Assembly (NCBI GenBank): GCA_051313645.2
Contig: JBNRSN020000010.1
Span: 9,858,001-9,922,000, forward strand
From: Centroscyllium fabricii
Lineage: Eukaryota
Direction of reading: 5' to 3'
DNA length: 64,000 bases
Shown here: piece by piece, positions 1 through 64,000 of the stretch
Layout: every line of letters starts with the position of its first letter
Position numbering within the stretch: position 1 is the stretch's first letter
Program-made: the position numbers and the translations under genes
Notes under the pieces: model-generated
Told to the model about the DNA's origin: nothing
The model's database searches: none
What the model saw: only the letters and a program-made list of their open reading frames with translations

Positions 1-17
1 GCCTTAACAGACCAACC

Positions 18-675
18 TGAAGGAGGATAGACGCCTACCCGACTTAATCACACAGAGTAATATAACTCAAACTCCAATTGTCTGATTCAAATGCGAGAGC
101 ATACTTTATTTAAGAGCGCTCTGGGTGAAGATTTATGCACCCCTCGTGCAGTCATCACCTTTTCAAATTAGCTGCCCTGGTTATTGATTATTATACATTA
201 TTACAACGTATATGCACGCATGATACATTTACTTAAGCCAATCAATAAACTATCTCCAAGCATACTATGTTAGTATTAGCCAATTAACTAAACAACTTTT
301 AACCTACGTCAATGGGGTTAGTTTTATCTGCACCTGAAACCGTCTTTCGGTCGTTTTTAAAGAGACCATTGTATTCTGTTATTTTCTGTGTTTCAGCTAA
401 TTTCTCTATGCCTCATTGTGCATTTCTCGTTCCCATAGTCGCAGTACATTTGTGCTGCCCTTGAGTTTTTTTTAGTCCGTCTGCAGCTGTGAGTTTTGCA
501 AAGTTCCATATTCACCCTGTTAACCCTTTGGTGGCATTATCTCACTGGAAGTGCATGCCTTTTGATTTTATTAAGAGTCCATCAAAGTTCAGTCCAAGCA
601 TAAGTTGCATTGTCCAAAATGTACTCCAACAAGGGGCAAAGATAATGTGGATAGAAAGGAACTATTCCCTTAGCA
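18..675 (-). mobile_element. Possible retroviral-type LTR (ERV-like)
   Basis: On the minus strand it begins TG (TGCTAAGGG, 675) and ends CA (18), with AATAAA near 105-110. It abuts a truncated CR1 tail. No matching TSD found, so tentative. Confidence 0.3.
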
Positions 676-980
676 GTTAGGTCAGATACAAAGGGGAACA
701 GATTTAAATAATTGGGGGAATTTTTAGAGGGAATTTGAGGGGATATGTAAATACCCAGAGGGTTGTGGGGGCCTGGAACTCACGGACTGTACGCTTGGTA
801 AATGCAGGAACCATAAACACATTTACAAAGCATTTGGATGTGCATTTGGAAGGCTCTAACATGTAGGGCTATGGACCAAGTGCTTTGGAAGGGGGCTTAG
901 GCTGGATAGCACTCTGCTGGCCAGCGCGGTCATGGTGGGCTGAAATGGCCCCCTCCGTGCTGTAACTTTGTATAATTTAC
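676..980 (+). mobile_element. CR1 LINE 3' end fragment (degenerate)
   Basis: Resembles the ORF2 C-terminus and 3' UTR of the CR1 at 13827-14100 (cccagagggttgtgggggcctggaactcac ... ggctatggaccaagtgc ... gggctgaaatggcc). Confidence 0.75.
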
Positions 981-2130
981 ATGCATTGCATAGCTCAGCG
1001 ACTTGCTCCAGAGTTTGAGGGTTCCGGGCCCAAGTGTCTAAACTAATATTTTGTCGACGTGGTTTGTACTCACTATCCCTAATTCACCCATTGATCGAGT
1101 ATAATTTAATCACCTCCGCGTTTTACAGCCCACAATGATATATTCACCGATCTAACATTTCTCTTTTGAAAATCACCTCAATGTATTAACCTATCCAAAT
1201 AATGCAGTGCACTTGGAATGTGTATCTGTTTGATCGCTCTCCTCCTGTATCCTCAGTATCTATGCCTGCCAAAATTGTCTGCAATATCCCAAGCAGCACC
1301 ATGGTAAAGCATCGTTAGAGAGTGTTTAGTTTATAGTGCACTGTTGCAGCTATACTTGATAAGTCTCTATTTACCTTTCCAATTTGCGTGTAACCCTGCT
1401 TGTGGATCGGCATTGATTTATTGGTTATGATACCAACTTTCTTCCCAACTGGTCCCGGTATATTGTCTGCACATTCCTGGAGTGTCCGGTATAATGTGGT
1501 CCAGCCTACACTGTGACACACTGAAGGATATCTGCGCCACTGCGACCATTCCCTAAATCGGCCTTTATTAGACCCAATACTAACCGCACCGCTACCGACA
1601 CAATGCAACTGCTGCACTTACGGTTCACAGGATGTACTGCAGTAAGTCTTCGAGGATTGTTCGACAACATTTTGGTCGAATGCGAACTCGATCGCAAATA
1701 AATAAAGAACAGCACATTAATATGAACACCAACAACCCCAATTTACGCTCGAAGCTACACTTCACCTCAGAGGAACAATCTCGCCAAGTATTCACCGGAT
1801 TAGGTCCAGATCGTGAAATTCCTCTCCGGACGGCACCCTGGGATCACCAGTATCAAAAGACCTTCAGTGATTCAAAGATAATGCCCACCATATCCTACAG
1901 CCACGTTGGAACGGCGAATAAAAACAAGTTATCCGGAACCACCCATATGTTGAAAATAATTAAAGGGAAAGTTATTCCAATTCGTAACAGCAACGAACAA
2001 ATATTTTGATAGGTAGGTCCATCTCATTCAAATCAGTTACGAATTTGGTTGTCGGCAGTGACGCAGCACGAAGCACCGGATAACTGACATTGTTACTTCG
2101 CTGCAGGTGGATTTATCCCATTGGTTACAG

Positions 2131-2358
2131 CCTTTTTCTTATTCCTTCCTGGAAATTGGGCGCTGCTGGGAAGGCCAACATTTATTTTCCAATCCTAATT
2201 GCCCTTAGGAAGATGGGGGTGAGCCATTACAGAATTGTTGTTTTCCGTTACTGTTTGTTAGGGCAGTTAAGAGTCAGCCACATTGCTGTGGATCTGGAGT
2301 CACATATAGGCCTGACAAGGTAAGGACGGCATATTTCCTTTCCTAATGGCTGTTACTG
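2131..2358 (-). mobile_element. Short interspersed repeat fragment (SINE or LINE tail)
   Basis: Motifs gggcagttaagagtcagccacattgctgtgg and aggccaacatttattttccaatcctaattgccctt, recalled as common elasmobranch repeat sequence; family not assigned. Confidence 0.45.
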
Positions 2359-2435
2359 AAACATAGAAGGTAGTAGCTGGAGTAGGCCATTCGGCCCTTC
2401 GAGACTGCTCCGCCATTAGATTATATTTCAGATTT

Positions 2436-2830
2436 GGGGCGGCACTGTGTCATAGTGGTTAGCACTGTTGCCTCACAGCTCTGTGTGCCCGGGTTCAAAA
2501 CCGACCCCTGGTACTGTCTGTGTGGAGTTTGCACATTCTCCCCGTTTCTGCGTGGGTTTTTCTCCGGGTGCTCCGGTATCCCCCACAGTCCAAAGAGGTG
2601 CGGGGTTAGGTTGATTGGCCATGATAAATTGACCCTTAATGTTAGGGTGATTGAATATGTGGGGCTACGGGGATAGGGTGGGACATGTGTCGGTGCTGGC
2701 TCGATAGGGATACGGGGAGAAGGCAGGGACAGGGTGCTGGGTTTGGATGATCAGCCATGATCTCATTGAATGGCGGAGGAGGCTCGAAGGGCCGAATGGC
2801 CTACTCCTGCTCCTATCTTCTATGTTTCTA
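2436..2830 (+). mobile_element. HE1/V-SINE-type tRNA-derived SINE joined to a CR1-type 3' tail
   Basis: tRNA-like head (tagtggttagcactgttgcctcacagc...cccgggttcaaaacc), V-SINE core (tgtgtggagtttgcacattctccccgt...ctccgggtgctccggt) and tail gggccgaatggcctactcctgctcctat...tctatgtttctat. Confidence 0.8.
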
Positions 2831-3190
2831 TAGCTGCTCCAGCCCAGGTAATATCCTGGTGAATCTCCTCTGCACCCTCTCCAAAGCAACCACATCCTTC
2901 CTATAGTGTGGCGACCAGAACTGCACACAGTATTCCAGCTGTGGCCTAACTAGCATTTTGTACAGCTCCGTCATAACTTCCCTGCTCTTATATTCTATAC
3001 CTCGGCTAATGAATGCAAGTATCCCATATGCCTTTTTAACCACCTTATCTACCTGTCCTGCTGCATTCAGTGGTTTATGTACATGCACACCAAGGTCCCT
3101 CTGATACTCTGGCCTTCCTAGGATCTTACAATTCATTGTGTATTCTCTTGCCTGGTTAGTCCTTCCAAAATGCGTCACCTCACACTTTTC
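2828..3190 (-). mobile_element. CR1 ORF2 fragment (C-terminal to RT)
   Basis: ORF 2828-3178 (QRDLGVHVH...KAYGILAFISRGIEYKS...[21 protein letters not shown]) closely matches the CR1 ORF2 at 13912-16200. Confidence 0.9.
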
Positions 3191-3484
3191 AGGGTTAGAC
3201 CCCCACAGCCAGGGGAATCATCCTCCCTGCATCCAGACTGGCTAGCCCTGTCAGAATTTTATACGTTTCAATGAGATCCCCTCTCCTTCTAAACTCGTGA
3301 CTACAGGCCTAATCGACCCAATCGCTCCTCATACGACAGTCCTGCCATGCCAGGAATTAGTCTGGTGAACCTTCGCTGCACTCCCTCTCTGACAAGTATC
3401 GTTTCTTAGGCAAGGAGACCAAAACTGCACACAGTACTCCAGGTGTGGTCTCACCAAGGCCCTGTATAACTGTAGCAAGACATC

Positions 3485-3861
3485 CAGGGCCGGCTCAAGG
3501 TATTTGGGGGCCCCAAACAAGGTATTTTGGGGGCCCCAAACAAGGTATTTGGGGGCCCCAAACAAGGTATTTTGGGGGCCCCAAACAAGGTATTTTGGGG
3601 GCCATTTCTGTTTGTGTCTGTAGATATGTGTGCACAAGCACAAGGGGGGCTTCTTCTGCCGGCACTAAAACCTACTGTACCCAGTATATAATTATGCACC
3701 AGTTATGTACCAGTACATTGTGCACAATATTGTGCAGGGGCAATGTATGTCTATCATGGGCTATAATTTAAGAATGAAAACACTTAGGCCTATGAGGGGC
3801 CCTCTCAAATCGGGGGCCCTAAACAAATGTTTACATCGTTTATATGGTAGGGCCGGCCCTG
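3485..3861. mobile_element. Non-autonomous hAT-type DNA transposon (MITE), 377 bp
   Basis: Perfect 10-bp TIRs CAGGGCCGGC / GCCGGCCCTG and an exact 8-bp TSD AAGACATC at 3477-3484 and 3862-3869. An 8-bp TSD with CAG termini is typical of hAT. Confidence 0.9.
3495..3603. repeat. Subterminal tandem repeat, ~5 x 22-23 bp (CAAGGTATTT(T)GGGGGCCCCAAA)
   Basis: Directly visible; each unit contains the near-palindrome TTTGGGGGCCCCAAA. Confidence 0.95.
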
Positions 3862-3934
3862 AAGACATCCTTCCTCCTGTACTCATATCCTCTCTGTCTG
3901 GACCCCTCAATTTTTTACACCTCAATCAAGGAAC

Positions 3935-4495
3935 AGGGAGGTCTTGCTGCAGTTGTACAGGGCCTTGGTGAGACCACACCTTGAGTACTGTGTGCAGTTT
4001 TGGTCTCCTTATGTAAGGAAGGACGTTCTTGCCATGGAGGGAGTGCAGAGGAGATTCACCAGGCTGATACCTGGGATGGCAGGATTGACGTATGAGGAGA
4101 GACTGAGTTTGTACACTCTGGAGTTTAGAAGATTGAGAGGGGATCTCATCGAAACGTATAAAATTCTAACTGGTCTGGACAAACTTGATGCAGGAAGAAT
4201 GTTCCCGATGGTCGGAGAGTCCAGAACCAGGGGTCATAGTCTAGGGATAAGGGGTAACTCATTTAGGACAGAGATGAGGAGGAACTTCTTCACCCAGAGA
4301 GTGGTGAACCTGTGGAATTCTCTACCACAGAGGGCGGTGGAAGCTAGTTCATTGAATATATTGGCCAGGATAAATTGACTCTTAGTGTTAGGGGGATTAA
4401 ACAAGTGGGGTTACGGAAATAGGGTGGGATTTGTTTCGGCTCAGGCTCGATGGGCCGAAATGGCGTCTATCTGCACTGTAGCGATTCTAGGATTG
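3935..4495 (+). mobile_element. CR1 ORF2 3' fragment followed by an HE1-SINE-like 3' tail
   Basis: ORF 3944-4378 ([15 protein letters not shown]...RGDLIETYKI...FFTQRVVNLWNSLP); 4369-4495 aligns to 2623-2710. Confidence 0.85.
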
Positions 4496-4497
4496 AT

Positions 4498-4775
4498 TGT
4501 ATGATTCAGTACCCTGTCCCTGCCTTCTCCCCATATCCCTTGATCCCTTCAGTGTGAAGAAATCCATCCAACACCATCTTGAATATATTCAGTGACCCGA
4601 CCTCCATCGCCCACTGTGGCAGATAATTCCACTAGTTAACCACTCACTGGGTGAAGAAATTACCCCTCATCTCAGTCGTAAATTATCTGCCCTTATCATT
4701 AGTATATGGTCGCTGGTTCTGGACTTCCCGAACATCGGGGACAACATTCCTGCCTCCAGTCTGTCCAGGCCTGAC
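4498..4775 (-). mobile_element. CR1 3' fragment
   Basis: ccctgtccctgccttctccccatatcccttg...ccactcactgggtgaagaaat is the reverse complement of a CR1 3' region; probably continuous with 2360-2430 before nested insertions. Confidence 0.7.
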
Positions 4776-4997
4776 ATTTAGCTGAGGCATGGGCGAGCTT
4801 TATACATCAATTAGTCACCAGTCATATTAAAGCAACAAATACCTAGCTTTGCACTAGAAAATGAGCGGCACCCAATAGCTTGTTAGACTCTCACCTCCAA
4901 CAAATCATTTACTAATGGGATTATCAGTGGATCGCCTCCCATTTCTAAGATCATCCACCAATCCATCGATCACTTGTCAAGACACTTAAGAGTTGTC

Positions 4998-5275
4998 TGA
5001 CGTGCATGCAGGCCTGAAGAACCACGCTGGACACAGTGAAATCGGATAACACTCATTTAATTGTTAACACAGCAATGGCCAGGTAGCGAAGATGCTGAGC
5101 CACCTGGAACCAGCATATTTAAAGGGCCCGCGGTTGGTGACGTCACTGCCGGAAGCCCCGGTGACGTCATCACGCCGGAAGTCGCGGTGACGTTGTCACG
5201 CCGCCCGGCGGACAGGGCCGTGACTCGCAGTACTCGTGAGGCGGATTCGATGGTCTTGGTGGTCGTGTCGCCACA
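4998..5275 (-). repeat. 3' LTR of the CsRn1-like Gypsy element
   Basis: Direct repeat of 9285-9562, about 19 substitutions and no indels by eye; adjacent polypurine tract. Confidence 0.95.
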
Positions 5276-5372
5276 CAGCTCCCCCCCAGAATCTGTGAGG
5301 GAGAATAAAATTAATCCTAAAAGAAAGGGAGAATAAGGCAAAAATAAAAAAATGGAGCATAAAAGATGAGTC

Positions 5373-8300
5373 TCAGGCGAGGCGTTGAGGTGGCCGGATG
5401 ATGTGTCCGGCACATGTCGTACGCTGCTCCTTGTTCTGCGTGGGAGTGTGGGCGGGATTTGGTGCGGTAGGGCGTCCGCGATTTGGTGGCTGCGCGGGTA
5501 CTGTTGTTTCGCCCACCATTACATGTGCTGGTTTGAGCCGGTCGAACGAGGCAGTCTCAGTTCTGTTGCCCATTTTTATTTGGAACGTCTTAGGTCCCGC
5601 CCGAAGCACTCTGTACGGTCCGTCGTATGGTGGCTGTAGTGTTGTTCGATGTGCATCGTGGCGGACAAACACATACTTGGCGTTTTTGATGCCATCTGGA
5701 ACACGTGCTGCCGGCTCTTCATGCCGTGCCACCGGGAGTGGTTTGAACACCCCTGCCTGATTATTAAACTCCTTGAGGCAGCGGTCGGCTGACCAGGGGG
5801 CGTTGGTTTCCACGGCAAACTCGCCTGGTACGGTTAGGGGTTGGCCATAGACAAGTTCCACAGCTGAGGCGTGCAGATCTTCCTTGGCCGCTGAACATAG
5901 GCCGAGCATTACCCAGGGCAGGCGGTCGGTCCAGGTAGTGTCCTTAAGGCTGGTCAGCAGGTAAGCTTTGATGGAGCGGTGGAACCGTTCACAGAGGCCA
6001 TTGGCCTGTGGGTGGTAGGCGCTGGTTCGGTGCAAGGTTGCCCCGAGATCGTGGGCGATGATTGCCCATAGGGTTGAGGAAAATTGGGGGCCCCTGTCCG
6101 ACGTGATGTCGGTGGGAACGCCGAAAATTTCGACCCAGGTGGCGATGAAGGCCCTGGCCAGGTCTGCGGTGGTGGTAGCGGTGAGGGGGACCGCTTCTTG
6201 CCAGCGAGTGCTGCGGTCGACCATTGTCATGACACGTGTATGTCCCCGTGATGGCAGTAGTGGTCCGACCAGGTCGATATGGACGTGGCTGAAAGGTCTA
6301 GCTGGGATGGCTATCGTTTCTAGTGGCGCCTTGATGTGCTTGTGCACCTTGGTGCACTGGCAGGCATTGCAGGTGTTGGTCCAGGCACGGAAATCCTTGC
6401 GCAGGCCGCGCCAAATGAAACACGCAGAGATCAGCTTGGTGGACGCGCGGACGCCGGGGTGGGACAGGTCATTGAGGGTCTGGAAGATGTGTTGCCTCCA
6501 TGAGTGGGGGACGACTGGTCTGGTCTGCGGGAGGGAGATGTCGCAGCGGACCGCCGTGGCTGTGGGCCCGTGTGCTACGGTGGCCAAGAGCAGTCCGGGG
6601 AGGTTGTTAGCTGGGTCGAGCAGATCGGGGTAGGTCAGTTGGTCGGCCTCCAGTTTAGCAGAGTCGACGGCCGTTTGTACAGAGTTGATGGTGGGACGTG
6701 ACAGGCAGTCAGCAACCACGTTGTCACAGCCGGCGATGTGCTGAATGTCGGTGGTAAACTCCGACACAGCCGCGAGCTGGTGCTGCTGCCTGGCCGACCA
6801 GGGTTTGGCGATCTTAGCCATTGCAGACACAAGCGGCTTGTGATCTACGAAGGCTGTAAAGTGGCGGCCCTCTAGGAGAAAGCGGAAGTGGCGCAATGCG
6901 AGGTAGAGACCGAGTAGCTCCCTATCGAAGGCGCTGTACTTGATCTCCAGGGGCCAGAGATGTCGGCTAAAAAAGGCCAGAGGTTGCCAGGAGTTGCCTG
7001 TCCACTGCTCGTAGACTGCTCCGACGGCGCGGTCGGAGGCGTCGGTGGTGAGGGCTACTCTGGCGTTGGGCCTAAGGTGGGTGAGGAGCGTGGCGTTGGC
7101 CAGGACGGTTTTCGTTGCGGTGAAGGTGGTGGTGGCTTCGGCTGTCCACTCGACCGCAGCCTTGTTGGACTGCCCGCGGGTGGCCTGATAGAGGGGGTCC
7201 ATGAGAGCGGCTGCTTCTGGGATGAAGCGGTTATAAAAATTAACCATCCCAAGGAATTCCCGCAGCCCCTTGATGGAGTGCGGGCGGGGGAATTCCTGGA
7301 CCGCCTCCACCTTGGAGGGCAGGGGTATGGCCCCGGTCTGGGAAATGCAGTGGCCGAGGAAGTCGATCGTCTCGAGGCCGAATCAACATTTGGAGGGGCT
7401 TAATATAAGGCCGTGTTCGACCAGGCGTTTGAACAGGGTCCTGAGATGGAGGAGGTGTTCCTGGGGGGAGGTGCTGGCCAAGAGGATGTCGTCCAGGTAG
7501 AAGAACGTGAACTGCAAGTCCCGTAGGACTGAGTCCATGAGGCGTTGGAAGGCCTGGGCCGGGTTTTTGAGTCCGAAGGGCATTCGGAGGAACTCGAAAA
7601 GGCCGAAAGGGGTAATGACGGCTGTTTAAGGGACGTCCGCCAGGTGCACTGTTACCTGGTGGTAGCCCCGTACTAGGTCGGTCTTTCAAAATATCGTGCA
7701 GACGGCTAGCCTTGCTGAGAAGTTTTGGATGTGGGGGACGGGGTACCTGTCTGGGGTGGTGGCGTTGTTGAGGCGGCGGTAGTCTCCGCAGGGGCGCCAG
7801 CCTCCGCCGGGTTTGGAGGCGATGTGGAGGGGAGATGCCCAGGGGCTGCTGAAGCGGTGGATTATGCTGAGTTGTTCCATGATGTGGAACTCGGCACACG
7901 CGATCTCCAGCTTGGCCGGGTCCAGCCTGCATGCGTGGGCATGGACTGGGGGGCCTGTGGTGGTGATGTGGTGCTCCACCCCGTGCTTGGCCGTACGGGC
8001 TGTGATGGTGGGGTTGGTGAGGGCTGGGAACTCCGCGAGGAGCGTGCCGTATGTGTCGGAGTTCTGGGCTCGGCAGTGGGATGCTGCGTGGGCCTGGTGT
8101 GCCGGCCCTGTGGAGCATTTGGATGGTCGACATGTTATGGATGTCGACCAGGCGGCGCCGGGTTACGTCGACCAGTAGGTTGTGGGCGCACAGAAAATCG
8201 GACCCGAGGAGGGGTAGCTGGCTTGGGCTGTCATGAAGTCGCACTGGTACATGAGGCCTGCTAGCTTGATGGTAAGCTGACGGGTGCCGAACGTAACTAT

Positions 8301-9268
8301 CTCGGAGCCGTTTGCGGTTCTGAGTGGTGGGCCTTGGGTGCCTTGCTTGGTTTCTGCACGGGAGGCTGGCACGATGCTGTGCTGCGCGCCTGTGTCGCAG
8401 AGGCAGCGGAGGCCTGACCCGCTGTCCGTGACGAAGAGCAGTGCTCCGGAGCGGCCTACGGAAATGGTGGGGTTTGGGCTTTTTTGGGGTTTGAAGGTGC
8501 AGGGCTGGGCGCAGCGCTGCGCTTTAGCTTCAAACCTGGTGTGGTAGTAGCACCAGCCGGGGCCTGTTGGGCGTGGCTTTTTGCGGGTTTGCACTGGCAT
8601 GGAGTCGGACTTGGGGCCGGACCTGGGGTGCACATAGTAGTGCTCCGGTGGCGCGGTAGTGGGTTCGCACTTGGTGGCTCGGGTGCGCTCGTCCCTCATC
8701 AGCTTGTCGGCCTCCTCAGCCAGTTGCTCTTTAGTGTAGTGGTCGAGGATCGTCAGAGCCGGTCTGACGGAGGGGGGCAGTTTGAGGAGGCACAAGGCGC
8801 GGTTAATGGTGGCCGGGTCGCAATTGAGCGCTTCCATTTGGGCCCAGAGGTCCGATGGGTCTGCGTCACCGAGTTCGGGGAGGTTAATGAGCTGGCAGTC
8901 GTGCTCGAATTGGGAGGTGGTGAATTTCTTTAGCAGCGCGGCCTTAAGGAATTCGTACCTACCAGCAGTTGGTTCGTGCTGTATCGATGACCACATTCGG
9001 TCGAACGTGGTCTGTGAAAGGGCCGTGAAGAGCAGGCTGTATCGATCGTCCCCCTGTATGCCAGGTGTTCTCCGTGCTGAGGAACCAGGCCGCTGGACGT
9101 AGTTCCCAGAACTCTGGCAAGTTTGGTATTTGGCCGTAGTTCTGGCCCAGTCTGTGGAATCGCGCTGTTTGGCTCCCTGCTGGCATATTGGTTGGGAGTG
9201 TACTGAGGCAGCTTGGCCCTCAGTCCTGCAGCAACTGCTTCATTATGTTCCCTTGGAAGTCGTTCCAA
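5373..9268 (-). pseudogene. gag-pol of the Gypsy element (Gag, protease, RT, RNase H, integrase), disrupted
   Basis: Gag LPEFWELRPAAWF and CYYHTRFEAKAQRCAQPC; protease LCDTGAQ; RT WASPLH, DYRRLN, MPFGLKN, YLDDIL; RNase H TTDASD...YSAFDRELL; integrase HIDLVGPL, SDRGPQF, YHPQANGLCER, PYDGPYRV. Stops in RT (~7627, ~7686) and frameshifts in gag and after protease. RH-IN is one open 645-aa ORF (5373-7310). Confidence 0.92.
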
Positions 9269-9284
9269 GTATCGAGGTCACCAC

Positions 9285-9562
9285 TGTAGTGCATGCAGGC
9301 TTGAAGAATCATGCTGGACACAGTGAATTCGGATAACACTCATTTAATTGTTAACACTGCAATGGCCAGGTAGCGAAGAGGCTGAGCCACCTGGAACCAG
9401 CATATTTAAAGGGCCCGCGGTTGGTGACGTCACTGCCGGAAGCCCCATTGACGTCATCACGCCGGAAGTCGCGGTGACGTCGTCACGCAGCCCGGCGGGC
9501 GGGGCCGTGTCTCGCAGTACTCCCGAGGCGGATTCGATGGTCTTGCTGGGCGTGTCGCCACA
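9285..9562 (-). repeat. 5' LTR of the CsRn1-like Gypsy element
   Basis: Direct repeat of 4998-5275; followed on the minus strand by the PBS. Confidence 0.95.
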
Positions 9563-9589
9563 TGTCAACGTTTCGGTCAAAACCTATCA

Positions 9590-10260
9590 TTCTTCTAAAC
9601 TCGAGGTATTATAGGCCACGTCATCTCAGTCTCTCTCCATATGTAAATACACCCATCCCATGTACCAGTCCAATGAGTCTCTGGGACACTCAGTCTAAGG
9701 CAAATATATCCTACCTTACATAAGGAGAACATAGAAGTATACAGCAAGACAGGATAGGTCCAACCAAGGCCGCATTTAATTGCAGTAATACATCCTTACT
9801 CTTACCTTCTAATTAATTAGTTATACAATTCATCATAACATTTGCTTCCCTCATGTATTGCGTTACCTGCATTTTAACCTTCTAATAATTCGTGCACCAG
9901 GCACCCATGTCCCTCTGAACACGAATGTTCTCCAGTTCTCCACGTTATATTCCATGTGCCATGTTCTTGCTCTGTCACTGAAACCGCCGATATCGCTTTG
10001 CCGCCTCTTTGTGTCCTCCTCAAAACGTTAATTCCCACCTAGATTTGTATCGTCAACAAAGGTGGATACACAACATTTGTTCCCTTCAATTACCTGTTTA
10101 TTAGCACCCACCCTTTTCTGCTCGTTAATCAATCCTCAGTCAATAATAATGTGTTACCACCAATGCCCTGAGCCCAAATATTGTGTAATAAACTTTTGTG
10201 TGGCACATTATCGAAAGCTTTCTCAAAATCAAAAACGAATCCATTCACTGGTGATTATGT
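9590..10260 (-). mobile_element. Old degenerate CR1 ORF2 fragments
   Basis: Reverse-complement traces of RT motifs (tttgtatcgtcaacaaa ~ FADDTK; tgtggcacattatcgaaagcttt ~ KAFDxVPH). Confidence 0.6.
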
Positions 10261-10704
10261 CGCTGGATTAGAGCATATAGATGAGAAATAGGAGAGAGTA
10301 AGATAAAAGAAACGCAGCAACTGCTAAAGGAGAAAAGAGAACAATTAATCCAGCTCACTTTCTACCATCTTGCTAGTCGCATATTATATTAATAATGTTG
10401 TTTACTAATCATCACAATCAATCACTATAAATTATTCCACAACACACTCAGTTAAGACAGGAATTAAACCCCAGTGACGCAGCGCTGTGGGGACCATCGG
10501 TTCAAAGTCACCAGTTCAACTGAAGCTAGCAGATTTATGTCATGTCCCAAATAATTCATATAACGTTTCCCAAAATGTTACCTTCTGAAAGCAATCTCGC
10601 TCATTTTGATATGAGTTTGATATTTCTAACTGATTTCAAGATCGCTTCAGGGATCCTCTTCCAAATATTGTTTATGGTATTGTATATATAGATGTATATA
10701 TAAT

Positions 10705-11210
10705 CCATAGCAGATGCAAAGAACATGCGACACAACTGGTCCATGTCGGTGTTTATACTTCACAGAAGCCTCCTCCCACTTCACTCCTCTAAACCTATCG
10801 GCATATCCCTCAATTGTTTTTTTAATGTTTTTACCGTGTTTCACCTAAATATGTCTATATCATTCGCCACAAATAAACCTTGTTGTAGCTAACTCCACAT
10901 TCTAACTAGTCTCTTGTTGAATAAATTTCTCCTGGACACTCTGTTGTACATACTGGTGTTTATCTTATACTCATAGTCACTTGCTTTATTCTCCTCACAC
11001 GGGTGATTACCCTCTCATTGTTTACCCTTTCGAAAACTTTTATAATTTTAAATACTTATACCAAGTCACCCGTCAGCACTCTCTTTTCTACAGGAAAAAT
11101 CCGCGGCTTCTTCAATCTTTCCTGAAATGCATATCTCGAATTTCTGGTTTAAACTCTGGAAATATCTTCGTCACATTTTTCAGTGCGTCTGTTATCTTTT
11201 TACAGTAGGA
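10705..11210 (-). mobile_element. Old degenerate CR1-type 3' fragment
   Basis: Weak reverse-complement similarity to CR1 3' ends (ccacattctaactagtctcttgttgaataaatttctcctgg; ttttataatttta). Confidence 0.5.
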
Positions 11211-11269
11211 CAATCAGAGGCTACCCTAGGAAGCCTAGTATACCTGCCGTTGCGCTACTAATCAAGAGG

Positions 11270-12620
11270 ACGATGTTTAACACTAGTGTAATATAGGTTG
11301 TCACTAATATTGGAGGAGCACGATCAGTTTTACGGTAAGTGTCGGATACCTATAGTAAGGGAGTTCCACGTTCACCTATACAGTAAGTATCGTTTACCAT
11401 AAGTACAGGAGAAGCACTGGCAAAAAAAATGTAAATGTAGACGTAAGTCAAGTGATGGAGGAGCCTGCCCCACTCTTCTGTATGTTTAGCGAACCGCTAG
11501 TACACATGAATGCGCCCACTCCTGATGTAGATATAGACTGTCCCGAGTATAGGAGTAGCGTGGACATTACTACTGTAGGTGTAGAATATAAATAGTACAG
11601 GTGGAGCACCGTCAACTATACTGTGGGTGTAGAGTTTAAATAGCACAGAAGGCGTACGGTCAAATCTATTGTAGGTGCAGGATATCAATAGTACTTTCGG
11701 ATTATGGTCATCTCTACTGTACGTTTAGTGTCTAAATAGTACAGGAAGTAAAGGTCATATGTACTGTAGCTGCAGGATATCAATAGTACAGAATGAGCAC
11801 AGTCATCTGTAATTCAGTTGTCTTGCATAAATAGTACTGTAGGATAACTGTCATTTATTCTGTAGGTGTAGTATATTAACATTATCTGTGGAGAAAAGTC
11901 ATTTCTACTGTAGATTTCGTACATAAATAGTACCGGAGGAGAACGGTCATCTCTACTGTAGATGTAGAATATAAAACGTAAATGCGGAGGGCGGTCATCT
12001 CATCGCAATTCAATTCAATTTAATTCAATTCAGTTCAATTCAATTCAATCCTCTACTGTAGTTGTAGGGTATAAATGATACCGGTGGAGCACGGTCAACT
12101 CTGCTGTAGTTGTAGTGTATAAAGTGTACGGTTGGATCACGTTCAGCTCTAATGTAGTTGTGGTGTATAGGTTGTAGCGGAGGAGCACGGTCTTCTCTTC
12201 TGTAGGTGTTGTGTATAAGTAGTACCGGAGAAGCACGTTCATCTCTATTGCAGTTGTGTATAAATGGAGCACGGTCATCTCAACTATACGTGTAGTGTAT
12301 AAGTGATACAGGAGGAGCGTGGTCATCTTTACTATAGGTGTAGTGTATAAGAAATACGGGAGGAACACGGTCATTACTACTGTAGGTGTAGGATATAAAT
12401 ATTACTGTGGGGCAATATCAACTCTAGTGTTAGCGTAGGTTATCAATAGTAATGCAGATGAACTGTCACCACTAGTGTTGGTGTAGGTTATCACTTGCAG
12501 TAGAGGAACACGGTTACCGCGAGTGTTAGTGTAGTTTATGACTAGTAGAGGAGGAGCACGATCACGTCAAGTGTAAATTTTGGGAGATACTTGTACCAGA
12601 AGAAGAGCGTCACCTCTAAT
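11270..12620 (-). repeat. 48-bp satellite/minisatellite array, diverged relative of the 49-bp satellite
   Basis: GGAGCACGGTC-like motif at 12086, 12134, 12182, 12230 (period 48). The reverse-complement consensus GTAGAGATGACCGTGCTCCTCCGGTACTATTTATACACTACACCTACA aligns with the 49-mer of 35.7-38.8 kb and 53.5-64 kb. Confidence 0.9.
12006..12049. repeat. (CAATT)n microsatellite embedded in the satellite
   Basis: About 9 units directly visible. Confidence 0.9.
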
Positions 12621-12824
12621 TCTGCAGATCTGTGATCATCACCAATATTACACAATTTGTTTCAGCACCTGTTCTGGAAGAGTTGGAGCAGTAGGATTCA
12701 GTGAAGCGTAGGGACTGGGCGATGGCAGCCAGTGTAATTGTTTTCAACAGACCCGTTGGAATAGGGTCTGCTCCAGTTTTGGCAGTTTCCAGTTTGCATT
12801 TATAAGAATGTTTTATTGCGCATG

Positions 12825-13059
12825 TTTTTGAAACTGTACATTAACAATTTCACATATTTTTCTTAATCTGACGTTTGAGCAATTAAATCTTGCCTCAGTC
12901 AATTTGCTGAATTAATGTAAATAATGCCAATTATGTTTCAACATTATTGATTCCCTTAAAGATTAATGTGTTGATAAATATTTCTTCCCTTCCATTTTCG
13001 CAGCCGTGCGCCAGTCAAACTCATTTAGCTGCGGCAGAATCGATCCATTCCCACAGAAA
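12825..13059 (+). promoter_or_regulatory. Putative proximal promoter of GPCR copy 1
   Basis: Aligns by eye to the reverse complement of 52954-53200 and 35151-35390; shared TTAATCTG, TAATGC(C/G)AATT and TATA-like GATA(A/G)ATAT blocks. Confidence 0.55.
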
Positions 13060-13911
13060 ATGGGTCGACCAGCTCTGCTGCTGATAAAAGAGATTAACTA
13101 CACGATTCTGGCAACTTTTTGTTCCCCAGTGAGCCACTGTATCTTGCCTGTTGTTAATCGGTGTTTACTGTCTCTATGTTCGTATCGCATGCTGGATAAT
13201 GTAACTGTTCTACAGATGTCAGCGTGTCCGCACTTTCCACATATCCCTTAATGCCACAACATTAGTAATGTTACGATGATCTGTGCAGCTCCAACACAAG
13301 GATTTTTCCGATTTCCAGATCGGCTTCTCACCCCGTGCAGTGTGAGTGCAGACGTAGCTCATTAAAATGTGTGGGTGGGTTTCCCACGTAATAGCTCCAA
13401 TACCAACCCTGTTCTCACACTGCTCCGTGCTGAAAATCACAGTGAATGGAGCAACATGCTCTCAGCAGGGATCTCCATATACATTTCAATCAGGCAGCGT
13501 TAAATCAATGCTCTCCTCTCTCTTTCTTACAGCGAAATTGGTCACAATTGAGATACTCACCCGAGGAAACTGCGGCCTTTCCAAAGGAATTTCTGTCTAC
13601 ATGGTTGCCATGGCAACAACTGATCTACTGGTCATGATTTCCAATGTAGTAGTGTATTATATTCTCAGTTATCAATTTCCATTGTAATTCCTGTCCCTTA
13701 CTCCCATGTGTATGTTCAATCTATACATGAAAGCCGTCAGCTTCGATTTGTCTGTTTGGTTCAACGTCTCCTTTACATTTGACCGATGTTTAATTATCTG
13801 TTTTCAGAAGTTTAAAGTACCTTATTCATAGAATCATAGAAATTTTACAGTGCGGATAAGGGCCATTCGGCCCATCCAGTCCGCACCGGCCCAGAAAAAC
13901 TCCTCACTGTA

Positions 13912-16802
13912 CTAACCCCAGTTGCCCGCACCTGGCCCATAACCCTGTATGTTATGGTCCTTCATGTGCTGGTCCAAGTATTTTTTAAATGTTGTGATGG
14001 TTCCTGCCTCCACCACCCTCACAGGCAGGGAGTTCCAGTCTTCCACCACCCTCTGGGTAAATAAATTTCTCCTTACCTCCCCCCTAAACCTCCCCCCCCT
14101 GATCTTCAATCTATGTCCCCTAGTGCTTGACTCTCCCACCAGGGGAAACAATGCACCTTTGTCTACCCTATCGTGTCCCCTCATGATCTTGTACACCTCA
14201 ATCATGTCACCCCTCCACCTTCTCTTCTCCAAGGCAAACAACCCCAGCCTGTCCAGCCTTTCCTCGTAGCACAGGTCCCCCAGACCAGGTATCATCCTGG
14301 TAAACCTTCTCTGCACCCTCTCCAGGGCAGCCACATCCTTCCTGTAGTGCGGTGACCAGAACTGCACACAGTACTCCAGCTGAGGTCTCACCAGTGTGTT
14401 ATACAAGTTTAACATTACCTCCCTACTTTTGTATACTATGCCCTGGTTAATAAAGGCGAGAATTCCGTATGCCTTCTTAACTACCTTGTTAACGTGTCCA
14501 GCAACCTTCAGGGAGCTGTGCACCTGTACCCCCAGGTCCCTCTGTTCCTCGGTCCTATTTAACGTTTTGTTGTTCATGGTATATTCCCTTACCCCATTTG
14601 GTCTACCGAATTGTATGACCTCGCATTTCTCTGGGTTGAACTCCATTTGCCATTTTTCTGCCCAATTAACCATTATATCTATATCCTCCTGAAGCCCCTT
14701 ACTATCCTCATCGTTGTTTACCACCCTTCCGATTTTCGTATCATCAGCGAATTTGCTGATCGTACCCCCTACTCCCATATCCAAATCGTTGATGTATACT
14801 AGAAACAGTAAGGGTCCCAAAACCGATCCTTGGGGGACGCCACTGGTTACTGGTTTCCAGTCACAGAAGCAGCCCTCTACCATTACCCTTTGTCTCCTAT
14901 CCCCCAGCCAATTTTCGATCCACTGTGCCAAGTTACCCTGTATCCCGTGCGCTCTAACCTTTGTTATTAGTCTCCTATGTGGGACTTTATCAAAAGCTTT
15001 GCTAAAGTCCATATACACTACGTCCACAGTACTCCCTTCATCCACCCTCTTTGTTACCTCCTCAAAGAATTCCAACAGATTGGTCAGGCACGACTTACCT
15101 TTGACGAAGCCATGCTGACTGTCTCTTATTAGACCTTGGTTGTCCAAATGCGAACTGATTTTATCCCTCAGAATTTTTTCCATTACTTTCCCCACTACAG
15201 ATGTAAGACTGATTGGTCTGTAGTTGCCCGGTTTGTCCCTACTACCCTTTTTAAACAGGGGTACTACATTAGCCGTTCTCCAGTCCTCAGGTACATCCCC
15301 TGACGCGAGAGAGGTCCTGAAGATTTGAGACAGGGGACCCGCAAGCTCCTCCCTGGCCTCGAACAGCAGCCTGGGGAACATTGCGTCCGGCCCTGGTGAT
15401 TTGTCCACCTTTAAGCCTCCCAAGATTTCTAGAACTTCTTCCCTTGTAATGGTAATATCCTCAATTACCCCCCCTACATTCTGTCCGATTTCGATGTCGG
15501 TATCGTCCCTCTCTCTTGTGAATACTGAAGAGAAGAATTCATTTAGTACCTCCCCCACCTCCTCGGGCTCGACGCACAGCTTTCCGCTATCGTCTTTAAT
15601 GGGCCCCACCCTTTCCCTCGTGATCCTTTTGTTTTTTATATAACTATAAAATGCCTTAGGGTTATCCTTGATTTTACCGGCCATTGTAATCTCATGACCT
15701 CTCTTGGCTTTTCTTATCTCCTTCTTTAAATCCCCCCTATATTTCTTATACTCCCCTAGTGCCTCCTCAGTTTTTAGCCGTTTATATTCATTAAAAGCCC
15801 CCCTTTTTTTCTTCATTAATTTACATATATCCCTAGACATCCAAGGTTCCCTTTGTTTGTCTCCCCCACCCTTAATTTTTGCAGGAACATTTTCCTCCTG
15901 TATCTTCCCGACTTCCCCTCTGAAGGCCTCCCACTGCTCTGATGCAGATCTTCCTCTGAGGAGATGGCCCCAATCTACTGCGGTTACATCGTTCCTAATT
16001 TTATTGAAATCCGCCTTCCCCCAGTTTAGTATTTTTACCCCTGGTCCATTTTTATCTTTCTCCATTACAATTTTGAAACTAACTGAATTGTGGTCGCTAT
16101 CCCCGAAGTGCTCCCCCACTGTTACCTCCTCTATCTGCCCGTCCTCGTTCCCAAGTATTAGGTCTAGTACCGCCCCCCCCCCTTGTAGGTGACCCAACAT
16201 ATTGTTTCAAAAAATTATCTTGGCTGCATTGTAAGAATGCTGAACCATCCGTGCCCCTCACACTTTGATTCTCCCAGTTGATATTGGGGAAATTAAAGTC
16301 CCCTAGTATTGTTACTTTATTATTTTCACTTATCTTCGTGATTTGTTCACATATCTTATCCTCTACCTCCCCTTTACTGTTTGGTGGTCTATAATATACT
16401 CCCAGTAAGGTGCCCCCCCCTTTTTTATTTTTTACCTCCACCCATAGTGCCTCGTTTGAGGATTCGTCCATTAGGTCGACCCGCCTAATGGCTGTGATTG
16501 AATCCTTAATCAGTATCGCTACCCCCCCCCCCCCTTTTACCCTCGTCCCTGTCCCGCCTGAAAATTCTATACCCCGGAATGTTTAGCTGCCATTCTTGCC
16601 CCTCTTTCAGCCACGTCTCCGTGATAGCTACTATATCATATTCCCATGAGTCAACCAATACCTTTAACTCATCCACTTTGTTAGTCAGGCTCCTTGCGTT
16701 AAAGTATATGCCTTTCATTCTCTGTCCTAAAACTACCTTGTTTTGCTGTCTAGTCTGCTTTCCTTTATTAGGTTGTGTTCCCCTATCCATTATACCTTCC
16801 AT
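13912..16802 (-). CDS. CR1 ORF2: APE endonuclease + reverse transcriptase (two +1 shifts in poly-G runs)
   Basis: EN motifs YFNARSL, AITETWL, GVYYRPP, LGDFNFP, SDHNSV; RT motifs YRPISLTS, DFSKAFDKVPH, GVPQGSVLGP, FADDTK. Split across ORFs 16506-16802, 16097-16471 and 13912-16200 only at homopolymers. Confidence 0.9.
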
Positions 16803-16825
16803 CTGGGTCCCCTCCCCCTGCCAAA

Positions 16826-17380
16826 TTAGTTTAAACCCACCCCAACCCGGCTAGCAAACCTTCCCGCAAGGATATTGGTCCCCTTCTGGTTCAGGTGCAA
16901 TCCGTCCTGCATGTAGAGGTTCCACCTTCCACAGAAGTAAGACCAATTGTCCAAAAAGCTGAAACCCTCCCTCCTACACCAATCTCTTAGCCACGAATTA
17001 AGCTGCTCTATCTTACGGTTCCTGTACTCATTAGCTCGTGGCACTGGGAGTAATCCAGAGATTACAACCTTTGGGGTCCTGCTTTTTAGCTTCTTACCTA
17101 GCTCCTTAAATTTTCTTTGCAGGACCTCGTCCCCCTGTTTTCCTATGTCGTTGGTGCCAATGTGGACCACAACTTCTACCTGGTCCCCTGCCCCCCTCAA
17201 GATGTCCTGCAGCCGCTCCGTGACATCCCGGACCCTGGCACCAGGGAGGCAAGTAACCATCCTGGTGTCACGTCCGCGGCCGCAGAACCGCCTCTCTGTG
17301 CTCCTTACAATTGAATCCCCTATTACTACTGCTGGCACACTAGTTTCCCTCCCTTTCTGGGCAGCCCCAGCACCCCCAGT
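16826..17380 (-). CDS. CR1 ORF1 C-terminal SGNH/GDSL esterase-like domain (5'-truncated)
   Basis: AVVIGDSIVR...CLPGARV...HIGTND...DGLHLN motifs (ORF 16826-17338). Confidence 0.88.
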   Translation of the reverse strand, partial: TGGAGAAQKGRETSVPAVVIGDSIVRSTERRFCGRGRDTRMVTCLPGARVRDVTERLQDILRGAGDQVEVVVHIGTNDIGKQGDEVLQRKFKELGKKLKSRTPKVVISGLLPVPRANEYRNRKIEQLNSWLRDWCRREGFSFLDNWSYFCGRWNLYMQDGLHLNQKGTNILAGRFASRVGVGLN

Positions 17381-20300
17381 GCACCGAGAGAACTGCGGAC
17401 GCGGTTATAACAGCATTCTCGGTCCTGATCTTTTTAAAGGAAATTCCCATATTGTTTGCATTTTAACCACAGCAAATAATTAACCAAGTGCCGTGGGGCT
17501 GCCGGAATTGTGTAGATTTTCTTTCCTCGCCTCACGGTGAAGCGTATCTCTGGTTTCACACCACATGGCGCGCTTGGCTTCCCTTCACCTTAATGGGCTT
17601 GTTTAATTGTTTGACGGTCAGACTTATACTGTTGGCCAGCAGATCGCGCAGGGCATTCCAGGGATAGAGCAGTGTGAACTTCTGCGATGCAGAGATGGAA
17701 AGCCGAAGGAAATTCATCATTTTCCTCTTCGCTATTTCGGGGAGTTATATATTGCTGTAGATGACAACCTCCGTGAATTTCTTAACTACCAGAATGACAA
17801 ATGTCAGTTATTACCGAGGCGACCGCACAATCCTAGACTATATCGGCACTGAAACCGCAGATCTGCTGAAGCTTTTGAGCGCCTGTGCGAACACATGTAT
17901 CTATGCAGCGACCCAGAGGAAAACCAGAGAAGAGCTGCAGAATGTTTTGAAATCTCCGTGGACACTCATTCTGAGATATGTTAAACATGAAAGAAAGCTG
18001 AACTAGAGCTTCGGTCGTGACATTTGAATTCCGTTATACCTCCTGATGTAGTTTAGAATGAGGCTTTCTCTTGTAACCGTTAAGTACGGATTGTTGTTTG
18101 TAAAATATAACAGGTACTGGTGGTACACGTTCAGGCACGCTAGTATATTTGGCGCCCTTTGTAGCACTTAACGACAACGAACACCGTAGGTTTCCGCAGT
18201 TCTTTGGCCGAGTGTCTCCTCCCAAACAAGTACATTCCCCCTTAAGAACTTGTAATGACCGTGATGAAGGGAAATGTAAAAGGCAAAGACAATAGTTGAT
18301 CAAGGAGTTTAATATCTGATCCTGCGCCGGCTGTAATCAGTTCTATCATATATTGGACGGATCAATCATCAGTTTTAGGGAAATATTTTATCGTTTACAA
18401 CTCTCGGTCCAATTACTTTTTTCTAACAGGTTTGGTGAAAATGTTACTTGGACTGATTGCCGCAGCAAGGGCCGCTTCACCCCTTCTCCTGGAAACAAGC
18501 AGCGTTGCCGCTGTCCCCTTCACAGTATTGGGATGTTTCACCACGATCTGAATGTTTACTGGAGTTTCCTCGTTTTACCATTTTTTCTGACGTCTCTAAG
18601 AAATATGGGAAGTCTGCCCAGCAATATTTAAAAAGTTGCTCCTTGCTGTTAATAAATGTATTATGTTGAATCTATGTGTTATTAACGTGTATCAGCGACC
18701 CTGTAACTTGGCAAATGAACATACGAATTAAGGATTTATAATCGGGTCATTTCAGGCAGGGATCAATAATCAGGGCTCTCAGATATTTACATGGCATAAT
18801 CCGCTGTATGTGTTGTTGCGCTAACAGAAGAATGTAATATGCCCATCGCTTTTGTCAACTGGTATTGACCGGGACCCCCAGTGGAAGGCGGTGTTTTGTG
18901 TGAGCCGGCCGCCATCGCTGGTGACCTTGGTGTGAGAGGGTTTCCCGGGGATACGTATTCAGATGAGGGTTCGATGCAATGTATTAGCATTTTGTTCGAC
19001 CTCCAATTTAAGTGCCCCGATTGAAAGTGGTTTCAAAATTAGTCTGCATTACACGTGTATTCAGAATGAAACATATCGAGGAGAAGCTGTCCCTCGAATT
19101 GGGTAAATCCATGGTAAATCCATTTTTCGCACTGCAGGATCTGCAAGAAAGTCAGCGGACTGTCTCTGAAAGCTTCCCCTGTTCAATTCAGTATCCCGGG
19201 TTCTACATATAAACAGACAGCTCTCTGTCCGCTTGATCTTCACAAATCTTCTGAAATTAATGGACGCCGCAGATGTTATTTGTTTTGTTGGTTATTATAT
19301 ATGCTAAACTGATTGGCTTGAATGCATTTTTTTCGCCCAGTCGGATTGTATTTTTATCGCCGTGCGTTCATTGTGCTGCATGCCTGTCCTTATCAGTCCG
19401 TTTAAGATTCGTGGAATCTGAATATTCTGAAAGTAGGGTGATTTTCAAAATCGGCCTGAACGAAAATCGGGCTGCAGTGCACTGGGCGCCAGAAAAACAC
19501 CCCGCCGACTTTTCCTTTTAGTTGTCTATAACAAAAATAAAATTGGGTGGCTGTAAAATACGTCGCTGCCAATCGACAGAATTCACTCAAGCTAAGTAAA
19601 AATCCCAGAGTGATTGACATGCTTCCTATATTCCGATTACTAATTTATAAAATTCTGACTAATTTGAAGTAGGCTCCAACTGTTTCAAGACTCTTTACTG
19701 TTAGACTCAGTTGGGTAGAGCAGCCTTTGGATTGCGTGTCCGTTTATAATTAGTTTATATGAAATCTAATCGCTCATAAATTCGTACACTCGGTAACAGC
19801 TGTAAATGTTTATTTAAACTATTTTGCATAATCGGGTCGAAATAAACTGTTTAATAATTGGGATATATCTTAGACGTAGTTCCCTATTGTGTATCTATAA
19901 GTCGGAGCTCGATGATCGCGTTGGATGTGTTTTTATCACAGTGCAGGGAATTCTGTTGTTGGAGAATGTTAGTGGAGGATTTCAGAGCTCCGTCTGAGTC
20001 TGGCGGTGGTCCTTACATCGGAATCTGCCTCTTGTTCCACATAATGCTAGAGGAATGTAAAGGGATCGTTAACTCAGCCGTAGTTAAATACATTTTATGT
20101 TATATTAATGGGGGGAAATGAATGCCCAGAGCTGATGTCCACACGTCTAATATTCCCGAAAAAGAACAGCACGGATAAATATTAGTGATGTATTTATTAA
20201 CCTTGAAAACGTCAAATAAAACAGCCGAACATACAAACTGCAAGGCTTTAAAAATGCAGGAGCTCCAGAAAAAAATTGGTGACACGTCACTGAATCAGCT

Positions 20301-21230
20301 GAGCTTTGCACCCATGGCTGTTAGTGTCACAAATGTGACGAACCAGTTTCACTTTTGAAGCACTTGCTCAGTCATCAGGAACCCCCACTGCAGACTATGG
20401 CTATCTTCACGCTGGCCCGCAGAAATTGAGGACAGAGTCTGATAGGCTTAGAACAGGAAATGCTGCACTCCATCAGTGTCTATGCCAGAATGTTTCCACC
20501 TCCTCAGTGACAAGATGTAATTTTCCCCAGTCCCGGAATTCCGCCGGACCACAAAGTGAGGGCAGAAAACCCAACATCAAGTCAGTCAGCCGCACAATAT
20601 CAGTTCTCGGTACAACTATTCAAGCAACAAACACGAGAATTGGAACAAATATCACTGGACAAGGCCAATCGGACATTAATTGTGTAATGCGTAACGTGCC
20701 AGATAATAAACTTGAATTAAGATAAGGTCATCAAATTAAAGTAATTTCTTCATTTATTTGACAATAAATTTAGTTTTATGAACGTTCGTTTAAATTAAAT
20801 TAATGTTAGTTTATTTTTAAATTATCTTTAAGCTGGCATCGTCATTTTTGTCTCTATGGAAATGAGGTGCTGCAACTTACATTGATAACAAAAATTAATA
20901 TTTCTGTGACAGGTTGGAAATCCAGGCGCCTGATGCTAATAACGTCACCATGTAGGCCTCTATCTGCTCGAAATTATGCTCTGAGATCCTGAGATTTCGA
21001 GCGACTGGAGTGACTGCAGGGCTGAGAATTTGCTCGACCACGTATTTCAGGATGTGGTCACATCACAGACACAGCGAGTTCAGGAGGATACTAAGTTGGT
21101 AGCAATGGGCAGTGTATATGAAGCAGGTGTCGCAGCGATCCGCCGGGGCTGTGGCACTCACATGGAACTGGCCGATTACAGACCTAAAGGAAAATCATCT
21201 GCAGGCAGGGTGCATGTCTCAGGTACTAAT

Positions 21231-22065
21231 GGGCCCTGTTTTCCTGTGCTCCAGAGGAGCTGCACACCCACGAAGGGGTTTCCGAAATGCCTCCTGGGTG
21301 TGCAGCAGGGGGGATTCCCACGAACGGGAATTTCCTGTGCTGATGGGCAAGGCCCTTCAGCTCCCAACGCAGGAAGACCATGCACTGACGATTCCTGTCA
21401 GAACGGGTGATTTTTGGAGAGTGAGTCCGTGTGCAACTGGCTCACAAGCTGCCCACAAAAATCGAGGTGTAAGAGGGAGAAGATTTAGTTTTTGAAGCAG
21501 GTAAGTTAATTTTTTTAATTTAATTTTATTTTTTTACAGTTTTGGGGAGTAGTGTGGCCAGATCGGTAGCGTTAAAGTTTTAAGTTAAAGTTTTTTTTTT
21601 TAAATTACAAATTCGATTTTAAGTTAATTTACCTTTTTCAAATCGCTAATATTTAAAGTGAAATTTCTTAAATTTTTTACTCTCTAGCTAATTAAAAAAT
21701 TAAAAAATCTAAGAGGAAAATATGGCTGACTCACCTTCCGTTTCTTCCTCTGAGAAGCTGCTGTGCCCCCGCGGTGCTCCCCCGGAGTCTGTTGCTGCCG
21801 CTCCGCACTTCCCTGCTCTCACTAAGGTCCGACTCGGGATCTGGTCATTTAAATTAGGGATCTGGGGGGCGTTTTTTATTTAAATTTGGGATCTGTGGGC
21901 GGGGCTTACACTGCGCACCTAGCGGCTGCACTGCCACGCAGCGCAGGAACGGGGAGGAACGGACAGGAAATTGACGTTCTGTTTTCTGAAAAAATTGGTG
22001 CGTGCGATTAGGCAGCCCCAGGGTCCTAGCGCACGTACTAACTGTAACACAGGAACACAGGGCCC
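21231..22065. mobile_element. PIF/Harbinger-type MITE, family A, copy 1
   Basis: TIRs GGGCCCTGTTTTCCTGTG / CACAGGAACACAGGGCCC; 3-bp TSD AAT (21228-21230, 22066-22068); inverted homolog at 49706-50501. Confidence 0.88.
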
Positions 22066-22089
22066 AATACTTTGCATGTGCCTTCATTA

Positions 22090-22965
22090 AAGAAAAGCAT
22101 GTTGGTAATGTTGCTGTAAAGGAGGCGATAGTAGATAAATTGGATTGAAAAAAACCATAAATAAAATGGAGGCATTTAAACGGTTGGCAGCGCTCAATGA
22201 AGAAACGTCACTCGGCCCAAATGGGTGTGTCCTAGTTAGCTGAGGGAAGTACTGGTTGAATTTTCAAAGGCTCTCGAAATGCTAATTCTTCCAATCATCC
22301 TGAGATATGGTGGTACTGCCAGAGAAATGGTGGATTGCAAATATTAAACGCCGTTCTAAAATGGGAGAGGGATAAACGTGGCAGCTTCAGGCAAGTCAAT
22401 TTAAAGTCACGCAGAAACATTTAGAACCAATCGGAAAGCTATTTAATTTGGACTTGGAAACTGCGGGTTAATCAATGAAAGCCAGCAAGGATTTTTTTAT
22501 TGACTGGATCCAGTCCTTCCAAGAAATAAATGAGGGGGTTGATGAGGATAGAGCAGTTGATGTTGTGTATATGGATTTTAATAAAGGCGTTTGATAAAGT
22601 ACTACATGGTAGCGAAATATTAGCCAATATTTAATTTAAAATTGATAACAGAAAATGCAAGCTTAAGATAAGTGCAAGGTAAGTAGTTCAGCGGAGCACC
22701 AAGCTAAATACAACTTTTGGAGGGGTTTGATAAATTAAAAATGAATACATTGTTGCAGGCGGCAGTTTGCCTGTTAAGCAGAGGACACTGATTCATATTA
22801 ATTGGCACAATACGAGCCGGCACATAAAATATAAAATAAATGAAATAAATATGTAGCAGAGGAGTGGAACTAATTGGTTAACTCGTTCAAAGAGCCGGCA
22901 CAGGCACAATGGGCCAAATGGCCTCAATCAGTCCTGTATAATTCTATGATTCTTTGATTGTATGA
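22090..22965 (+). mobile_element. Old degenerate CR1 (RT fragments and 3' end)
   Basis: Traces gttgatgttgtgtatatggattttaataaaggcgtttgataaagtactacat (~VDVVYMDF.KAFDKV.H) and tail gggccaaatggcctc...ttctatgattct. Confidence 0.65.
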
Positions 22966-23444
22966 TCTTCGTGCCATTCTCCACAGTCAGTCGCAGTGTA
23001 GGGTGGAAATTTAACAAAGGCGGAACTAAGAAAGCGGAGATACTGATTGTGGGAAGCGGATATGGAATCTTAACATATATTCGGGAGATGATGCGCACAG
23101 TGAAGAGCTCAGACTGCTGAGAAAGAGAGTGAATGCTCCGCTAGATCGTCCTTTAACAGAAATTGTAATCCGTCTGAAAACTATAGAATGTATTTGATTA
23201 TTGCTAGTGGTTCAATTCTACCGCATCACACACTATACTGAATTATTAGAATTCATAAATAAAGGTAACAAATTCTTAGAAATCATTTAAAATTGGTATT
23301 TGATGTAAATATATGGGTTTTATCAGCAATTACCTGTGAGAAATTTATCTTGTATTTGCACCACAACCTTGCATCTCTTTCAAGAGCCGGATCCTGATAT
23401 TTTTGGAAAAATTGCACAATCAAGATAATCAGCCCAGTACCCGG

Positions 23445-23508
23445 CTCCCATAATGCACCGGTTCATTTTGAGTCTCTATGAAGGGTGGACTACAACTCCC
23501 AGAATGCA
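23445..23508 (+). promoter_or_regulatory. Tandem ZNF143 (SBS) and THAP11-ZNF143 composite motifs
   Basis: CTCCCATAATGCACC at 23445-23459 and ACTACAACTCCCAGAATGCA at 23489-23508 match the established vertebrate consensus ACTACAnnTCCCAnnATGC. Confidence 0.6.
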
Positions 23509-25049
23509 GCAGAGTCGTGGAGCACGTCAGTCCGTTTAACTGCCAATTGTGTAATGTAGAATATACAGGAACCTAATTCTCTTTAGTCCAATTCCTTAGT
23601 AAGGAGTAAATGGAGTGGATGATGTATTCAACATCTTCCTCAGCATCTAACTTTCAGGATATTAACATCCAGCTTTACAACAATCGGAACTCCGCGACGT
23701 GAGAATATACTTGGATTTGCAACAAAGGAGATTCCGTGTAATTGATGTTATGGTCCCCTTCAACACAAAAAACCGAATTCGGCTGTTGTACTTCAATGGC
23801 GTGCATATAATTGCGTCGCCAGTTTGGATTCGTTACAGTCAGGACAGGCAGCACCATTAGCTCATTAACAACTGTGAGGATAATTAGGATAAATCGGCAC
23901 CTTAGAAAAATATCGTTAAATAATAGATTTCCTAGTATTACATTCTAACCTGCAGTACATGAAGACACAGGTGAACTCCATTTAAGGCATGTTGTTGATG
24001 ATATTCGCATCTTTAAAAAAAATGTCCCTATTTTCTTCGTTGGATGTCTTGACTACTAAACACCTAATATTGAAATTCATCAGTTTATCTTTGCCTGTGT
24101 AACGCAGCACATGGATAATGCAGTTTATCTACAGAAGGTTATTTTTGTCATGATATAAACTATTCACAATATAGTTGTGAACTTCGGAGCCAGATAAATA
24201 GGTTTGTGTTGAATGACCATCCTGGTAATTCAATAAATAGCATACAGAATACAGTTAATCAGTGACCCATAATGTTCCGCCCGGCGGACCATGTTACTAT
24301 TAATTTCACATTTTGTACCTGTAGGAAATTATGGTTTGAACTCCTTGCCACGGTGAAGAATTTGAGTAATGTGTCTACTCTCCTCGTTACAATGGACCTG
24401 ACATTAGATCAACTGGAGTTTTCCTCTTTTCAAAAGATAGAAAACATGATTTATTATAATTTCAGTACTAGAATTGTGAATCGCTAGAATCTGTTACTAT
24501 GTGCGGAAATACAATTTCTATGATTAGTTTACCTGAAGTATCCGCACTGGTCAAATGAGGTAAGCCTAACACTTCCTGTGACAACATTACAACATTTCAG
24601 TGGAGATCAATCTCTCAGATACTCATGGAGCCATTCTCGAAACAAAGGGAGATCTGATACTGGCAGAGTGCGTATTTCCCGTAACTGGCAGAGAGAGGAA
24701 ACCCTTAAGACTGAGATCGGGCAGATTGTGGGTCCGACAGAAAGGAAGTGAACCAGGTGAGCGATGCCATGATGAGAAGGAGAGCGGGAAGATTCGAACA
24801 AATCAAATATTGGAGATAGACACAATTTGGATCGATAAAATATCAATTGCATTTTGTTCTCAGCTTTCAAATACCAATCGGTTAAAAGAGAATAACAGCG
24901 AATTAATTAGATCGTTAAAGAAAGAGTTTGGGTCCGTTTCAAAGTAGAATTGGTTAACATAATGGAAATGAATTATGCTTATATTAAATTGTTGATTATA
25001 CAGAAAAATAGAGAATAATATACTAAACAGAGCAAGAAAGAGATCAAGG

Positions 25050-25360
25050 TGATAATGGAAGTACCGGTGGTGTTGTCTCGGGTAGGGCATCGTCCACAGT
25101 GGGTGAGAACCTGAAAACTTCCGACATGGCTCGAAACTGGGATAGTTTTCCATCGAGCACGCGAAGTTCAGGAAAGCTTGTTTCAAAATTATGAGGGGCT
25201 TTGACGAAATAAGGCACCATTGTTTCCAATGGCAGGAACTTTAGTAATCACGGCCACAACTTAAGGTAATTGGGAAATGGTCCAGCGAGGAGATGAATAT
25301 TTGTTTTTACATAAGGAGCTGTTATGAACCGGAAGTTTACCGGAAGAACATTACCACTCC
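25050..25360 (+). mobile_element. Old CR1 ORF2 3' fragment
   Basis: Degenerate ttcaaaattatgaggggctttgacgaaata and ttttacataaggagctgttatgaaccggaagtttaccgg. Confidence 0.5.
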
Positions 25361-25374
25361 ATTCTCGAGAAGCC

Positions 25375-25787
25375 CCATCCCAACGCGCTTTACATTCAAT
25401 GACGGACTTGTATAAAGTGCAGTTACTGTTGTAATGTAGGAAGCGTGAGCGCAAATTTGAGCACAGACAATCTCCCACACACAGCAATGAGATAAAGACC
25501 AGATGATCAGTTTTTGTGATGTTGGTCGATCAATGAATAGTGTCAGAACACTGTGGAAAAAAACATGGTCTTCTTTGAAGTAGTGCTGAGTGATATTTTA
25601 TGTTCTTCTGACAGATTAGCCTTGGCCTCGGTTTGATGTTCCGTCTGAACGACGGCACATCTAACAGTGCAGCACACACTCAGTACATAACTGAGGTGTC
25701 AGCATTGATTTTGTGTTATAGTATGTGGAGCGGAGCTTTCACCCACTGTCATTTGATGCAGAGGCGAGAGTGTAACCACAGAGCCAC
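25375..25787 (-). mobile_element. DeuSINE-like (SacSINE1-type) tRNA-derived SINE
   Basis: Reverse-complement tRNA-like head (...gcagaggcgagagtgtaaccacagagcca) and Deu-like core (ggcctcggtttgatgttccgtctgaacgacggcacatctaacagtgcagcac); truncated paralog at 45870-46170. Family name from recall. Confidence 0.65.
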
Positions 25788-26180
25788 TGCTGAACACCTT
25801 ATAAAAATGCTAACTTCAAATGGGAATTGGATATATGTTTGCAAAAGCAGAGTTGCGGGCAAACAGCAGCGGTGATGGACTAATTATATTTCTAGTACAA
25901 AGAGCCGAGAGAGGCCTCCAAGGTCGCATGGATTCCTTATGGCCTTCAATTCTATTTTCCTAGGCCGCCAGAATTCCCCGTGACTTTAAGCTAAAAATGA
26001 AAATAGAATAACATCTCAGGATGAGATTCCATCATTTTCTAATAATCCACCCGTATACGTGTGGAGATGCGGCAGTGGTGCAGGTCCAGGAGTTCCTAAC
26101 GCGAGATTAGACAAGCAGGAAGTTGTTAAGAAGGAGCTAGTGGGAGCGAAACTAAAATATAATAATCCTCTTAAAGGAGA

Positions 26181-26477
26181 AATGCAAGAAGTCACAGAAC
26201 ACCAGATTATAGTCCAACGGTTTTATTTTAAATCACAAGCTTTCGGAGCGCTGCTCCTTCGTCAAGGTGAAAGAGAGAGACTGACTTAAAAGATCACATA
26301 TCGGAGGAGGGAATCCGATATTTGATCTTTTAAGTCAGTCTCTCTCTTTCACCTTGACGAAGGAGCAGCGCTCCGAAAGCTTGTGATTTAAAATAAAACC
26401 GTTGGACTATAATCTGGTGTTGTGTGACTTCTTGCATTTGTCCACCCCAGTCCAACACCGGCACCTCCCCATTATGA
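26181..26477. mobile_element. Penelope-like palindromic insertion with hammerhead ribozyme motifs
   Basis: 126-bp inverted arms (26180-26305 / 26314-26439, 2 mismatches, 8-nt loop); 13-bp TSD CTCTTAAAGGAGA (26168-26180, 26478-26490); empty paralogous site near 46553-46565. Confidence 0.85.
26348..26387 (+). ncRNA. Minimal type I hammerhead ribozyme motif (Penelope-associated); mirror copy on the minus strand at 26232-26271
   Basis: TCAC-C-TTGACGA-A-GGAGC-AGC-GCTCC-GAAA-GC-TT-GTGA: stem I UCAC/GUGA, core (C/U)UGAnGA...GAAA, stem II GGAGC/GCUCC, palindromic AGCU in place of stem III. Confidence 0.65.
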
Positions 26478-27343
26478 CTCTTAAAGGAGATTAGGAGCCA
26501 TCGTGGGCCCACTTTCATATATCGGTAGCATTATTAATGATTAAGAAAAAGCGTTTTTTTAATTACTCAACAAATCTGGCAGGTGGATCCTATGGACCAG
26601 CAAAGGCCGCTTGGAATACGAAATAAATAAAGTATGTTCACATGTGAGTCATTGAATGCTTGTATGAGAGACAGCGATTAAGGCATTATTTTGTTAGTTA
26701 CAGTGATCAAACTCATAAAAGGAGATTCTGGAATCTAGGAACGCAGACCCTGCAGGAAATAGGAATGGGACTTGACAGGAGGAACGCTTCACTGACACTG
26801 CCGCAATTTCCCTCAATTAGAGAGTATTCTTGAGGTTCCGGCACTGCCTGAAATAATCCTAGTGTTTAAAATAAGGCCAGGAGATATCCAGTTGTTGAGC
26901 ACTTGGGGGAGAAGCAATGCAAAATGGGATGATATGGGCTAAGTGGCGATGTCTATTCTTTAGCTAACCTGATCGAATTTCTGAAACAAATCATTGGCCT
27001 GTAGGGCTGGGGAAATTCAGCTGGAATGACCCAGACTGATTTTAATGGAGCACAGGACAAGGGTCCACATGAAGAAACGGTGAGAAATTACGTGATGAGT
27101 AGGAGATCCGGCACTGTACAGAGCGCTAATTACAAAAGTAATGCAGGTTATTGACAAATGGAAAGCAGTAATGGATGGGTGACTGTTGAACATCTGGGAT
27201 CTTCCTTGGTATCAGTTTATTTATAATATTTTGTTCAATACAAGCTAAATTGGCCTGATGGTATCTTAGACACAAGAACAGTGAACATCATACCAGCACA
27301 TTTAACACTATAGGACCATTGAAATGTACGTGTGGAGAGTATG

Positions 27344-30145
27344 TGTCATGCCACGTCCTGCTGCCTAAGTTATGTTTTCATCATTACTGTCATTCATTCA
27401 TTGCCTGTTTTATTTTTTATTACCCACCTCACACCTCATTTCAGAAACTTGCTTCCGGCCCTTGTGTTTTTCCAGCCCTGATCTGTTTCACCTGTTCCTC
27501 ATTAACTCCTCAGTGTATTTAGGCTGTGTCTTTCCCTCTCTCTGTTGCCAGTTCGTCTTCGTACCTCCGTGTCTAACGTTCCAGCCTTTTTATGGGGCAT
27601 TGATCTCCTGGTTTCTCGGATCCCGGCCTTGCTTGCTTTGACCTCGTCTTTGCCTTCTCCCTTTTGGATTTGATTGCCTGGATTTGCATGGATTACCTGT
27701 GTAGCGATTATTGCCTGGATTTAGACTGATTACGTGTATACCGATTGTTGCAAGTAAAGACTGTGTGAATTACTTATATCCTGTTTCCGAGTCGTGCTCC
27801 TGAGTCCTCTTGCCTATCCATTACACCAGTCGTTACAGTAAGAAATGGCAGCAAGTCGATGACACAGTCATAGTGTCGGTGCGGATGTCGAGACAAATCC
27901 CGAGCTTTGTTGAAGACCACATTGAGGTCCAGGTAACAGGAAGGAACTCCGGAGAGATCCGGGAAATCGGAGTCGAACGATGCTGCAGGAGGTGAGGAGG
28001 CAGGCGAGTGAGAGACCGCAGGCAGCCCGAAACAACAGGGAGTGAATTGTCAACGGATGATGGATGCCCCGTGTCAGAGACGGACGACAAACAGGTACGT
28101 GCACAGTTCTTGTCCCAACCCGTTATCTGCCCTGTGGACCAGTCCATGTGAGGGTTATGCTTGATGAGCCAGGGAAAACCCAGAACTTGAGGATGTAACT
28201 GGGAGTCGAGAAGATGAAAACTCAGTGATTCCGTGTGATGCTTGTAGATGATGAGTCGTATGGATTGAGTACGGTGGGTCACTCTATACAGCAGCCGGAC
28301 ATCAAAAGTGTTAGCCTCCAATTGCTTGGGAGGAGGAATTAATTCGTGTCCAAGTCTTTCAGCTAATCTCCAATCCATAAAAATCTCATCAGCCCAAGAG
28401 TTCACAAACACTAGATGACAGAGGGTTTGTGATGGAGTGATCAGTCGTGCCTGAGTGAGGTGTCGAGAGTAAAAAACAGAGGAAGTAGTGTGGCTCACCA
28501 GCGTCCTCCACTTCCCTGAAGAGCCTTGTCTTTTATTCGGGCATCCAGATATGAAGTGGCCCAATTGAGAGCAGTAAATTCATCTGCCCTCCCGCAGCCG
28601 GCACTGTGACTCCTCTGGAGTGAGTGTGGCTCTCCCCAACTTCATGGTCTCCTCCACAGTAGCAGAGGGCGATGATGAGGCAGCTGCCAGGATGAATGGA
28701 GCAGGAGGATCCCAGGAAGAGGAGCGATTGGTCGCAGAGTGCCCGCTTTGCAGGGGCGAAAAACCCACAGTTCGTCTCCCAGTTCTGGAGGGCTTCATTT
28801 TCTCTAATCGGCGTCAACGTCAGCCTCTCCTCTGGATACCATCCCCAGTCGAATGGCCAGATGGAGCAGCTTAACCAAGAACTGGAGATTGGTCTACGCT
28901 GTTGCGTGTCCCAGAATCCGGCCACCTGGATTAAACATCTGATATGGGTAGAGTACGCACATAACACCTTACCCAGTTCTGCTACTGGTCTCTCTCCTTT
29001 TCAATGTGCCTATGGCTACCAGCCGCCACTGTTCCCTGACCTGGAGACGGAAGCCAGTGTCCCTTCTGCTCAGGCTTTTGTTCGTTGGTGACACCGCATC
29101 TGCAATGAGGCCTATCAGGTGCTCCTCAGGAGTTCGGCCCGTTACAAGAGGGTGGCTGACCGACGACGAACCCCCGCTCCCACATACCGACCCAGGCAGA
29201 GAGTTTGGCTGTCTACTCGGGACCTTCCCCTGCGTTTAGAATGCCGCAAGTTGGCTCTCCGGTTTGTGGGTCCTTTTCTGGTCGCCAGAGTCGTCAATTC
29301 GGCGGCTGTATGCCTCAGACTTCCCAGATCCTTGAGGGTTCACCACACGTTCCATGTGGCGCCGGTCAAGCCTGTGACGGAGAGTTCCTTGGTTCCCGCC
29401 TCCAAGCCTCCTCTGCCCCCCAGTTCGTTGCTGGATGTCTGGTCTACACGGTCAAGCGTCTCTTGACAGTTTGTCGTCGGGGCCGTGTACGCCAGTACCT
29501 GGTCGATTGGGAGGGGTACGGTCCGGAAGAGAGGACGTGGGTGTCCAACATCAACATTTTAGATCCTAAACTCTTCCGGGACTTCCATCATCTACATTAT
29601 TATCAGCCTGGGACGTCAGTTGCCGTCGCTAGAGGGGGGGTGGGGTTGTACTGTCATGTCCCGTCCTGATTCCAAAGTAATGTTTTCATCATTGTTGTCA
29701 TTCATTCATTGCCTGTTGTATTTGGTATAATCCACCTCACCCCTCATTTCAGATACTTGCTTCAGGCCCTTGTGAGGTTCCAGCGCTGATCTGGTTCACC
29801 TGTTCCTCATTACCACCTTAGTGTATTTAGGCTGTGTGTTTCCCTCTCTCTGTTGCCAGTTCGTCTTCGCACCCCCGTGTCTAACGTTCCAGCCTTTTTA
29901 TTGTGCACTGATCTACTGGTTTCTCGGATCCCTGCCTTGATTGTTTTGACCTAGCCTTTGACTTCACCCTTTTTGGATTTGATTGCCTGGATTTGGACTG
30001 ATTACCTGTGCACCGATTATTGCCTGGATTTGGACTGATTACCTGTATAACGAATGTTGCAAGTAAAGACTGTTGATTTACTTCTATCCTGTTTCCGTGT
30101 CGTGCTCTTGAGTCCACTTCCCTTTCCATTATGCCAGTCATTACA
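27344..30145 (+). mobile_element. Internally deleted and rearranged chromovirus-type (sushi-like) Gypsy LTR retrotransposon
   Basis: 494-bp LTRs 27344-27837 and 29652-30145 (TG...CA); 5-bp TSD GTATG; PPT before the 3' LTR; integrase PQFVSQFW...YHPQSNGQME and chromodomain [16 protein letters not shown] on plus; gag end and protease on minus (~27846-28755); empty site near 47414. Confidence 0.93.
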
Positions 30146-30199
30146 GTATGATATTTAACCTGTTCTATTTGTAATGGATTCTCTGAGACAGCAATCAAA

Positions 30200-30580
30200 A
30201 CCTATCGGCATTGTTCTCCTCTCTCCATAGAGAATGATTTTCTCTTTTTTAGAAGTATTCACATAACTTTGCCTTTAATATGTTCTGAGGCAAGACATTC
30301 CATGGTCTATCAAACCTTTGCATAAAGACATTTCTTGTAACCGCTCTGCTCATTCCCTTTGTGATCATTTCAAGGCGATCATCCTTTATTACTAGCTCAC
30401 TTACTAGATGGAATAATCTCTCCCTCTTCACTCTGAGGAAACTATAGACAATGTTTAGAACCTCTAATAAATATCCTCCTAGATTTCGCTGCTCCAGTAT
30501 AAATAGTTGCAATAACTTGACCCTCATCATTAGTATAGTTCTGATCCATGGCACAATCCAGGTGTATCTACACTGCCCGC
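30200..30580 (-). mobile_element. Old CR1 3' fragment (paralog ~47470-47850)
   Basis: ORF 30249-30554 LEQRNLGGYLLEVLNI...RNVFMQRFDRPWNVLP is a decayed CR1 ORF2 C-terminus. Confidence 0.6.
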
Positions 30581-30611
30581 TCTCCTTGGATATAATGGTG
30601 TTTTCTCAATA

Positions 30612-30894
30612 CCCGTTCCTGGGACTAGGGACAGGGACAGTGGCAAGGCTTGGAAGCTAAGCAGAGTCAGGCCTGGTTAGTATTTGGAGGGGCGACCACC
30701 AGGGAATGCCAGCTGCAGAATGTCACGAAAGGAGCCCCGGGAAGGGGCAGTTGGCTGAAGATTGTCGGAATGATGGAAAGATGGAATGGCGGTGCGCACA
30801 GAAGCAGCGGCATTGCTGGACTCTTGGGAGCTTGCAAGATCGCACTTCGTTGCTCATGTACATTGTATAATGACAATAACGTTGAATTATTATT
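30612..30894 (+). mobile_element. 5S rRNA-derived SINE (SINE3-type) insertion
   Basis: 30649-30717 GGAAGCTAAGCAGAGTCAGGCCTGGTTAGTATTTGGAGGGGCGACCACCAGGGAATGCC matches the 5S internal control region; tail TGTATAATGACAATAACGTTGAATTATTATT; absent from the paralog near 47872-47887. Confidence 0.85.
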
Positions 30895-31444
30895 ATAAGT
30901 GATCGAAACTGTGCCATTTGATCTAATGCTGGTCTTAATAGCATCGTTTAAAGATTCATCATCGCTTGTTTTTGTTATCAATGTCCCTGTCGATAATGCA
31001 GACATTGAAGTTGATTTGCTCGTGAATTTTCTCGCAATTGAGTATTTGGATGCCGATCAATCGCTTTTCATCCACACACTTCAGCTCCTTCCCACAGTGA
31101 ATCTGCTCCCATTCATTGGCATTCCTCGCACAATCAGTCGATATCACAGATAAAAAAATTGTAACTGATTCAAAGTTGCAGATTTTTTTCAATTATTATT
31201 TGTAAAATTGTGTAAAATATAATAAAATGATAATTACCAAACATTCTTTCTGACAGTCTGCAAGTGTTCAGCCAAAAACAGAATACTGGATATTAATTAT
31301 GATTTATCTAATTTTATGGCAATTTATTAATAGATCACTTGCAACAGTTGTAATAATTAATACATTTACAATAAATCATTCCTTATACCAACTTTTACAC
31401 TTTGGGGATGTGGGGAATAATTATTGCAGAATATCAATAATAAT

Positions 31445-32197
31445 GGCCCCGAAATTGAATTGGAGGCTTGCCGGGAATGCAAGCATCCATGGTAAACTAA
31501 CGGAGTGCACAGGCATTTTTGAATTGTCCTTCCCTGAAATCCGGATTCTCTGGCCTGCTAAGAGGCCGGCGTGCTGCGCTTGGGCAAACGAAAGGTGAAC
31601 ATAGTGGAAAACGTCGCGCAGGATCACGTGGTCCGCGGGGAGCCAATCACAGCAAATAATGCTCCATTCATAATGTTGGCAGACAGATCTGTCAACGTTA
31701 TGAAATACTAGAGCCCCAAAAACACATTAAACATTACAATATTTTTTTATAAAATACCACATTTTTAAACTAACCAGCACTAACATAAATTAGCAGCTTT
31801 AAACAAAAATTAAAAATTTTGAAAATATTATTTTAGTTTAAAATGGGCTACCAAACTACATAACTGTGTTTAAATTATTTAAAAATTAAAAACCTGTCAA
31901 AAATATTTAAATTGAATAACATAGAGACTTACCTGATGAAAAGGTGTCATTACGGCTGATATTTTCATCCGTACCGATACTTACCCTGATAAAGGATACC
32001 TGTAAAAAATCGCGATTTCACTGCGCACCTCCTGGTGTGCCGGCCAATGCGCTCCGGCAGCTGACCCCTCCAGACCCGGCATTGGAAGAACTGGTTCTCT
32101 GCGCATGCTCGGTGTACGCACTGAACCAAGGCGTCTGAGTGCCGCACGCGTGAGAACACCGTCCGTCCTCGCGCCTTGCGGCCCTAATTTCTGGGCC
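31445..32197. mobile_element. Harbinger-type MITE, family B (copy A)
   Basis: TIRs GGCCCCGAAATT / AATTTCTGGGCC flanked by AAT/ATT; paralog 48424-49182 has an exact AAT TSD. Confidence 0.75.
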
Positions 32198-32719
32198 ATT
32201 ATTCATGATAACTTTATCTACAGCACTAGACAAGAGCAGACTCCATGTTTATGCAGGTTGAGAGACACCAGTCAGCGCACCATCCAGATTTTAAGGCAGT
32301 ATCTGGGACACACGTGTTGAAAGGTCACATCGATGAGCCGAGTTATGACACTTTCGTGCATTGGAAAACTGAAGATGTGACAAGAGCCCGCTCCATTTGT
32401 CAATGAGGAATGGTACCAATAGAGAAACACGCGCCTGCAATATTCATACCAACTTCCAGGAAATTACCCATATCCGTTATCGCAAGACTTCAATTGATGA
32501 TTTGAAAGTGGCGCGCCCGATTGCAGTATCTGCCCACATGTCCACTGCTGAAGCACATCATTGTTATCAGTGAGCGTTGAACTTGAAATGAGCAAAATTT
32601 GCAGCAAAAGGATAGATTTACTAAATCACATAAGCCAGAAAAATTATACATTGGAGACTCCAAAGTCACGCTGCAAAATGGATAAAATGTTCCACGAGTT
32701 CGCTCCCATTTTTGAAATT

Positions 32720-32890
32720 ATGTGGAGGTGCGGTGTTGGATTGGGGTGGCCTAATGTAAGACGTCACACAACACCAGGTTATAGTCCAACAGTTTTATTT
32801 GAAATCACATGCTTTCGGAGCGCTGCTGACGAAGGAGCAGCGTTCCGAAATTTTGTGATTTCAAACAAAAACTGTTGGACTTCTTACATT
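32720..32890. mobile_element. Penelope-like inverted-repeat insertion with a partial hammerhead motif (copy A)
   Basis: Same sequence family as 26181-26477; CTGACGAAGGAGCAGCGTTCCGAAA core; paralog at 50505-50699. Confidence 0.75.
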
Positions 32891-32990
32891 TATCACATTA
32901 CCAGAAAGAAGGAGGCTCAACGGTGAAAAAGGTGTTTTCTGTGGAGATTCAGTAACGAGGAACCTTTAGTTTAATTGATTCTTTTAATTC

Positions 32991-35150
32991 TCATTTTCTG
33001 CCTAATCCTAGAATTAATGTCCAGGGGTATTTCACCACCTTCTTCAGCTCTTCTCTAAATTTCCTCTGGGTGGCGAAATAAATACAAGGGTTTTGAAGGC
33101 AGCTCAAAAACTTCAACATTGTTCCAGTTTCAGTGGCGATATATCCAGGGTCTGTGCGGTCACCTCGGTAATACGTGTTGTTTGCCAGTTTGGTAGCTAC
33201 AAAACTCACGGCAGTTGTCAGCCACAACAATATAAAACTGCCCGATATAGTGAAAAGTAAAATGATGGATTTCCTTCGGTTCTCTATCTCTGGATCGCTG
33301 TGATTTTCACTCCTATGACCCCGGAGTCCCCTGCGGGCTCTGCTGGCCTCTAAAATACGTCTGATTGTCAAATAGTTAAACAAAGAAATTAACGTAAAGG
33401 GAAGCCAAACGCCCCAGGCGCTGTGAAACCAGACGTAGGCTAAACCTGGAGGAGAGGAAAAAAAAGACACACTGTTCCGGCAGCCCCACTGCACCTTGTT
33501 AAATATTTGCTGTGCTTCAAATGCAAACACAACGGGGATGCCCCTTAAAATGGTTAGAACCGTGAAAGCTGTTAAAACCGTGGCCGCAGTTTTCTCGGTG
33601 CAATACTTTTTTTTAAAATTTCTGGCAGCAGATAATAACACATCGGTCAAATGTGAAGGAGACAGTGAACCAAACAGACAAATTGAGGGTGACTACAGTC
33701 AAATATAGAATGAGCTTACACAGGGGTGTGAGGTACAGGAATTAAAGTGGAAAGCGATAATTGACAATATGATACAATATTACATTGATGATCAATACAA
33801 GTACATCTGCCGTTGCCATGGCCACCATGTAGACAGAGATACACTTGGAAAGTCCGCAGCTTCCTCGGAAGATAATCACCATTGTCAGCAAGTTCGCTGT
33901 AAGAAAGAGAGAGGAGAAAATAATGGCCCAAAAATTAGCTTTGGAGCCTTCCTACGAGTTCCGGCTCCAAAGTACACTTATCCTTCACTTCTGCCGTTTT
34001 GCAATTATGGGATGTGAAATCGTGAGTTCTGCAGCTGCTTTAAGCTACAGGCGAACTGCTGGTGCAACTGAACGGCGTAATTAGTGCGAGATATCGCACG
34101 GGTCCCTTGATCTGCAGGGAGCCAATGAATGGAAGCAGTCCTCCATTCATAACTTACACGGAGCAATCTGTGTAAGTTATGACAAGCTAGAGCTTCAAAA
34201 ACACATCTGAACACAAAAATAAACTTTAAAAAGCACCACATTTGTTCACAATATTCTAACCAACATACATTATATTTTCAATGAACAAAATAAACATTTA
34301 GAACAAAATTTAAAGTTTTTAACTGGCCTAAAACAATACTCACCTCGCTTTAAAGTTTAAACAAATTAAAAATGTGTTAAAACAATAGTTAGATTCTATA
34401 ATATTAAGTCTTACCAGCTAAACACGAGTAGTTACGGCTGATATTTTCAGGGGTAATATCTTCAAACTACCTCGATGAAAAACTCGGAAAAACATCGGAA
34501 TTCCAGTGCACACCTCCTAGTGCGCAGGCGAACGCAATCCAGCTAGGAGCAGCTCGCGATCCACCGCAGGACACCATCGGAATTGCAGGTAGCAGCTGGA
34601 AACGGCTGCACCCTGCAATTCGTACCTGGGTGCATGTGCACCCGGCTCGAAAGCCTCTCCCGCTCATAGGGATTTCGGACTCATTGTTCCAGTGTCTGAT
34701 GATGTCGATATGGAAATCGCTGTTGAGAGCATTATACTCCAGTCAGTGAGATTATCTAAACGGAGCAGTGTGAGAACTGGATTAGCTTTGGAGCCCTTAC
34801 CTTTGAAAACCAACCACACAATGAGCTGCTGCAGCGCTCACTCCGCAAGAGGTGACAAGACTGTCGAAATCCTCTAAAAAACGTGGGTTGGAGCTGCAAA
34901 GAACAGAGTAATCTCTTTAAGGTTATCGGATTAAGCGGACTCACGGTTCAGGATTTGTTTCTCATCACTACCGTATGTTTAAAGCTGCCATCTCGAGAAC
35001 TCCTTTACATTAACAAAGAAGCTCTATGTCCATGGATACAGTTAACTCCGACTAAAACCAAACAGGTTATCATCACTCACCGGGGACAGCAAAAACCGCG
35101 AGAATCGGGAAGTAAATCTCTTTGATCAGCAGAGTAACTGGTCGCCCCAT
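32991..35150 (-). pseudogene. GPR139-like class A GPCR pseudogene (copy A)
   Basis: Exon 1 at 35081-35150 (MGRPVTLLIKEIYFPILAVFAVP, phase-1 GTGAGT donor). Exon 2 at 32991-33896 is 906 nt vs 905 in the intact paralog (+1 in the T8A4 run ~33607-33618). Premature TAA at 33742-33744. Confidence 0.92.
33924..34683. mobile_element. Harbinger-type MITE related to family B, in the GPCR intron (copy A)
   Basis: Ends GGCCCAAAAATT ... ATTTCGGACTC flanked by AAT/ATT; internal block gggagccaat...ctccattcataa...ttatga...tagagc..caaaaacacat shared with 31445-32197. Confidence 0.65.
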
Positions 35151-35390
35151 TCTCTGTGACAATGAATTAATTCTGTCGGAGCAAAATGACTCTGATTGCC
35201 GCATGGCTAAGGCAATGGGAGGGAACCTATATCTATCCACACTTCAATCCTCCAGCGAGTCAATCAGGTTAAGTCACAATTCGCATTAGTTACAGTCATT
35301 AAACAAATAGGACCAATTACAATGTTTTTCTTATCTGACAGGTCAGATTAAGAAAAATATGTGTAATTGTTGTTCGTTAGTTCTACAAAA
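35151..35390 (-). promoter_or_regulatory. Putative proximal promoter of GPCR copy A
   Basis: Colinear with 52954-53200 and with the reverse complement of 12825-13059. Confidence 0.5.
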
Positions 35391-35679
35391 TACTGAATTA
35401 AAATATTATTTACGAGTAGCAAGTGCAATAAAACGTACTAGTGATGCCCCTCGTCCCACAAACCGGGTGAACGAGGCAACTCAACCAATGATTTTCTTGA
35501 CCCTGCCTTTGATTCACTTCTAGAGCACAAACTCCCACAGAGCAGGCGGCAAAACAAATACTGCAATAATGGCGAGGATCCCATTCTGTCAGCAGTGGAG
35601 CTGCCAGTTCTCCTCCCGTACAAGTGGTACCCTACATTTAGATTAGAGGGGCATCCCCGCCCCTACCCCCCGCTGCCCA

Positions 35680-38600
35680 TAAACTCACACTAAATGTGAC
35701 TGTGCCACTACTTTCGCAGTATTTCCCCTACACTTGCATTAGATGCAACCGTGTCTCTCCTCGCCCGGTGCTGCCCTGACAGTTGCAGCAGATGTGACCA
35801 CGTCGCTCTTGTGCAGTGCTACGCATACACATACAGGAAATCTGACCGCGACCCTCCTGTACCAGTGATACCACTACACTTGCAAGAGATGTGACTGTAC
35901 CACAATTGCCATAGTGCTACGCATCTACTGACGCTAGATATGACAATGACCCTCCTGTCGCATTGTTAGTCCTACACTTGCACTAGATGGAACTATGCCT
36001 CTCCTTACCCTGTGTTACCGCTACTCTTAAACTAGATCTGAGCGGAATCTTGCAGTTCCAGTGCGACCCCAACATTTACACTAGATGCGACCGATGCTCC
36101 CCAGTCCAGAAACAGCCCAGATACAGATAGGAAATGTGAAAGTGCCCCTCATATCCCTGTGTTACCCCTATATTGACACAAGTTGTAACCGTTTCTCTCA
36201 TTTCCTTTTGTTATCTACTATTACACTAGATGTGTCTGTGCCCCTACTGTCCCAGTGTCACGCATACACGTGCAATAGTTGTGACCTTGTAACTTCTGTT
36301 CCAGCTACCCTACACGGAAATTAAATGCGATGGTACCTCTCCTCTTTCAGCGATTGCCCAATACTGATACTAAATGTGCCCATGCCCCTCCTGTCCCCGT
36401 GCTACCTCTACTATTACAATAGATGTTCCTGCGCCCCTCGTGTCCCAGTGTTACGCAGACACTCGTAGTAGATGTGATCTTGACCCTCCTGGCCCAGTTT
36501 CCGCTACACTGAAACTATATGTGATTGTACCACTCCAGTGCCAGCACTCCCTGACAACTGATACTACATGTGTCCATGGCCCTCCTGTCCCAGTGCTACC
36601 CATGCACTTAGATTCCATGTGACAGTGACCTCCTGCCTCTCTGTTAGTTCTATAATATAAGGATATGTGTGTATGCCCCTCCTATCTCAGCTTACCCTCA
36701 ACAATTACACTACAATTTGACCGTGCCATTCCTGTCCCTGTTTTACCCCTACATTTTCACGAGAAGTGTCCGTGCCCGTACGGTTCAAGCGCTAGCCCTA
36801 CACTGACACAAGGTGTGAGCGTGGCCCTCCTGTCCCAGTGTTACTCCTACGATTGCACTAGATGTGACTGAGGCCCTTCAGTTTCAGTGTTACCTCTACA
36901 CTGACACTAGATGTGAGGCTGCCCATGCTGCCCTAATTTTAACTTTAAACATACACTAGATGTGACCATGAGCCTCCTGTCGCAGGGCTAAATCTACAGT
37001 TACATTAGATGTGATGTTGACCCTCCTGTCTCAGCTACGCTTACAGTGAAACTAGCTGTGTCTGTATCGCTACTGTGAAGCGCTTCCGCTAAACTGATAA
37101 TTAATGTGTCCGTGCCCCTCCTGTCCCAGTGCTTACCCCACCCTTACACTAGATGTTAACATGCCCCTCCTTTTGCTGATTTAGCCATACACTGACAACA
37201 GAACTGAGAGTGTCACTCGTGTTCCATTGTTACCCCCACAATTACTCTATATGTGACCATACCCCTCCTTTTGCTGCTTTAGCCATACACTGACAACAAA
37301 CGCGAGAGTGTCACTCATGTCCAAATGTTACCCCCACACTTTCACTAGAGGTGACTGTGCCCCTCCTGTACCAGTGTTATCCCTACACAGAAAGTTGATG
37401 AGGCCGTGTACCCACCCCCGCCCCCTCTTTCTGTTTCACCTACACTGACACTGGTTGGGATTGTGTACCTCCTGTCGCAGTGGTGCACTACACTGACAGT
37501 AGAGTTTCTAAGCCCATCCTGTTCCAGTGCTACGGCTGCACATACACTAATGAAATGTAGTGGTCACACAGAGTCAGGAGGCATATGCCTCCTGCCTCTG
37601 TGTGACCCCTACATTTCCTTAGCTCTGACCGTGTCCCTATTGTCCCAGTGGCACCCCTACACTTACACGAAATGTGATCACGGCTGTCCTGCCCCAGTGC
37701 TATTCCTACATTTGCGCTAGATGTGACCAAGGCCCTAAAATCACAGAGCTGCCATTCACAGACACTAACTATGACAGTGCCACAGCTGGCCCTGTGTTAA
37801 CCCTACAATGACACTACATGTGACTGTGTCTCTCCTGTCCCAGATTTACCCCTACGTTTACACTAGACGTGATCTTGCCCCTCCAGCCCATATGCTACTC
37901 CGAAACGTATACTAGATGTCATGGTACCACTCCTCTCCCAGCGATTCCCCTATTCTGACACTAGATGATACCGTGCCCCTCATTTTCACACTGCAGCCCC
38001 TACACGTACACAATATGTGATCGTACCCCTCCTTTAACAGTGTTAGCCTTGCTCTTAAACAAAATCTGACCGAGCCCCTTCTGTCATAATGTTACACATA
38101 CACGCACACTTGATTTGACCTTGCCCCTCCTGTCCCAGTGTTAACTCTGCACTTACATTAGATGTGACCATGGCTCTCCTGTCCCAGTGTACCCCTACAC
38201 CTTCTTTAGATGTGAGCATAACCCTGCAGTTCTCGTGTTGATACTACACTCACAGAAGGTGTGTGAGTGCCCCCCTTTCCCAGGTTTCCCTCGACTCTGT
38301 ATCTACATGTGACGGTACCCCTCCTGTCACAGTGTTATCCGTATACTGTCATTATATATGTCCGTCCCCCTCCTTTCACATTGCTACCCCTAAACTTTCA
38401 ATAGATGTGATCGTGCCCCTCCTGTCCAAGAGTATACCCTACACTTACACTAGCTCTGACCGTGCCCCCTGTCCCAGAGTTGCCACTACATGTACAGCAG
38501 ATTAAACCGTACCCACAAGTCCCATTGTTACGATTAGAATGACTCCAGATGTGACCGTGTCCCTCCTGTCCCAGATTTACCTATTCACTGACACTAGTTG

Positions 38601-38825
38601 TGACTATGCCTCTCTGGTACCAGTGCTAGCCCTACACTGAAGCTGGATGTGACAGTTCCCTTCCTGTCCCGGTGCTACACCATAACTTACACTAGATGTG
38701 ACCATGCCCCGCTGGCACCAGTGTCAGTCCTACACTGACACTAGATGTGACAATTCCCTTCCTCTCCCAGTGTTAGCCCATAACTACCACTAGATGTGAC
38801 TGTGCCCCTCCTGTGCCATTGTGAC
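35680..38825 (+). repeat. 49-bp satellite array (consensus ~CACTAGATGTGACCGTGCCCCTCCTGTCCCAGTGTTACCCCTACACTGA)
   Basis: ACTAGATGTG at 38691, 38740, 38789 (period 49); diverged monomers throughout. Confidence 0.95.
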
Positions 38826-38829
38826 TGTG

Positions 38830-39059
38830 TCCCATTGCTGACTGACATCACCTGAGCTTCACAAGCGCTCTGAGGTAGCGCCTTGTTCCTCGCCCTTTAC
38901 CCCTTAAGACAGGTGTAAAGCACCCGATTAACCACTGCAATCATCTGCACGGGCGATAACAGCCAATTTTGAACGGATGCGATAATTAACACCAGGCGCT
39001 AAACATTGTGCATGGCTGATAATCGCGCCCCAAATCAGGCAATACTGAAGTTTTCCCTC
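38830..39059. mobile_element. Right end (TIR region) of a Harbinger-like element
   Basis: Reverse complement GAGGGAAAACTTCAGTATTGCCTGATTTGGGGCGCGAT aligns with the start of 45320; followed by ATT. Confidence 0.55.
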
Positions 39060-39746
39060 ATTATAACTTGTAGTAATACTTATCAGCTTTGGCTGTCTTT
39101 CAGAAACGAGGACGACCTGCCTCCACATTAAGAATGTTTTCGCAGGTGACTGATTTGTCCAATGCCGGACCTGCAGTCTCAGTTCCTTTTAAGAATACTT
39201 TGTAAACTGGTCCTTAAGATAGAGCAACTGTCTTGATTCTTGCTTGTGACGATTGGAGATTTAATTACTGCCTCCAAAAAGGGGAAATGTCGAATCGCTT
39301 AGAATCGAACATCTCACATATAGATTCTTACACACACACACAATCTGATTACGTTAGGAAAGTGTAGTGAAAGAAAGTAATTTGTAGCTATCTGTTGGCG
39401 ATGTTTGTGTCTTTGTTGATACGGAATAATGAGAAGGATATATTTGATAGGTTGGCCACTAACCGAAACATGAGGCCCATGCAGGGGGAGACCAAATCAA
39501 ACACCTCCACACCCAGATAGCCAGAAACGACATACATGGGTCAAGATCAAGTATTTCATGCTGCATCATCTTTCGACGTCACTGTGTGTACAGACTTGAG
39601 GTGCTGCACGTGAAGCAACCAACCAGTGATTTGCATGATGCAGATGCCTGAAGAACGGTTCCACGACATGGCCAATCAAGCTGACATCTCCAGTACATGG
39701 ATATGTAAATGTAGCTCTTATTATTGAGAATTTATATTAAAGAATG

Positions 39747-40557
39747 TGTCTGGAATTTTCCTCTAGCGGGAGCAGGCCTGTAATCTGGAAATATCTGCGC
39801 CTTTATCCGAGGGCTTCCGCTCCTGGGCCTCACCAATCTCGAAGTGTGCAGTGCCTACCTATCCCAAGGTCCCAGCGTCCCTGGGACCACGTGGCCAGTG
39901 CGGTGCAACCACAGAAGTGAATCTCCCTTCATACATTTGACAGGTAGACCTGCCAAATATACGAATGGAGCTCTACGAAAAATCCTACATAAACGTTAAA
40001 TATTTTTCTTTAAATTGTATTTTTTTAATTGGCCTGAAATTTCAATAAAGTATTTAAATGAATTATTTTTTTGAAAAAATATATAATGATTTTTATGGGG
40101 GTAAAAATAAACTTACCAGTTTTGACAAAGTGTCCAGACACTAAACGTTGACTGTATTTCTCTCTTCGCGGAACTTGACTGGCCTCATGATTTTTTCCAG
40201 AATTATCAGTTGTTATTACCTTTTAGTAAAGTATTTTGAAATGATAAATCAGTGAAAACATTTTATTTTTATTTTTTTCAACTCGTATCCTGATGAAAGT
40301 GGTGCGTACGCCTGGTCATACCAGGCGTAAGAATGGTAAGGACAATGTGCCGGTGGAATGTCTCCAAAAAGCGGAACTATCCACGCGCAGAGGCCCTTCT
40401 CCAGTGCAGCCGGAGGATCTTTCAAAACCATTCTTCACTGATTGGAAATAGCGGTATTCAGGGCATGCGCTGTCCATGTCTGAAACCAGCATTTCCGATA
40501 TCACTGGAGATGGGAACACAGCGCGTACCCACCCATAGGTATCGGAATATCTGCACC
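39747..40557. mobile_element. Degenerate Harbinger-type MITE
   Basis: GC-rich arms around an AT-rich core, with gaccacgtgg and aacttacc motifs as in family B; imperfect ends gtctggaattttcc / ggaatatctgcacc. Confidence 0.4.
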
Positions 40558-41449
40558 AAGAGACAGAGATCTGCGTCACAGAGTAGGTCGAGATAAATAT
40601 ATGGTGCGGATGAGATGTTGTTTTTTGACTGCCGTGAGTGCTGTAATGCGCACAGAGGGGCACTGTAAGGAATTGATTAATCAGACTGTGCTGAAGTCTG
40701 TTAATGTTATATTGCATTGCTTTCTCTTTATAATTGTTTAATGTTAAACTTCAGCCTTTTCGCATTAAGCAGCAATTTGCAAGATTACTTAATATTACGC
40801 TGGGCTGATGGGCCAGGCCTAACCCTGCAGCAATGATCAATATAAGGTCGACGCAAGCTTATATTTAATTTAAGAGATTTCATCCCAAACTGATTAATAT
40901 ATACTTAAGAGAACAATACTCATTTGATAATGCGTGGGATGGTTTTGTTCTGCAAATGAAATATCTGGACATATATCTTTATTTTTGCTTGACATCAATA
41001 ATACAGAATAAAGCATGACTTATCACTAGACGTTTAACTTGGTATAACTGCAATTCGATGGAGCCAGAGCGAAACTAATAATCAGGTAATGAACTAAGGT
41101 TATGATAAGCGTTAGCCCAATAGAAAAAAAACAGCACGTTCAGTAAAGAAACCTCTTAATTGATCAAGGCAAAGTTAATTGTTTAAATTTCCCCAATGAT
41201 CGAAGGCTCTGCCAATCCGGCAGGCAGTCAGATTGTGGGGGAAGTGATTGTGAATTGCGTGTAGTATTTTTGTAACGGGGGAATCATATTTAACTGGATT
41301 CCGATGCCAACTGGAGCTGAGGCAGGAGCAAGGCACATGTTTTAATTTTCTTAGTCAGCGATGTACCTGCATCCAGCTACAATCGCGAGATGGCGATCGG
41401 TAATCAACCACATCATTTAATATCCAGATGGAAACAGAAATATTTGGCA

Positions 41450-41945
41450 CAAACCAGTTAGCCATTACTTTACTGTGTCAAATTAACTCCCGTATTGTTG
41501 TGATTCCGCACGCCTTGTTCCTAATTAAGTAATTGTGTTACCATGAGAATTTCCATTACTACCTAAACAGTTACTGTGTTTCGGGGAGATTCCGTGCCCA
41601 CTATTTGTTAAGAAACAGGAACCGTGTTCCCCTGTCACCTACTTATATTTGCATGGTTATTAAGCTTCATGGGCCCCAATTTCCAAATAAACCTGTACTC
41701 CCAATTTTCCCTGCTCCCGATTTCAAATTAAACAGTTAATCTGCTACACTAATCCTCCTATTTCTAAATAAATGGTTACTGTGTTACACTAAAGTATCTT
41801 TTATTCTATTTCTAATTGAAGAGTTAATGTGTTCCACTAAATTTGCCAGTCCTCTATTTCTAATGAAACAGTTGCTGTATTCCACTAAATTCAGCAGAAT
41901 TGTATTTGAAAATAACAGCTACTGTATTACCGAGGATTCCCCAAA
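41450..41945 (+). repeat. Degenerate ~48-bp AT-rich minisatellite (AAACAGTTACTGTGTTCCACTAAAT...CTATTTCTAAT)
   Basis: Motif recurs at 41775, 41823, 41871 and 41918. Confidence 0.7.
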
Positions 41946-41989
41946 GTTGCCCCTCTCGCGCTGTGTCGTTTGCGATCTAATATTGTTAA

Positions 41990-43510
41990 CGTGATACTCT
42001 CCACACTATTCCAACTAAATGCCATAAAATGGCTGACTACTCAACTTCTGTTCCTGGACCCCATGCTTGCTGAAGCTACGAACGGTCATCTCTGTTCTGA
42101 AACTACGCGTCTCCCTTTGAAATATGCTGCCTCACGCACCACCTAAGACATGCAGCTTGACCGTTCTATCTTTGCAATATATCAAGCCATCTGCAACCAC
42201 CTACTCCTCCCCAAAGTCCTTGAACGTACAGTTGGCTCCCACGTCCGTGAACATCTTTCCACAACTCCAATTTTGCATCGCTTCGATTCTTTTTCTGCCT
42301 TTTCCAACGGACTAAAACGCCCTTTATCAAAATTCACAAACACCATCCTTTGTGATTGTGATCCTGGTAAAATATCATGTCTCATTATTGCTGTCCTTGA
42401 CAAGGTTGGCCTCACCATGGTCCCAAATCTTCTCCTCTATTTCCTGCGTTTACCTGGTTCCACACTTTTCTATGCGGTAAGCGCCAGATTGTAGCCTGCA
42501 ATGCTTTTAGCTGTGTGCTCTCGCACTATTTCCTCTGGTGATCCCCAAAGTTTATACTATTTCATCCTCAGATTCCTCATCTACATATTGCACCTTGCGA
42601 TCTCATCACGGAACACAACGTCAGACTCCACATGCTGCCGACATGCTCTTGTACCCTACACCGTCTCTGTGTTTACAAACCACGTGTCTGACCTGCAGTC
42701 GTGGATGAGCATTCAATAAAACATTTGGCAGACTGAATCCATTGTCAAAGTCCCCTGCGACAAATTCCTTTCTCTATACACCGATGAAATTTTGCTCCAT
42801 GGCTAATCGCTCAGGCTGAACCAAGGTGATCTCACACTCGGCGCCCCAGCTGAGCTGCTGACCCCAGATCGACACAATTTGAAAGACTGTGTATCATCAA
42901 CCAGCTCCGCCCCTTCGGCTGCCAGAGAGCTCCATGATTTTCCACCTCCAAACTTGCCTATCCAATGCCATCCTCTCCAGCCTCCCATCTCACACGCTCT
43001 GTAAACTTATGTTCCCCAACACGCTGCAGCCTAAAAACTAACATGATGCAACAAGACCCATTGACACATAATAATTATCTGGGTCAAGTTCTTTAGCTGT
43101 CGCTCCAGCAACGTTTCCATTGAGAAACCGGCACCCACGTTTCCAAATCGCTCAATTGCCTCGCCTTCCCAATCTCTGTAGCATTATCCAACATAAAAGT
43201 TATATGTACTGTCATCATTGGTCGAACTGGAGCCACTTGTGCAGCTGTCAATTTATTTTCACCCCCTATCGGCGGCTGTGCCTTCAGCTTCAAAGGCCCA
43301 AAATCTGGAGAGCACTGCCTTCACCTTTCCAGATATCTCACTTTCTTCAAAAAGCTCCTTAAAACGGAAGTATTTGTCCAAACCTTTCGTCATCTATCCT
43401 AATGTCTCATTATTTGGCTCGGTATCCTGTTTATTCTTATTATGATAACGTGACGCAGTTTGGGGCATTTTGCTAAGTTAGTTGCATTATATAATGAACG
43501 ACATTGTTGT
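41990..43510 (+). mobile_element. Old L2-clade LINE (RT region and 3' end), degenerate
   Basis: LDRSIFAIYQAICNHLLLPKVLERTVGSHVREHL resembles the L2 motif LDP...NYRPISNLPFLSKVLERVV; C-rich composition; ttcagcttcaaaggcccaaaatctggagagcactgcct ~ FS..GP..WxxLP. Confidence 0.7.
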
Positions 43511-45319
43511 AATGAACACTCCATCTTTGCCAGTCCACTTTCCCACATGTAGCTATATGCCGCATTTGTAAGTAACAGTGAGATTGGATTGCAGCGATCA
43601 ATCTCTTTTAATGACCAGTTCATCCTGGCCAGCTCCGTCACCCACATGTACCTAGGTGGAACTATCCATTTACAATGATCCAGGTGTATGGGTTGCACTG
43701 AATCAATTAATTGACCTGCATCGCTGAGCATCACAGCCTACTCGTTCGGCACGACGAAAGGAATCCAATCGCTAATCACAGCTCGTTTACCTGTAATTAG
43801 CAGTGGGGCAGATATTATCATAGCTCAGTGACTATTCTCAGCTAATGGACGCTCAACTGCTTACTGCAGAGTTCACAATGTCGGGCCTAAAACATTCTGT
43901 GCTGTAGACAAGACGGAAAATAGCAGCAACTAAAGGGGTGCTGATAACGATAAAAGCAAGAGGGAGGGATGTCACTCCTCTTTTTAATATCCCACAGGGT
44001 AGATTATCTACTTTGCTGTTACACAATACATTCCTGGTTGACTACCAGAACAGTGATAGCCTTGCCCATGAATTGGAATTTGATAGGGTGTATCCAGATG
44101 TAAACAACACTCCACATTTGGATGAGGCCAGCTCCAAATCGTGGTGTTTTGCTGAATATCCGCCTGTTCCATAGAAAAAGCGCATGTGCTTCATCAGCCA
44201 GGTAGAAAGAATGAGGTAACACTGTAACCCCCCTGGTGCTTAGAAAACCAAGAGCCCCCCTGATATTGGTCAATGGCATGTCGTGATGCAACATTTCTAA
44301 TTCAAGCACGAGAAATAGTCCATTGGCAGTGGATCCATAAATCACATCGCAAAGCCTCATAGAATGTACTGCAGTCCAAATAATAAAATGAAATGGGCAC
44401 TGAGGAGGACGCCGTCGGGCTGGGAGGATGTGGTGAGCAGGCAAAATAAAGGGTGAAAACTAACAATCTCACAATATATAGCTGGGTAGAAGTGGATATC
44501 AGACGGCAGTGCCAACCTTTGTAAAGTACAGAGGACCAATGGCATGGAAAGTCTTCATGGGCGGGTGAGCCGGCATAGCGCTGCAGAGTAATGGATCGCC
44601 TGGGCAATGGGCAGAAAGGAAAATGATTGGAGGGCACACTGGCCCAGTTTTCCTTTTCCAGGCCGCATCGTCCTCGCCTTGTTTTGCTCTGTGTTCTCGT
44701 TGTAGTCGCTAATTTACTACCGAGTGCGTAATGACAAATATCAGGAGTCTGGAATTAATGCCCTGTCTTATAAACATGATGAGTGCAGTGCGACCTACTG
44801 GAAATTACTCCCATCTGAGTGACCAATCCATGTCTCCGGCAGAGCTTTCGCCGATGTCCTTAAATAAATAGCCAGGGGTGGCAATATACCCATTTACCGC
44901 CCGATATTGAGTTGCAGCATCTGGTTGGGCGGATCATGAGATTTGATGAAGAAATCGCTGCCGCAATGGGATGGGAATTGTAGTCTTCAGTTTGTGAAAC
45001 TATCTGGATCACAGCAGTGACTGAGGATGCCTGTTCATCATACACTGAACACTCAATTTCGCAAAACAGTTCAGCTTGTTCTGACTGTGTGAAATAAAAC
45101 CTTGGACTACCCAGGTTCATTTTCCTGCGGGCATTAGACCCGCGGAGGGCACAATCCAAGCCCAGTGGTAGGTGGTTGACCTTGGCAGTGAGGGTCACTT
45201 CAACAATCACTGCTTGGCTACTGCAACGTGGAAAGGTTCAGTGATCTCTACGGCGCAGCCAAGTTAAGATGAATATGTTTCCCATGTAACAGTGCACTAT
45301 AATAACCATAGAGTCATAT

Positions 45320-45868
45320 GGGGAAACGTTGGCTATCGCCACGTTTGGGGCGCGATATTCGGCGCAGCGCTAAATTTAGCACCTGGCTAAATTTAGCGCT
45401 ACCAACAGCAAACTTGGATTTTTTTGCGCTTGAACGTGATTGCAGCGCTACAGCAGGTGGTAAACAGCTGTCCAATGGCGAAAAGGCTGAGAACTGAGGC
45501 ACGACCTCATAGCATCGGCGCAGCTCTGGTGCTGTCAGCTACCGACTGAACAAATACACTGGCGTCGGACAGCTCATAAAGGTGGTGGGTCGACCTCGCT
45601 CTGAACCACACCCTGCTCATTGGAGCCTTGAAATTCGGCCTGGATGGACATGTGACTCCCTCTTTCATCCATGGAGAGGGCCGGGGAGCGAGCGCAGCCC
45701 TTCACTGAGCGGGACTTGGAGGTTTTTGTTGACGCATTGGAGCGCAGAAGATCCATTCTGTTTCCAGAGAGTGGCAGGACACATGTGCCTCGCGAATACT
45801 GAAGTATGTGGAGGGAGGGGGCTCATCTCGTCACCTCGAGGATCATTGTCCCCGGGACACATATCCAA
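45320..45868 (+). mobile_element. Left end of an autonomous-type Harbinger element with the start of a Myb/SANT-like ORF, truncated at the duplication breakpoint
   Basis: TIR-like GGGGAAACGTTGG...TTTGGGGCGCGAT; 45671-45840 reads MERAGERAQPFTERDLEVFVDALERRRSILFPESG...*SMWREGAHLVTS, resembling NAIF1/MSANTD-type Myb/SANT domains of Harbinger. Confidence 0.6.
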
Positions 45869-48423
45869 TGGAGTAAACAGACCAGATGATCTATTTTTGT
45901 GATGTTGATCAAGGAATGCATATGGGCAGGACTCTGTGGAAAATGACCATGGTCTTCTTTGAAGTAGTGCTGTGTGATATTTTATGTTCTTCTGACAGAG
46001 CAGCCGTGGCCTCGGTTTGACGACCCATCCGAAAGACGGCACATCCAACAGTGCATCACAAAATCAGTACAGCACTGAGGTGTCAGCATAGATTTTGTGT
46101 TATAGTAGGTGGAGCGGAGCTTTCATCCACTGCCATTTGATGCAGATGCCAGAGTGCCACCACAGAGCCACTGCTTAAATCCTTATTAAAATAGTAGCTT
46201 CAAGTGGGAATTGGATATATGTTTCCAAAAGCGATGTTGTTGGCCAACAGCAGCGGGTCTGGACTAATTATATTCCTAGTTCAAAGAGACGAGAGAGGCC
46301 CCGAAGGTCGGCAAAATTCCTTATGGGTCATTAATTGTATATTTATACGCCTCCTTAACTGCCCGAGACCTGAAGCCAATAAGGAAAATAGAATAACATC
46401 TCAGGAGGCGATTACATAATTTTCCAATAATCCACCCGTATGCGTGTGGAGCTCCGGCAGTGTTGCAGATCCAGGAGATCCGAACGCTTGATTAGACAAG
46501 CAGGAAGTTGTTAAGAAGCAGCTGGTGGGAGGGAAACTAAAATATATTTATCCACTTAAAAGAGAATAGGAGGCATCGTGGGCCAACGTTAATATGTCAG
46601 TTGCATTATTAGTGATTAAGAAAAAGCTTTTTTTTAAATTACTCAACAAATATGGCAGGTGGATCCTATGACCAGCAAAGGCAGATTGGAATATGAAATA
46701 AATAAAGTAGTTCACATGTGACTCATTGAATGCTTGTATGAGAGACAGCGATCAAGGCATTATTTTGAAAGTTACAGTGATCAAACTCATAAAAAGAGAT
46801 TCTTGAATCCAGAGATGCAGACCCTGCAAGATGAAGGAATGGCGATTGGCTGGACGAACGCTTCACTGACACTGCCGCAATTTTCCTCAATTTGAAAAGA
46901 TTCTTGAGGTTCCGGCATTGCCTGAAATAATCCCAGTGTTTAAAATAAGGCCAGAAGATATCCAATTGTTGAGCTCTTTTGAGAGAAGCAATGAAAAATG
47001 GGATGCTATGGGCTAAGGGGCGATTTTTAATCTTTAACTAACCTGCTCGAATTTCTGAAGCAAATCAGTGGCCTGTAGGGCTGGGGAAATTCAGCTGCAA
47101 TGACCCTAGTCGGATTTTAATGGAGCACAGAACAAGGGTCCACATGAACAAACGGTGAGAAATTATGGGATGAGTGGGAGATCTGGCACTGTACAGAGCG
47201 CTAATTGCAAAACCAATGCAGGTTATCGACAAATGGGAAGCGGTAAGGGATGGGTGACTGTTGGACATCTGTGATCCTCCTTGGTATCAGTTTATTTATA
47301 ATATTTTGTTCAAGACAAGCTCAATGGGGCTGATGGTATCTTACACACAAGAACAGTGAAAATCAGACCGGCACATGCAACACTATAGGAACATGGAAAT
47401 GTACTGGGGGTGAGTATGTTATTTGAGCAATTCTATTTCTACTGGATTCTTTGAGACAGCATTGAAAACCTATCCGCATTGTCCTCCTCTCTCCATAGAA
47501 AATGATTTTCTCTTTTTTAGAAATATGCACCTAACTTTGCCTTAGATATCATCTGAGGCATGGCATTCCATGGTCTATCAAACCTTTGCTTTAGGAGATT
47601 TCTTATAACCGCTCTGCTCAGTCTTTTTGTGTCCATTTTAAGGCGATCGTCCATTATTACTAGCTTCCTTACTAGATGGAATAATCTCTCGCTCTTCACT
47701 CTGAAGAAAGTACAGACCATTTTTAGAACCTATAATAAATATCCACTTAGCTTTCGCTGCTCCAGTGTAAATAGTCCCAATACCTCGACCCTCATCATTA
47801 GTATAGTTCTGATCAATGGCACAATCCACGTGTATCTACACTGCACGCTCTCCTTTGATTTAATTTTATTTCCTCAATGATTGATCGAAACTGTACCATT
47901 TGTTGTAATGCTGGCCTTAATAGCATCGTGTAACGATTCACCATATTTTTTTTGTGATCAATGTCCCTGTCTATAAAACAGTAATTGAAGTTGATCTGCT
48001 CGTGAACTTTCTAGCAATTGAGTACTTGGTTGCCTATCAATCGCTCTTCATCCACACTCTTCAGCTCCTTCGCATTGAGATTCTGCTCCCATTCCTTGGC
48101 GTTTCTCGCACAATCAGCCGATATCACAGAGGAAAATATTCTAACTCATTCAAAGTTGCTGGTATTTTTCAATTATTATTTGGAAAATTGTGTAACAGCA
48201 TAATAAAACGATAATTACCAAAGATTATTTCTGAAAGTCTGCAAGTGTCCAGCCAAACACAGAATACTGGATATTATTTATGATTTATCTAAATTTATGG
48301 CAATGTGTTTAACAGATCACTTGCAACAATTGTAATAACAAATATATTTACCAAATATCATTCCGTATACCATCTTTTACACTTTTGGGGGTGGAATAGT
48401 TGTTGCAGAATATCAATAATAAT

Positions 48424-49182
48424 GGCCCAGAAATTGAATTGGAGGCTTGCCGCGAGTGTAAGCATCCAAAGACCACTAACGGAGTGCACATGCCTTTTTG
48501 AATTTTCCTTACCTGAAATCCGGATTCGCTGGCCTGCTGAAAGGCCGGCGTGCTGCGCTTGGGCAAATGAAAGGCGAACATAGTGGAAAACTTCCCGCAG
48601 GATCACGTGGTCCGCTGGAGCCAGTCACAGCAAATAATACTACATTCATAACTTTGACAGACAGATCTGTCAACGTTATGAAATACTAGAGCCCCAAAAA
48701 CATATTAAATATTAAAATTTGTTTTTATAAAATACAACAATTTTAATCTTACTATCACTAACATAAATTAGCTACTTTAAACAAAAAATAAACATCTTAA
48801 AAATATATTTTTAGTTTTTAAATGGGCTACCAAACGACATAAATGTTTAAATTATTTAAAAATAACAAACCTGTCAAAAAATATTTCAATTGAATAAAAT
48901 AGACACTCACCAGATGACAAGTTGTCATTGCGGCTGATATTTTCATCCGTAACTTTCCCGATACTTACCCTGATTAAAAAACCTGTAAAAAAAACTGTGA
49001 TTTCACTGCGCACCTCCTGGTGTGCAGGCCAACGCGCTCCGGTACCTGACCCCTCCAGACCCGGCATTTGAAGTACTGGTTCTCTGCGCATGCTCGGTCC
49101 ACGCACTGAACCAAGGCGTCTGAGGGCCGCACGCGTGAGTACACCGTCCGTACTCGCGCGTTGCGGCCCTAATTTCTGGGCC
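48424..49182. mobile_element. Harbinger-type MITE, family B (copy B)
   Basis: Perfect 12-bp TIRs GGCCCAGAAATT / AATTTCTGGGCC; TSD AAT at 48421-48423 and 49183-49185. Confidence 0.85.
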
Positions 49183-49705
49183 AATTCTCATGATATCTTT
49201 ATCTGCAGCACTAAACACGAGCAGAGTCCATCTTTGTACAGGTTGAGAGACACCAGTCAGCGCACAAGCGTGATTTTAAGTCAGTATCTGGGACACACGT
49301 TTTGAAAGGTCACATCGATGAGCCGAGATATGACTCTTTCCTGCATTGGAAAACTGAAGAAGTGATAAGCGCACGCTCCATTTGTCAACGTGGAATGGTG
49401 CCGATAGAGAAGCAGACGCCTGCAAAATTCACACCAAATACCAGGAAATTACCAATATCCGTTATCGCAAAACCTTTATTGATGATTTGAAAGTGACGCG
49501 CCCGATTGCAGTATCTGCCCACATGTCCACCACTGAATTACATCATTGTTATCATTGAGCTTTGAACTTGAAATGTGCTAAATTTGCAACAATAGGGTAT
49601 ATTTACTGAATCGCATAAGCATGAAAAATTATACATTGGAGACTCCAAATGCACGCTGCAAAATGGATAAAAAGTTCACACGAGTTCTCTCCCATTTTTG
49701 ACATT

Positions 49706-50501
49706 GGGCCCTGTTTTCCTGGGGACTCCTTATCGCACGCACCAACATTGCACAGAAGTGTGGACATCAATTTCCTCCCCGTTCCTCCCCGTTCCTGCGC
49801 TGCGTGGCAGTCCAGCCACGCTAGGTGCGCAGTGTAAGCCCCGCCCATAGATCCCAAATTTAAATAAAAAACGCCCCCAGATCCATAATTTAAATAAACA
49901 CATCCCGATTCGGACCTTTGTGAGAGCAGGGAAGTGCGGACTGCACTGAAAGATTGGCGGGGAGCAGCGCGGGGGCACAGCAGCTTCTCAGAAGAGGAAA
50001 CGGTAGGTAAGTCTGCCATTTTTTCCTCTTAGATTTTTTATAGATAGAGAGTTAAACATTTCAGAAATTTAACTTTAAAAATTAGCGATTTGAAACAGGT
50101 AAATTAACTTAAAATCGGATTTGTAACATTTTTTAAAAAACTTTAACTTAAAAATTTAATGCTCCGATCTGGACACATTACTCCCAAAAACTGTAAAAAA
50201 TTAAAATTAAAGTTACAAAATTAACTTACCTGCTTCAATAACTAAATCTTCTCCCTCTTACTACTGTTTTTTTCGTGGGCAGCTTGTGAGCCTGTTGCAC
50301 ACGGAATCACTCTCTAAAAATCACCCGTTCTGACAGGAAATCGTCAGTGCAAGGTCTTCCTGTGTTGGGACCTGACGGGCCTTGCCCATCAGCACAGGAA
50401 ATTACCGTTCGTTGGCATCCCCCGTGTTGCACACCCACGAGGCATTTCTGAACCCCCTTTGTGGGTGTGCAGCTCCTCTGGAGCACAGGAAAACAGGGCC
50501 C
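49706..50501. mobile_element. Harbinger-type MITE, family A, copy 2 (inverted relative to 21231-22065)
   Basis: TIRs GGGCCCTGTTTTCCTG / CAGGAAAACAGGGCCC; TSD ATT (49703-49705, 50502-50504); single ATT at the empty paralogous site 32717-32719. Confidence 0.92.
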
Positions 50502-50504
50502 ATT

Positions 50505-50699
50505 ATGTGGAGGTGCCGGAGTTGGACTGGGGTGGCCAAAATGTAAGAAGTCACACAACACCAGGTTATAGTCCAACAGTTTTATTTGAAATCACAAGCT
50601 TTCGGAGCGTTGCTGACGAAGGAGCAGAGCTCCGAAATTTTGTGATGTCAAATAAAACTGTTGGAATGTAACCTGGTGTTGTGTGACTTCTTACATTTT
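50505..50699. mobile_element. Penelope-like inverted-repeat insertion with a partial hammerhead motif (copy B)
   Basis: Arms ~50538-50608 / ~50628-50699; CTGACGAAGGAGCAGAGCTCCGAAA core; probable TSD ATTTTT(G/A)ACATT. Confidence 0.78.
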
Positions 50700-50797
50700 T
50701 AACATTACCAGTAAGAAGGACCCTCAACGGTGAAAAAGGTGTTTTCTGTGGAGATTTAGTAACGAGGAATCTTTAGTTGGATTGATTACTTTAATTC

Positions 50798-51702
50798 TCA
50801 TTTTCTGCCAATTCCCAATATTAATGTCCAGGTGTATTTCACCACCTTCTTCAGCTCTTCTCTGAATTTCCTCTGGGTGGCGAAATAAATACACGGGTTT
50901 TGAAAGCAGCTCAAAAACTTCAACATTGTTCCAGTTTCAGTGGCGATATATCCAGGATCTGTGCGGTCACCTCGGTAATAGGTGTTGTTTACCAGTTTGG
51001 TAGCTACAACACTCACAGCAGTTGTCAGCCACAACAATATAAAACTGCCCGATATAGTGAACAGTAAAATGATGGATTTAATTCGGTTTACCATCTCTGG
51101 ATCGCTGTGATTTTTACTCCTCTGACCCCGGAGTCCCCTGCGGGCTCTGCTGGCTTCTAAAATACGTCTGATTGTCAAATAATTAAACAAAGAAATTAAC
51201 GTAAAAGGAAGCCAAACGCCCCAGGCGCTGTGAAACCAAATGTAGGCTACACCTGGAGAAGAGGAAAAAAAAGCCACACTGTTCCGGCAACCCCACTGCA
51301 CCTTGTTAATGATTTGTTGCGCTTCAAATGCAAACACAACGGGGACGCCCCTTAACATGGTTATGACCGTGAAAGCTGTTAAAACCGTGGCCGCATTTCT
51401 CTCGGTGCAATACTTTGTATTAAATTTCTTGCAGCAGATAATAACACATCGGTCAAATGTGAAGGCGACGGTGAACCAAACAGACAAATCGAGGTTGACT
51501 ACAGTCAAATATAGAATGAACTTACATACCGGGGTGTGGTACAGGAATGAAAGTGGAAAGCGATAATTGACAATATGATACAATATTACATTGATGATCA
51601 ATACAAATAGATCTGCCGTTGCCATGGCCACCATGTAGACAGAGATACACTTGGAAAATCCGCAGTTTCCTCGGAAGATAATCACCATTGTCACCAAGTT
51701 CG
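50798..51702 (-). CDS. Probable G-protein coupled receptor 139-like (class A GPCR), exon 2 of intact copy B
   Basis: Acceptor ctctctttcttacag, then open to TGA at 50798: ANLVTMVIIFRGNCG, YMVAMATADL (TM2), CK (TM3 Cys), FTFDRC (DRY-like), WGC (ECL2 Cys), WLPFTLI (TM5), FILLWLT (TM6), NPCIY (NPxxY) and KFREEL (helix 8). Confidence 0.93.
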
Positions 51703-51731
51703 CTGTAAGAAAGAGAGAGGAGAGAAATAAT

Positions 51732-52487
51732 GGTCCAAACATTAGCCTTGGTGTCTTCCTACAAGTGCACGGCTCCAAGGTACACTTACGCTGCACTTCT
51801 GCCTTTTTACAAGTATGGGATGTGACATTGCGAGTGGTGCAGCTGCTGTAAGCTACAGGCGAATTGCTGGTGCAACTGAACGGCATAATTAGTGCTAGAT
51901 ATCGCACGGGTCTTTTGATCCGCAGGGAGCCAATCAATGGAAGCAATTCTTCCTTCATAACTTACACGGAGTTATCAGTGTAATTTATGAATAGGAAGAG
52001 CTTCAAAAACACATCTAAGCGCAAAATTAACCTAAAAAACACCACATTTGTTCACAATATTCTAACAAACATAAATTACACTTTTAAAGAAAAAATAAAC
52101 ATTTAGAAACACAATTTAAAGTTTTTAACTGGCCTAAAACAATACTTACCTCTCTTTAAAGTTTTTTTTTTTTTTTTAAACTTGTTAAAATAACACTTAC
52201 ATTCTATAAAATTAAGTCTTTCCTGCTAAGAACGGATGGTTACGGAGATATTTTTAGCTCTATACTTCAATACTACCCCGATAAAAAACTCAAAAAACAT
52301 GGGAAGTCCAGTACGCAACTCATGGTGCGCAGACCAATGCGATCCAGTTCGCAGCAGCTCGCGATCCACCACAGGACCTATCGGAATTGCAGGAAGCAGC
52401 AGGAAACGGCTGCACCCTGCAATTCGGACCTGGGTGCGTGAGCACACGGATCGAAAGCCTCTTGCGCTCATACGGATTTCGGACTCA
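51732..52487. mobile_element. Harbinger-type MITE in the GPCR intron (copy B)
   Basis: Paralog of 33924-34683; ends GGTCCAAACATT ... ATTTCGGACTC flanked by AAT/ATT. Confidence 0.65.
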
Positions 52488-52883
52488 TTGTTCCAGCGTC
52501 TGATGATGTCGATATGGAGATAGCTGTTGAGAGCATTATACTCCAGTCAGTGAGATTATCAAAACGGAGCAGTGTGAGAACAAGATTACTTTTGGAGACC
52601 TTACCCTGGAAAAACAACCACACAATGAGCTGGAGCAGTGCTCAGTCAGTAAGTGGTGACAAGACTGTCGAAATCCTCCTATAAACGTGGGTTGGAGCTT
52701 CAAAGTACAGAGTAATCTCAGTAAGGTTATCGGATTAAGCGGACTCACGATTCAGGATTTATTTCTCATCACTACCGTATGTTTAATGCTGCCATCTCGA
52801 GAACTCCGTACCTTAACAAAGATGCTCTATGTACATGGATACAGATAACTCCGACTAAAAACAAACAGGTTATCGTCACTCAC

Positions 52884-52953
52884 CGGGTACAGCAAAGACC
52901 GCGAGAATCGGGTAGTAAATCTCTTTGATCAGCAGAGTAGCTGGTCTCCCCAT
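52884..52953 (-). CDS. GPR139-like GPCR, exon 1 of intact copy B (MGRPATLLIKEIYYPILAVFAVP)
   Basis: ATG at 52953; 70 nt ending CCC G|GTGAGT; the phase-1 donor joins exon 2 to give GCG AAC (A-N). Total 975 nt = 324 aa + stop. Homologous exon present in both other copies. Confidence 0.9.
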
Positions 52954-53200
52954 TCTCTGTGACAATGAATTAATTCTGTCAGAGCAAAAGGACTCTGATT
53001 GGCGCAACGCTAAGGGAATGGGAGGGAACCTATATTTATCCACACATCAATCCTCCAGCGAGTCAATCAGGTTAACTCATAATTCGCATTAATTACAGTC
53101 ATTAAACATTTAGACCCAATTACATTGTTTTTCTTATCTGACACGCCAGATTAAGAGAAATCTGTTTAATTGTTGTCGGTTAGTTCAAAAAAATACTGAA
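52954..53200 (-). promoter_or_regulatory. Putative proximal promoter of the intact GPCR
   Basis: TATA-like GATAAATAT ~80 bp upstream of the ATG, TAATGCGAATTA (53080-53091) and TTAATCTG; conserved with the diverged copy 1. Confidence 0.55.
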
Positions 53201-53489
53201 TTAAAATATTATTTACGAGTAGGAAGTGCAATAAAACGGTACTGGTGATGCCCCTCGTCCCACAAACCGGGTGAAGGCAGCAACCCAAGCTATAATTTTC
53301 TTGACCCTGACTTTGATTCACTTCTAGAGCAAAAACTCCCACAGAACAGGCGGCAAAACAAACCCTGCAGTAATTGCGAGGATCACATTCTGTCAGCAGT
53401 AGAAGTGCCAGTGCTCCTCCCGTACAAGTGGCACCCTACTTTTAGATAAGAGGGAAATCCATCCCCCCCCCCTCCCCGCTGTAATGCTG

Positions 53490-56400
53490 GCACATTACAC
53501 TTATATTAGATGTGGCCGTACACCTGAAGTACTCGTACCATGCCTACACTGGAGTTGAAAGTTCTGCTAGGGTAATAGTGGTAGAACTACATGAACACTC
53601 TTACGACAGTGCTCCTCCGGTACAAATTGAAGAATCCTTATACATTAGCTGTGTGTGAGCTCGGCCTATACGGTGGTACGTCTCCAGTTACATTAGATGT
53701 GACCGTCCCTCTCCTGCGCCAGTGCTATGACTACACTTACATTGACGTGACCATGCACTTTCTTTCCCCTGCTACCCCAACACTGGCACTAGATGCGAAA
53801 TTTCCCCTGCTATCGTAGTGCTACATTGACACCAGATGTTTCTACCCCTCCTGTCCCAGTGCTACCCCTACACTGACACAATATTTGACCATTCCCCTTT
53901 TCTCCTTGTGCTATGCACACTCTGACACTAGACATGTCCATGCTCATCCTGTCCCGCTGTTAACCCTGCACTGACTAAAGTAGTTAACCTGTCCCTCCTG
54001 TCCTACTGGCACAACTAAACTGACACTAGATATGACCGTGTCACTGTTTTTCCAATTTTAACACTATCATTACACTAGATGTGAACGTGTACCTCCGGTC
54101 GCAGTGCAACTCTAACAATACGTTACAGTAGATTTGACCGTGCCCATCCTGTCCCAGTGTTAAAACTACACTGACAAAAGTTGTGACATCTTCCCTACTG
54201 TTCAAGTGCTACCCTTACAATGACAATAGATGTTACCGTGTCTCACATTTCATAATTTTACACCTACTATTACACTAGATTTGACTGTGCCCCTTCTGTC
54301 CCAGTGTTAAAGCTACACTGGCACTCGATTTGACCGTTATCAGTCCTGCCCCACTTTTACACATCCACTGCCATTTGATATGACCTTGCCCCGCCTGTCC
54401 CTGTGCTAAAGGTACAGTTATAATTGATATGTGTTTGCCCCGCATTTCCCAAAGTTACCCCTACACTATCATTAGATGTGGCCTGTCCCCCAGCTGTCCC
54501 AGTGTTACCACTGACGTTACACTAGGGTTGACCGTTTTCCAGCGGTCCAAGTGCTACCACTAAAAGTAAAATAGATGTGACAATGCAACTACTGTTTAAT
54601 GGTACCCATACACAGACACGCAACATAACAGTGACCCTGCTGTTCTACTGTTACACGTACACATAAACTCTAGATGTGCCCTTGCACCTAATGTCCCACT
54701 GTTAAGGCTACACTCAAAATAGAGGAGACTGTGCCTCGCCTGTCCAAGTGTAAACCCTATAGTTACCCTAGATGTGATGTTGCATCTCTCGTCCCAGTGC
54801 CTTCACTGTACTGAAGCAAGATGTGACGTTGCCCCTCCTTTCCCAGTGTTCCCCCTATACTTACACTAGACATTACCGTTCTCCTCCTCTCCCCGTGTTA
54901 CCCCGAAGCTTACACTAGATGTTTCCATGTCCCTCCTATCCCAGTGCAACACCTACACTTACACTAGATGTGAACGTTCTCCTCCTCTCCCAGTGTTACC
55001 CCGACACAGTTACTAGATGTGACCGTGTACCTGCTTTCTTAGTTCTACCCCAACATTTACACTAGATGTGAACGAATCCCTCCAGTCCCAGTGTTACCCA
55101 TACAATGACACGAAAACTGAATGTGCGCGTCCTGTCCCAGCAGTACACGTACACTTACACTATATGTGACTGTGCCACTCCTGTCTCAGTGCAACCCCTC
55201 CATTAGAATTACATGTGACCGAGACCCTCCAGTATCATGGTTGCCACTGCACTGACAGAGGATGTGACTGTGCCACTCCTGTCACTGTACTACAATTACA
55301 CTGATACGAGATGTGAATGTGCCTCTCCTTTCCCTGTGTCCAAACCTATATTTACACTAGATGTAACAGAGGCCCTCCAGTCTCATTGCAACCCGTACAC
55401 TGACACGAAACGTGACAGTGCCCCTCCTGTCCCAGTGTTACCCCTACGATTACAGTAATTGTGACAGTGCCCCTCCTGTCCTAGTGAGATCCCTACACTG
55501 ACATTAGATGTAACCATGCCCTTGCTGTCTCAGTCTTACACCTACACTGGTACTAGATGTGACCTTCCCCTCCTGTCCCAGTGCTACCACTACAAGTGAA
55601 ATAGATGTAAAGGCCCACACAAGTCCAAGTGCTACGCCAGCACTTACTTTAGATATGGCCGTGACCACCCTGTTCCAGTGTAACACTTATGCTGCCACTA
55701 AATGAGGTATGCCCTTCCTGTCCCTGTGTTACACAGAAACAAACGCTTGATGTGACCTTGCCCTCCTGTCCCAGTGTTACAGCTTCAATTACAATGGATG
55801 AGAAAATGCTACGCCTGTTCCAGTGTAAGGTAAACTTACACTGGATCTGATCTTAACCTTCCTGTCCAAAATGGTATCCCCAACGTACACTAGATGTGAC
55901 CGTGCCCCACGTGTCCCAATTCAACGCCTACACGTACACTTGATATGGCCATGCAACTCGTGTTTAGTGCTATCCGTACACAGTCACGAAATATGACAGT
56001 TAAACTCCTGTTCCGGTGATTCTCCAACATTTGGAAACCTCCTGTCCCAGTCTTACCCCATATACTGGCACTAGGTATGACCTTGCCCCTTCTTTTCCAG
56101 TGTTACCTCTAGACTAACAATAGATGAGACCGCTCCTGGCCTGTCCCAGTGTAAACCCTTCACTTACACTTGAAGTGATGTTGCCTCTCCCGTCCCAGTG
56201 CTATCGCTGCACTGAATCTAGAAGTCACGGCACTCCTACTCTCCCAGTGCTACACCTACACTTTCATTTGATATGATACTTCTCCTGCGGTCCTAGTGTT
56301 ACTCCTACACTTACACTATTTGTGAGCCTACTTCTCGAGTCCGGGTTTCCCCCCTACATTGAAACTAGATGAGACTGTACCACTCCTCCCCCAGTGTTAC

Positions 56401-59400
56401 GACTACACTGAAACTAGATGTCTCTCTGACACTCCTGCCGCAGTGCGACCCTCAAAATGAAACTACATCTGACGGTAAACTTCCTGTCCAACTGCTACCT
56501 CCACATTTACATTAGTTGTGACCGTGCCCATGCTGTTCCAGTGCTACCACATCATTTAATCTAGGTATGAACGAGTCCATCCAGTCCCAGTGCTACTCAT
56601 ATACAGACACGATATAAACGGTGCACCTTCTGTACGAGTATTACAACTACACTTACACTATATGTGCCCGTGCCACAGCTGCGCTACTGCTACATCAATA
56701 TTTAAAGTAGATTGGACGAAGGCTCTCCAGTCTCTGTGTTAACACTTCACTAACTCTTGATGTGACTATATCCCTCCTGTCCCATTGTTGCCCCTACAAT
56801 TAATCTAATTCTGACCGTGCTGCTCCTGTTCCAGTGTTACCCCTAAACTGACATTCAATTTGACCAGCCCCTTCCTGTCTCAGTGGTACTCCTACTTTTA
56901 CACTAGATGTGACCGTGTCCCTCCTGTCCCAGTGCAACCACTGGATGGGCATTATATGTGATTCTACCCCTCGTTTCCCGTTGCCAACCCTAAATTTAAA
57001 CTAGGTTTGTCGGAGACCCTCGAGTCCAAGTGGTACCCCTACACTGACATTGAATAATTGCATGTTCCTCATTTCTCACTGCTAATTTTACACTGGCACT
57101 AAATGTGGCCGTGCCGCCCCATTCCGGTGCAACCCCTATATTTACACTAAATGAGACCGAGGCCCTCCTGCTCAGTGCTATATCTGCACCGACACGAAAT
57201 GTGACAGTACTCCTGCTGTCTCAGTGTTAGCAATACACTGACTCCAGATGTGACCGTGCCTCTGCTGTCCCAGTGTTACCTCTACACAAACAGTAGATTT
57301 TACCGTGTCCCACCTGCATCATTGTCACCCCTACAATTACACTAGATATTTGTAAGAGGTCATGGTTACACTGGATATGTCCGAGGCCCACCAGTCCCAT
57401 TGTTACCACAATACTGACACTGGACGACATTATGCCCATTCTATCATAGTACTATCCATACACTGACAATAGATGTTACCGTGTCCCGCAGATACCGATG
57501 TTACACCTACTATAACACTAGTTGTGACTGTGCCCCTCCTGTCCCGGAATTAGCCCGAAACTGACACTAGATGTACCCTTGCCCCTCCTGTCACAGAGCT
57601 AAACCTACACTGCAATTAGGCGTGACCGAGGGCCTCCAGTTGAAGTGTTACCACTAACGAGACACTGGATGTGACCATCACTCTCCTATCCCAGTGCTAC
57701 CCCTACACGTACTCAAGATGTGAACGTGCCCCTTGTAACCCAGTCCTGCGCCTATATTTACACCAGATGTAACCGAGGCCCACCAGTCCCATTGCTACAC
57801 ATACACAGACACGAACAGTCCAAGTGTTAACCCTACAATTACACTAATTGTGCCAGTGCCCCTCCTGTGTAAGAGTTACCCCTACACTAACATTAAATTT
57901 GACCGCGCCCTTCCAATGTCAGTGCTACTCCTGTATGTGCACAAGATATGACGGTGTCCAGTTTGTCCCAGTGCTAGCCCTACACTGAAACAAGGTGTGA
58001 ATGTGCTCTCCCATCCCAGTACTAAAACAAATATTTATACTAGATGCGTCCGAGGCCGTCGACTCCCAGGGGCACCCCTACGCACCGTGCCCCTACTGTC
58101 TCACTGTCATCCCTGCATTTAGACTAGATGTGACCGACACACTCCAGTTTCAGTGATACCAATACACTGACACTGGATGTGACTGTGTGCCTCCTGTTCC
58201 AGTGTGATCGCTACACATAAACTAGATGTGGCCATCGCTCTTCTGTCCCTGTGTTCACTCTACATTTACACTGGATATGATGGAGGCCCACATATCCCAG
58301 TGTTACACCAAAAGAGTGACGGGATGAGACAATGCCCCTCCTTTCCCTGTGCTACCCCTACATTTACAATAGTTGTTAACGTGTCTCACATGTCCCAGTG
58401 TTTAAGCTACATTTACTACAGGTGAGGCACCGAATCAAGTGTAAACCATACACTTACTCTAGATGTGAGAGTGCTTATCCCGTCCCTTTGCTATCCCTAC
58501 GCTAAACCTAGATGTGACGGTAGCACTACTGGCCCAGTGCTACCCTGCCCGTACACGAGATATGGTTGTTCTCCTCCTGTCCCAGTGCTACTCTTTCGCT
58601 TACACTAGATGCGTGCGTTCCACTCCTGTCCAAATTTTACCCTTTTCTGAATCAGTGTGAATCCGTACCTCTCCTTCCCCAGTGTTACCCATACACTGAT
58701 AATAGATCTGACAGTAACCTTTCTTTCCAACTGCTACCCCCACATTTATAATAGATTTGACTGTGCCCCACCTCTCCCAGCATTACCCCTAAACTGGCAC
58801 AAAATATGAATGTGCCACTCCTGTCCCAGTGCACCAACACTTAAAAGATATGTTAACGAGTTCCTCCCGTCCCAGGGCTACCCAGTTACTGTCACGACAT
58901 GTGACAGTGCCACTCCTGTACCAGCGTTACGCCGAAACATACACTGGATGTTACGATGCCTCTCCTATCTCAGTGCTTCCTCTACATTTAGACTAGATGT
59001 GAGCGAGTTCCTCCTGCCCCCAGGCGACACCTACACTCATACTAGATTTGAACGTGTCCCTCCTGTCGCAGTGATACACCTATTACTACGCTACATGTGA
59101 ACGTACCACTCCTATCCCTCTACGATCACTAAACTTACACTAGATGTGACAGTGCACCTCCATCTGCTCCGGCTACATTTATACTAGATGTGACTGTGTC
59201 CCATCTGTCCATGTGTTACCCCTACAGTGACACTAGATGCGAATATGCCGCTCCTGTCCCAGTGTTTCCTCTACACTGACCCTAGATGCAACCGTGTATC
59301 TCCTGTACTATGTGGGATCCCTACACTGACAATACATGTGATCGTTCCCATCCAGTTCCAGTGTTAGCTCTACCCTCATAGTAGATGTGACTGAGCCCCT

Positions 59401-62400
59401 CATTTCCCATTAAGAGCACTACACTTATACTAGTTATGACCGTGCCCCGCCTGTGCCAGTGCCATAAATACACTGACACAAGATGTGACACTGCCCCTCA
59501 TGCCCTTTGTCTCCCCTACACTGACACTAGGTGCAACCGTGTCCCTCCTCTCCCAGAGGGACCTCTAAACTGATATGAGGTTTGACTTTGCCCAATTTGT
59601 CCCATTGCATACCCTACACTCACAGTAGATGTGACTGTGCCTTGTTGTCCCAGCGTTTCGTCTACACTCACACTAGATCTAACCGTATCCCTACTGTGCC
59701 ATTGTTACCCTTACATTTACACTAGAAGAGACCATGTCGCACCTGTCGCAGTGCTATCCATACACAGACACGAAATGTGGCCAAGCCCCTACTGTACCAG
59801 TGTCACCACTACAATTGCACTTGATGTGACCGTGCTACACCTGATCCAGCGTTACTCCTCCACTGACCATCTATATATCAACAATCCCTCCTGTCGGATT
59901 GTTACTCCTGCACTTACAGTAGATGTAACTATGCCTCCCCTTTCCCAATGTTACCAGTACTCTTAAACGAGATCTGAGCTCCTCCTCCTGGATAAGTGCT
60001 TCCCAAAAACTTAGACTACATGTAACCGTGCCCTTCTGCCTCACTGTTAGTCCTGCGCTTACACTAGATGTGACAATTCCCCCACTGTCCCTGTGCTACA
60101 CCTACACGTATACTATTTGTGACCATGCAAATGTGTTTCGTGCAACCCATACACAGACAGGAAATATAACAATACCATTCCTGTTAAAGTGTTACCCTTA
60201 TACTTACAATAACTGTGACCGAGACCCTCCAGCCCAAGTCTTACACCTACACTGACACTAGATATGAACATGCCCCTCCTATCCCAGTGCTAGCCGTATA
60301 TTTACACTAGATCTGAACGAGGCCCTCAGAGCCCAGTGGTACGCCTACACTGACACTGGGTGTGTCCGTGCCCCTCTTGTCTCAGTGTTCCACCTACATT
60401 GACACTAGATGTGGCGTGCCCGTCAAATCCCTGTGCAATCCATATAGTTACACTAGATGTGACCGAGGCCCTACTGTCCCAATGATACCCCTACACTGAC
60501 ACGATATTTGACCGTATCACACCTCTCCCAGTTTTACCACAACACTGACACTAGATATGACTATACCTGTCCTGTCCCAGTGTTAACGATACAATGATAC
60601 AAGATGTAAGAGTACCTCTCCTGACACACTGCAACACCTTAAATTACAATGGATGTGACCGTGGCCCTCCTATCCCTGTGCAACCGCTTTATTCACACTA
60701 GATGTGACAGAGGCCCCCCTGTCCCAGCGCTACACATACACTGACGTAAAATGTGATAGTGCCCCTGCTGTACCTGTGTTATGCATACACTAAAACTAGA
60801 TGTGACCGACCCCCTCCTGTCCCAGTGTAGCCCTACATTTAACCAAATATGACGGAAACACTCCATTACCAGTATTACCCCAACACTGACAGTGGATGTG
60901 TCGATGCCCTTCCTGTCCCAGTGTTAAACCTACACTAATACAAGATGTGAGCGCTTCCCTGCCGTCCCAGGGCTATCCCTACACTGACAAAGAAGTTAAC
61001 GTGTCTCCCATGTCCCATTCCTACATATACTATTACACTTGATGTGACTTTGCCATTGCTATCCAAGTATTAACCCGACACTGACACTAGTTAAGACCTT
61101 GCCCCTTCTGATCCAGTGCTGAACCTACACTGAATCAAGTTGTGAATGTACCACAGCTGTCCATGAGCTAACACTAAATTTGTACAATATAGCACCATGC
61201 CTCTCCTGTCCATGTGCTACACATACAGTGACTCTTGACGTGACCTTGCCCCTCATTTCCCAGTTTTAACCCTACACTCAAACTACATGTGATTTCTGAC
61301 CCTCCATTACCAGTGTTAATGCTACACTTAAAATAGTTATGGCAGTGCCCCAACTGTGCCACTGCTACCCCTACACTTACACTAGATATGACCATGCAAG
61401 TCCTGTTTAATGCTACCCATAAACAGACACGAAACATGACAGTGCCCCTCCTGCCCTTGGTGTTAAAGCTACAGTTACTATAGATGAGGTCGTGCCTCGC
61501 CTGTCCCAATGTAAACCGTACACTTGCACAATATTTGTGGGTGCCTCTCTCTTCCCTGTACTATCCCTATGCTGAATCTAGATGTGACTGTACCCCTCTT
61601 GTCCCAGTGCTACCCCGACAAGTACACTAGATTTGACCGTTCTCACATGTCCCAGTGGCACTCCTAAACCTTACACTAGATGTGAGCGTATCTGTCCTAT
61701 GCGAGTTCTCCCCTACAATGAAACAAGATGAGACCACAGCACACCTGCCCCAGGGTTAGCCATGCACTGATACTAGATCTGACTCTAACGTTCCTGTCCA
61801 CGTGCTACCACGACATTAAAATTAGTTGTGACCATACCACTCCTGTCCCAGCATTACCACTATACTGAAACAAGATGAGAACTGGGCCCCACTGTCCCAG
61901 TGCAACCCCAACATTTAAAATAGATGTGCACGAGGCCCTCCAGTCCCAGGGATATCGAAACACTGTCACTACATGTGACATTCCGCATCTGTCGCAGCGG
62001 TCACCCTAAACTTACACTAGATGTTGCCGTGCCCATCCTGTCTCAATTATACGCCTACCTTTACACTAGCTGTCACCGAGGCCCTCCTCTCCCATACTAC
62101 ATCTACACAGATACTAGATTGGACCATGTCCCTCCTGTCGCAGTGCTGCCCGTACAAACACACTACATGTGCACGTCACTCTCCTGTCCCTGTGCTACAT
62201 TTACACATATAATAGATGTGACAGTGCACCTACTTTCTCCGTGCTACATCTACATTTACATTAGATGTGACTGTGCCCATTCTGTCCATTTTTTATAACT
62301 AAAATGACTCAGGATTTGACCATGCCGCTCCTGTCCCAGTGTTTCCCCTACACTGACACCAGATGTAAGTGTGCCATCATCTCCCAGTGGGAACTCTTCA

Positions 62401-64000
62401 AGTAAATAAGATGTAATCGTGCCCACCCTCTCTCAATGCTGCCTATAAACGTAGACCAGATGTGACTGTGCTCCTCCTTTCCCTGTATTTCCCATAAACT
62501 TGCACTAGATGCAAACGTGTACCTCCTGTCCCAGTGCTGCCCCGACACTTGCAGCAGCTGGGAACATGTCGCTCTTGTGCAGTGCTACGCATACACATGC
62601 AGGAAATCTGACCGCGCCCCTCCTGTACCGGTGTTACCACTACATTTGCACGAGATATGACGGTACCAACATTGACATAGTGTTACGCATCCACTGATGC
62701 TAGATATGACCATGCCTCTCCTGCCGCATTGTTAGTCCTACACTTGCACTGGATGGAACTATGCCTCTCCTTACCCAGTGTTACCGCTACTTTTAAACTA
62801 GATCTGAGCGGACTCCCGCAGTTCCAGTGCTACCCCAACATTTACACTAGATGCGACCGATGCTTCCCATTCCAGAAACAGCCCATATACGGACATGATT
62901 TGTGAAAGTTCCCCTCCTATCCCTGTGTTACCCCAACATTGACACAAGTTGTTACCGTTTCTCTCATTTCCGTTTTCTTATATACTATTACACTAGATGT
63001 GAATGTGACCCAACTGTCCCAGTGTCACCCATACACTTTTAATAGTTGTGACAGTGTCACTTCTGTTCCAGCTACCCCTAAACTGAAATTAAATGTGATG
63101 GTACCGCTCCTCTTTCAGCGATTGCCCTATACTGAGAGTAAATGTGTCCACTCCCCTCCTGTCCAAGTGCTACCCCTACTGTTCCAATAGATGTTCCTGC
63201 GCCCCTCCTGTCCAAGTGTTTCCCTGACACTCTTACTAGATGTGATCTTGACCCTCCTGTCCCAGCTTCCACTACACTGAAACTAGATATGATTGTACCT
63301 CTCCAGTGCCAGCACTTCCCGACAACTGATACTACATATATCCATGTCCCTCCTGTCCCAGTGCTACCCATGCACTTAGGTTCAATGTGACAGTGCCCTC
63401 CTGAATCTCTGTTAGTCCTATACTTTAAAGTAACGTGTGTATGCCCCTCCTCTCCAGTTTACCTTCTACACTGACACTAGAAGTTGACCGTGCCATTCCT
63501 GTCCCTGTTTTACCCCTACATTTACACGAGAGGTGTCCGTGCCCGTTCGGTTCAAGCGCTAGCCCTACCCTGACACAAAGTGTGAGCGTGGCCCTCCAGT
63601 CCCATGCTACCCATACGATTACACTAGATGTGACTGGGGCCCTACAGTTTCAGTGTTACCTCTACACTGACACTAGATGTGAGCCTGCCCATGATTCCCT
63701 AATTTCAACTCTAAACATACACTCGATGTGACCGTGACCCTGCTGTCGCGGTGCTAACTCTACACTTACATTAGATGTGATTTTGATCCTCCTGTCCCAG
63801 CTACGCTTACAGTGAAACTAGCTGGGACTGTATAGCTCCTGTGCCAGCGCTACCGCTAAACTGATACTAAATGTGTCCGTGCCCCTCTTGTCCCAGTGCT
63901 AACCCCACAATTAAACTAGGTGTGACCATGCCCCTCCTTTTGCTGCTTTAGCCATACACTGGCAAAATAAGTGAGAGTGTCACTCGTGTCCCATTGTTAA
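53490..64000 (+). repeat. Large 49-bp satellite array (>10 kb, runs off the window) with higher-order structure
   Basis: About 200 diverged monomers of CACTAGATGTGACCGTGCCCCTCCTGTCCCAGTGTTACCCCTACACTGA. Confidence 0.97.

Follow-up and report, generated by a model that had tools for sequence, protein, structure and literature searches.

The question raised by this locus is why each receptor gene in a 64,000-nucleotide stretch of DNA from the shark Centroscyllium fabricii (the window) should be preceded by a satellite array that lies in one orientation relative to the gene. A preliminary description of the window had reported this arrangement for each of its G-protein coupled receptor (GPCR) copies, and our analyses bear it out for all three of them (viz. 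copies 1, A, and B). Both strands of the window were scanned with PWMs for the 48- and 49-bp monomers, and the null, provided by 20 locally shuffled windows, gave best scores of 15.6 (49-mer) and 12.6 (48-mer), compared with average scores of 40–44 for the array monomers. The array of copy 1 (11282–12615, + strand, gene-sense), as delimited by the PWM scan, consists of 24 monomers of the 48-bp type over 1.33 kb and is interrupted by a 5-bp microsatellite at 12006–12049. Array A (35650–38815, gene sense on the − strand) contains about 55 monomers of the 49-bp type; the PWM calls on the + strand span 35650–38798, and the sequence itself shows the extension to about 38815. Array B, which is also of the 49-bp type with its gene sense on the − strand, occupies more than 10.5 kb (53480–64000) and continues beyond the window end, where it is predicted to terminate near 65,580 provided that collinearity with array A continues. 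It includes 183 monomers called by the 49-bp PWM on the + strand (53702–63973), preceded by degenerate units back to about 53400, and 131 of its 181 monomer spacings are exactly 49 bp, making it a long head-to-tail array of fixed period. The 48- and 49-bp monomers had been described as homologous, and this was confirmed: the 48-mer consensus aligned to the reverse-complemented 49-mer consensus with a score of 59 (500 shuffles: maximum 34, mean 18), compared with only 11 when the latter was not reverse-complemented, and hence both the homology of the monomers and their orientation hold. An Rfam search returned no matches.

The three receptor copies begin at ATGs located at 13060 (+), 35150 (−), and 52953 (−) for copies 1, A, and B, respectively, and only copy B is intact. 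Its two exons (exon 1, 52884–52953; exon 2, 50798–51702; both −) yield a spliced product of 324 aa, in which exon 2 matches Pfam 7tm_1 with 70.8 bits (cut-off 30.5) and a D-R motif and an NPxxY motif are found at residues 107 and 292; the predicted protein is a class A (rhodopsin-like) GPCR. A 386-aa single open reading frame (50798–51958) was also considered as the copy B gene and was rejected, its first 85 codons being intron. Copy A (exon 1, 35081–35150; exon 2, 32991–33896; both −) is a pseudogene in which codon 75 is a nonsense codon and the frame is shifted by 1 base near 33615, and its intron contains a high-copy insertion of about 0.78 kb (33905–34685) that is also found in copy B and is absent from copy 1 and some paralog contigs. 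The region 32900–35850 is covered in 30 of 30 bins by contigs from sequencing runs (four runs from two samples of a single study, possibly the source of the window itself). In copy 1, likewise a pseudogene, exon 1 (13060–13128, +) is one base shorter than in A and B near the splice donor, and exon 2 is split into a 5′ part (13533–13825, +; nonsense at codon 75) and a 3′ part (17380–17997, +; more stops) by a LINE insertion on the − strand (13826–17379). This element, which we read as CR1-like, carries a reverse transcriptase frame (13912–16200; Pfam RVT_1) and a GDSL-esterase-like frame (16826–17260).

A database search for the receptor family produced 758 matches, and the 120 listed matches were all from elasmobranchs (11 species). 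The best matches of copy B (73–75% identity) are elasmobranch models bearing the automatic NCBI/UniRef name "probable G-protein coupled receptor 139"; of the 120 proteins listed, 81 have a first exon of 23 aa, and the exon-1 peptide matches the N-termini of the homologues. The family forms species-specific clades in a FastTree phylogeny of 132 rows, and an IQ-TREE analysis of 30 of these rows, chosen by hand, grouped copies A and B with Pristiophorus paralogs (support 98/87). By sequence comparison, the copies are members of an elasmobranch GPR139-like expansion and have their two-exon layout in common with shark paralogs. Human GPR139 is the best solved-structure match of one homologue (P0001), though a weak one (34.9 bits, E 9e-8), and it was not found with copy B exon 2 at E ≤ 0.001. 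GPR139 responds to aromatic amino acids. The GPR139/GPR142 group comprises the nearest named vertebrate receptors and has extra orphan subtypes outside mammals, viz. GPR210A/B in gar, coelacanth, and fishes, and the portion of this survey that was available contains no match for "shark" or "cartilaginous" and mentions neither an expansion nor a flanking satellite (PMC6504862). A whale-shark genome paper describes GPCRs as showing a "relative paucity" in cartilaginous fishes (PMC8455134); a search of 12 of its 24 supplements gave no matches. Our literature search found no description of the satellite–receptor link, of the shark receptor expansion, or of the function of these receptors.

The position of the gene-proximal edge of each array is informative regarding the origin of this association. 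The arrays had been thought to lie at different distances from their genes (~440 bp for copy 1 and ~530 bp for A and B), but the discrepancy disappears on closer inspection: at this edge, both A and B retain a 48-type unit like those of copy 1 (35599–35646 and 53403–53450 in the PWM scan, both −), representing a common ancestral edge. With these terminal monomers included, the edges of the arrays of copies 1, A, and B are separated from the ATG by 444, 448, and 449 bp, respectively. The edges align in all three copies, as does the whole upstream segment (in copy 1, the promoter segment 12616–13059, +), and the 500 bp before the ATG of copy 1 match the corresponding segments of A and B at ~65% identity. 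The aligned edges indicate a single inherited satellite–promoter junction; hence, the three cases are not independent, and their common orientation is explained by this one ancestral junction.

The history of the arrays since the separation of A and B can be followed directly. A segmental-duplication unit comprising 3′ flank, gene, promoter, and array (unit A, 25496–38815) is homologous to 45879–64000 and past the window end (unit B). Within it, each monomer of array A between 35672 and 37232 has its counterpart, in the same order, in the distal portion of array B (62438–63999), at 88.5% identity, and identities elsewhere are 88.6–89.2% in the flanks, 87.5% in the intron, and 90.4% in the promoter; the arrays and flanks have thus diverged at the same rate (Fisher p = 0.96), with an array JC distance of 0.125 and a dS between copies A and B of 0.118. 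Diagonals of eight monomers between A and B reach 0.895, compared with a null maximum of 0.72 (30 permutations), and over about 32 collinear units there are five one-base indels and no monomer has been gained or lost. Pairwise monomer identity is about 60% with a flat profile over lags 1–15, and neither homogenised monomers nor higher-order repeats were seen in the arrays. A recent expansion of array B was considered and rejected (best 8-unit self-diagonal 0.70, no young internal duplication), as was the treatment of A and B as mis-assembled haplotypes, the two being 11–12% divergent. The one large difference between them is what appears to be an 8.96-kb deletion in array A, corresponding to B 53482–62441, with 4 bp of microhomology at its junction (35672–35675). 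There, offset 40 of one monomer meets offset 30 of another, i.e., 10 nt out of register, and an in-register crossover was therefore rejected as its origin.

These observations bear upon the suggestion, also made in the preliminary description, that the array may drive unequal exchange. As a recombination substrate, it would expand the family by unequal crossing-over between the arrays of neighbouring genes. Copies A and B are indeed in tandem with same-orientation arrays of unequal size, the right-hand limit of their homology falls within the array or farther out, past the window, and species-specific clades are expected from repeated local duplication. However, the lack of monomer turnover since the A/B duplication and the out-of-register nature of the only size change argue against this proposal, which finds no support in the window. 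Repeats at about 60% identity are also poor substrates for homologous exchange, the A/B homology has no monomer close to its left boundary (25496/45879), no counterpart of the 7 kb after array A was found before unit A, and copy 1, together with its array, has the opposite orientation to A and B. We regard array-driven expansion as very unlikely.

The association also extends to a second shark. Among 145 homologous proteins examined, two (P0033 and P0122), which are models from Heptranchias perlo (XP_067833181.1 and XP_067833185.1/186.1), open with a 16-aa repeat, which corresponds to the gene-sense 48-bp repeat at the 5′ end of the model and reaches 120 bits against the 48-mer profile, a value attained by none of 2000 column shuffles (maximum 50). 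The two models are near-identical and located on one 1.54-Mb scaffold, and their units look more alike than those of the window, a hint of later homogenisation in that species. In the window, the monomer-to-monomer distance (0.58) is at least as large as the fourfold-site distance between copies 1 and B (0.45; 23/68 sites), although the age estimate is loose, as the fourfold distance has 68 sites behind it and a tree uniting the three window copies as a clade also survives the AU test (p = 0.053). As judged from these sequences, the satellite–receptor link is old. The earlier view of satellite, promoter, and receptor as an old unit is thus upheld by the junction shared by descent, the A/B duplication that spans the array, and the Heptranchias repeat.

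A further explanation is that a shark repeat with a wide genomic distribution came to lie beside this subfamily by happenstance, in which case the link would be one of descent but uninformative on the receptors. Short tandem repeats are abundant on shark small chromosomes according to part of a recent report (10.1101/2025.06.08.657570). Against this, the 48,832 bases outside the three arrays contain no monomer above the null, the sole listed PWM site (13332, score 12.4) falling below the null maximum, and every database protein in which the repeat was found is a receptor model, bearing in mind that gene models rarely include satellites. P0033 was the sole repeat-derived protein among 723 candidates, and none was present among 207 shorter ones. 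Ten phmmer matches considered as relatives of the repeat were rejected as periodic look-alikes, the four that were scored having −56 to 12 bits compared with 120 for P0033; one of the ten is named, a fish, and none is from sharks as far as named. A 20-base satellite motif gave two metagenome matches, neither of them an array (best score 1.0), and no viral matches, and receptor loci were found in 0 of 84 metagenome and 0 of 5 viral candidate stretches. A chance association with a dispersed repeat appears quite unlikely.

The array might alternatively be maintained by selection as a cis-regulatory element (a heterochromatin seed, insulator, or enhancer platform) whose length or presence matters rather than its exact sequence; restricted or one-receptor-per-cell expression is an example of such a role. 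This would accord with the fixed position and orientation in three copies, the repeat 5′ of a Heptranchias paralog, the large size of the family in sharks, and the CpG observed/expected ratios of arrays A and B (0.44 and 0.47, versus 0.63 for the window), which are compatible with germline methylation. However, CpG is not depleted in the array of copy 1 (0.82), the array diverges at the neutral rate of its flanks, and the promoter segment and intron of copies 1 and B are also alignable at 65–71%, so that survival of the array needs no special selection. The largest array does accompany the intact gene, as had been noted, but with three copies this match has a 1-in-3 probability by chance and is accounted for by one deletion in array A. 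A regulatory role is, on this evidence, unlikely. Least probable of all is a reading in which sharks possess a large undescribed orphan GPCR repertoire and a family-specific upstream satellite predating the shark orders is retained because it sets a chromatin state that permits one or a few receptors per cell. This would amount to a satellite-encoded system of receptor choice, in animals whose olfactory receptors are very few.

The explanation that we favor, and consider probable, is that of a fossil satellite that arose beside an ancestral receptor gene, was inherited by block duplication, and was inert thereafter; simple co-duplication, offered earlier as a fallback, fits the results best. 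A 48/49-bp repeat would have been amplified about 445 bp ahead of the ancestor of these GPR139-like genes, at about or before the split between copy 1 and A/B, in an array that probably had 48-type units by the promoter and 49-type units farther out, different parts of which were retained by the copies. Segmental duplications would then have carried the gene along with its promoter and array in a single block, as observed for A/B and presumed for copy 1, and the arrays would since have undergone only point mutation at the flank rate and occasional deletion, as seen in A/B. Retention of the array at a single location, in three paralog lineages of deep origin as well as in two sharks, could nonetheless reflect selection for its presence, to which the neutral substitution rate is blind. 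The satellite has apparently kept its place relative to the promoter in paralog lineages that separated deeply and in two or more shark species. It serves both to mark and to date how the receptor family evolved, and it illustrates that 12 kb of tandem repeats can persist in a frozen state while sequences diverge by about 12%. If the array proved to be regulatory, it would offer a direct handle on the control of a large receptor family.

Several known systems invite comparison. In newts, histone clusters are interspersed with satellite 1, and the likeness is that of a multigene family constantly accompanied by a satellite; the shark array differs in being degenerate, unhomogenised, and upstream of single polymorphic receptor genes. 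Read-through transcription of satellite 2 is the subject of one account (PMC2114352). Olfactory-receptor clusters are known for their heterochromatin and for singular receptor choice; like them, the shark receptors are a numerous, clustered GPCR family rich in pseudogenes, although the receptor family is a different one. Olfactory-receptor choice involves H3K9me3/H4K20me3 over silent genes and monogenic expression. Core duplicons, repeat-seeded segmental duplications, and the D4Z4/DUX4 macrosatellite offer another comparison. With them, the locus shares the copying of gene, promoter, and repeat as a block and an array whose length could in principle affect expression; in contrast to them, it has no sign of the repeat seeding duplication or changing in unit number, and the shark gene lies beside its repeat and not inside it.

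Three class A GPCR genes (Pfam 7tm_1) of two exons each are present in the window, and the preliminary description's claim that the same satellite lies upstream of every copy in the same gene-relative orientation is borne out by the arrays, their consensus units and their aligned edges. Using profiles built from the arrays themselves, we located 24 monomers of 48 bp for copy 1 (11282–12615), 55 monomers of 49 bp for copy A (35650–38798) and 183 monomers of the 49-bp type for copy B (53702–63973); the one site listed elsewhere in the window scored under the shuffled maximum. The 48-bp and 49-bp consensus units are homologous in the claimed orientation (score 59 vs. a null maximum of 34 in 500 shuffles). 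Because arrays A and B retain a 48-type monomer at their gene-facing edge, the distance from array edge to ATG is 444, 448, and 449 bp in the three copies, and the alignment of the upstream segment is unbroken from the ATG into the last monomer in all three. These three associations are the record of a single ancestral junction, which the copies have in common by descent, with gene, promoter and array duplicated as one block. A small 48-bp tandem repeat at 41720–41907 is unrelated and has no score on either satellite profile.

Copy B (minus strand; ATG at 52953, exon 2 at 51702–50798) is intact and encodes 324 aa, whereas copy A (minus strand; ATG at 35150) is disrupted by a stop at codon 75 and by a frameshift of one base. 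Copy 1 (plus strand; ATG at 13060) carries several lesions: exon 1 ends with a one-base defect, there are stops, and a LINE has inserted at ~13826–17379. Copy A was probably inactivated recently: the A/B dN/dS is 0.46 and, with copy 1 as outgroup, derived sites number 32 in intact copy B (50798–51702) and 18 in pseudogene A (32991–33896; p = 0.065). Pseudogenes 1 and A carry an identical TCA-to-TAA stop at codon 75 (13685–13687 and 33742–33744) and a common His-to-Leu change nearby; A is far closer to B, yet its stop matches copy 1, a pattern that would fit either a recurrent mutation or gene conversion over a short tract.

The monomer–monomer JC distance is 0.58, and copy 1 differs from B by 0.45 at fourfold sites (imprecise, as it rests on 23 of 68 sites), 0.37 in the intron and 0.48 in the upstream 500 bp; by this comparison the arrays go back about as far as the separation of copy 1, or further. 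In receptor trees (IQ-TREE and AU analyses of 30 of 132 rows) A and B join Pristiophorus paralogs (98/87) and copy 1 groups elsewhere with the homologous database protein P0030 (83/87), which suggests that the split of copy 1 from A/B predates species divergence; forcing the three window copies together was not rejected by the AU test (p = 0.053).

The blocks containing copies A and B form a segmental duplication (25496–35675 vs. 45879–53481, 84–89% identity), and positions 35672–37232 of array A align collinearly with the distal stretch of array B (62438–63999). Identity in this stretch is 88.5%, the same as in the flanks and intron (87.5–89.2%; Fisher p = 0.96), with five single-base indels and no whole-monomer change. 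Monomers of one array are ~60% identical to each other and 75% identical to the consensus; the arrays show no higher-order period, and array B contains no young internal duplication. Given this collinearity and the lack of young duplication, array B did not expand; instead, array A appears to have lost 8.96 kb beside the promoter. The arrays decay at the neutral rate, a single deletion accounting for the A/B size difference. At the putative deletion junction, monomer offset 40 meets offset 30 across 4 bp of microhomology, a configuration that would suit end-joining or slippage more readily than unequal exchange in register. No monomer occurs at the left end of the duplication (the right end lies beyond the window), and nothing ahead of unit A corresponds to the 7 kb that follow array A. 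We regard the earlier proposal that the array may drive unequal exchange as very improbable, in view of the unchanged monomer number in the collinear stretch, the out-of-register loss and the monomer-free left end. A diverged inverted pair (38842–39057 and 45321–45538, 66%) stands on either side of the unique sequence that separates array A from unit B.

Several other elements were identified. A non-coding element of ~0.6–0.8 kb occurs in four places (33905–34685, 51916–52348, 31578–32058, and 48418–49049) and reads as MITE-like; its contig depth is very high, and some paralog contigs lack it in their intron. An LTR retrotransposon at 5002–9562 has 274-bp terminal repeats (93.8% identical) with RNase H and integrase domains. 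A decayed chromodomain-bearing LTR element (27344–30154; ~500-bp repeats, 87.9%) is present in unit A and not in unit B, and one of two inverted copies (87%) of an 800-bp element (21227–22022 and 49718–50505) lies in unit B and has no equivalent at that position in unit A. Short palindromic elements (26176–26443, 32717–32881, and 50538–50699) have extended inverted arms, up to 94.8% self-complementary.

The receptor at 50798–52953 is a member of a large GPCR expansion in sharks, within which many clades are species-specific. Copy B exon 2 has 758 homologs at E ≤ 0.001 among 1585 candidates, and the best 120 are all from elasmobranchs (11 species), among them 32 Pristiophorus, 26 Heterodontus, and 24 Heptranchias clusters; the top identity among the matches listed is 73–75%, to Pristiophorus and Heptranchias proteins. 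These homologs place the window in a shark or a near relative of sharks, and since none of the matches listed is almost identical, its species is probably one outside those annotated. "Probable GPR139" is an automatic database name: human GPR139 is the top solved-structure match of one family member, but a weak one, and is absent from the matches to copy B exon 2. Contigs of four public runs (two samples of one study, possibly the source of the window itself) differ in their base at one exon-2 position in 17–22 cases and at 127 bp upstream of the ATG in 18–22, dropping to 4–9 at −392; these variants indicate many paralogs in the organism, and are not a copy number and are silent on upstream content.

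Matches to the array were found in 2 of 145 homologous proteins (none with shuffled versions), which is not a prevalence, since satellites are seldom included in gene models. Both (P0033 and P0122) are gene models of Heptranchias perlo that lie on a single 1.54-Mb scaffold, and they fall in a third subclade of the receptor tree. Their residues 1–79 are a 16-aa repeat, of which four units score 120 bits on the 48-mer profile in gene sense, a value reached by none of 2000 period-preserving shuffles (maximum 50). In this second shark, the predicted models carry the same repeat upstream of the receptor and on its strand, and searches among further proteins and in collections of contigs gave no credible match. 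That the array is a dispersed shark repeat linked to the receptors by accident we consider unlikely. Our literature searches, covering few subscription papers and supplements in part, found no shark GPR139-like expansion and no satellite linked to such receptors; a study of tandem clusters in two batoids (10.1101/2025.06.08.657570) leaves the GPR139-like family unnamed in the text covered, and GPR139 had no hits in the text of PMC11979771. The satellite–receptor feature is apparently previously unreported, and supplements elsewhere may list the receptor family.

The feature is real and its link inherited, with probably no active role for the array. Retention of the array as a putative chromatin or regulatory element would agree with its fixed position, its long survival and the CpG depletion in arrays A and B (0.44–0.47); however, it evolves at the neutral substitution rate, the copy 1 array has a CpG value of 0.82, and intron and promoter sequence survived just as long, and we judge such retention unlikely, if somewhat less so than an accidental link. 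We favor as the likely reading that the array is a fossil of early amplification, probably with units of the 48-type closer to the gene and those of the 49-type farther out, and that it does nothing sequence-specific. Systems for comparison are the newt histone–satellite clusters, D4Z4, core duplicons and olfactory-receptor heterochromatin.

Follow-up and report, generated by a model that had tools for sequence, protein, structure and literature searches.

GPR139 and GPR142 have two coding exons, and the zebrafish orthologue of GPR139 is 70% identical to the human receptor (PMC7318219). The W/Y/F-amide receptors of protostomes form the sister branch of GPR139/142, and aromatic amino acids and W/Y/F-amide peptides are the ligands of this wider branch (PMC8557429). 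Further orphan receptors related to both, GPR210A and GPR210B, were described in fishes and coelacanth by Rinne et al. in 2019, in a survey that contains no shark (PMC6504862). In the literature, cartilaginous fishes themselves have few GPCRs and olfactory receptors (PMC8455134, PMC10116579). Shark V2R counts range from 8 to 43, the other three olfactory families have 2-13 genes each, and the catshark nose has already been accounted for by V2Rs in Go/TRPC2 microvillous neurons (PMC10116579). Here we describe a locus of Centroscyllium fabricii, analysed as a window of 64,000 nucleotides, that holds members of a receptor family which is large, fast-changing and apparently undescribed. Our literature search found no account of such an expansion in sharks and rays, although several queries matched terms loosely and returned mostly unrelated papers.

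Receptor copies and their duplicated blocks

The window carries three paralogs, all of them two-exon class A GPCR genes, and a sequence-only reading that took one to be intact and two to be dead proved right. The intact one, copy C (50798..52953, minus strand), encodes 324 aa in a 70-nt exon 1 (52953-52884) and an exon 2 at 51702-50798, separated by an intron of 1181 nt with a GT donor and a canonical AG, and it matches Pfam 7tm_1 with an E-value of 1.6e-19. Its donor is in phase 1, directly 3' of codon 23, in agreement with the single phase-1 intron proposed earlier. Going upstream from the ATG, an in-frame stop is reached after 32 codons, although a further exon may still lie upstream. Copy B (32991..35150, minus strand) has the same exon/intron structure, with exon 1 at 35150-35081, an intron of 1184 nt and exon 2 at 33896-32991, and shares 93% of its CDS with C; it is broken by a TAA at codon 75 and by a 1-nt insertion near CDS nucleotide 348, within a homopolymer run. 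Copy A, on the plus strand, survives in two parts and carries four stops. The 5' part (13060..13825), with exon 1 from 13060 and exon 2 from 13533, has an intron of about 400 nt, a donor without one G and a stop at codon 75, whereas the 3' part of exon 2 (17380..17990) has stops at codons 150, 217 and 248; identity in this exon is 75-80%. A LINE on the minus strand (about 13826..17379) interrupts the exon, with an esterase-type ORF1 piece, an endonuclease, a reverse transcriptase (matches to Lipase_GDSL_2, Exo_endo_phos_2 and RVT_1) and a short-repeat 3' tail, and from this domain order and tail we take it to be of CR1 type.

Among the window copies, dN/dS is 0.40 (B-C) and 0.42 (A-C), with both bootstrap intervals below 1, which points to coding constraint. 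On the branch of B, 14 non-synonymous changes stand against 4 synonymous ones, a neutral ratio. On the branch of C dN/dS is about 0.4 and the derived changes L39F, K118N, E228V and R231I replace residues that its nearest homologues have kept, so that C may itself be drifting. Further candidate copies at 31629-32055 and 48608-49043 were rejected, their matches being confined to a 430-nt intron repeat, and an Rfam scan of the whole window gave no match.

The arrangement is that of a tandem plus an inverted duplication, as had been suspected. Copies B and C, 17.8 kb apart, lie in tandem within blocks of 84-89% identity, and copy A is inverted. The block with B (25496..37232) is made of five pieces that match 45879-53481 and one that matches 62438-63999, and the block with C (45879..63999) holds about 9 kb more satellite. 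A degenerate tandem array precedes each gene: a 48-bp array of about 26 units (11312..12575) ends 485 nt before the ATG of A, a 49-bp array of about 65 units (35675..38822) ends 525 nt before that of B, and a 49-bp array of at least 213 units, which passes the window end (53673..63999), ends 720 nt before that of C. Relative to its gene, the array of A has the same orientation as those of B and C, to which it is homologous: the scores are 134 and 144, whereas the opposite strand and shuffled sequences give 26-34. In the promoters, the O/E site, a motif of olfactory-receptor genes, was absent from all three and the motif TAATGA occurs in those of B and C only; the promoter scan as a whole is uninformative.

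Relationship to GPR139 and other receptors

Class A membership is clear from 7tm_1 matches in 32 of 32 members, the seven-helix fold, D2.50, DR3.50, W6.48 and NxxxY. The signalling core is nearly fixed (D2.50, DR3.50, W6.48, N7.49, Y7.53, E7.36 and the cysteines of TM3 and ECL2), and 29 columns are invariant in an alignment of 32 sequences. The very short N-terminus noticed in the window is a trait of the family, for Asn1.50 is residue 25 in 81 of 120 homologues, as it is in C. The replacement of DRY by DRC, on the contrary, holds for all three window copies but is no family hallmark, since DRF is found in 93% and DRC in 6% of 121 aligned family rows. Membership in the odorant receptors was rejected, as the 7tm_4 domain is matched by none of 32 members and four odorant-receptor motifs occur in none of 120 homologues; an Srx domain is weakly matched by 7 of 32 members.

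The earlier view that these genes are GPR139-like but probably not true orthologs was upheld by a match at profile level and a low identity. Among characterised receptors, profiles of the family come closest to GPR139 (64 against 52 bits, E 8.8e-17), and a second profile, which includes the clades X and Y introduced below, places human GPR139 first with 122 against 90 bits (E 2.2e-34). In a single-sequence PDB search copy C alone found GPR139 with E=0.2, at rank 39 of 61, and the two are 20% identical in a structural alignment. The best match of that search suggested kinship with leukotriene receptors, which was set aside because the profiles rank GPR139 first. Copy C has, like GPR139, two coding exons, with the intron just before Asn1.50, which may also be its place in human GPR139.

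In the trees the sister group of the family is a conserved gene of amphibians and sturgeon (clade X, 100/100). A grouping with clade Y, a conserved GPR139-like gene of fishes, amphibians, turtles and sharks, was rejected by the AU test (p=0.0005), and sharks carry separate clade Y genes. Altogether, the sequence comparisons support a probable place within the GPR139/142 branch, without orthology, the trees having been built without a true GPR139 or GPR142 sequence.

A structure model of exon 2 of copy C (148 sequences, pLDDT 88), which replaced a poor one from 32 sequences (pLDDT 58), gives a helical bundle with an ECL2 hairpin that superposes on peptide receptors with Z 24-26 and an rmsd of about 3 Å over about 260 residues. 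GPR139 comes at rank 38 in the fold search (Z 24.6) and outside the top 50 Foldseek rows. Many peptide receptors match the model within about 2 Z units, and the fold therefore does not tell the subfamily.

Family turnover and the ligand pocket

A homologue search returned 758 matches at E<=0.001, the best 120 of which are all shark or ray proteins, from 11 species; when these are clustered at 90% identity, three single species contribute 32, 26 and 24 clusters, compared with the 8-43 V2R genes and the 2-13 genes of each other olfactory family in sharks. The tree contains clades of 17, 9 and 10 rows that are each confined to a single species, and the nearest neighbour belongs to the same species for 79 of 120 homologues, against a chance expectation of 20.6. 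With clustered paralogues, lineage-specific blooms and pseudogenes (two of three copies in the window), the family has the features of a birth-and-death repertoire, and the lineage expansion first proposed from the window alone is supported.

The pocket of these receptors changes fast. Expressed relative to the helix mean, the rate in the family is 1.35 at a set of 29 pocket sites and 0.94 at the other sites (p=0.003), whereas the corresponding values are 0.64 and 1.06 in clade Y, which has an equal mean identity (65%), and 0.50 and 1.09 in clade X. With 12 published GPR139 contact sites the excess within the family is not significant (p=0.07), and neither is that of the family over clade X under a stricter null (p=0.13). 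In independent same-species sister pairs the pocket differs more in 22 of 31 (0.202 against 0.127, p=1e-4), compared with 0.046 against 0.094 for clade Y pairs; the difference between the 31 same-species and 9 cross-species pairs was not significant (p=0.12). The fast positions are 3.32, 3.33, 5.39, 5.42, 5.46, 6.51, 6.52, 7.39 and 7.43. That the pocket varies more between paralogues than it does between orthologues is thus indicated by the 29-site set and by the comparison with clade Y, and more weakly by the 12-site set against clade X.

As to what the pocket binds, the proposal of amino-acid sensing after the manner of GPR139 lost ground. In the profile alignment with GPR139, in which the positions of the Trp/Phe site were read by eye, copy C keeps H5x43 and W6x48, and has T, V, T and T in place of E3x32, F3x33, R6x51 and N7x38, positions that vary in the family. 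Sensing of Trp and Phe by analogy is not supported, because only two of six binding-site residues are kept.

A candidate sensory repertoire and its known counterparts

We favour, with a probability of about 45%, the reading that the shark and ray repertoire is a panel of sensors for small related ligands, most likely external cues read by chemosensory cells. The cues might be short peptides or amino-acid derivatives outside the control of the animal, and the cells those of the nose, mouth, skin or gut. The ancestor is an ancient gene, probably of the GPR139/142 branch and still conserved in amphibians and sturgeon, that was multiplied by tandem and inverted duplication of a cassette of satellite array, promoter and two exons; copies are lost through stops, frameshifts and LINE insertion. 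The signalling core is held nearly constant as pocket positions diversify. With some seven residues before TM1, the ligand would bind within the helix bundle under the ECL2 hairpin, where the fixed acidic residue may anchor a common group and variable positions may tune each copy, and the signal would probably pass through a G protein. Slight support comes from snails, in which a gene that bears the same automatic name is high in an organ of chemical sense (PMC10638732). Against this reading stand the V2Rs that already account for the catshark nose, a catshark brain-plus-olfactory library with no GPCR among its 50 most specific genes, and the absence of odorant-receptor motifs from the homologues and of O/E sites from the three promoters. 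If the chemosensory reading is right, the account of shark smell or taste changes. A bolder and rather doubtful version is that of an overlooked shark and ray chemoreceptor family from the GPR139 / W-Y-F-amide branch, as large as the V2R repertoire or larger. If so, the keen chemical sense of sharks could no longer be said to rest on very few receptors, and vertebrate chemoreceptors would gain one more independent origin; the array before each copy could then be part of the duplication of the cassette or of a mechanism of gene choice. The amphibian sister gene, conserved and single-copy, offers a handle on the ancestral ligand.

Birth-and-death with a fast pocket is equally to be expected of immune or barrier sensors. 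Carried by leukocytes, mast-like cells or epithelia, these would respond to peptides from microbes or damaged tissue in the way of formyl-peptide receptors or MRGPRs, and would add a new class of innate sensors to the oldest lineage of jawed vertebrates. Catshark OR genes, for their part, have shifted to spleen and stomach (PMC11979771), and formyl-peptide receptors stand with the leukotriene ones among the best single-sequence PDB matches, though with weak scores that vanish at profile level, where chemokine receptors reach at most 75 bits against the 122 of GPR139. GPR139 thus stands well above them, so that the family does not descend from chemoattractant receptors. We consider immune sensing somewhat unlikely. 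Less probable still is a drift in copy number, in which a satellite-flanked, repeat-rich cassette duplicates often, the majority of copies decay, and the one or few that remain in use respond to a peptide or metabolite made by the animal itself, like the conserved amphibian gene. The two dead copies, the neutral branch of B and the loss of some conserved residues in C agree with it, the homologous satellites could drive unequal exchange, and the database proteins, being predictions, may include unexpressed genes. Relaxed selection, however, should raise all sites alike, yet the pocket outpaces other helix sites, the 29 columns stay invariant, and numerous copies have kept an open frame across 12 named shark and batoid species, with 93 clusters (50% identity) at E<=1e-30.

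That the genes are multiplied orthologues of GPR139 or GPR142, sensing L-Trp and L-Phe through the same site, is very improbable. Human GPR139 (PDB 7VUG) is the best solved match of the family profiles, and the two share the class A fold, two coding exons, W6.48, an acid at 7.36 and a similar TM1 (YY..L...G.PAN.LT). The shark and ray family, by contrast, is only about 20% identical, far from the conservation between zebrafish and human, is multicopy and has a 7-residue N-terminus; it has cysteines in TM3 and ECL2 where the aligned GPR139 has none, T instead of the TM6 proline at 6.50, and the replaced Trp/Phe site.

The 'probable GPR139' gene of clade X (Pleurodeles P0224, Xenopus P0389, Acipenser P0405) shares DPEM..RR.SI..L before TM6 with the family, and differs in forming a single cluster in each of 20 amphibian species and a sturgeon, in its almost fixed pocket and in its identity of about 30% to C. 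Clade Y has the short N-terminus and both cysteines as well, with its own shark orthologues. The GPR210A/B orphans are, like the family, related to GPR139/142. Protostome W/Y/F-amide receptors (MIP/sex peptide, FMRFamide, myosuppressin and proctolin) reach 25-28% identity and lie outside the vertebrate clades in the tree, and the Atlas neighbours of the family bear Srw/Srx labels. The repertoires of OR, TAAR, V1R/ORA, V2R, T2R, FPR and MRGPR genes differ in class A branch. Chemoreceptor and immune sensor repertoires come in clusters, with lineage blooms, pseudogenes, short N-termini and variable pockets, and so does the family described here.

Receptor copies, arrays and neighbouring repeats

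Six-frame translation and self-comparison revealed exactly three receptor gene copies in the window, one intact and two dead, as the sequence-only reading had proposed. Copy C (52953-50798, minus strand) has a first exon of 70 nt followed by a 1181-nt GT-AG intron, and its reading frame stays open for 324 aa; the intron, in phase 1, falls directly before Asn1.50 in transmembrane helix 1 (TM1), matching the single intron noticed earlier. Copy B (35150-32991, minus) keeps the exon-intron layout of C but is broken by a TAA at codon 75 and carries a 1-nt insertion near nt 348. In copy A (from 13060, plus) the donor is short of one G, there are four stops (codons 75, 150, 217 and 248), and a LINE carrying esterase, endonuclease and reverse-transcriptase domains interrupts the gene. 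B and C are spaced 17.8 kb apart within a block duplicated at 84-89% identity, and A is inverted relative to both and older by self-comparison, in agreement with the tandem plus inverted duplication first suggested.

A degenerate 48/49-bp array lies 485-720 nt upstream of the ATG in all three copies, in the same gene-relative orientation, with about 26 units before A (11312-12575), about 65 before B (35675-38822) and at least 213 before C (53673-63999). The arrays are homologous, scoring 134 and 144 where controls (10 shuffles each) reached 26-34, and an upstream stretch of about 500 nt is alignable across all three copies; thus, the duplicated unit comprises array, promoter and gene. The array may have a role in duplication or regulation.

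Mobile elements and repeats surround the copies. A Ty3/gypsy-type LTR retrotransposon (5002-9562, minus) carries RT, RNase H and integrase in broken frames, with end repeats 94% identical. An LTR element remnant at 27344-30154, present only in the duplicated block holding B, has 503-nt end repeats 88% identical, a divergence close to that between the B and C blocks, and therefore its insertion probably dates from shortly after the duplication. Palindromic elements resembling short mobile elements of the inverted-repeat type include one at 26176-26443 (130-nt arms, 98% complementary), and related pieces follow closely downstream of C (50538-50699) and B (32717-32881). A repeat of 430-600 nt within the introns of C and B (51916-52345, 34058-34543), not in the shorter intron of A, has two more copies downstream of B and C (31578-32058, 48418-49043; 66% identity), and an 800-nt inverted repeat pair (21227-22022/49718-50505, 87% identity) is a dispersed element.

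Between B and C, dS was 0.130 and dN 0.052 (ratio 0.40, bootstrap 0.24-0.71), with non-coding distances of 0.137 in the intron and 0.11-0.12 in the flanks; between A and C, dS was 0.56 and the ratio 0.42 (0.30-0.57). With A as outgroup, and 6 changes left unresolved, single changes numbered 14 non-synonymous to 4 synonymous on the B branch, the neutral ratio (3.4), and 15 to 11 on the C branch. B is therefore dead and C under constraint, though of a moderate degree: C has derived residues (L39F, K118N, E228V, R231I) where its 12 nearest homologues are conserved. The TAA at codon 75 (window ~13686 in A, 33743 in B) and a Leu at codon 79 are common to A and B, yet B is much nearer to C. By chance, B's single stop would coincide with a stop of A with a probability of about 0.03 (4/127 possible changes), and an old gene conversion tract or repeated mutation could account for it.

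Family expansion and relation to GPR139

Every one of the 120 best of 758 matches (E<=0.001) is a shark or ray protein, and together they come from 11 species. At 90% identity these 120 yield 32 clusters in Pristiophorus, 26 in Heterodontus, 24 in Heptranchias and 11 in Scyliorhinus canicula, counts that are lower bounds and include a few isoforms; one skate member was also found. In a 50%-identity library, 93 clusters passed E<=1e-30 and 141 passed 1e-10, many of them fragments. In a FastTree of 215 rows (C, the 120 matches, 72 representatives whose match spans at least 255 aa out of a further 148, and 22 added relatives), C groups among Pristiophorus rows, a placement that would point to a squalomorph shark as its source, and clades of one species or genus only hold 17, 9 and 10 rows. 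The nearest neighbour came from the same species for 79 of the 120 best matches (20.6 by chance), which, with the clades of one species or genus, bears out the suspected lineage-expanded family.

GPR139 was the first-ranked solved structure for family profiles, and C alone matched human GPR139 at E=0.2 and 20% identity. The zebrafish orthologue is reported as 70% identical to human (PMC7318219); the family is therefore not orthologous to GPR139, and the earlier description, GPR139-like and probably not true orthologs, holds. Two conserved relatives were found: clade X, annotated 'probable GPR139', which has a single cluster per species in 20 amphibians and a sturgeon, and clade Y, a separate GPR139-like gene of teleosts, coelacanth, amphibians, turtles and two sharks. 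A 52-row IQ-TREE made without true GPR139 and GPR142 supported family plus X at 100/100, the family alone at 94/83 and Y at 100/99. Joining family and Y in one clade was rejected (p-AU 0.0005, a test picked after seeing the tree). Chimaera or bony-fish genes could be among the basal family rows. At least three conserved vertebrate GPR139-like genes, all distinct from GPR139, share one automatic name: X, Y and a third (proteins P0224 and P0386-P0405; P0240, P0235 and P0343; P0267). No mammals were seen in the match lists for X and Y. The orphans GPR210A/B are named in the survey of Rinne et al. 2019 (PMC6504862), which has no shark.

Receptor anatomy and pocket variation

The exon 2 model of C (148 sequences, mean pLDDT 88) shows the end of TM1, six further helices, helix 8 and a hairpin in extracellular loop 2 (ECL2), and fits class A peptide receptors. 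Across 121 family rows, C3.25 (100%), the ECL2 Cys (98%), R3.50 (100%), W6.48 (99%), T6.50 (98%), E7.36 (98%), N7.49 (99%) and Y7.53 (100%) are conserved, with F (93%) or C (6%) at 3.51; these generic numbers were placed from motif anchors, with TM4 numbering uncertain and an alignment gap in clade X at 3.37. Positions 3.32, 3.33, 6.51 and 7.39, which are T, V, T and T in C, are among the most variable of the family, whereas clade Y still has Arg6.51 and an aromatic residue at 3.33 and is nearer to the GPR139 site than the family is.

Site rates were compared among the family (121 rows, 65% mean identity), clade Y (93 rows of at least 300 aa, 65%) and clade X (21 rows, 77%). At 29 positions generally taken to face the pocket, in a list fixed ahead of rate computation, rates were 1.35 vs 0.94 at other sites in the family (p=0.003), 0.64 vs 1.06 in Y (p=0.015) and 0.50 vs 1.09 in X (p=0.002). 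These shifts exceeded those of random extracellular-half sites (family/Y p=0.0001, family/X p=0.0016). The 12 published GPR139 contacts gave 1.46 vs 0.97 in the family (p=0.07), with shifts at p=0.0013 against Y and p=0.13 against X. Moreover, the pocket differed more in 22 of 31 independent same-species sister pairs (0.202 vs 0.127, p=1e-4) and showed no excess in nine cross-species pairs (0.169 vs 0.181), the two sets differing at p=0.12; in clade Y, 5 of 26 sister pairs had more pocket than other change. The result, which is at protein level and not a codon test, has the pattern of ligand diversification after duplication. Plain relaxation of selection predicts something other than this pattern.

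Functional readings and known systems

Some form of diversified sensor repertoire is probable. The leading reading, to which we give a probability of roughly 45%, is a chemosensory panel whose receptors would detect small external ligands; these would bind inside the helix bundle, where one anchor is fixed and the tuning sites vary. The pocket evidence would be the same for an immune or barrier sensor panel, which ranks next as a distinctly less likely use. Copy-number drift around a receptor for an endogenous ligand comes third and seems rather unlikely, and sensing of Trp or Phe in the manner of GPR139 appears very improbable: the site for these ligands has six residues (PMC7318219, PMC8807744), of which C retains only His and Trp.

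The finding is real and extends beyond the window: a heavily expanded elasmobranch GPCR family, apparently undescribed, whose pockets carry a sensor-like signature and whose sister gene is conserved in amphibians. No published account of a shark GPR139-like/GPR210 expansion was found in the literature covered, mostly non-subscription. In the available text of the whale shark genome paper (PMC8455134) and its 24 supplement files, GPR139 is absent and GPR142 occurs once, as an orthogroup label; '139' is absent from the accessible main text of the catshark paper (PMC11979771), whose supplement may carry relevant expression data. Sensor repertoires of this kind are already known systems; judging from the literature searched, a GPR139-related branch as their vertebrate source is apparently new.
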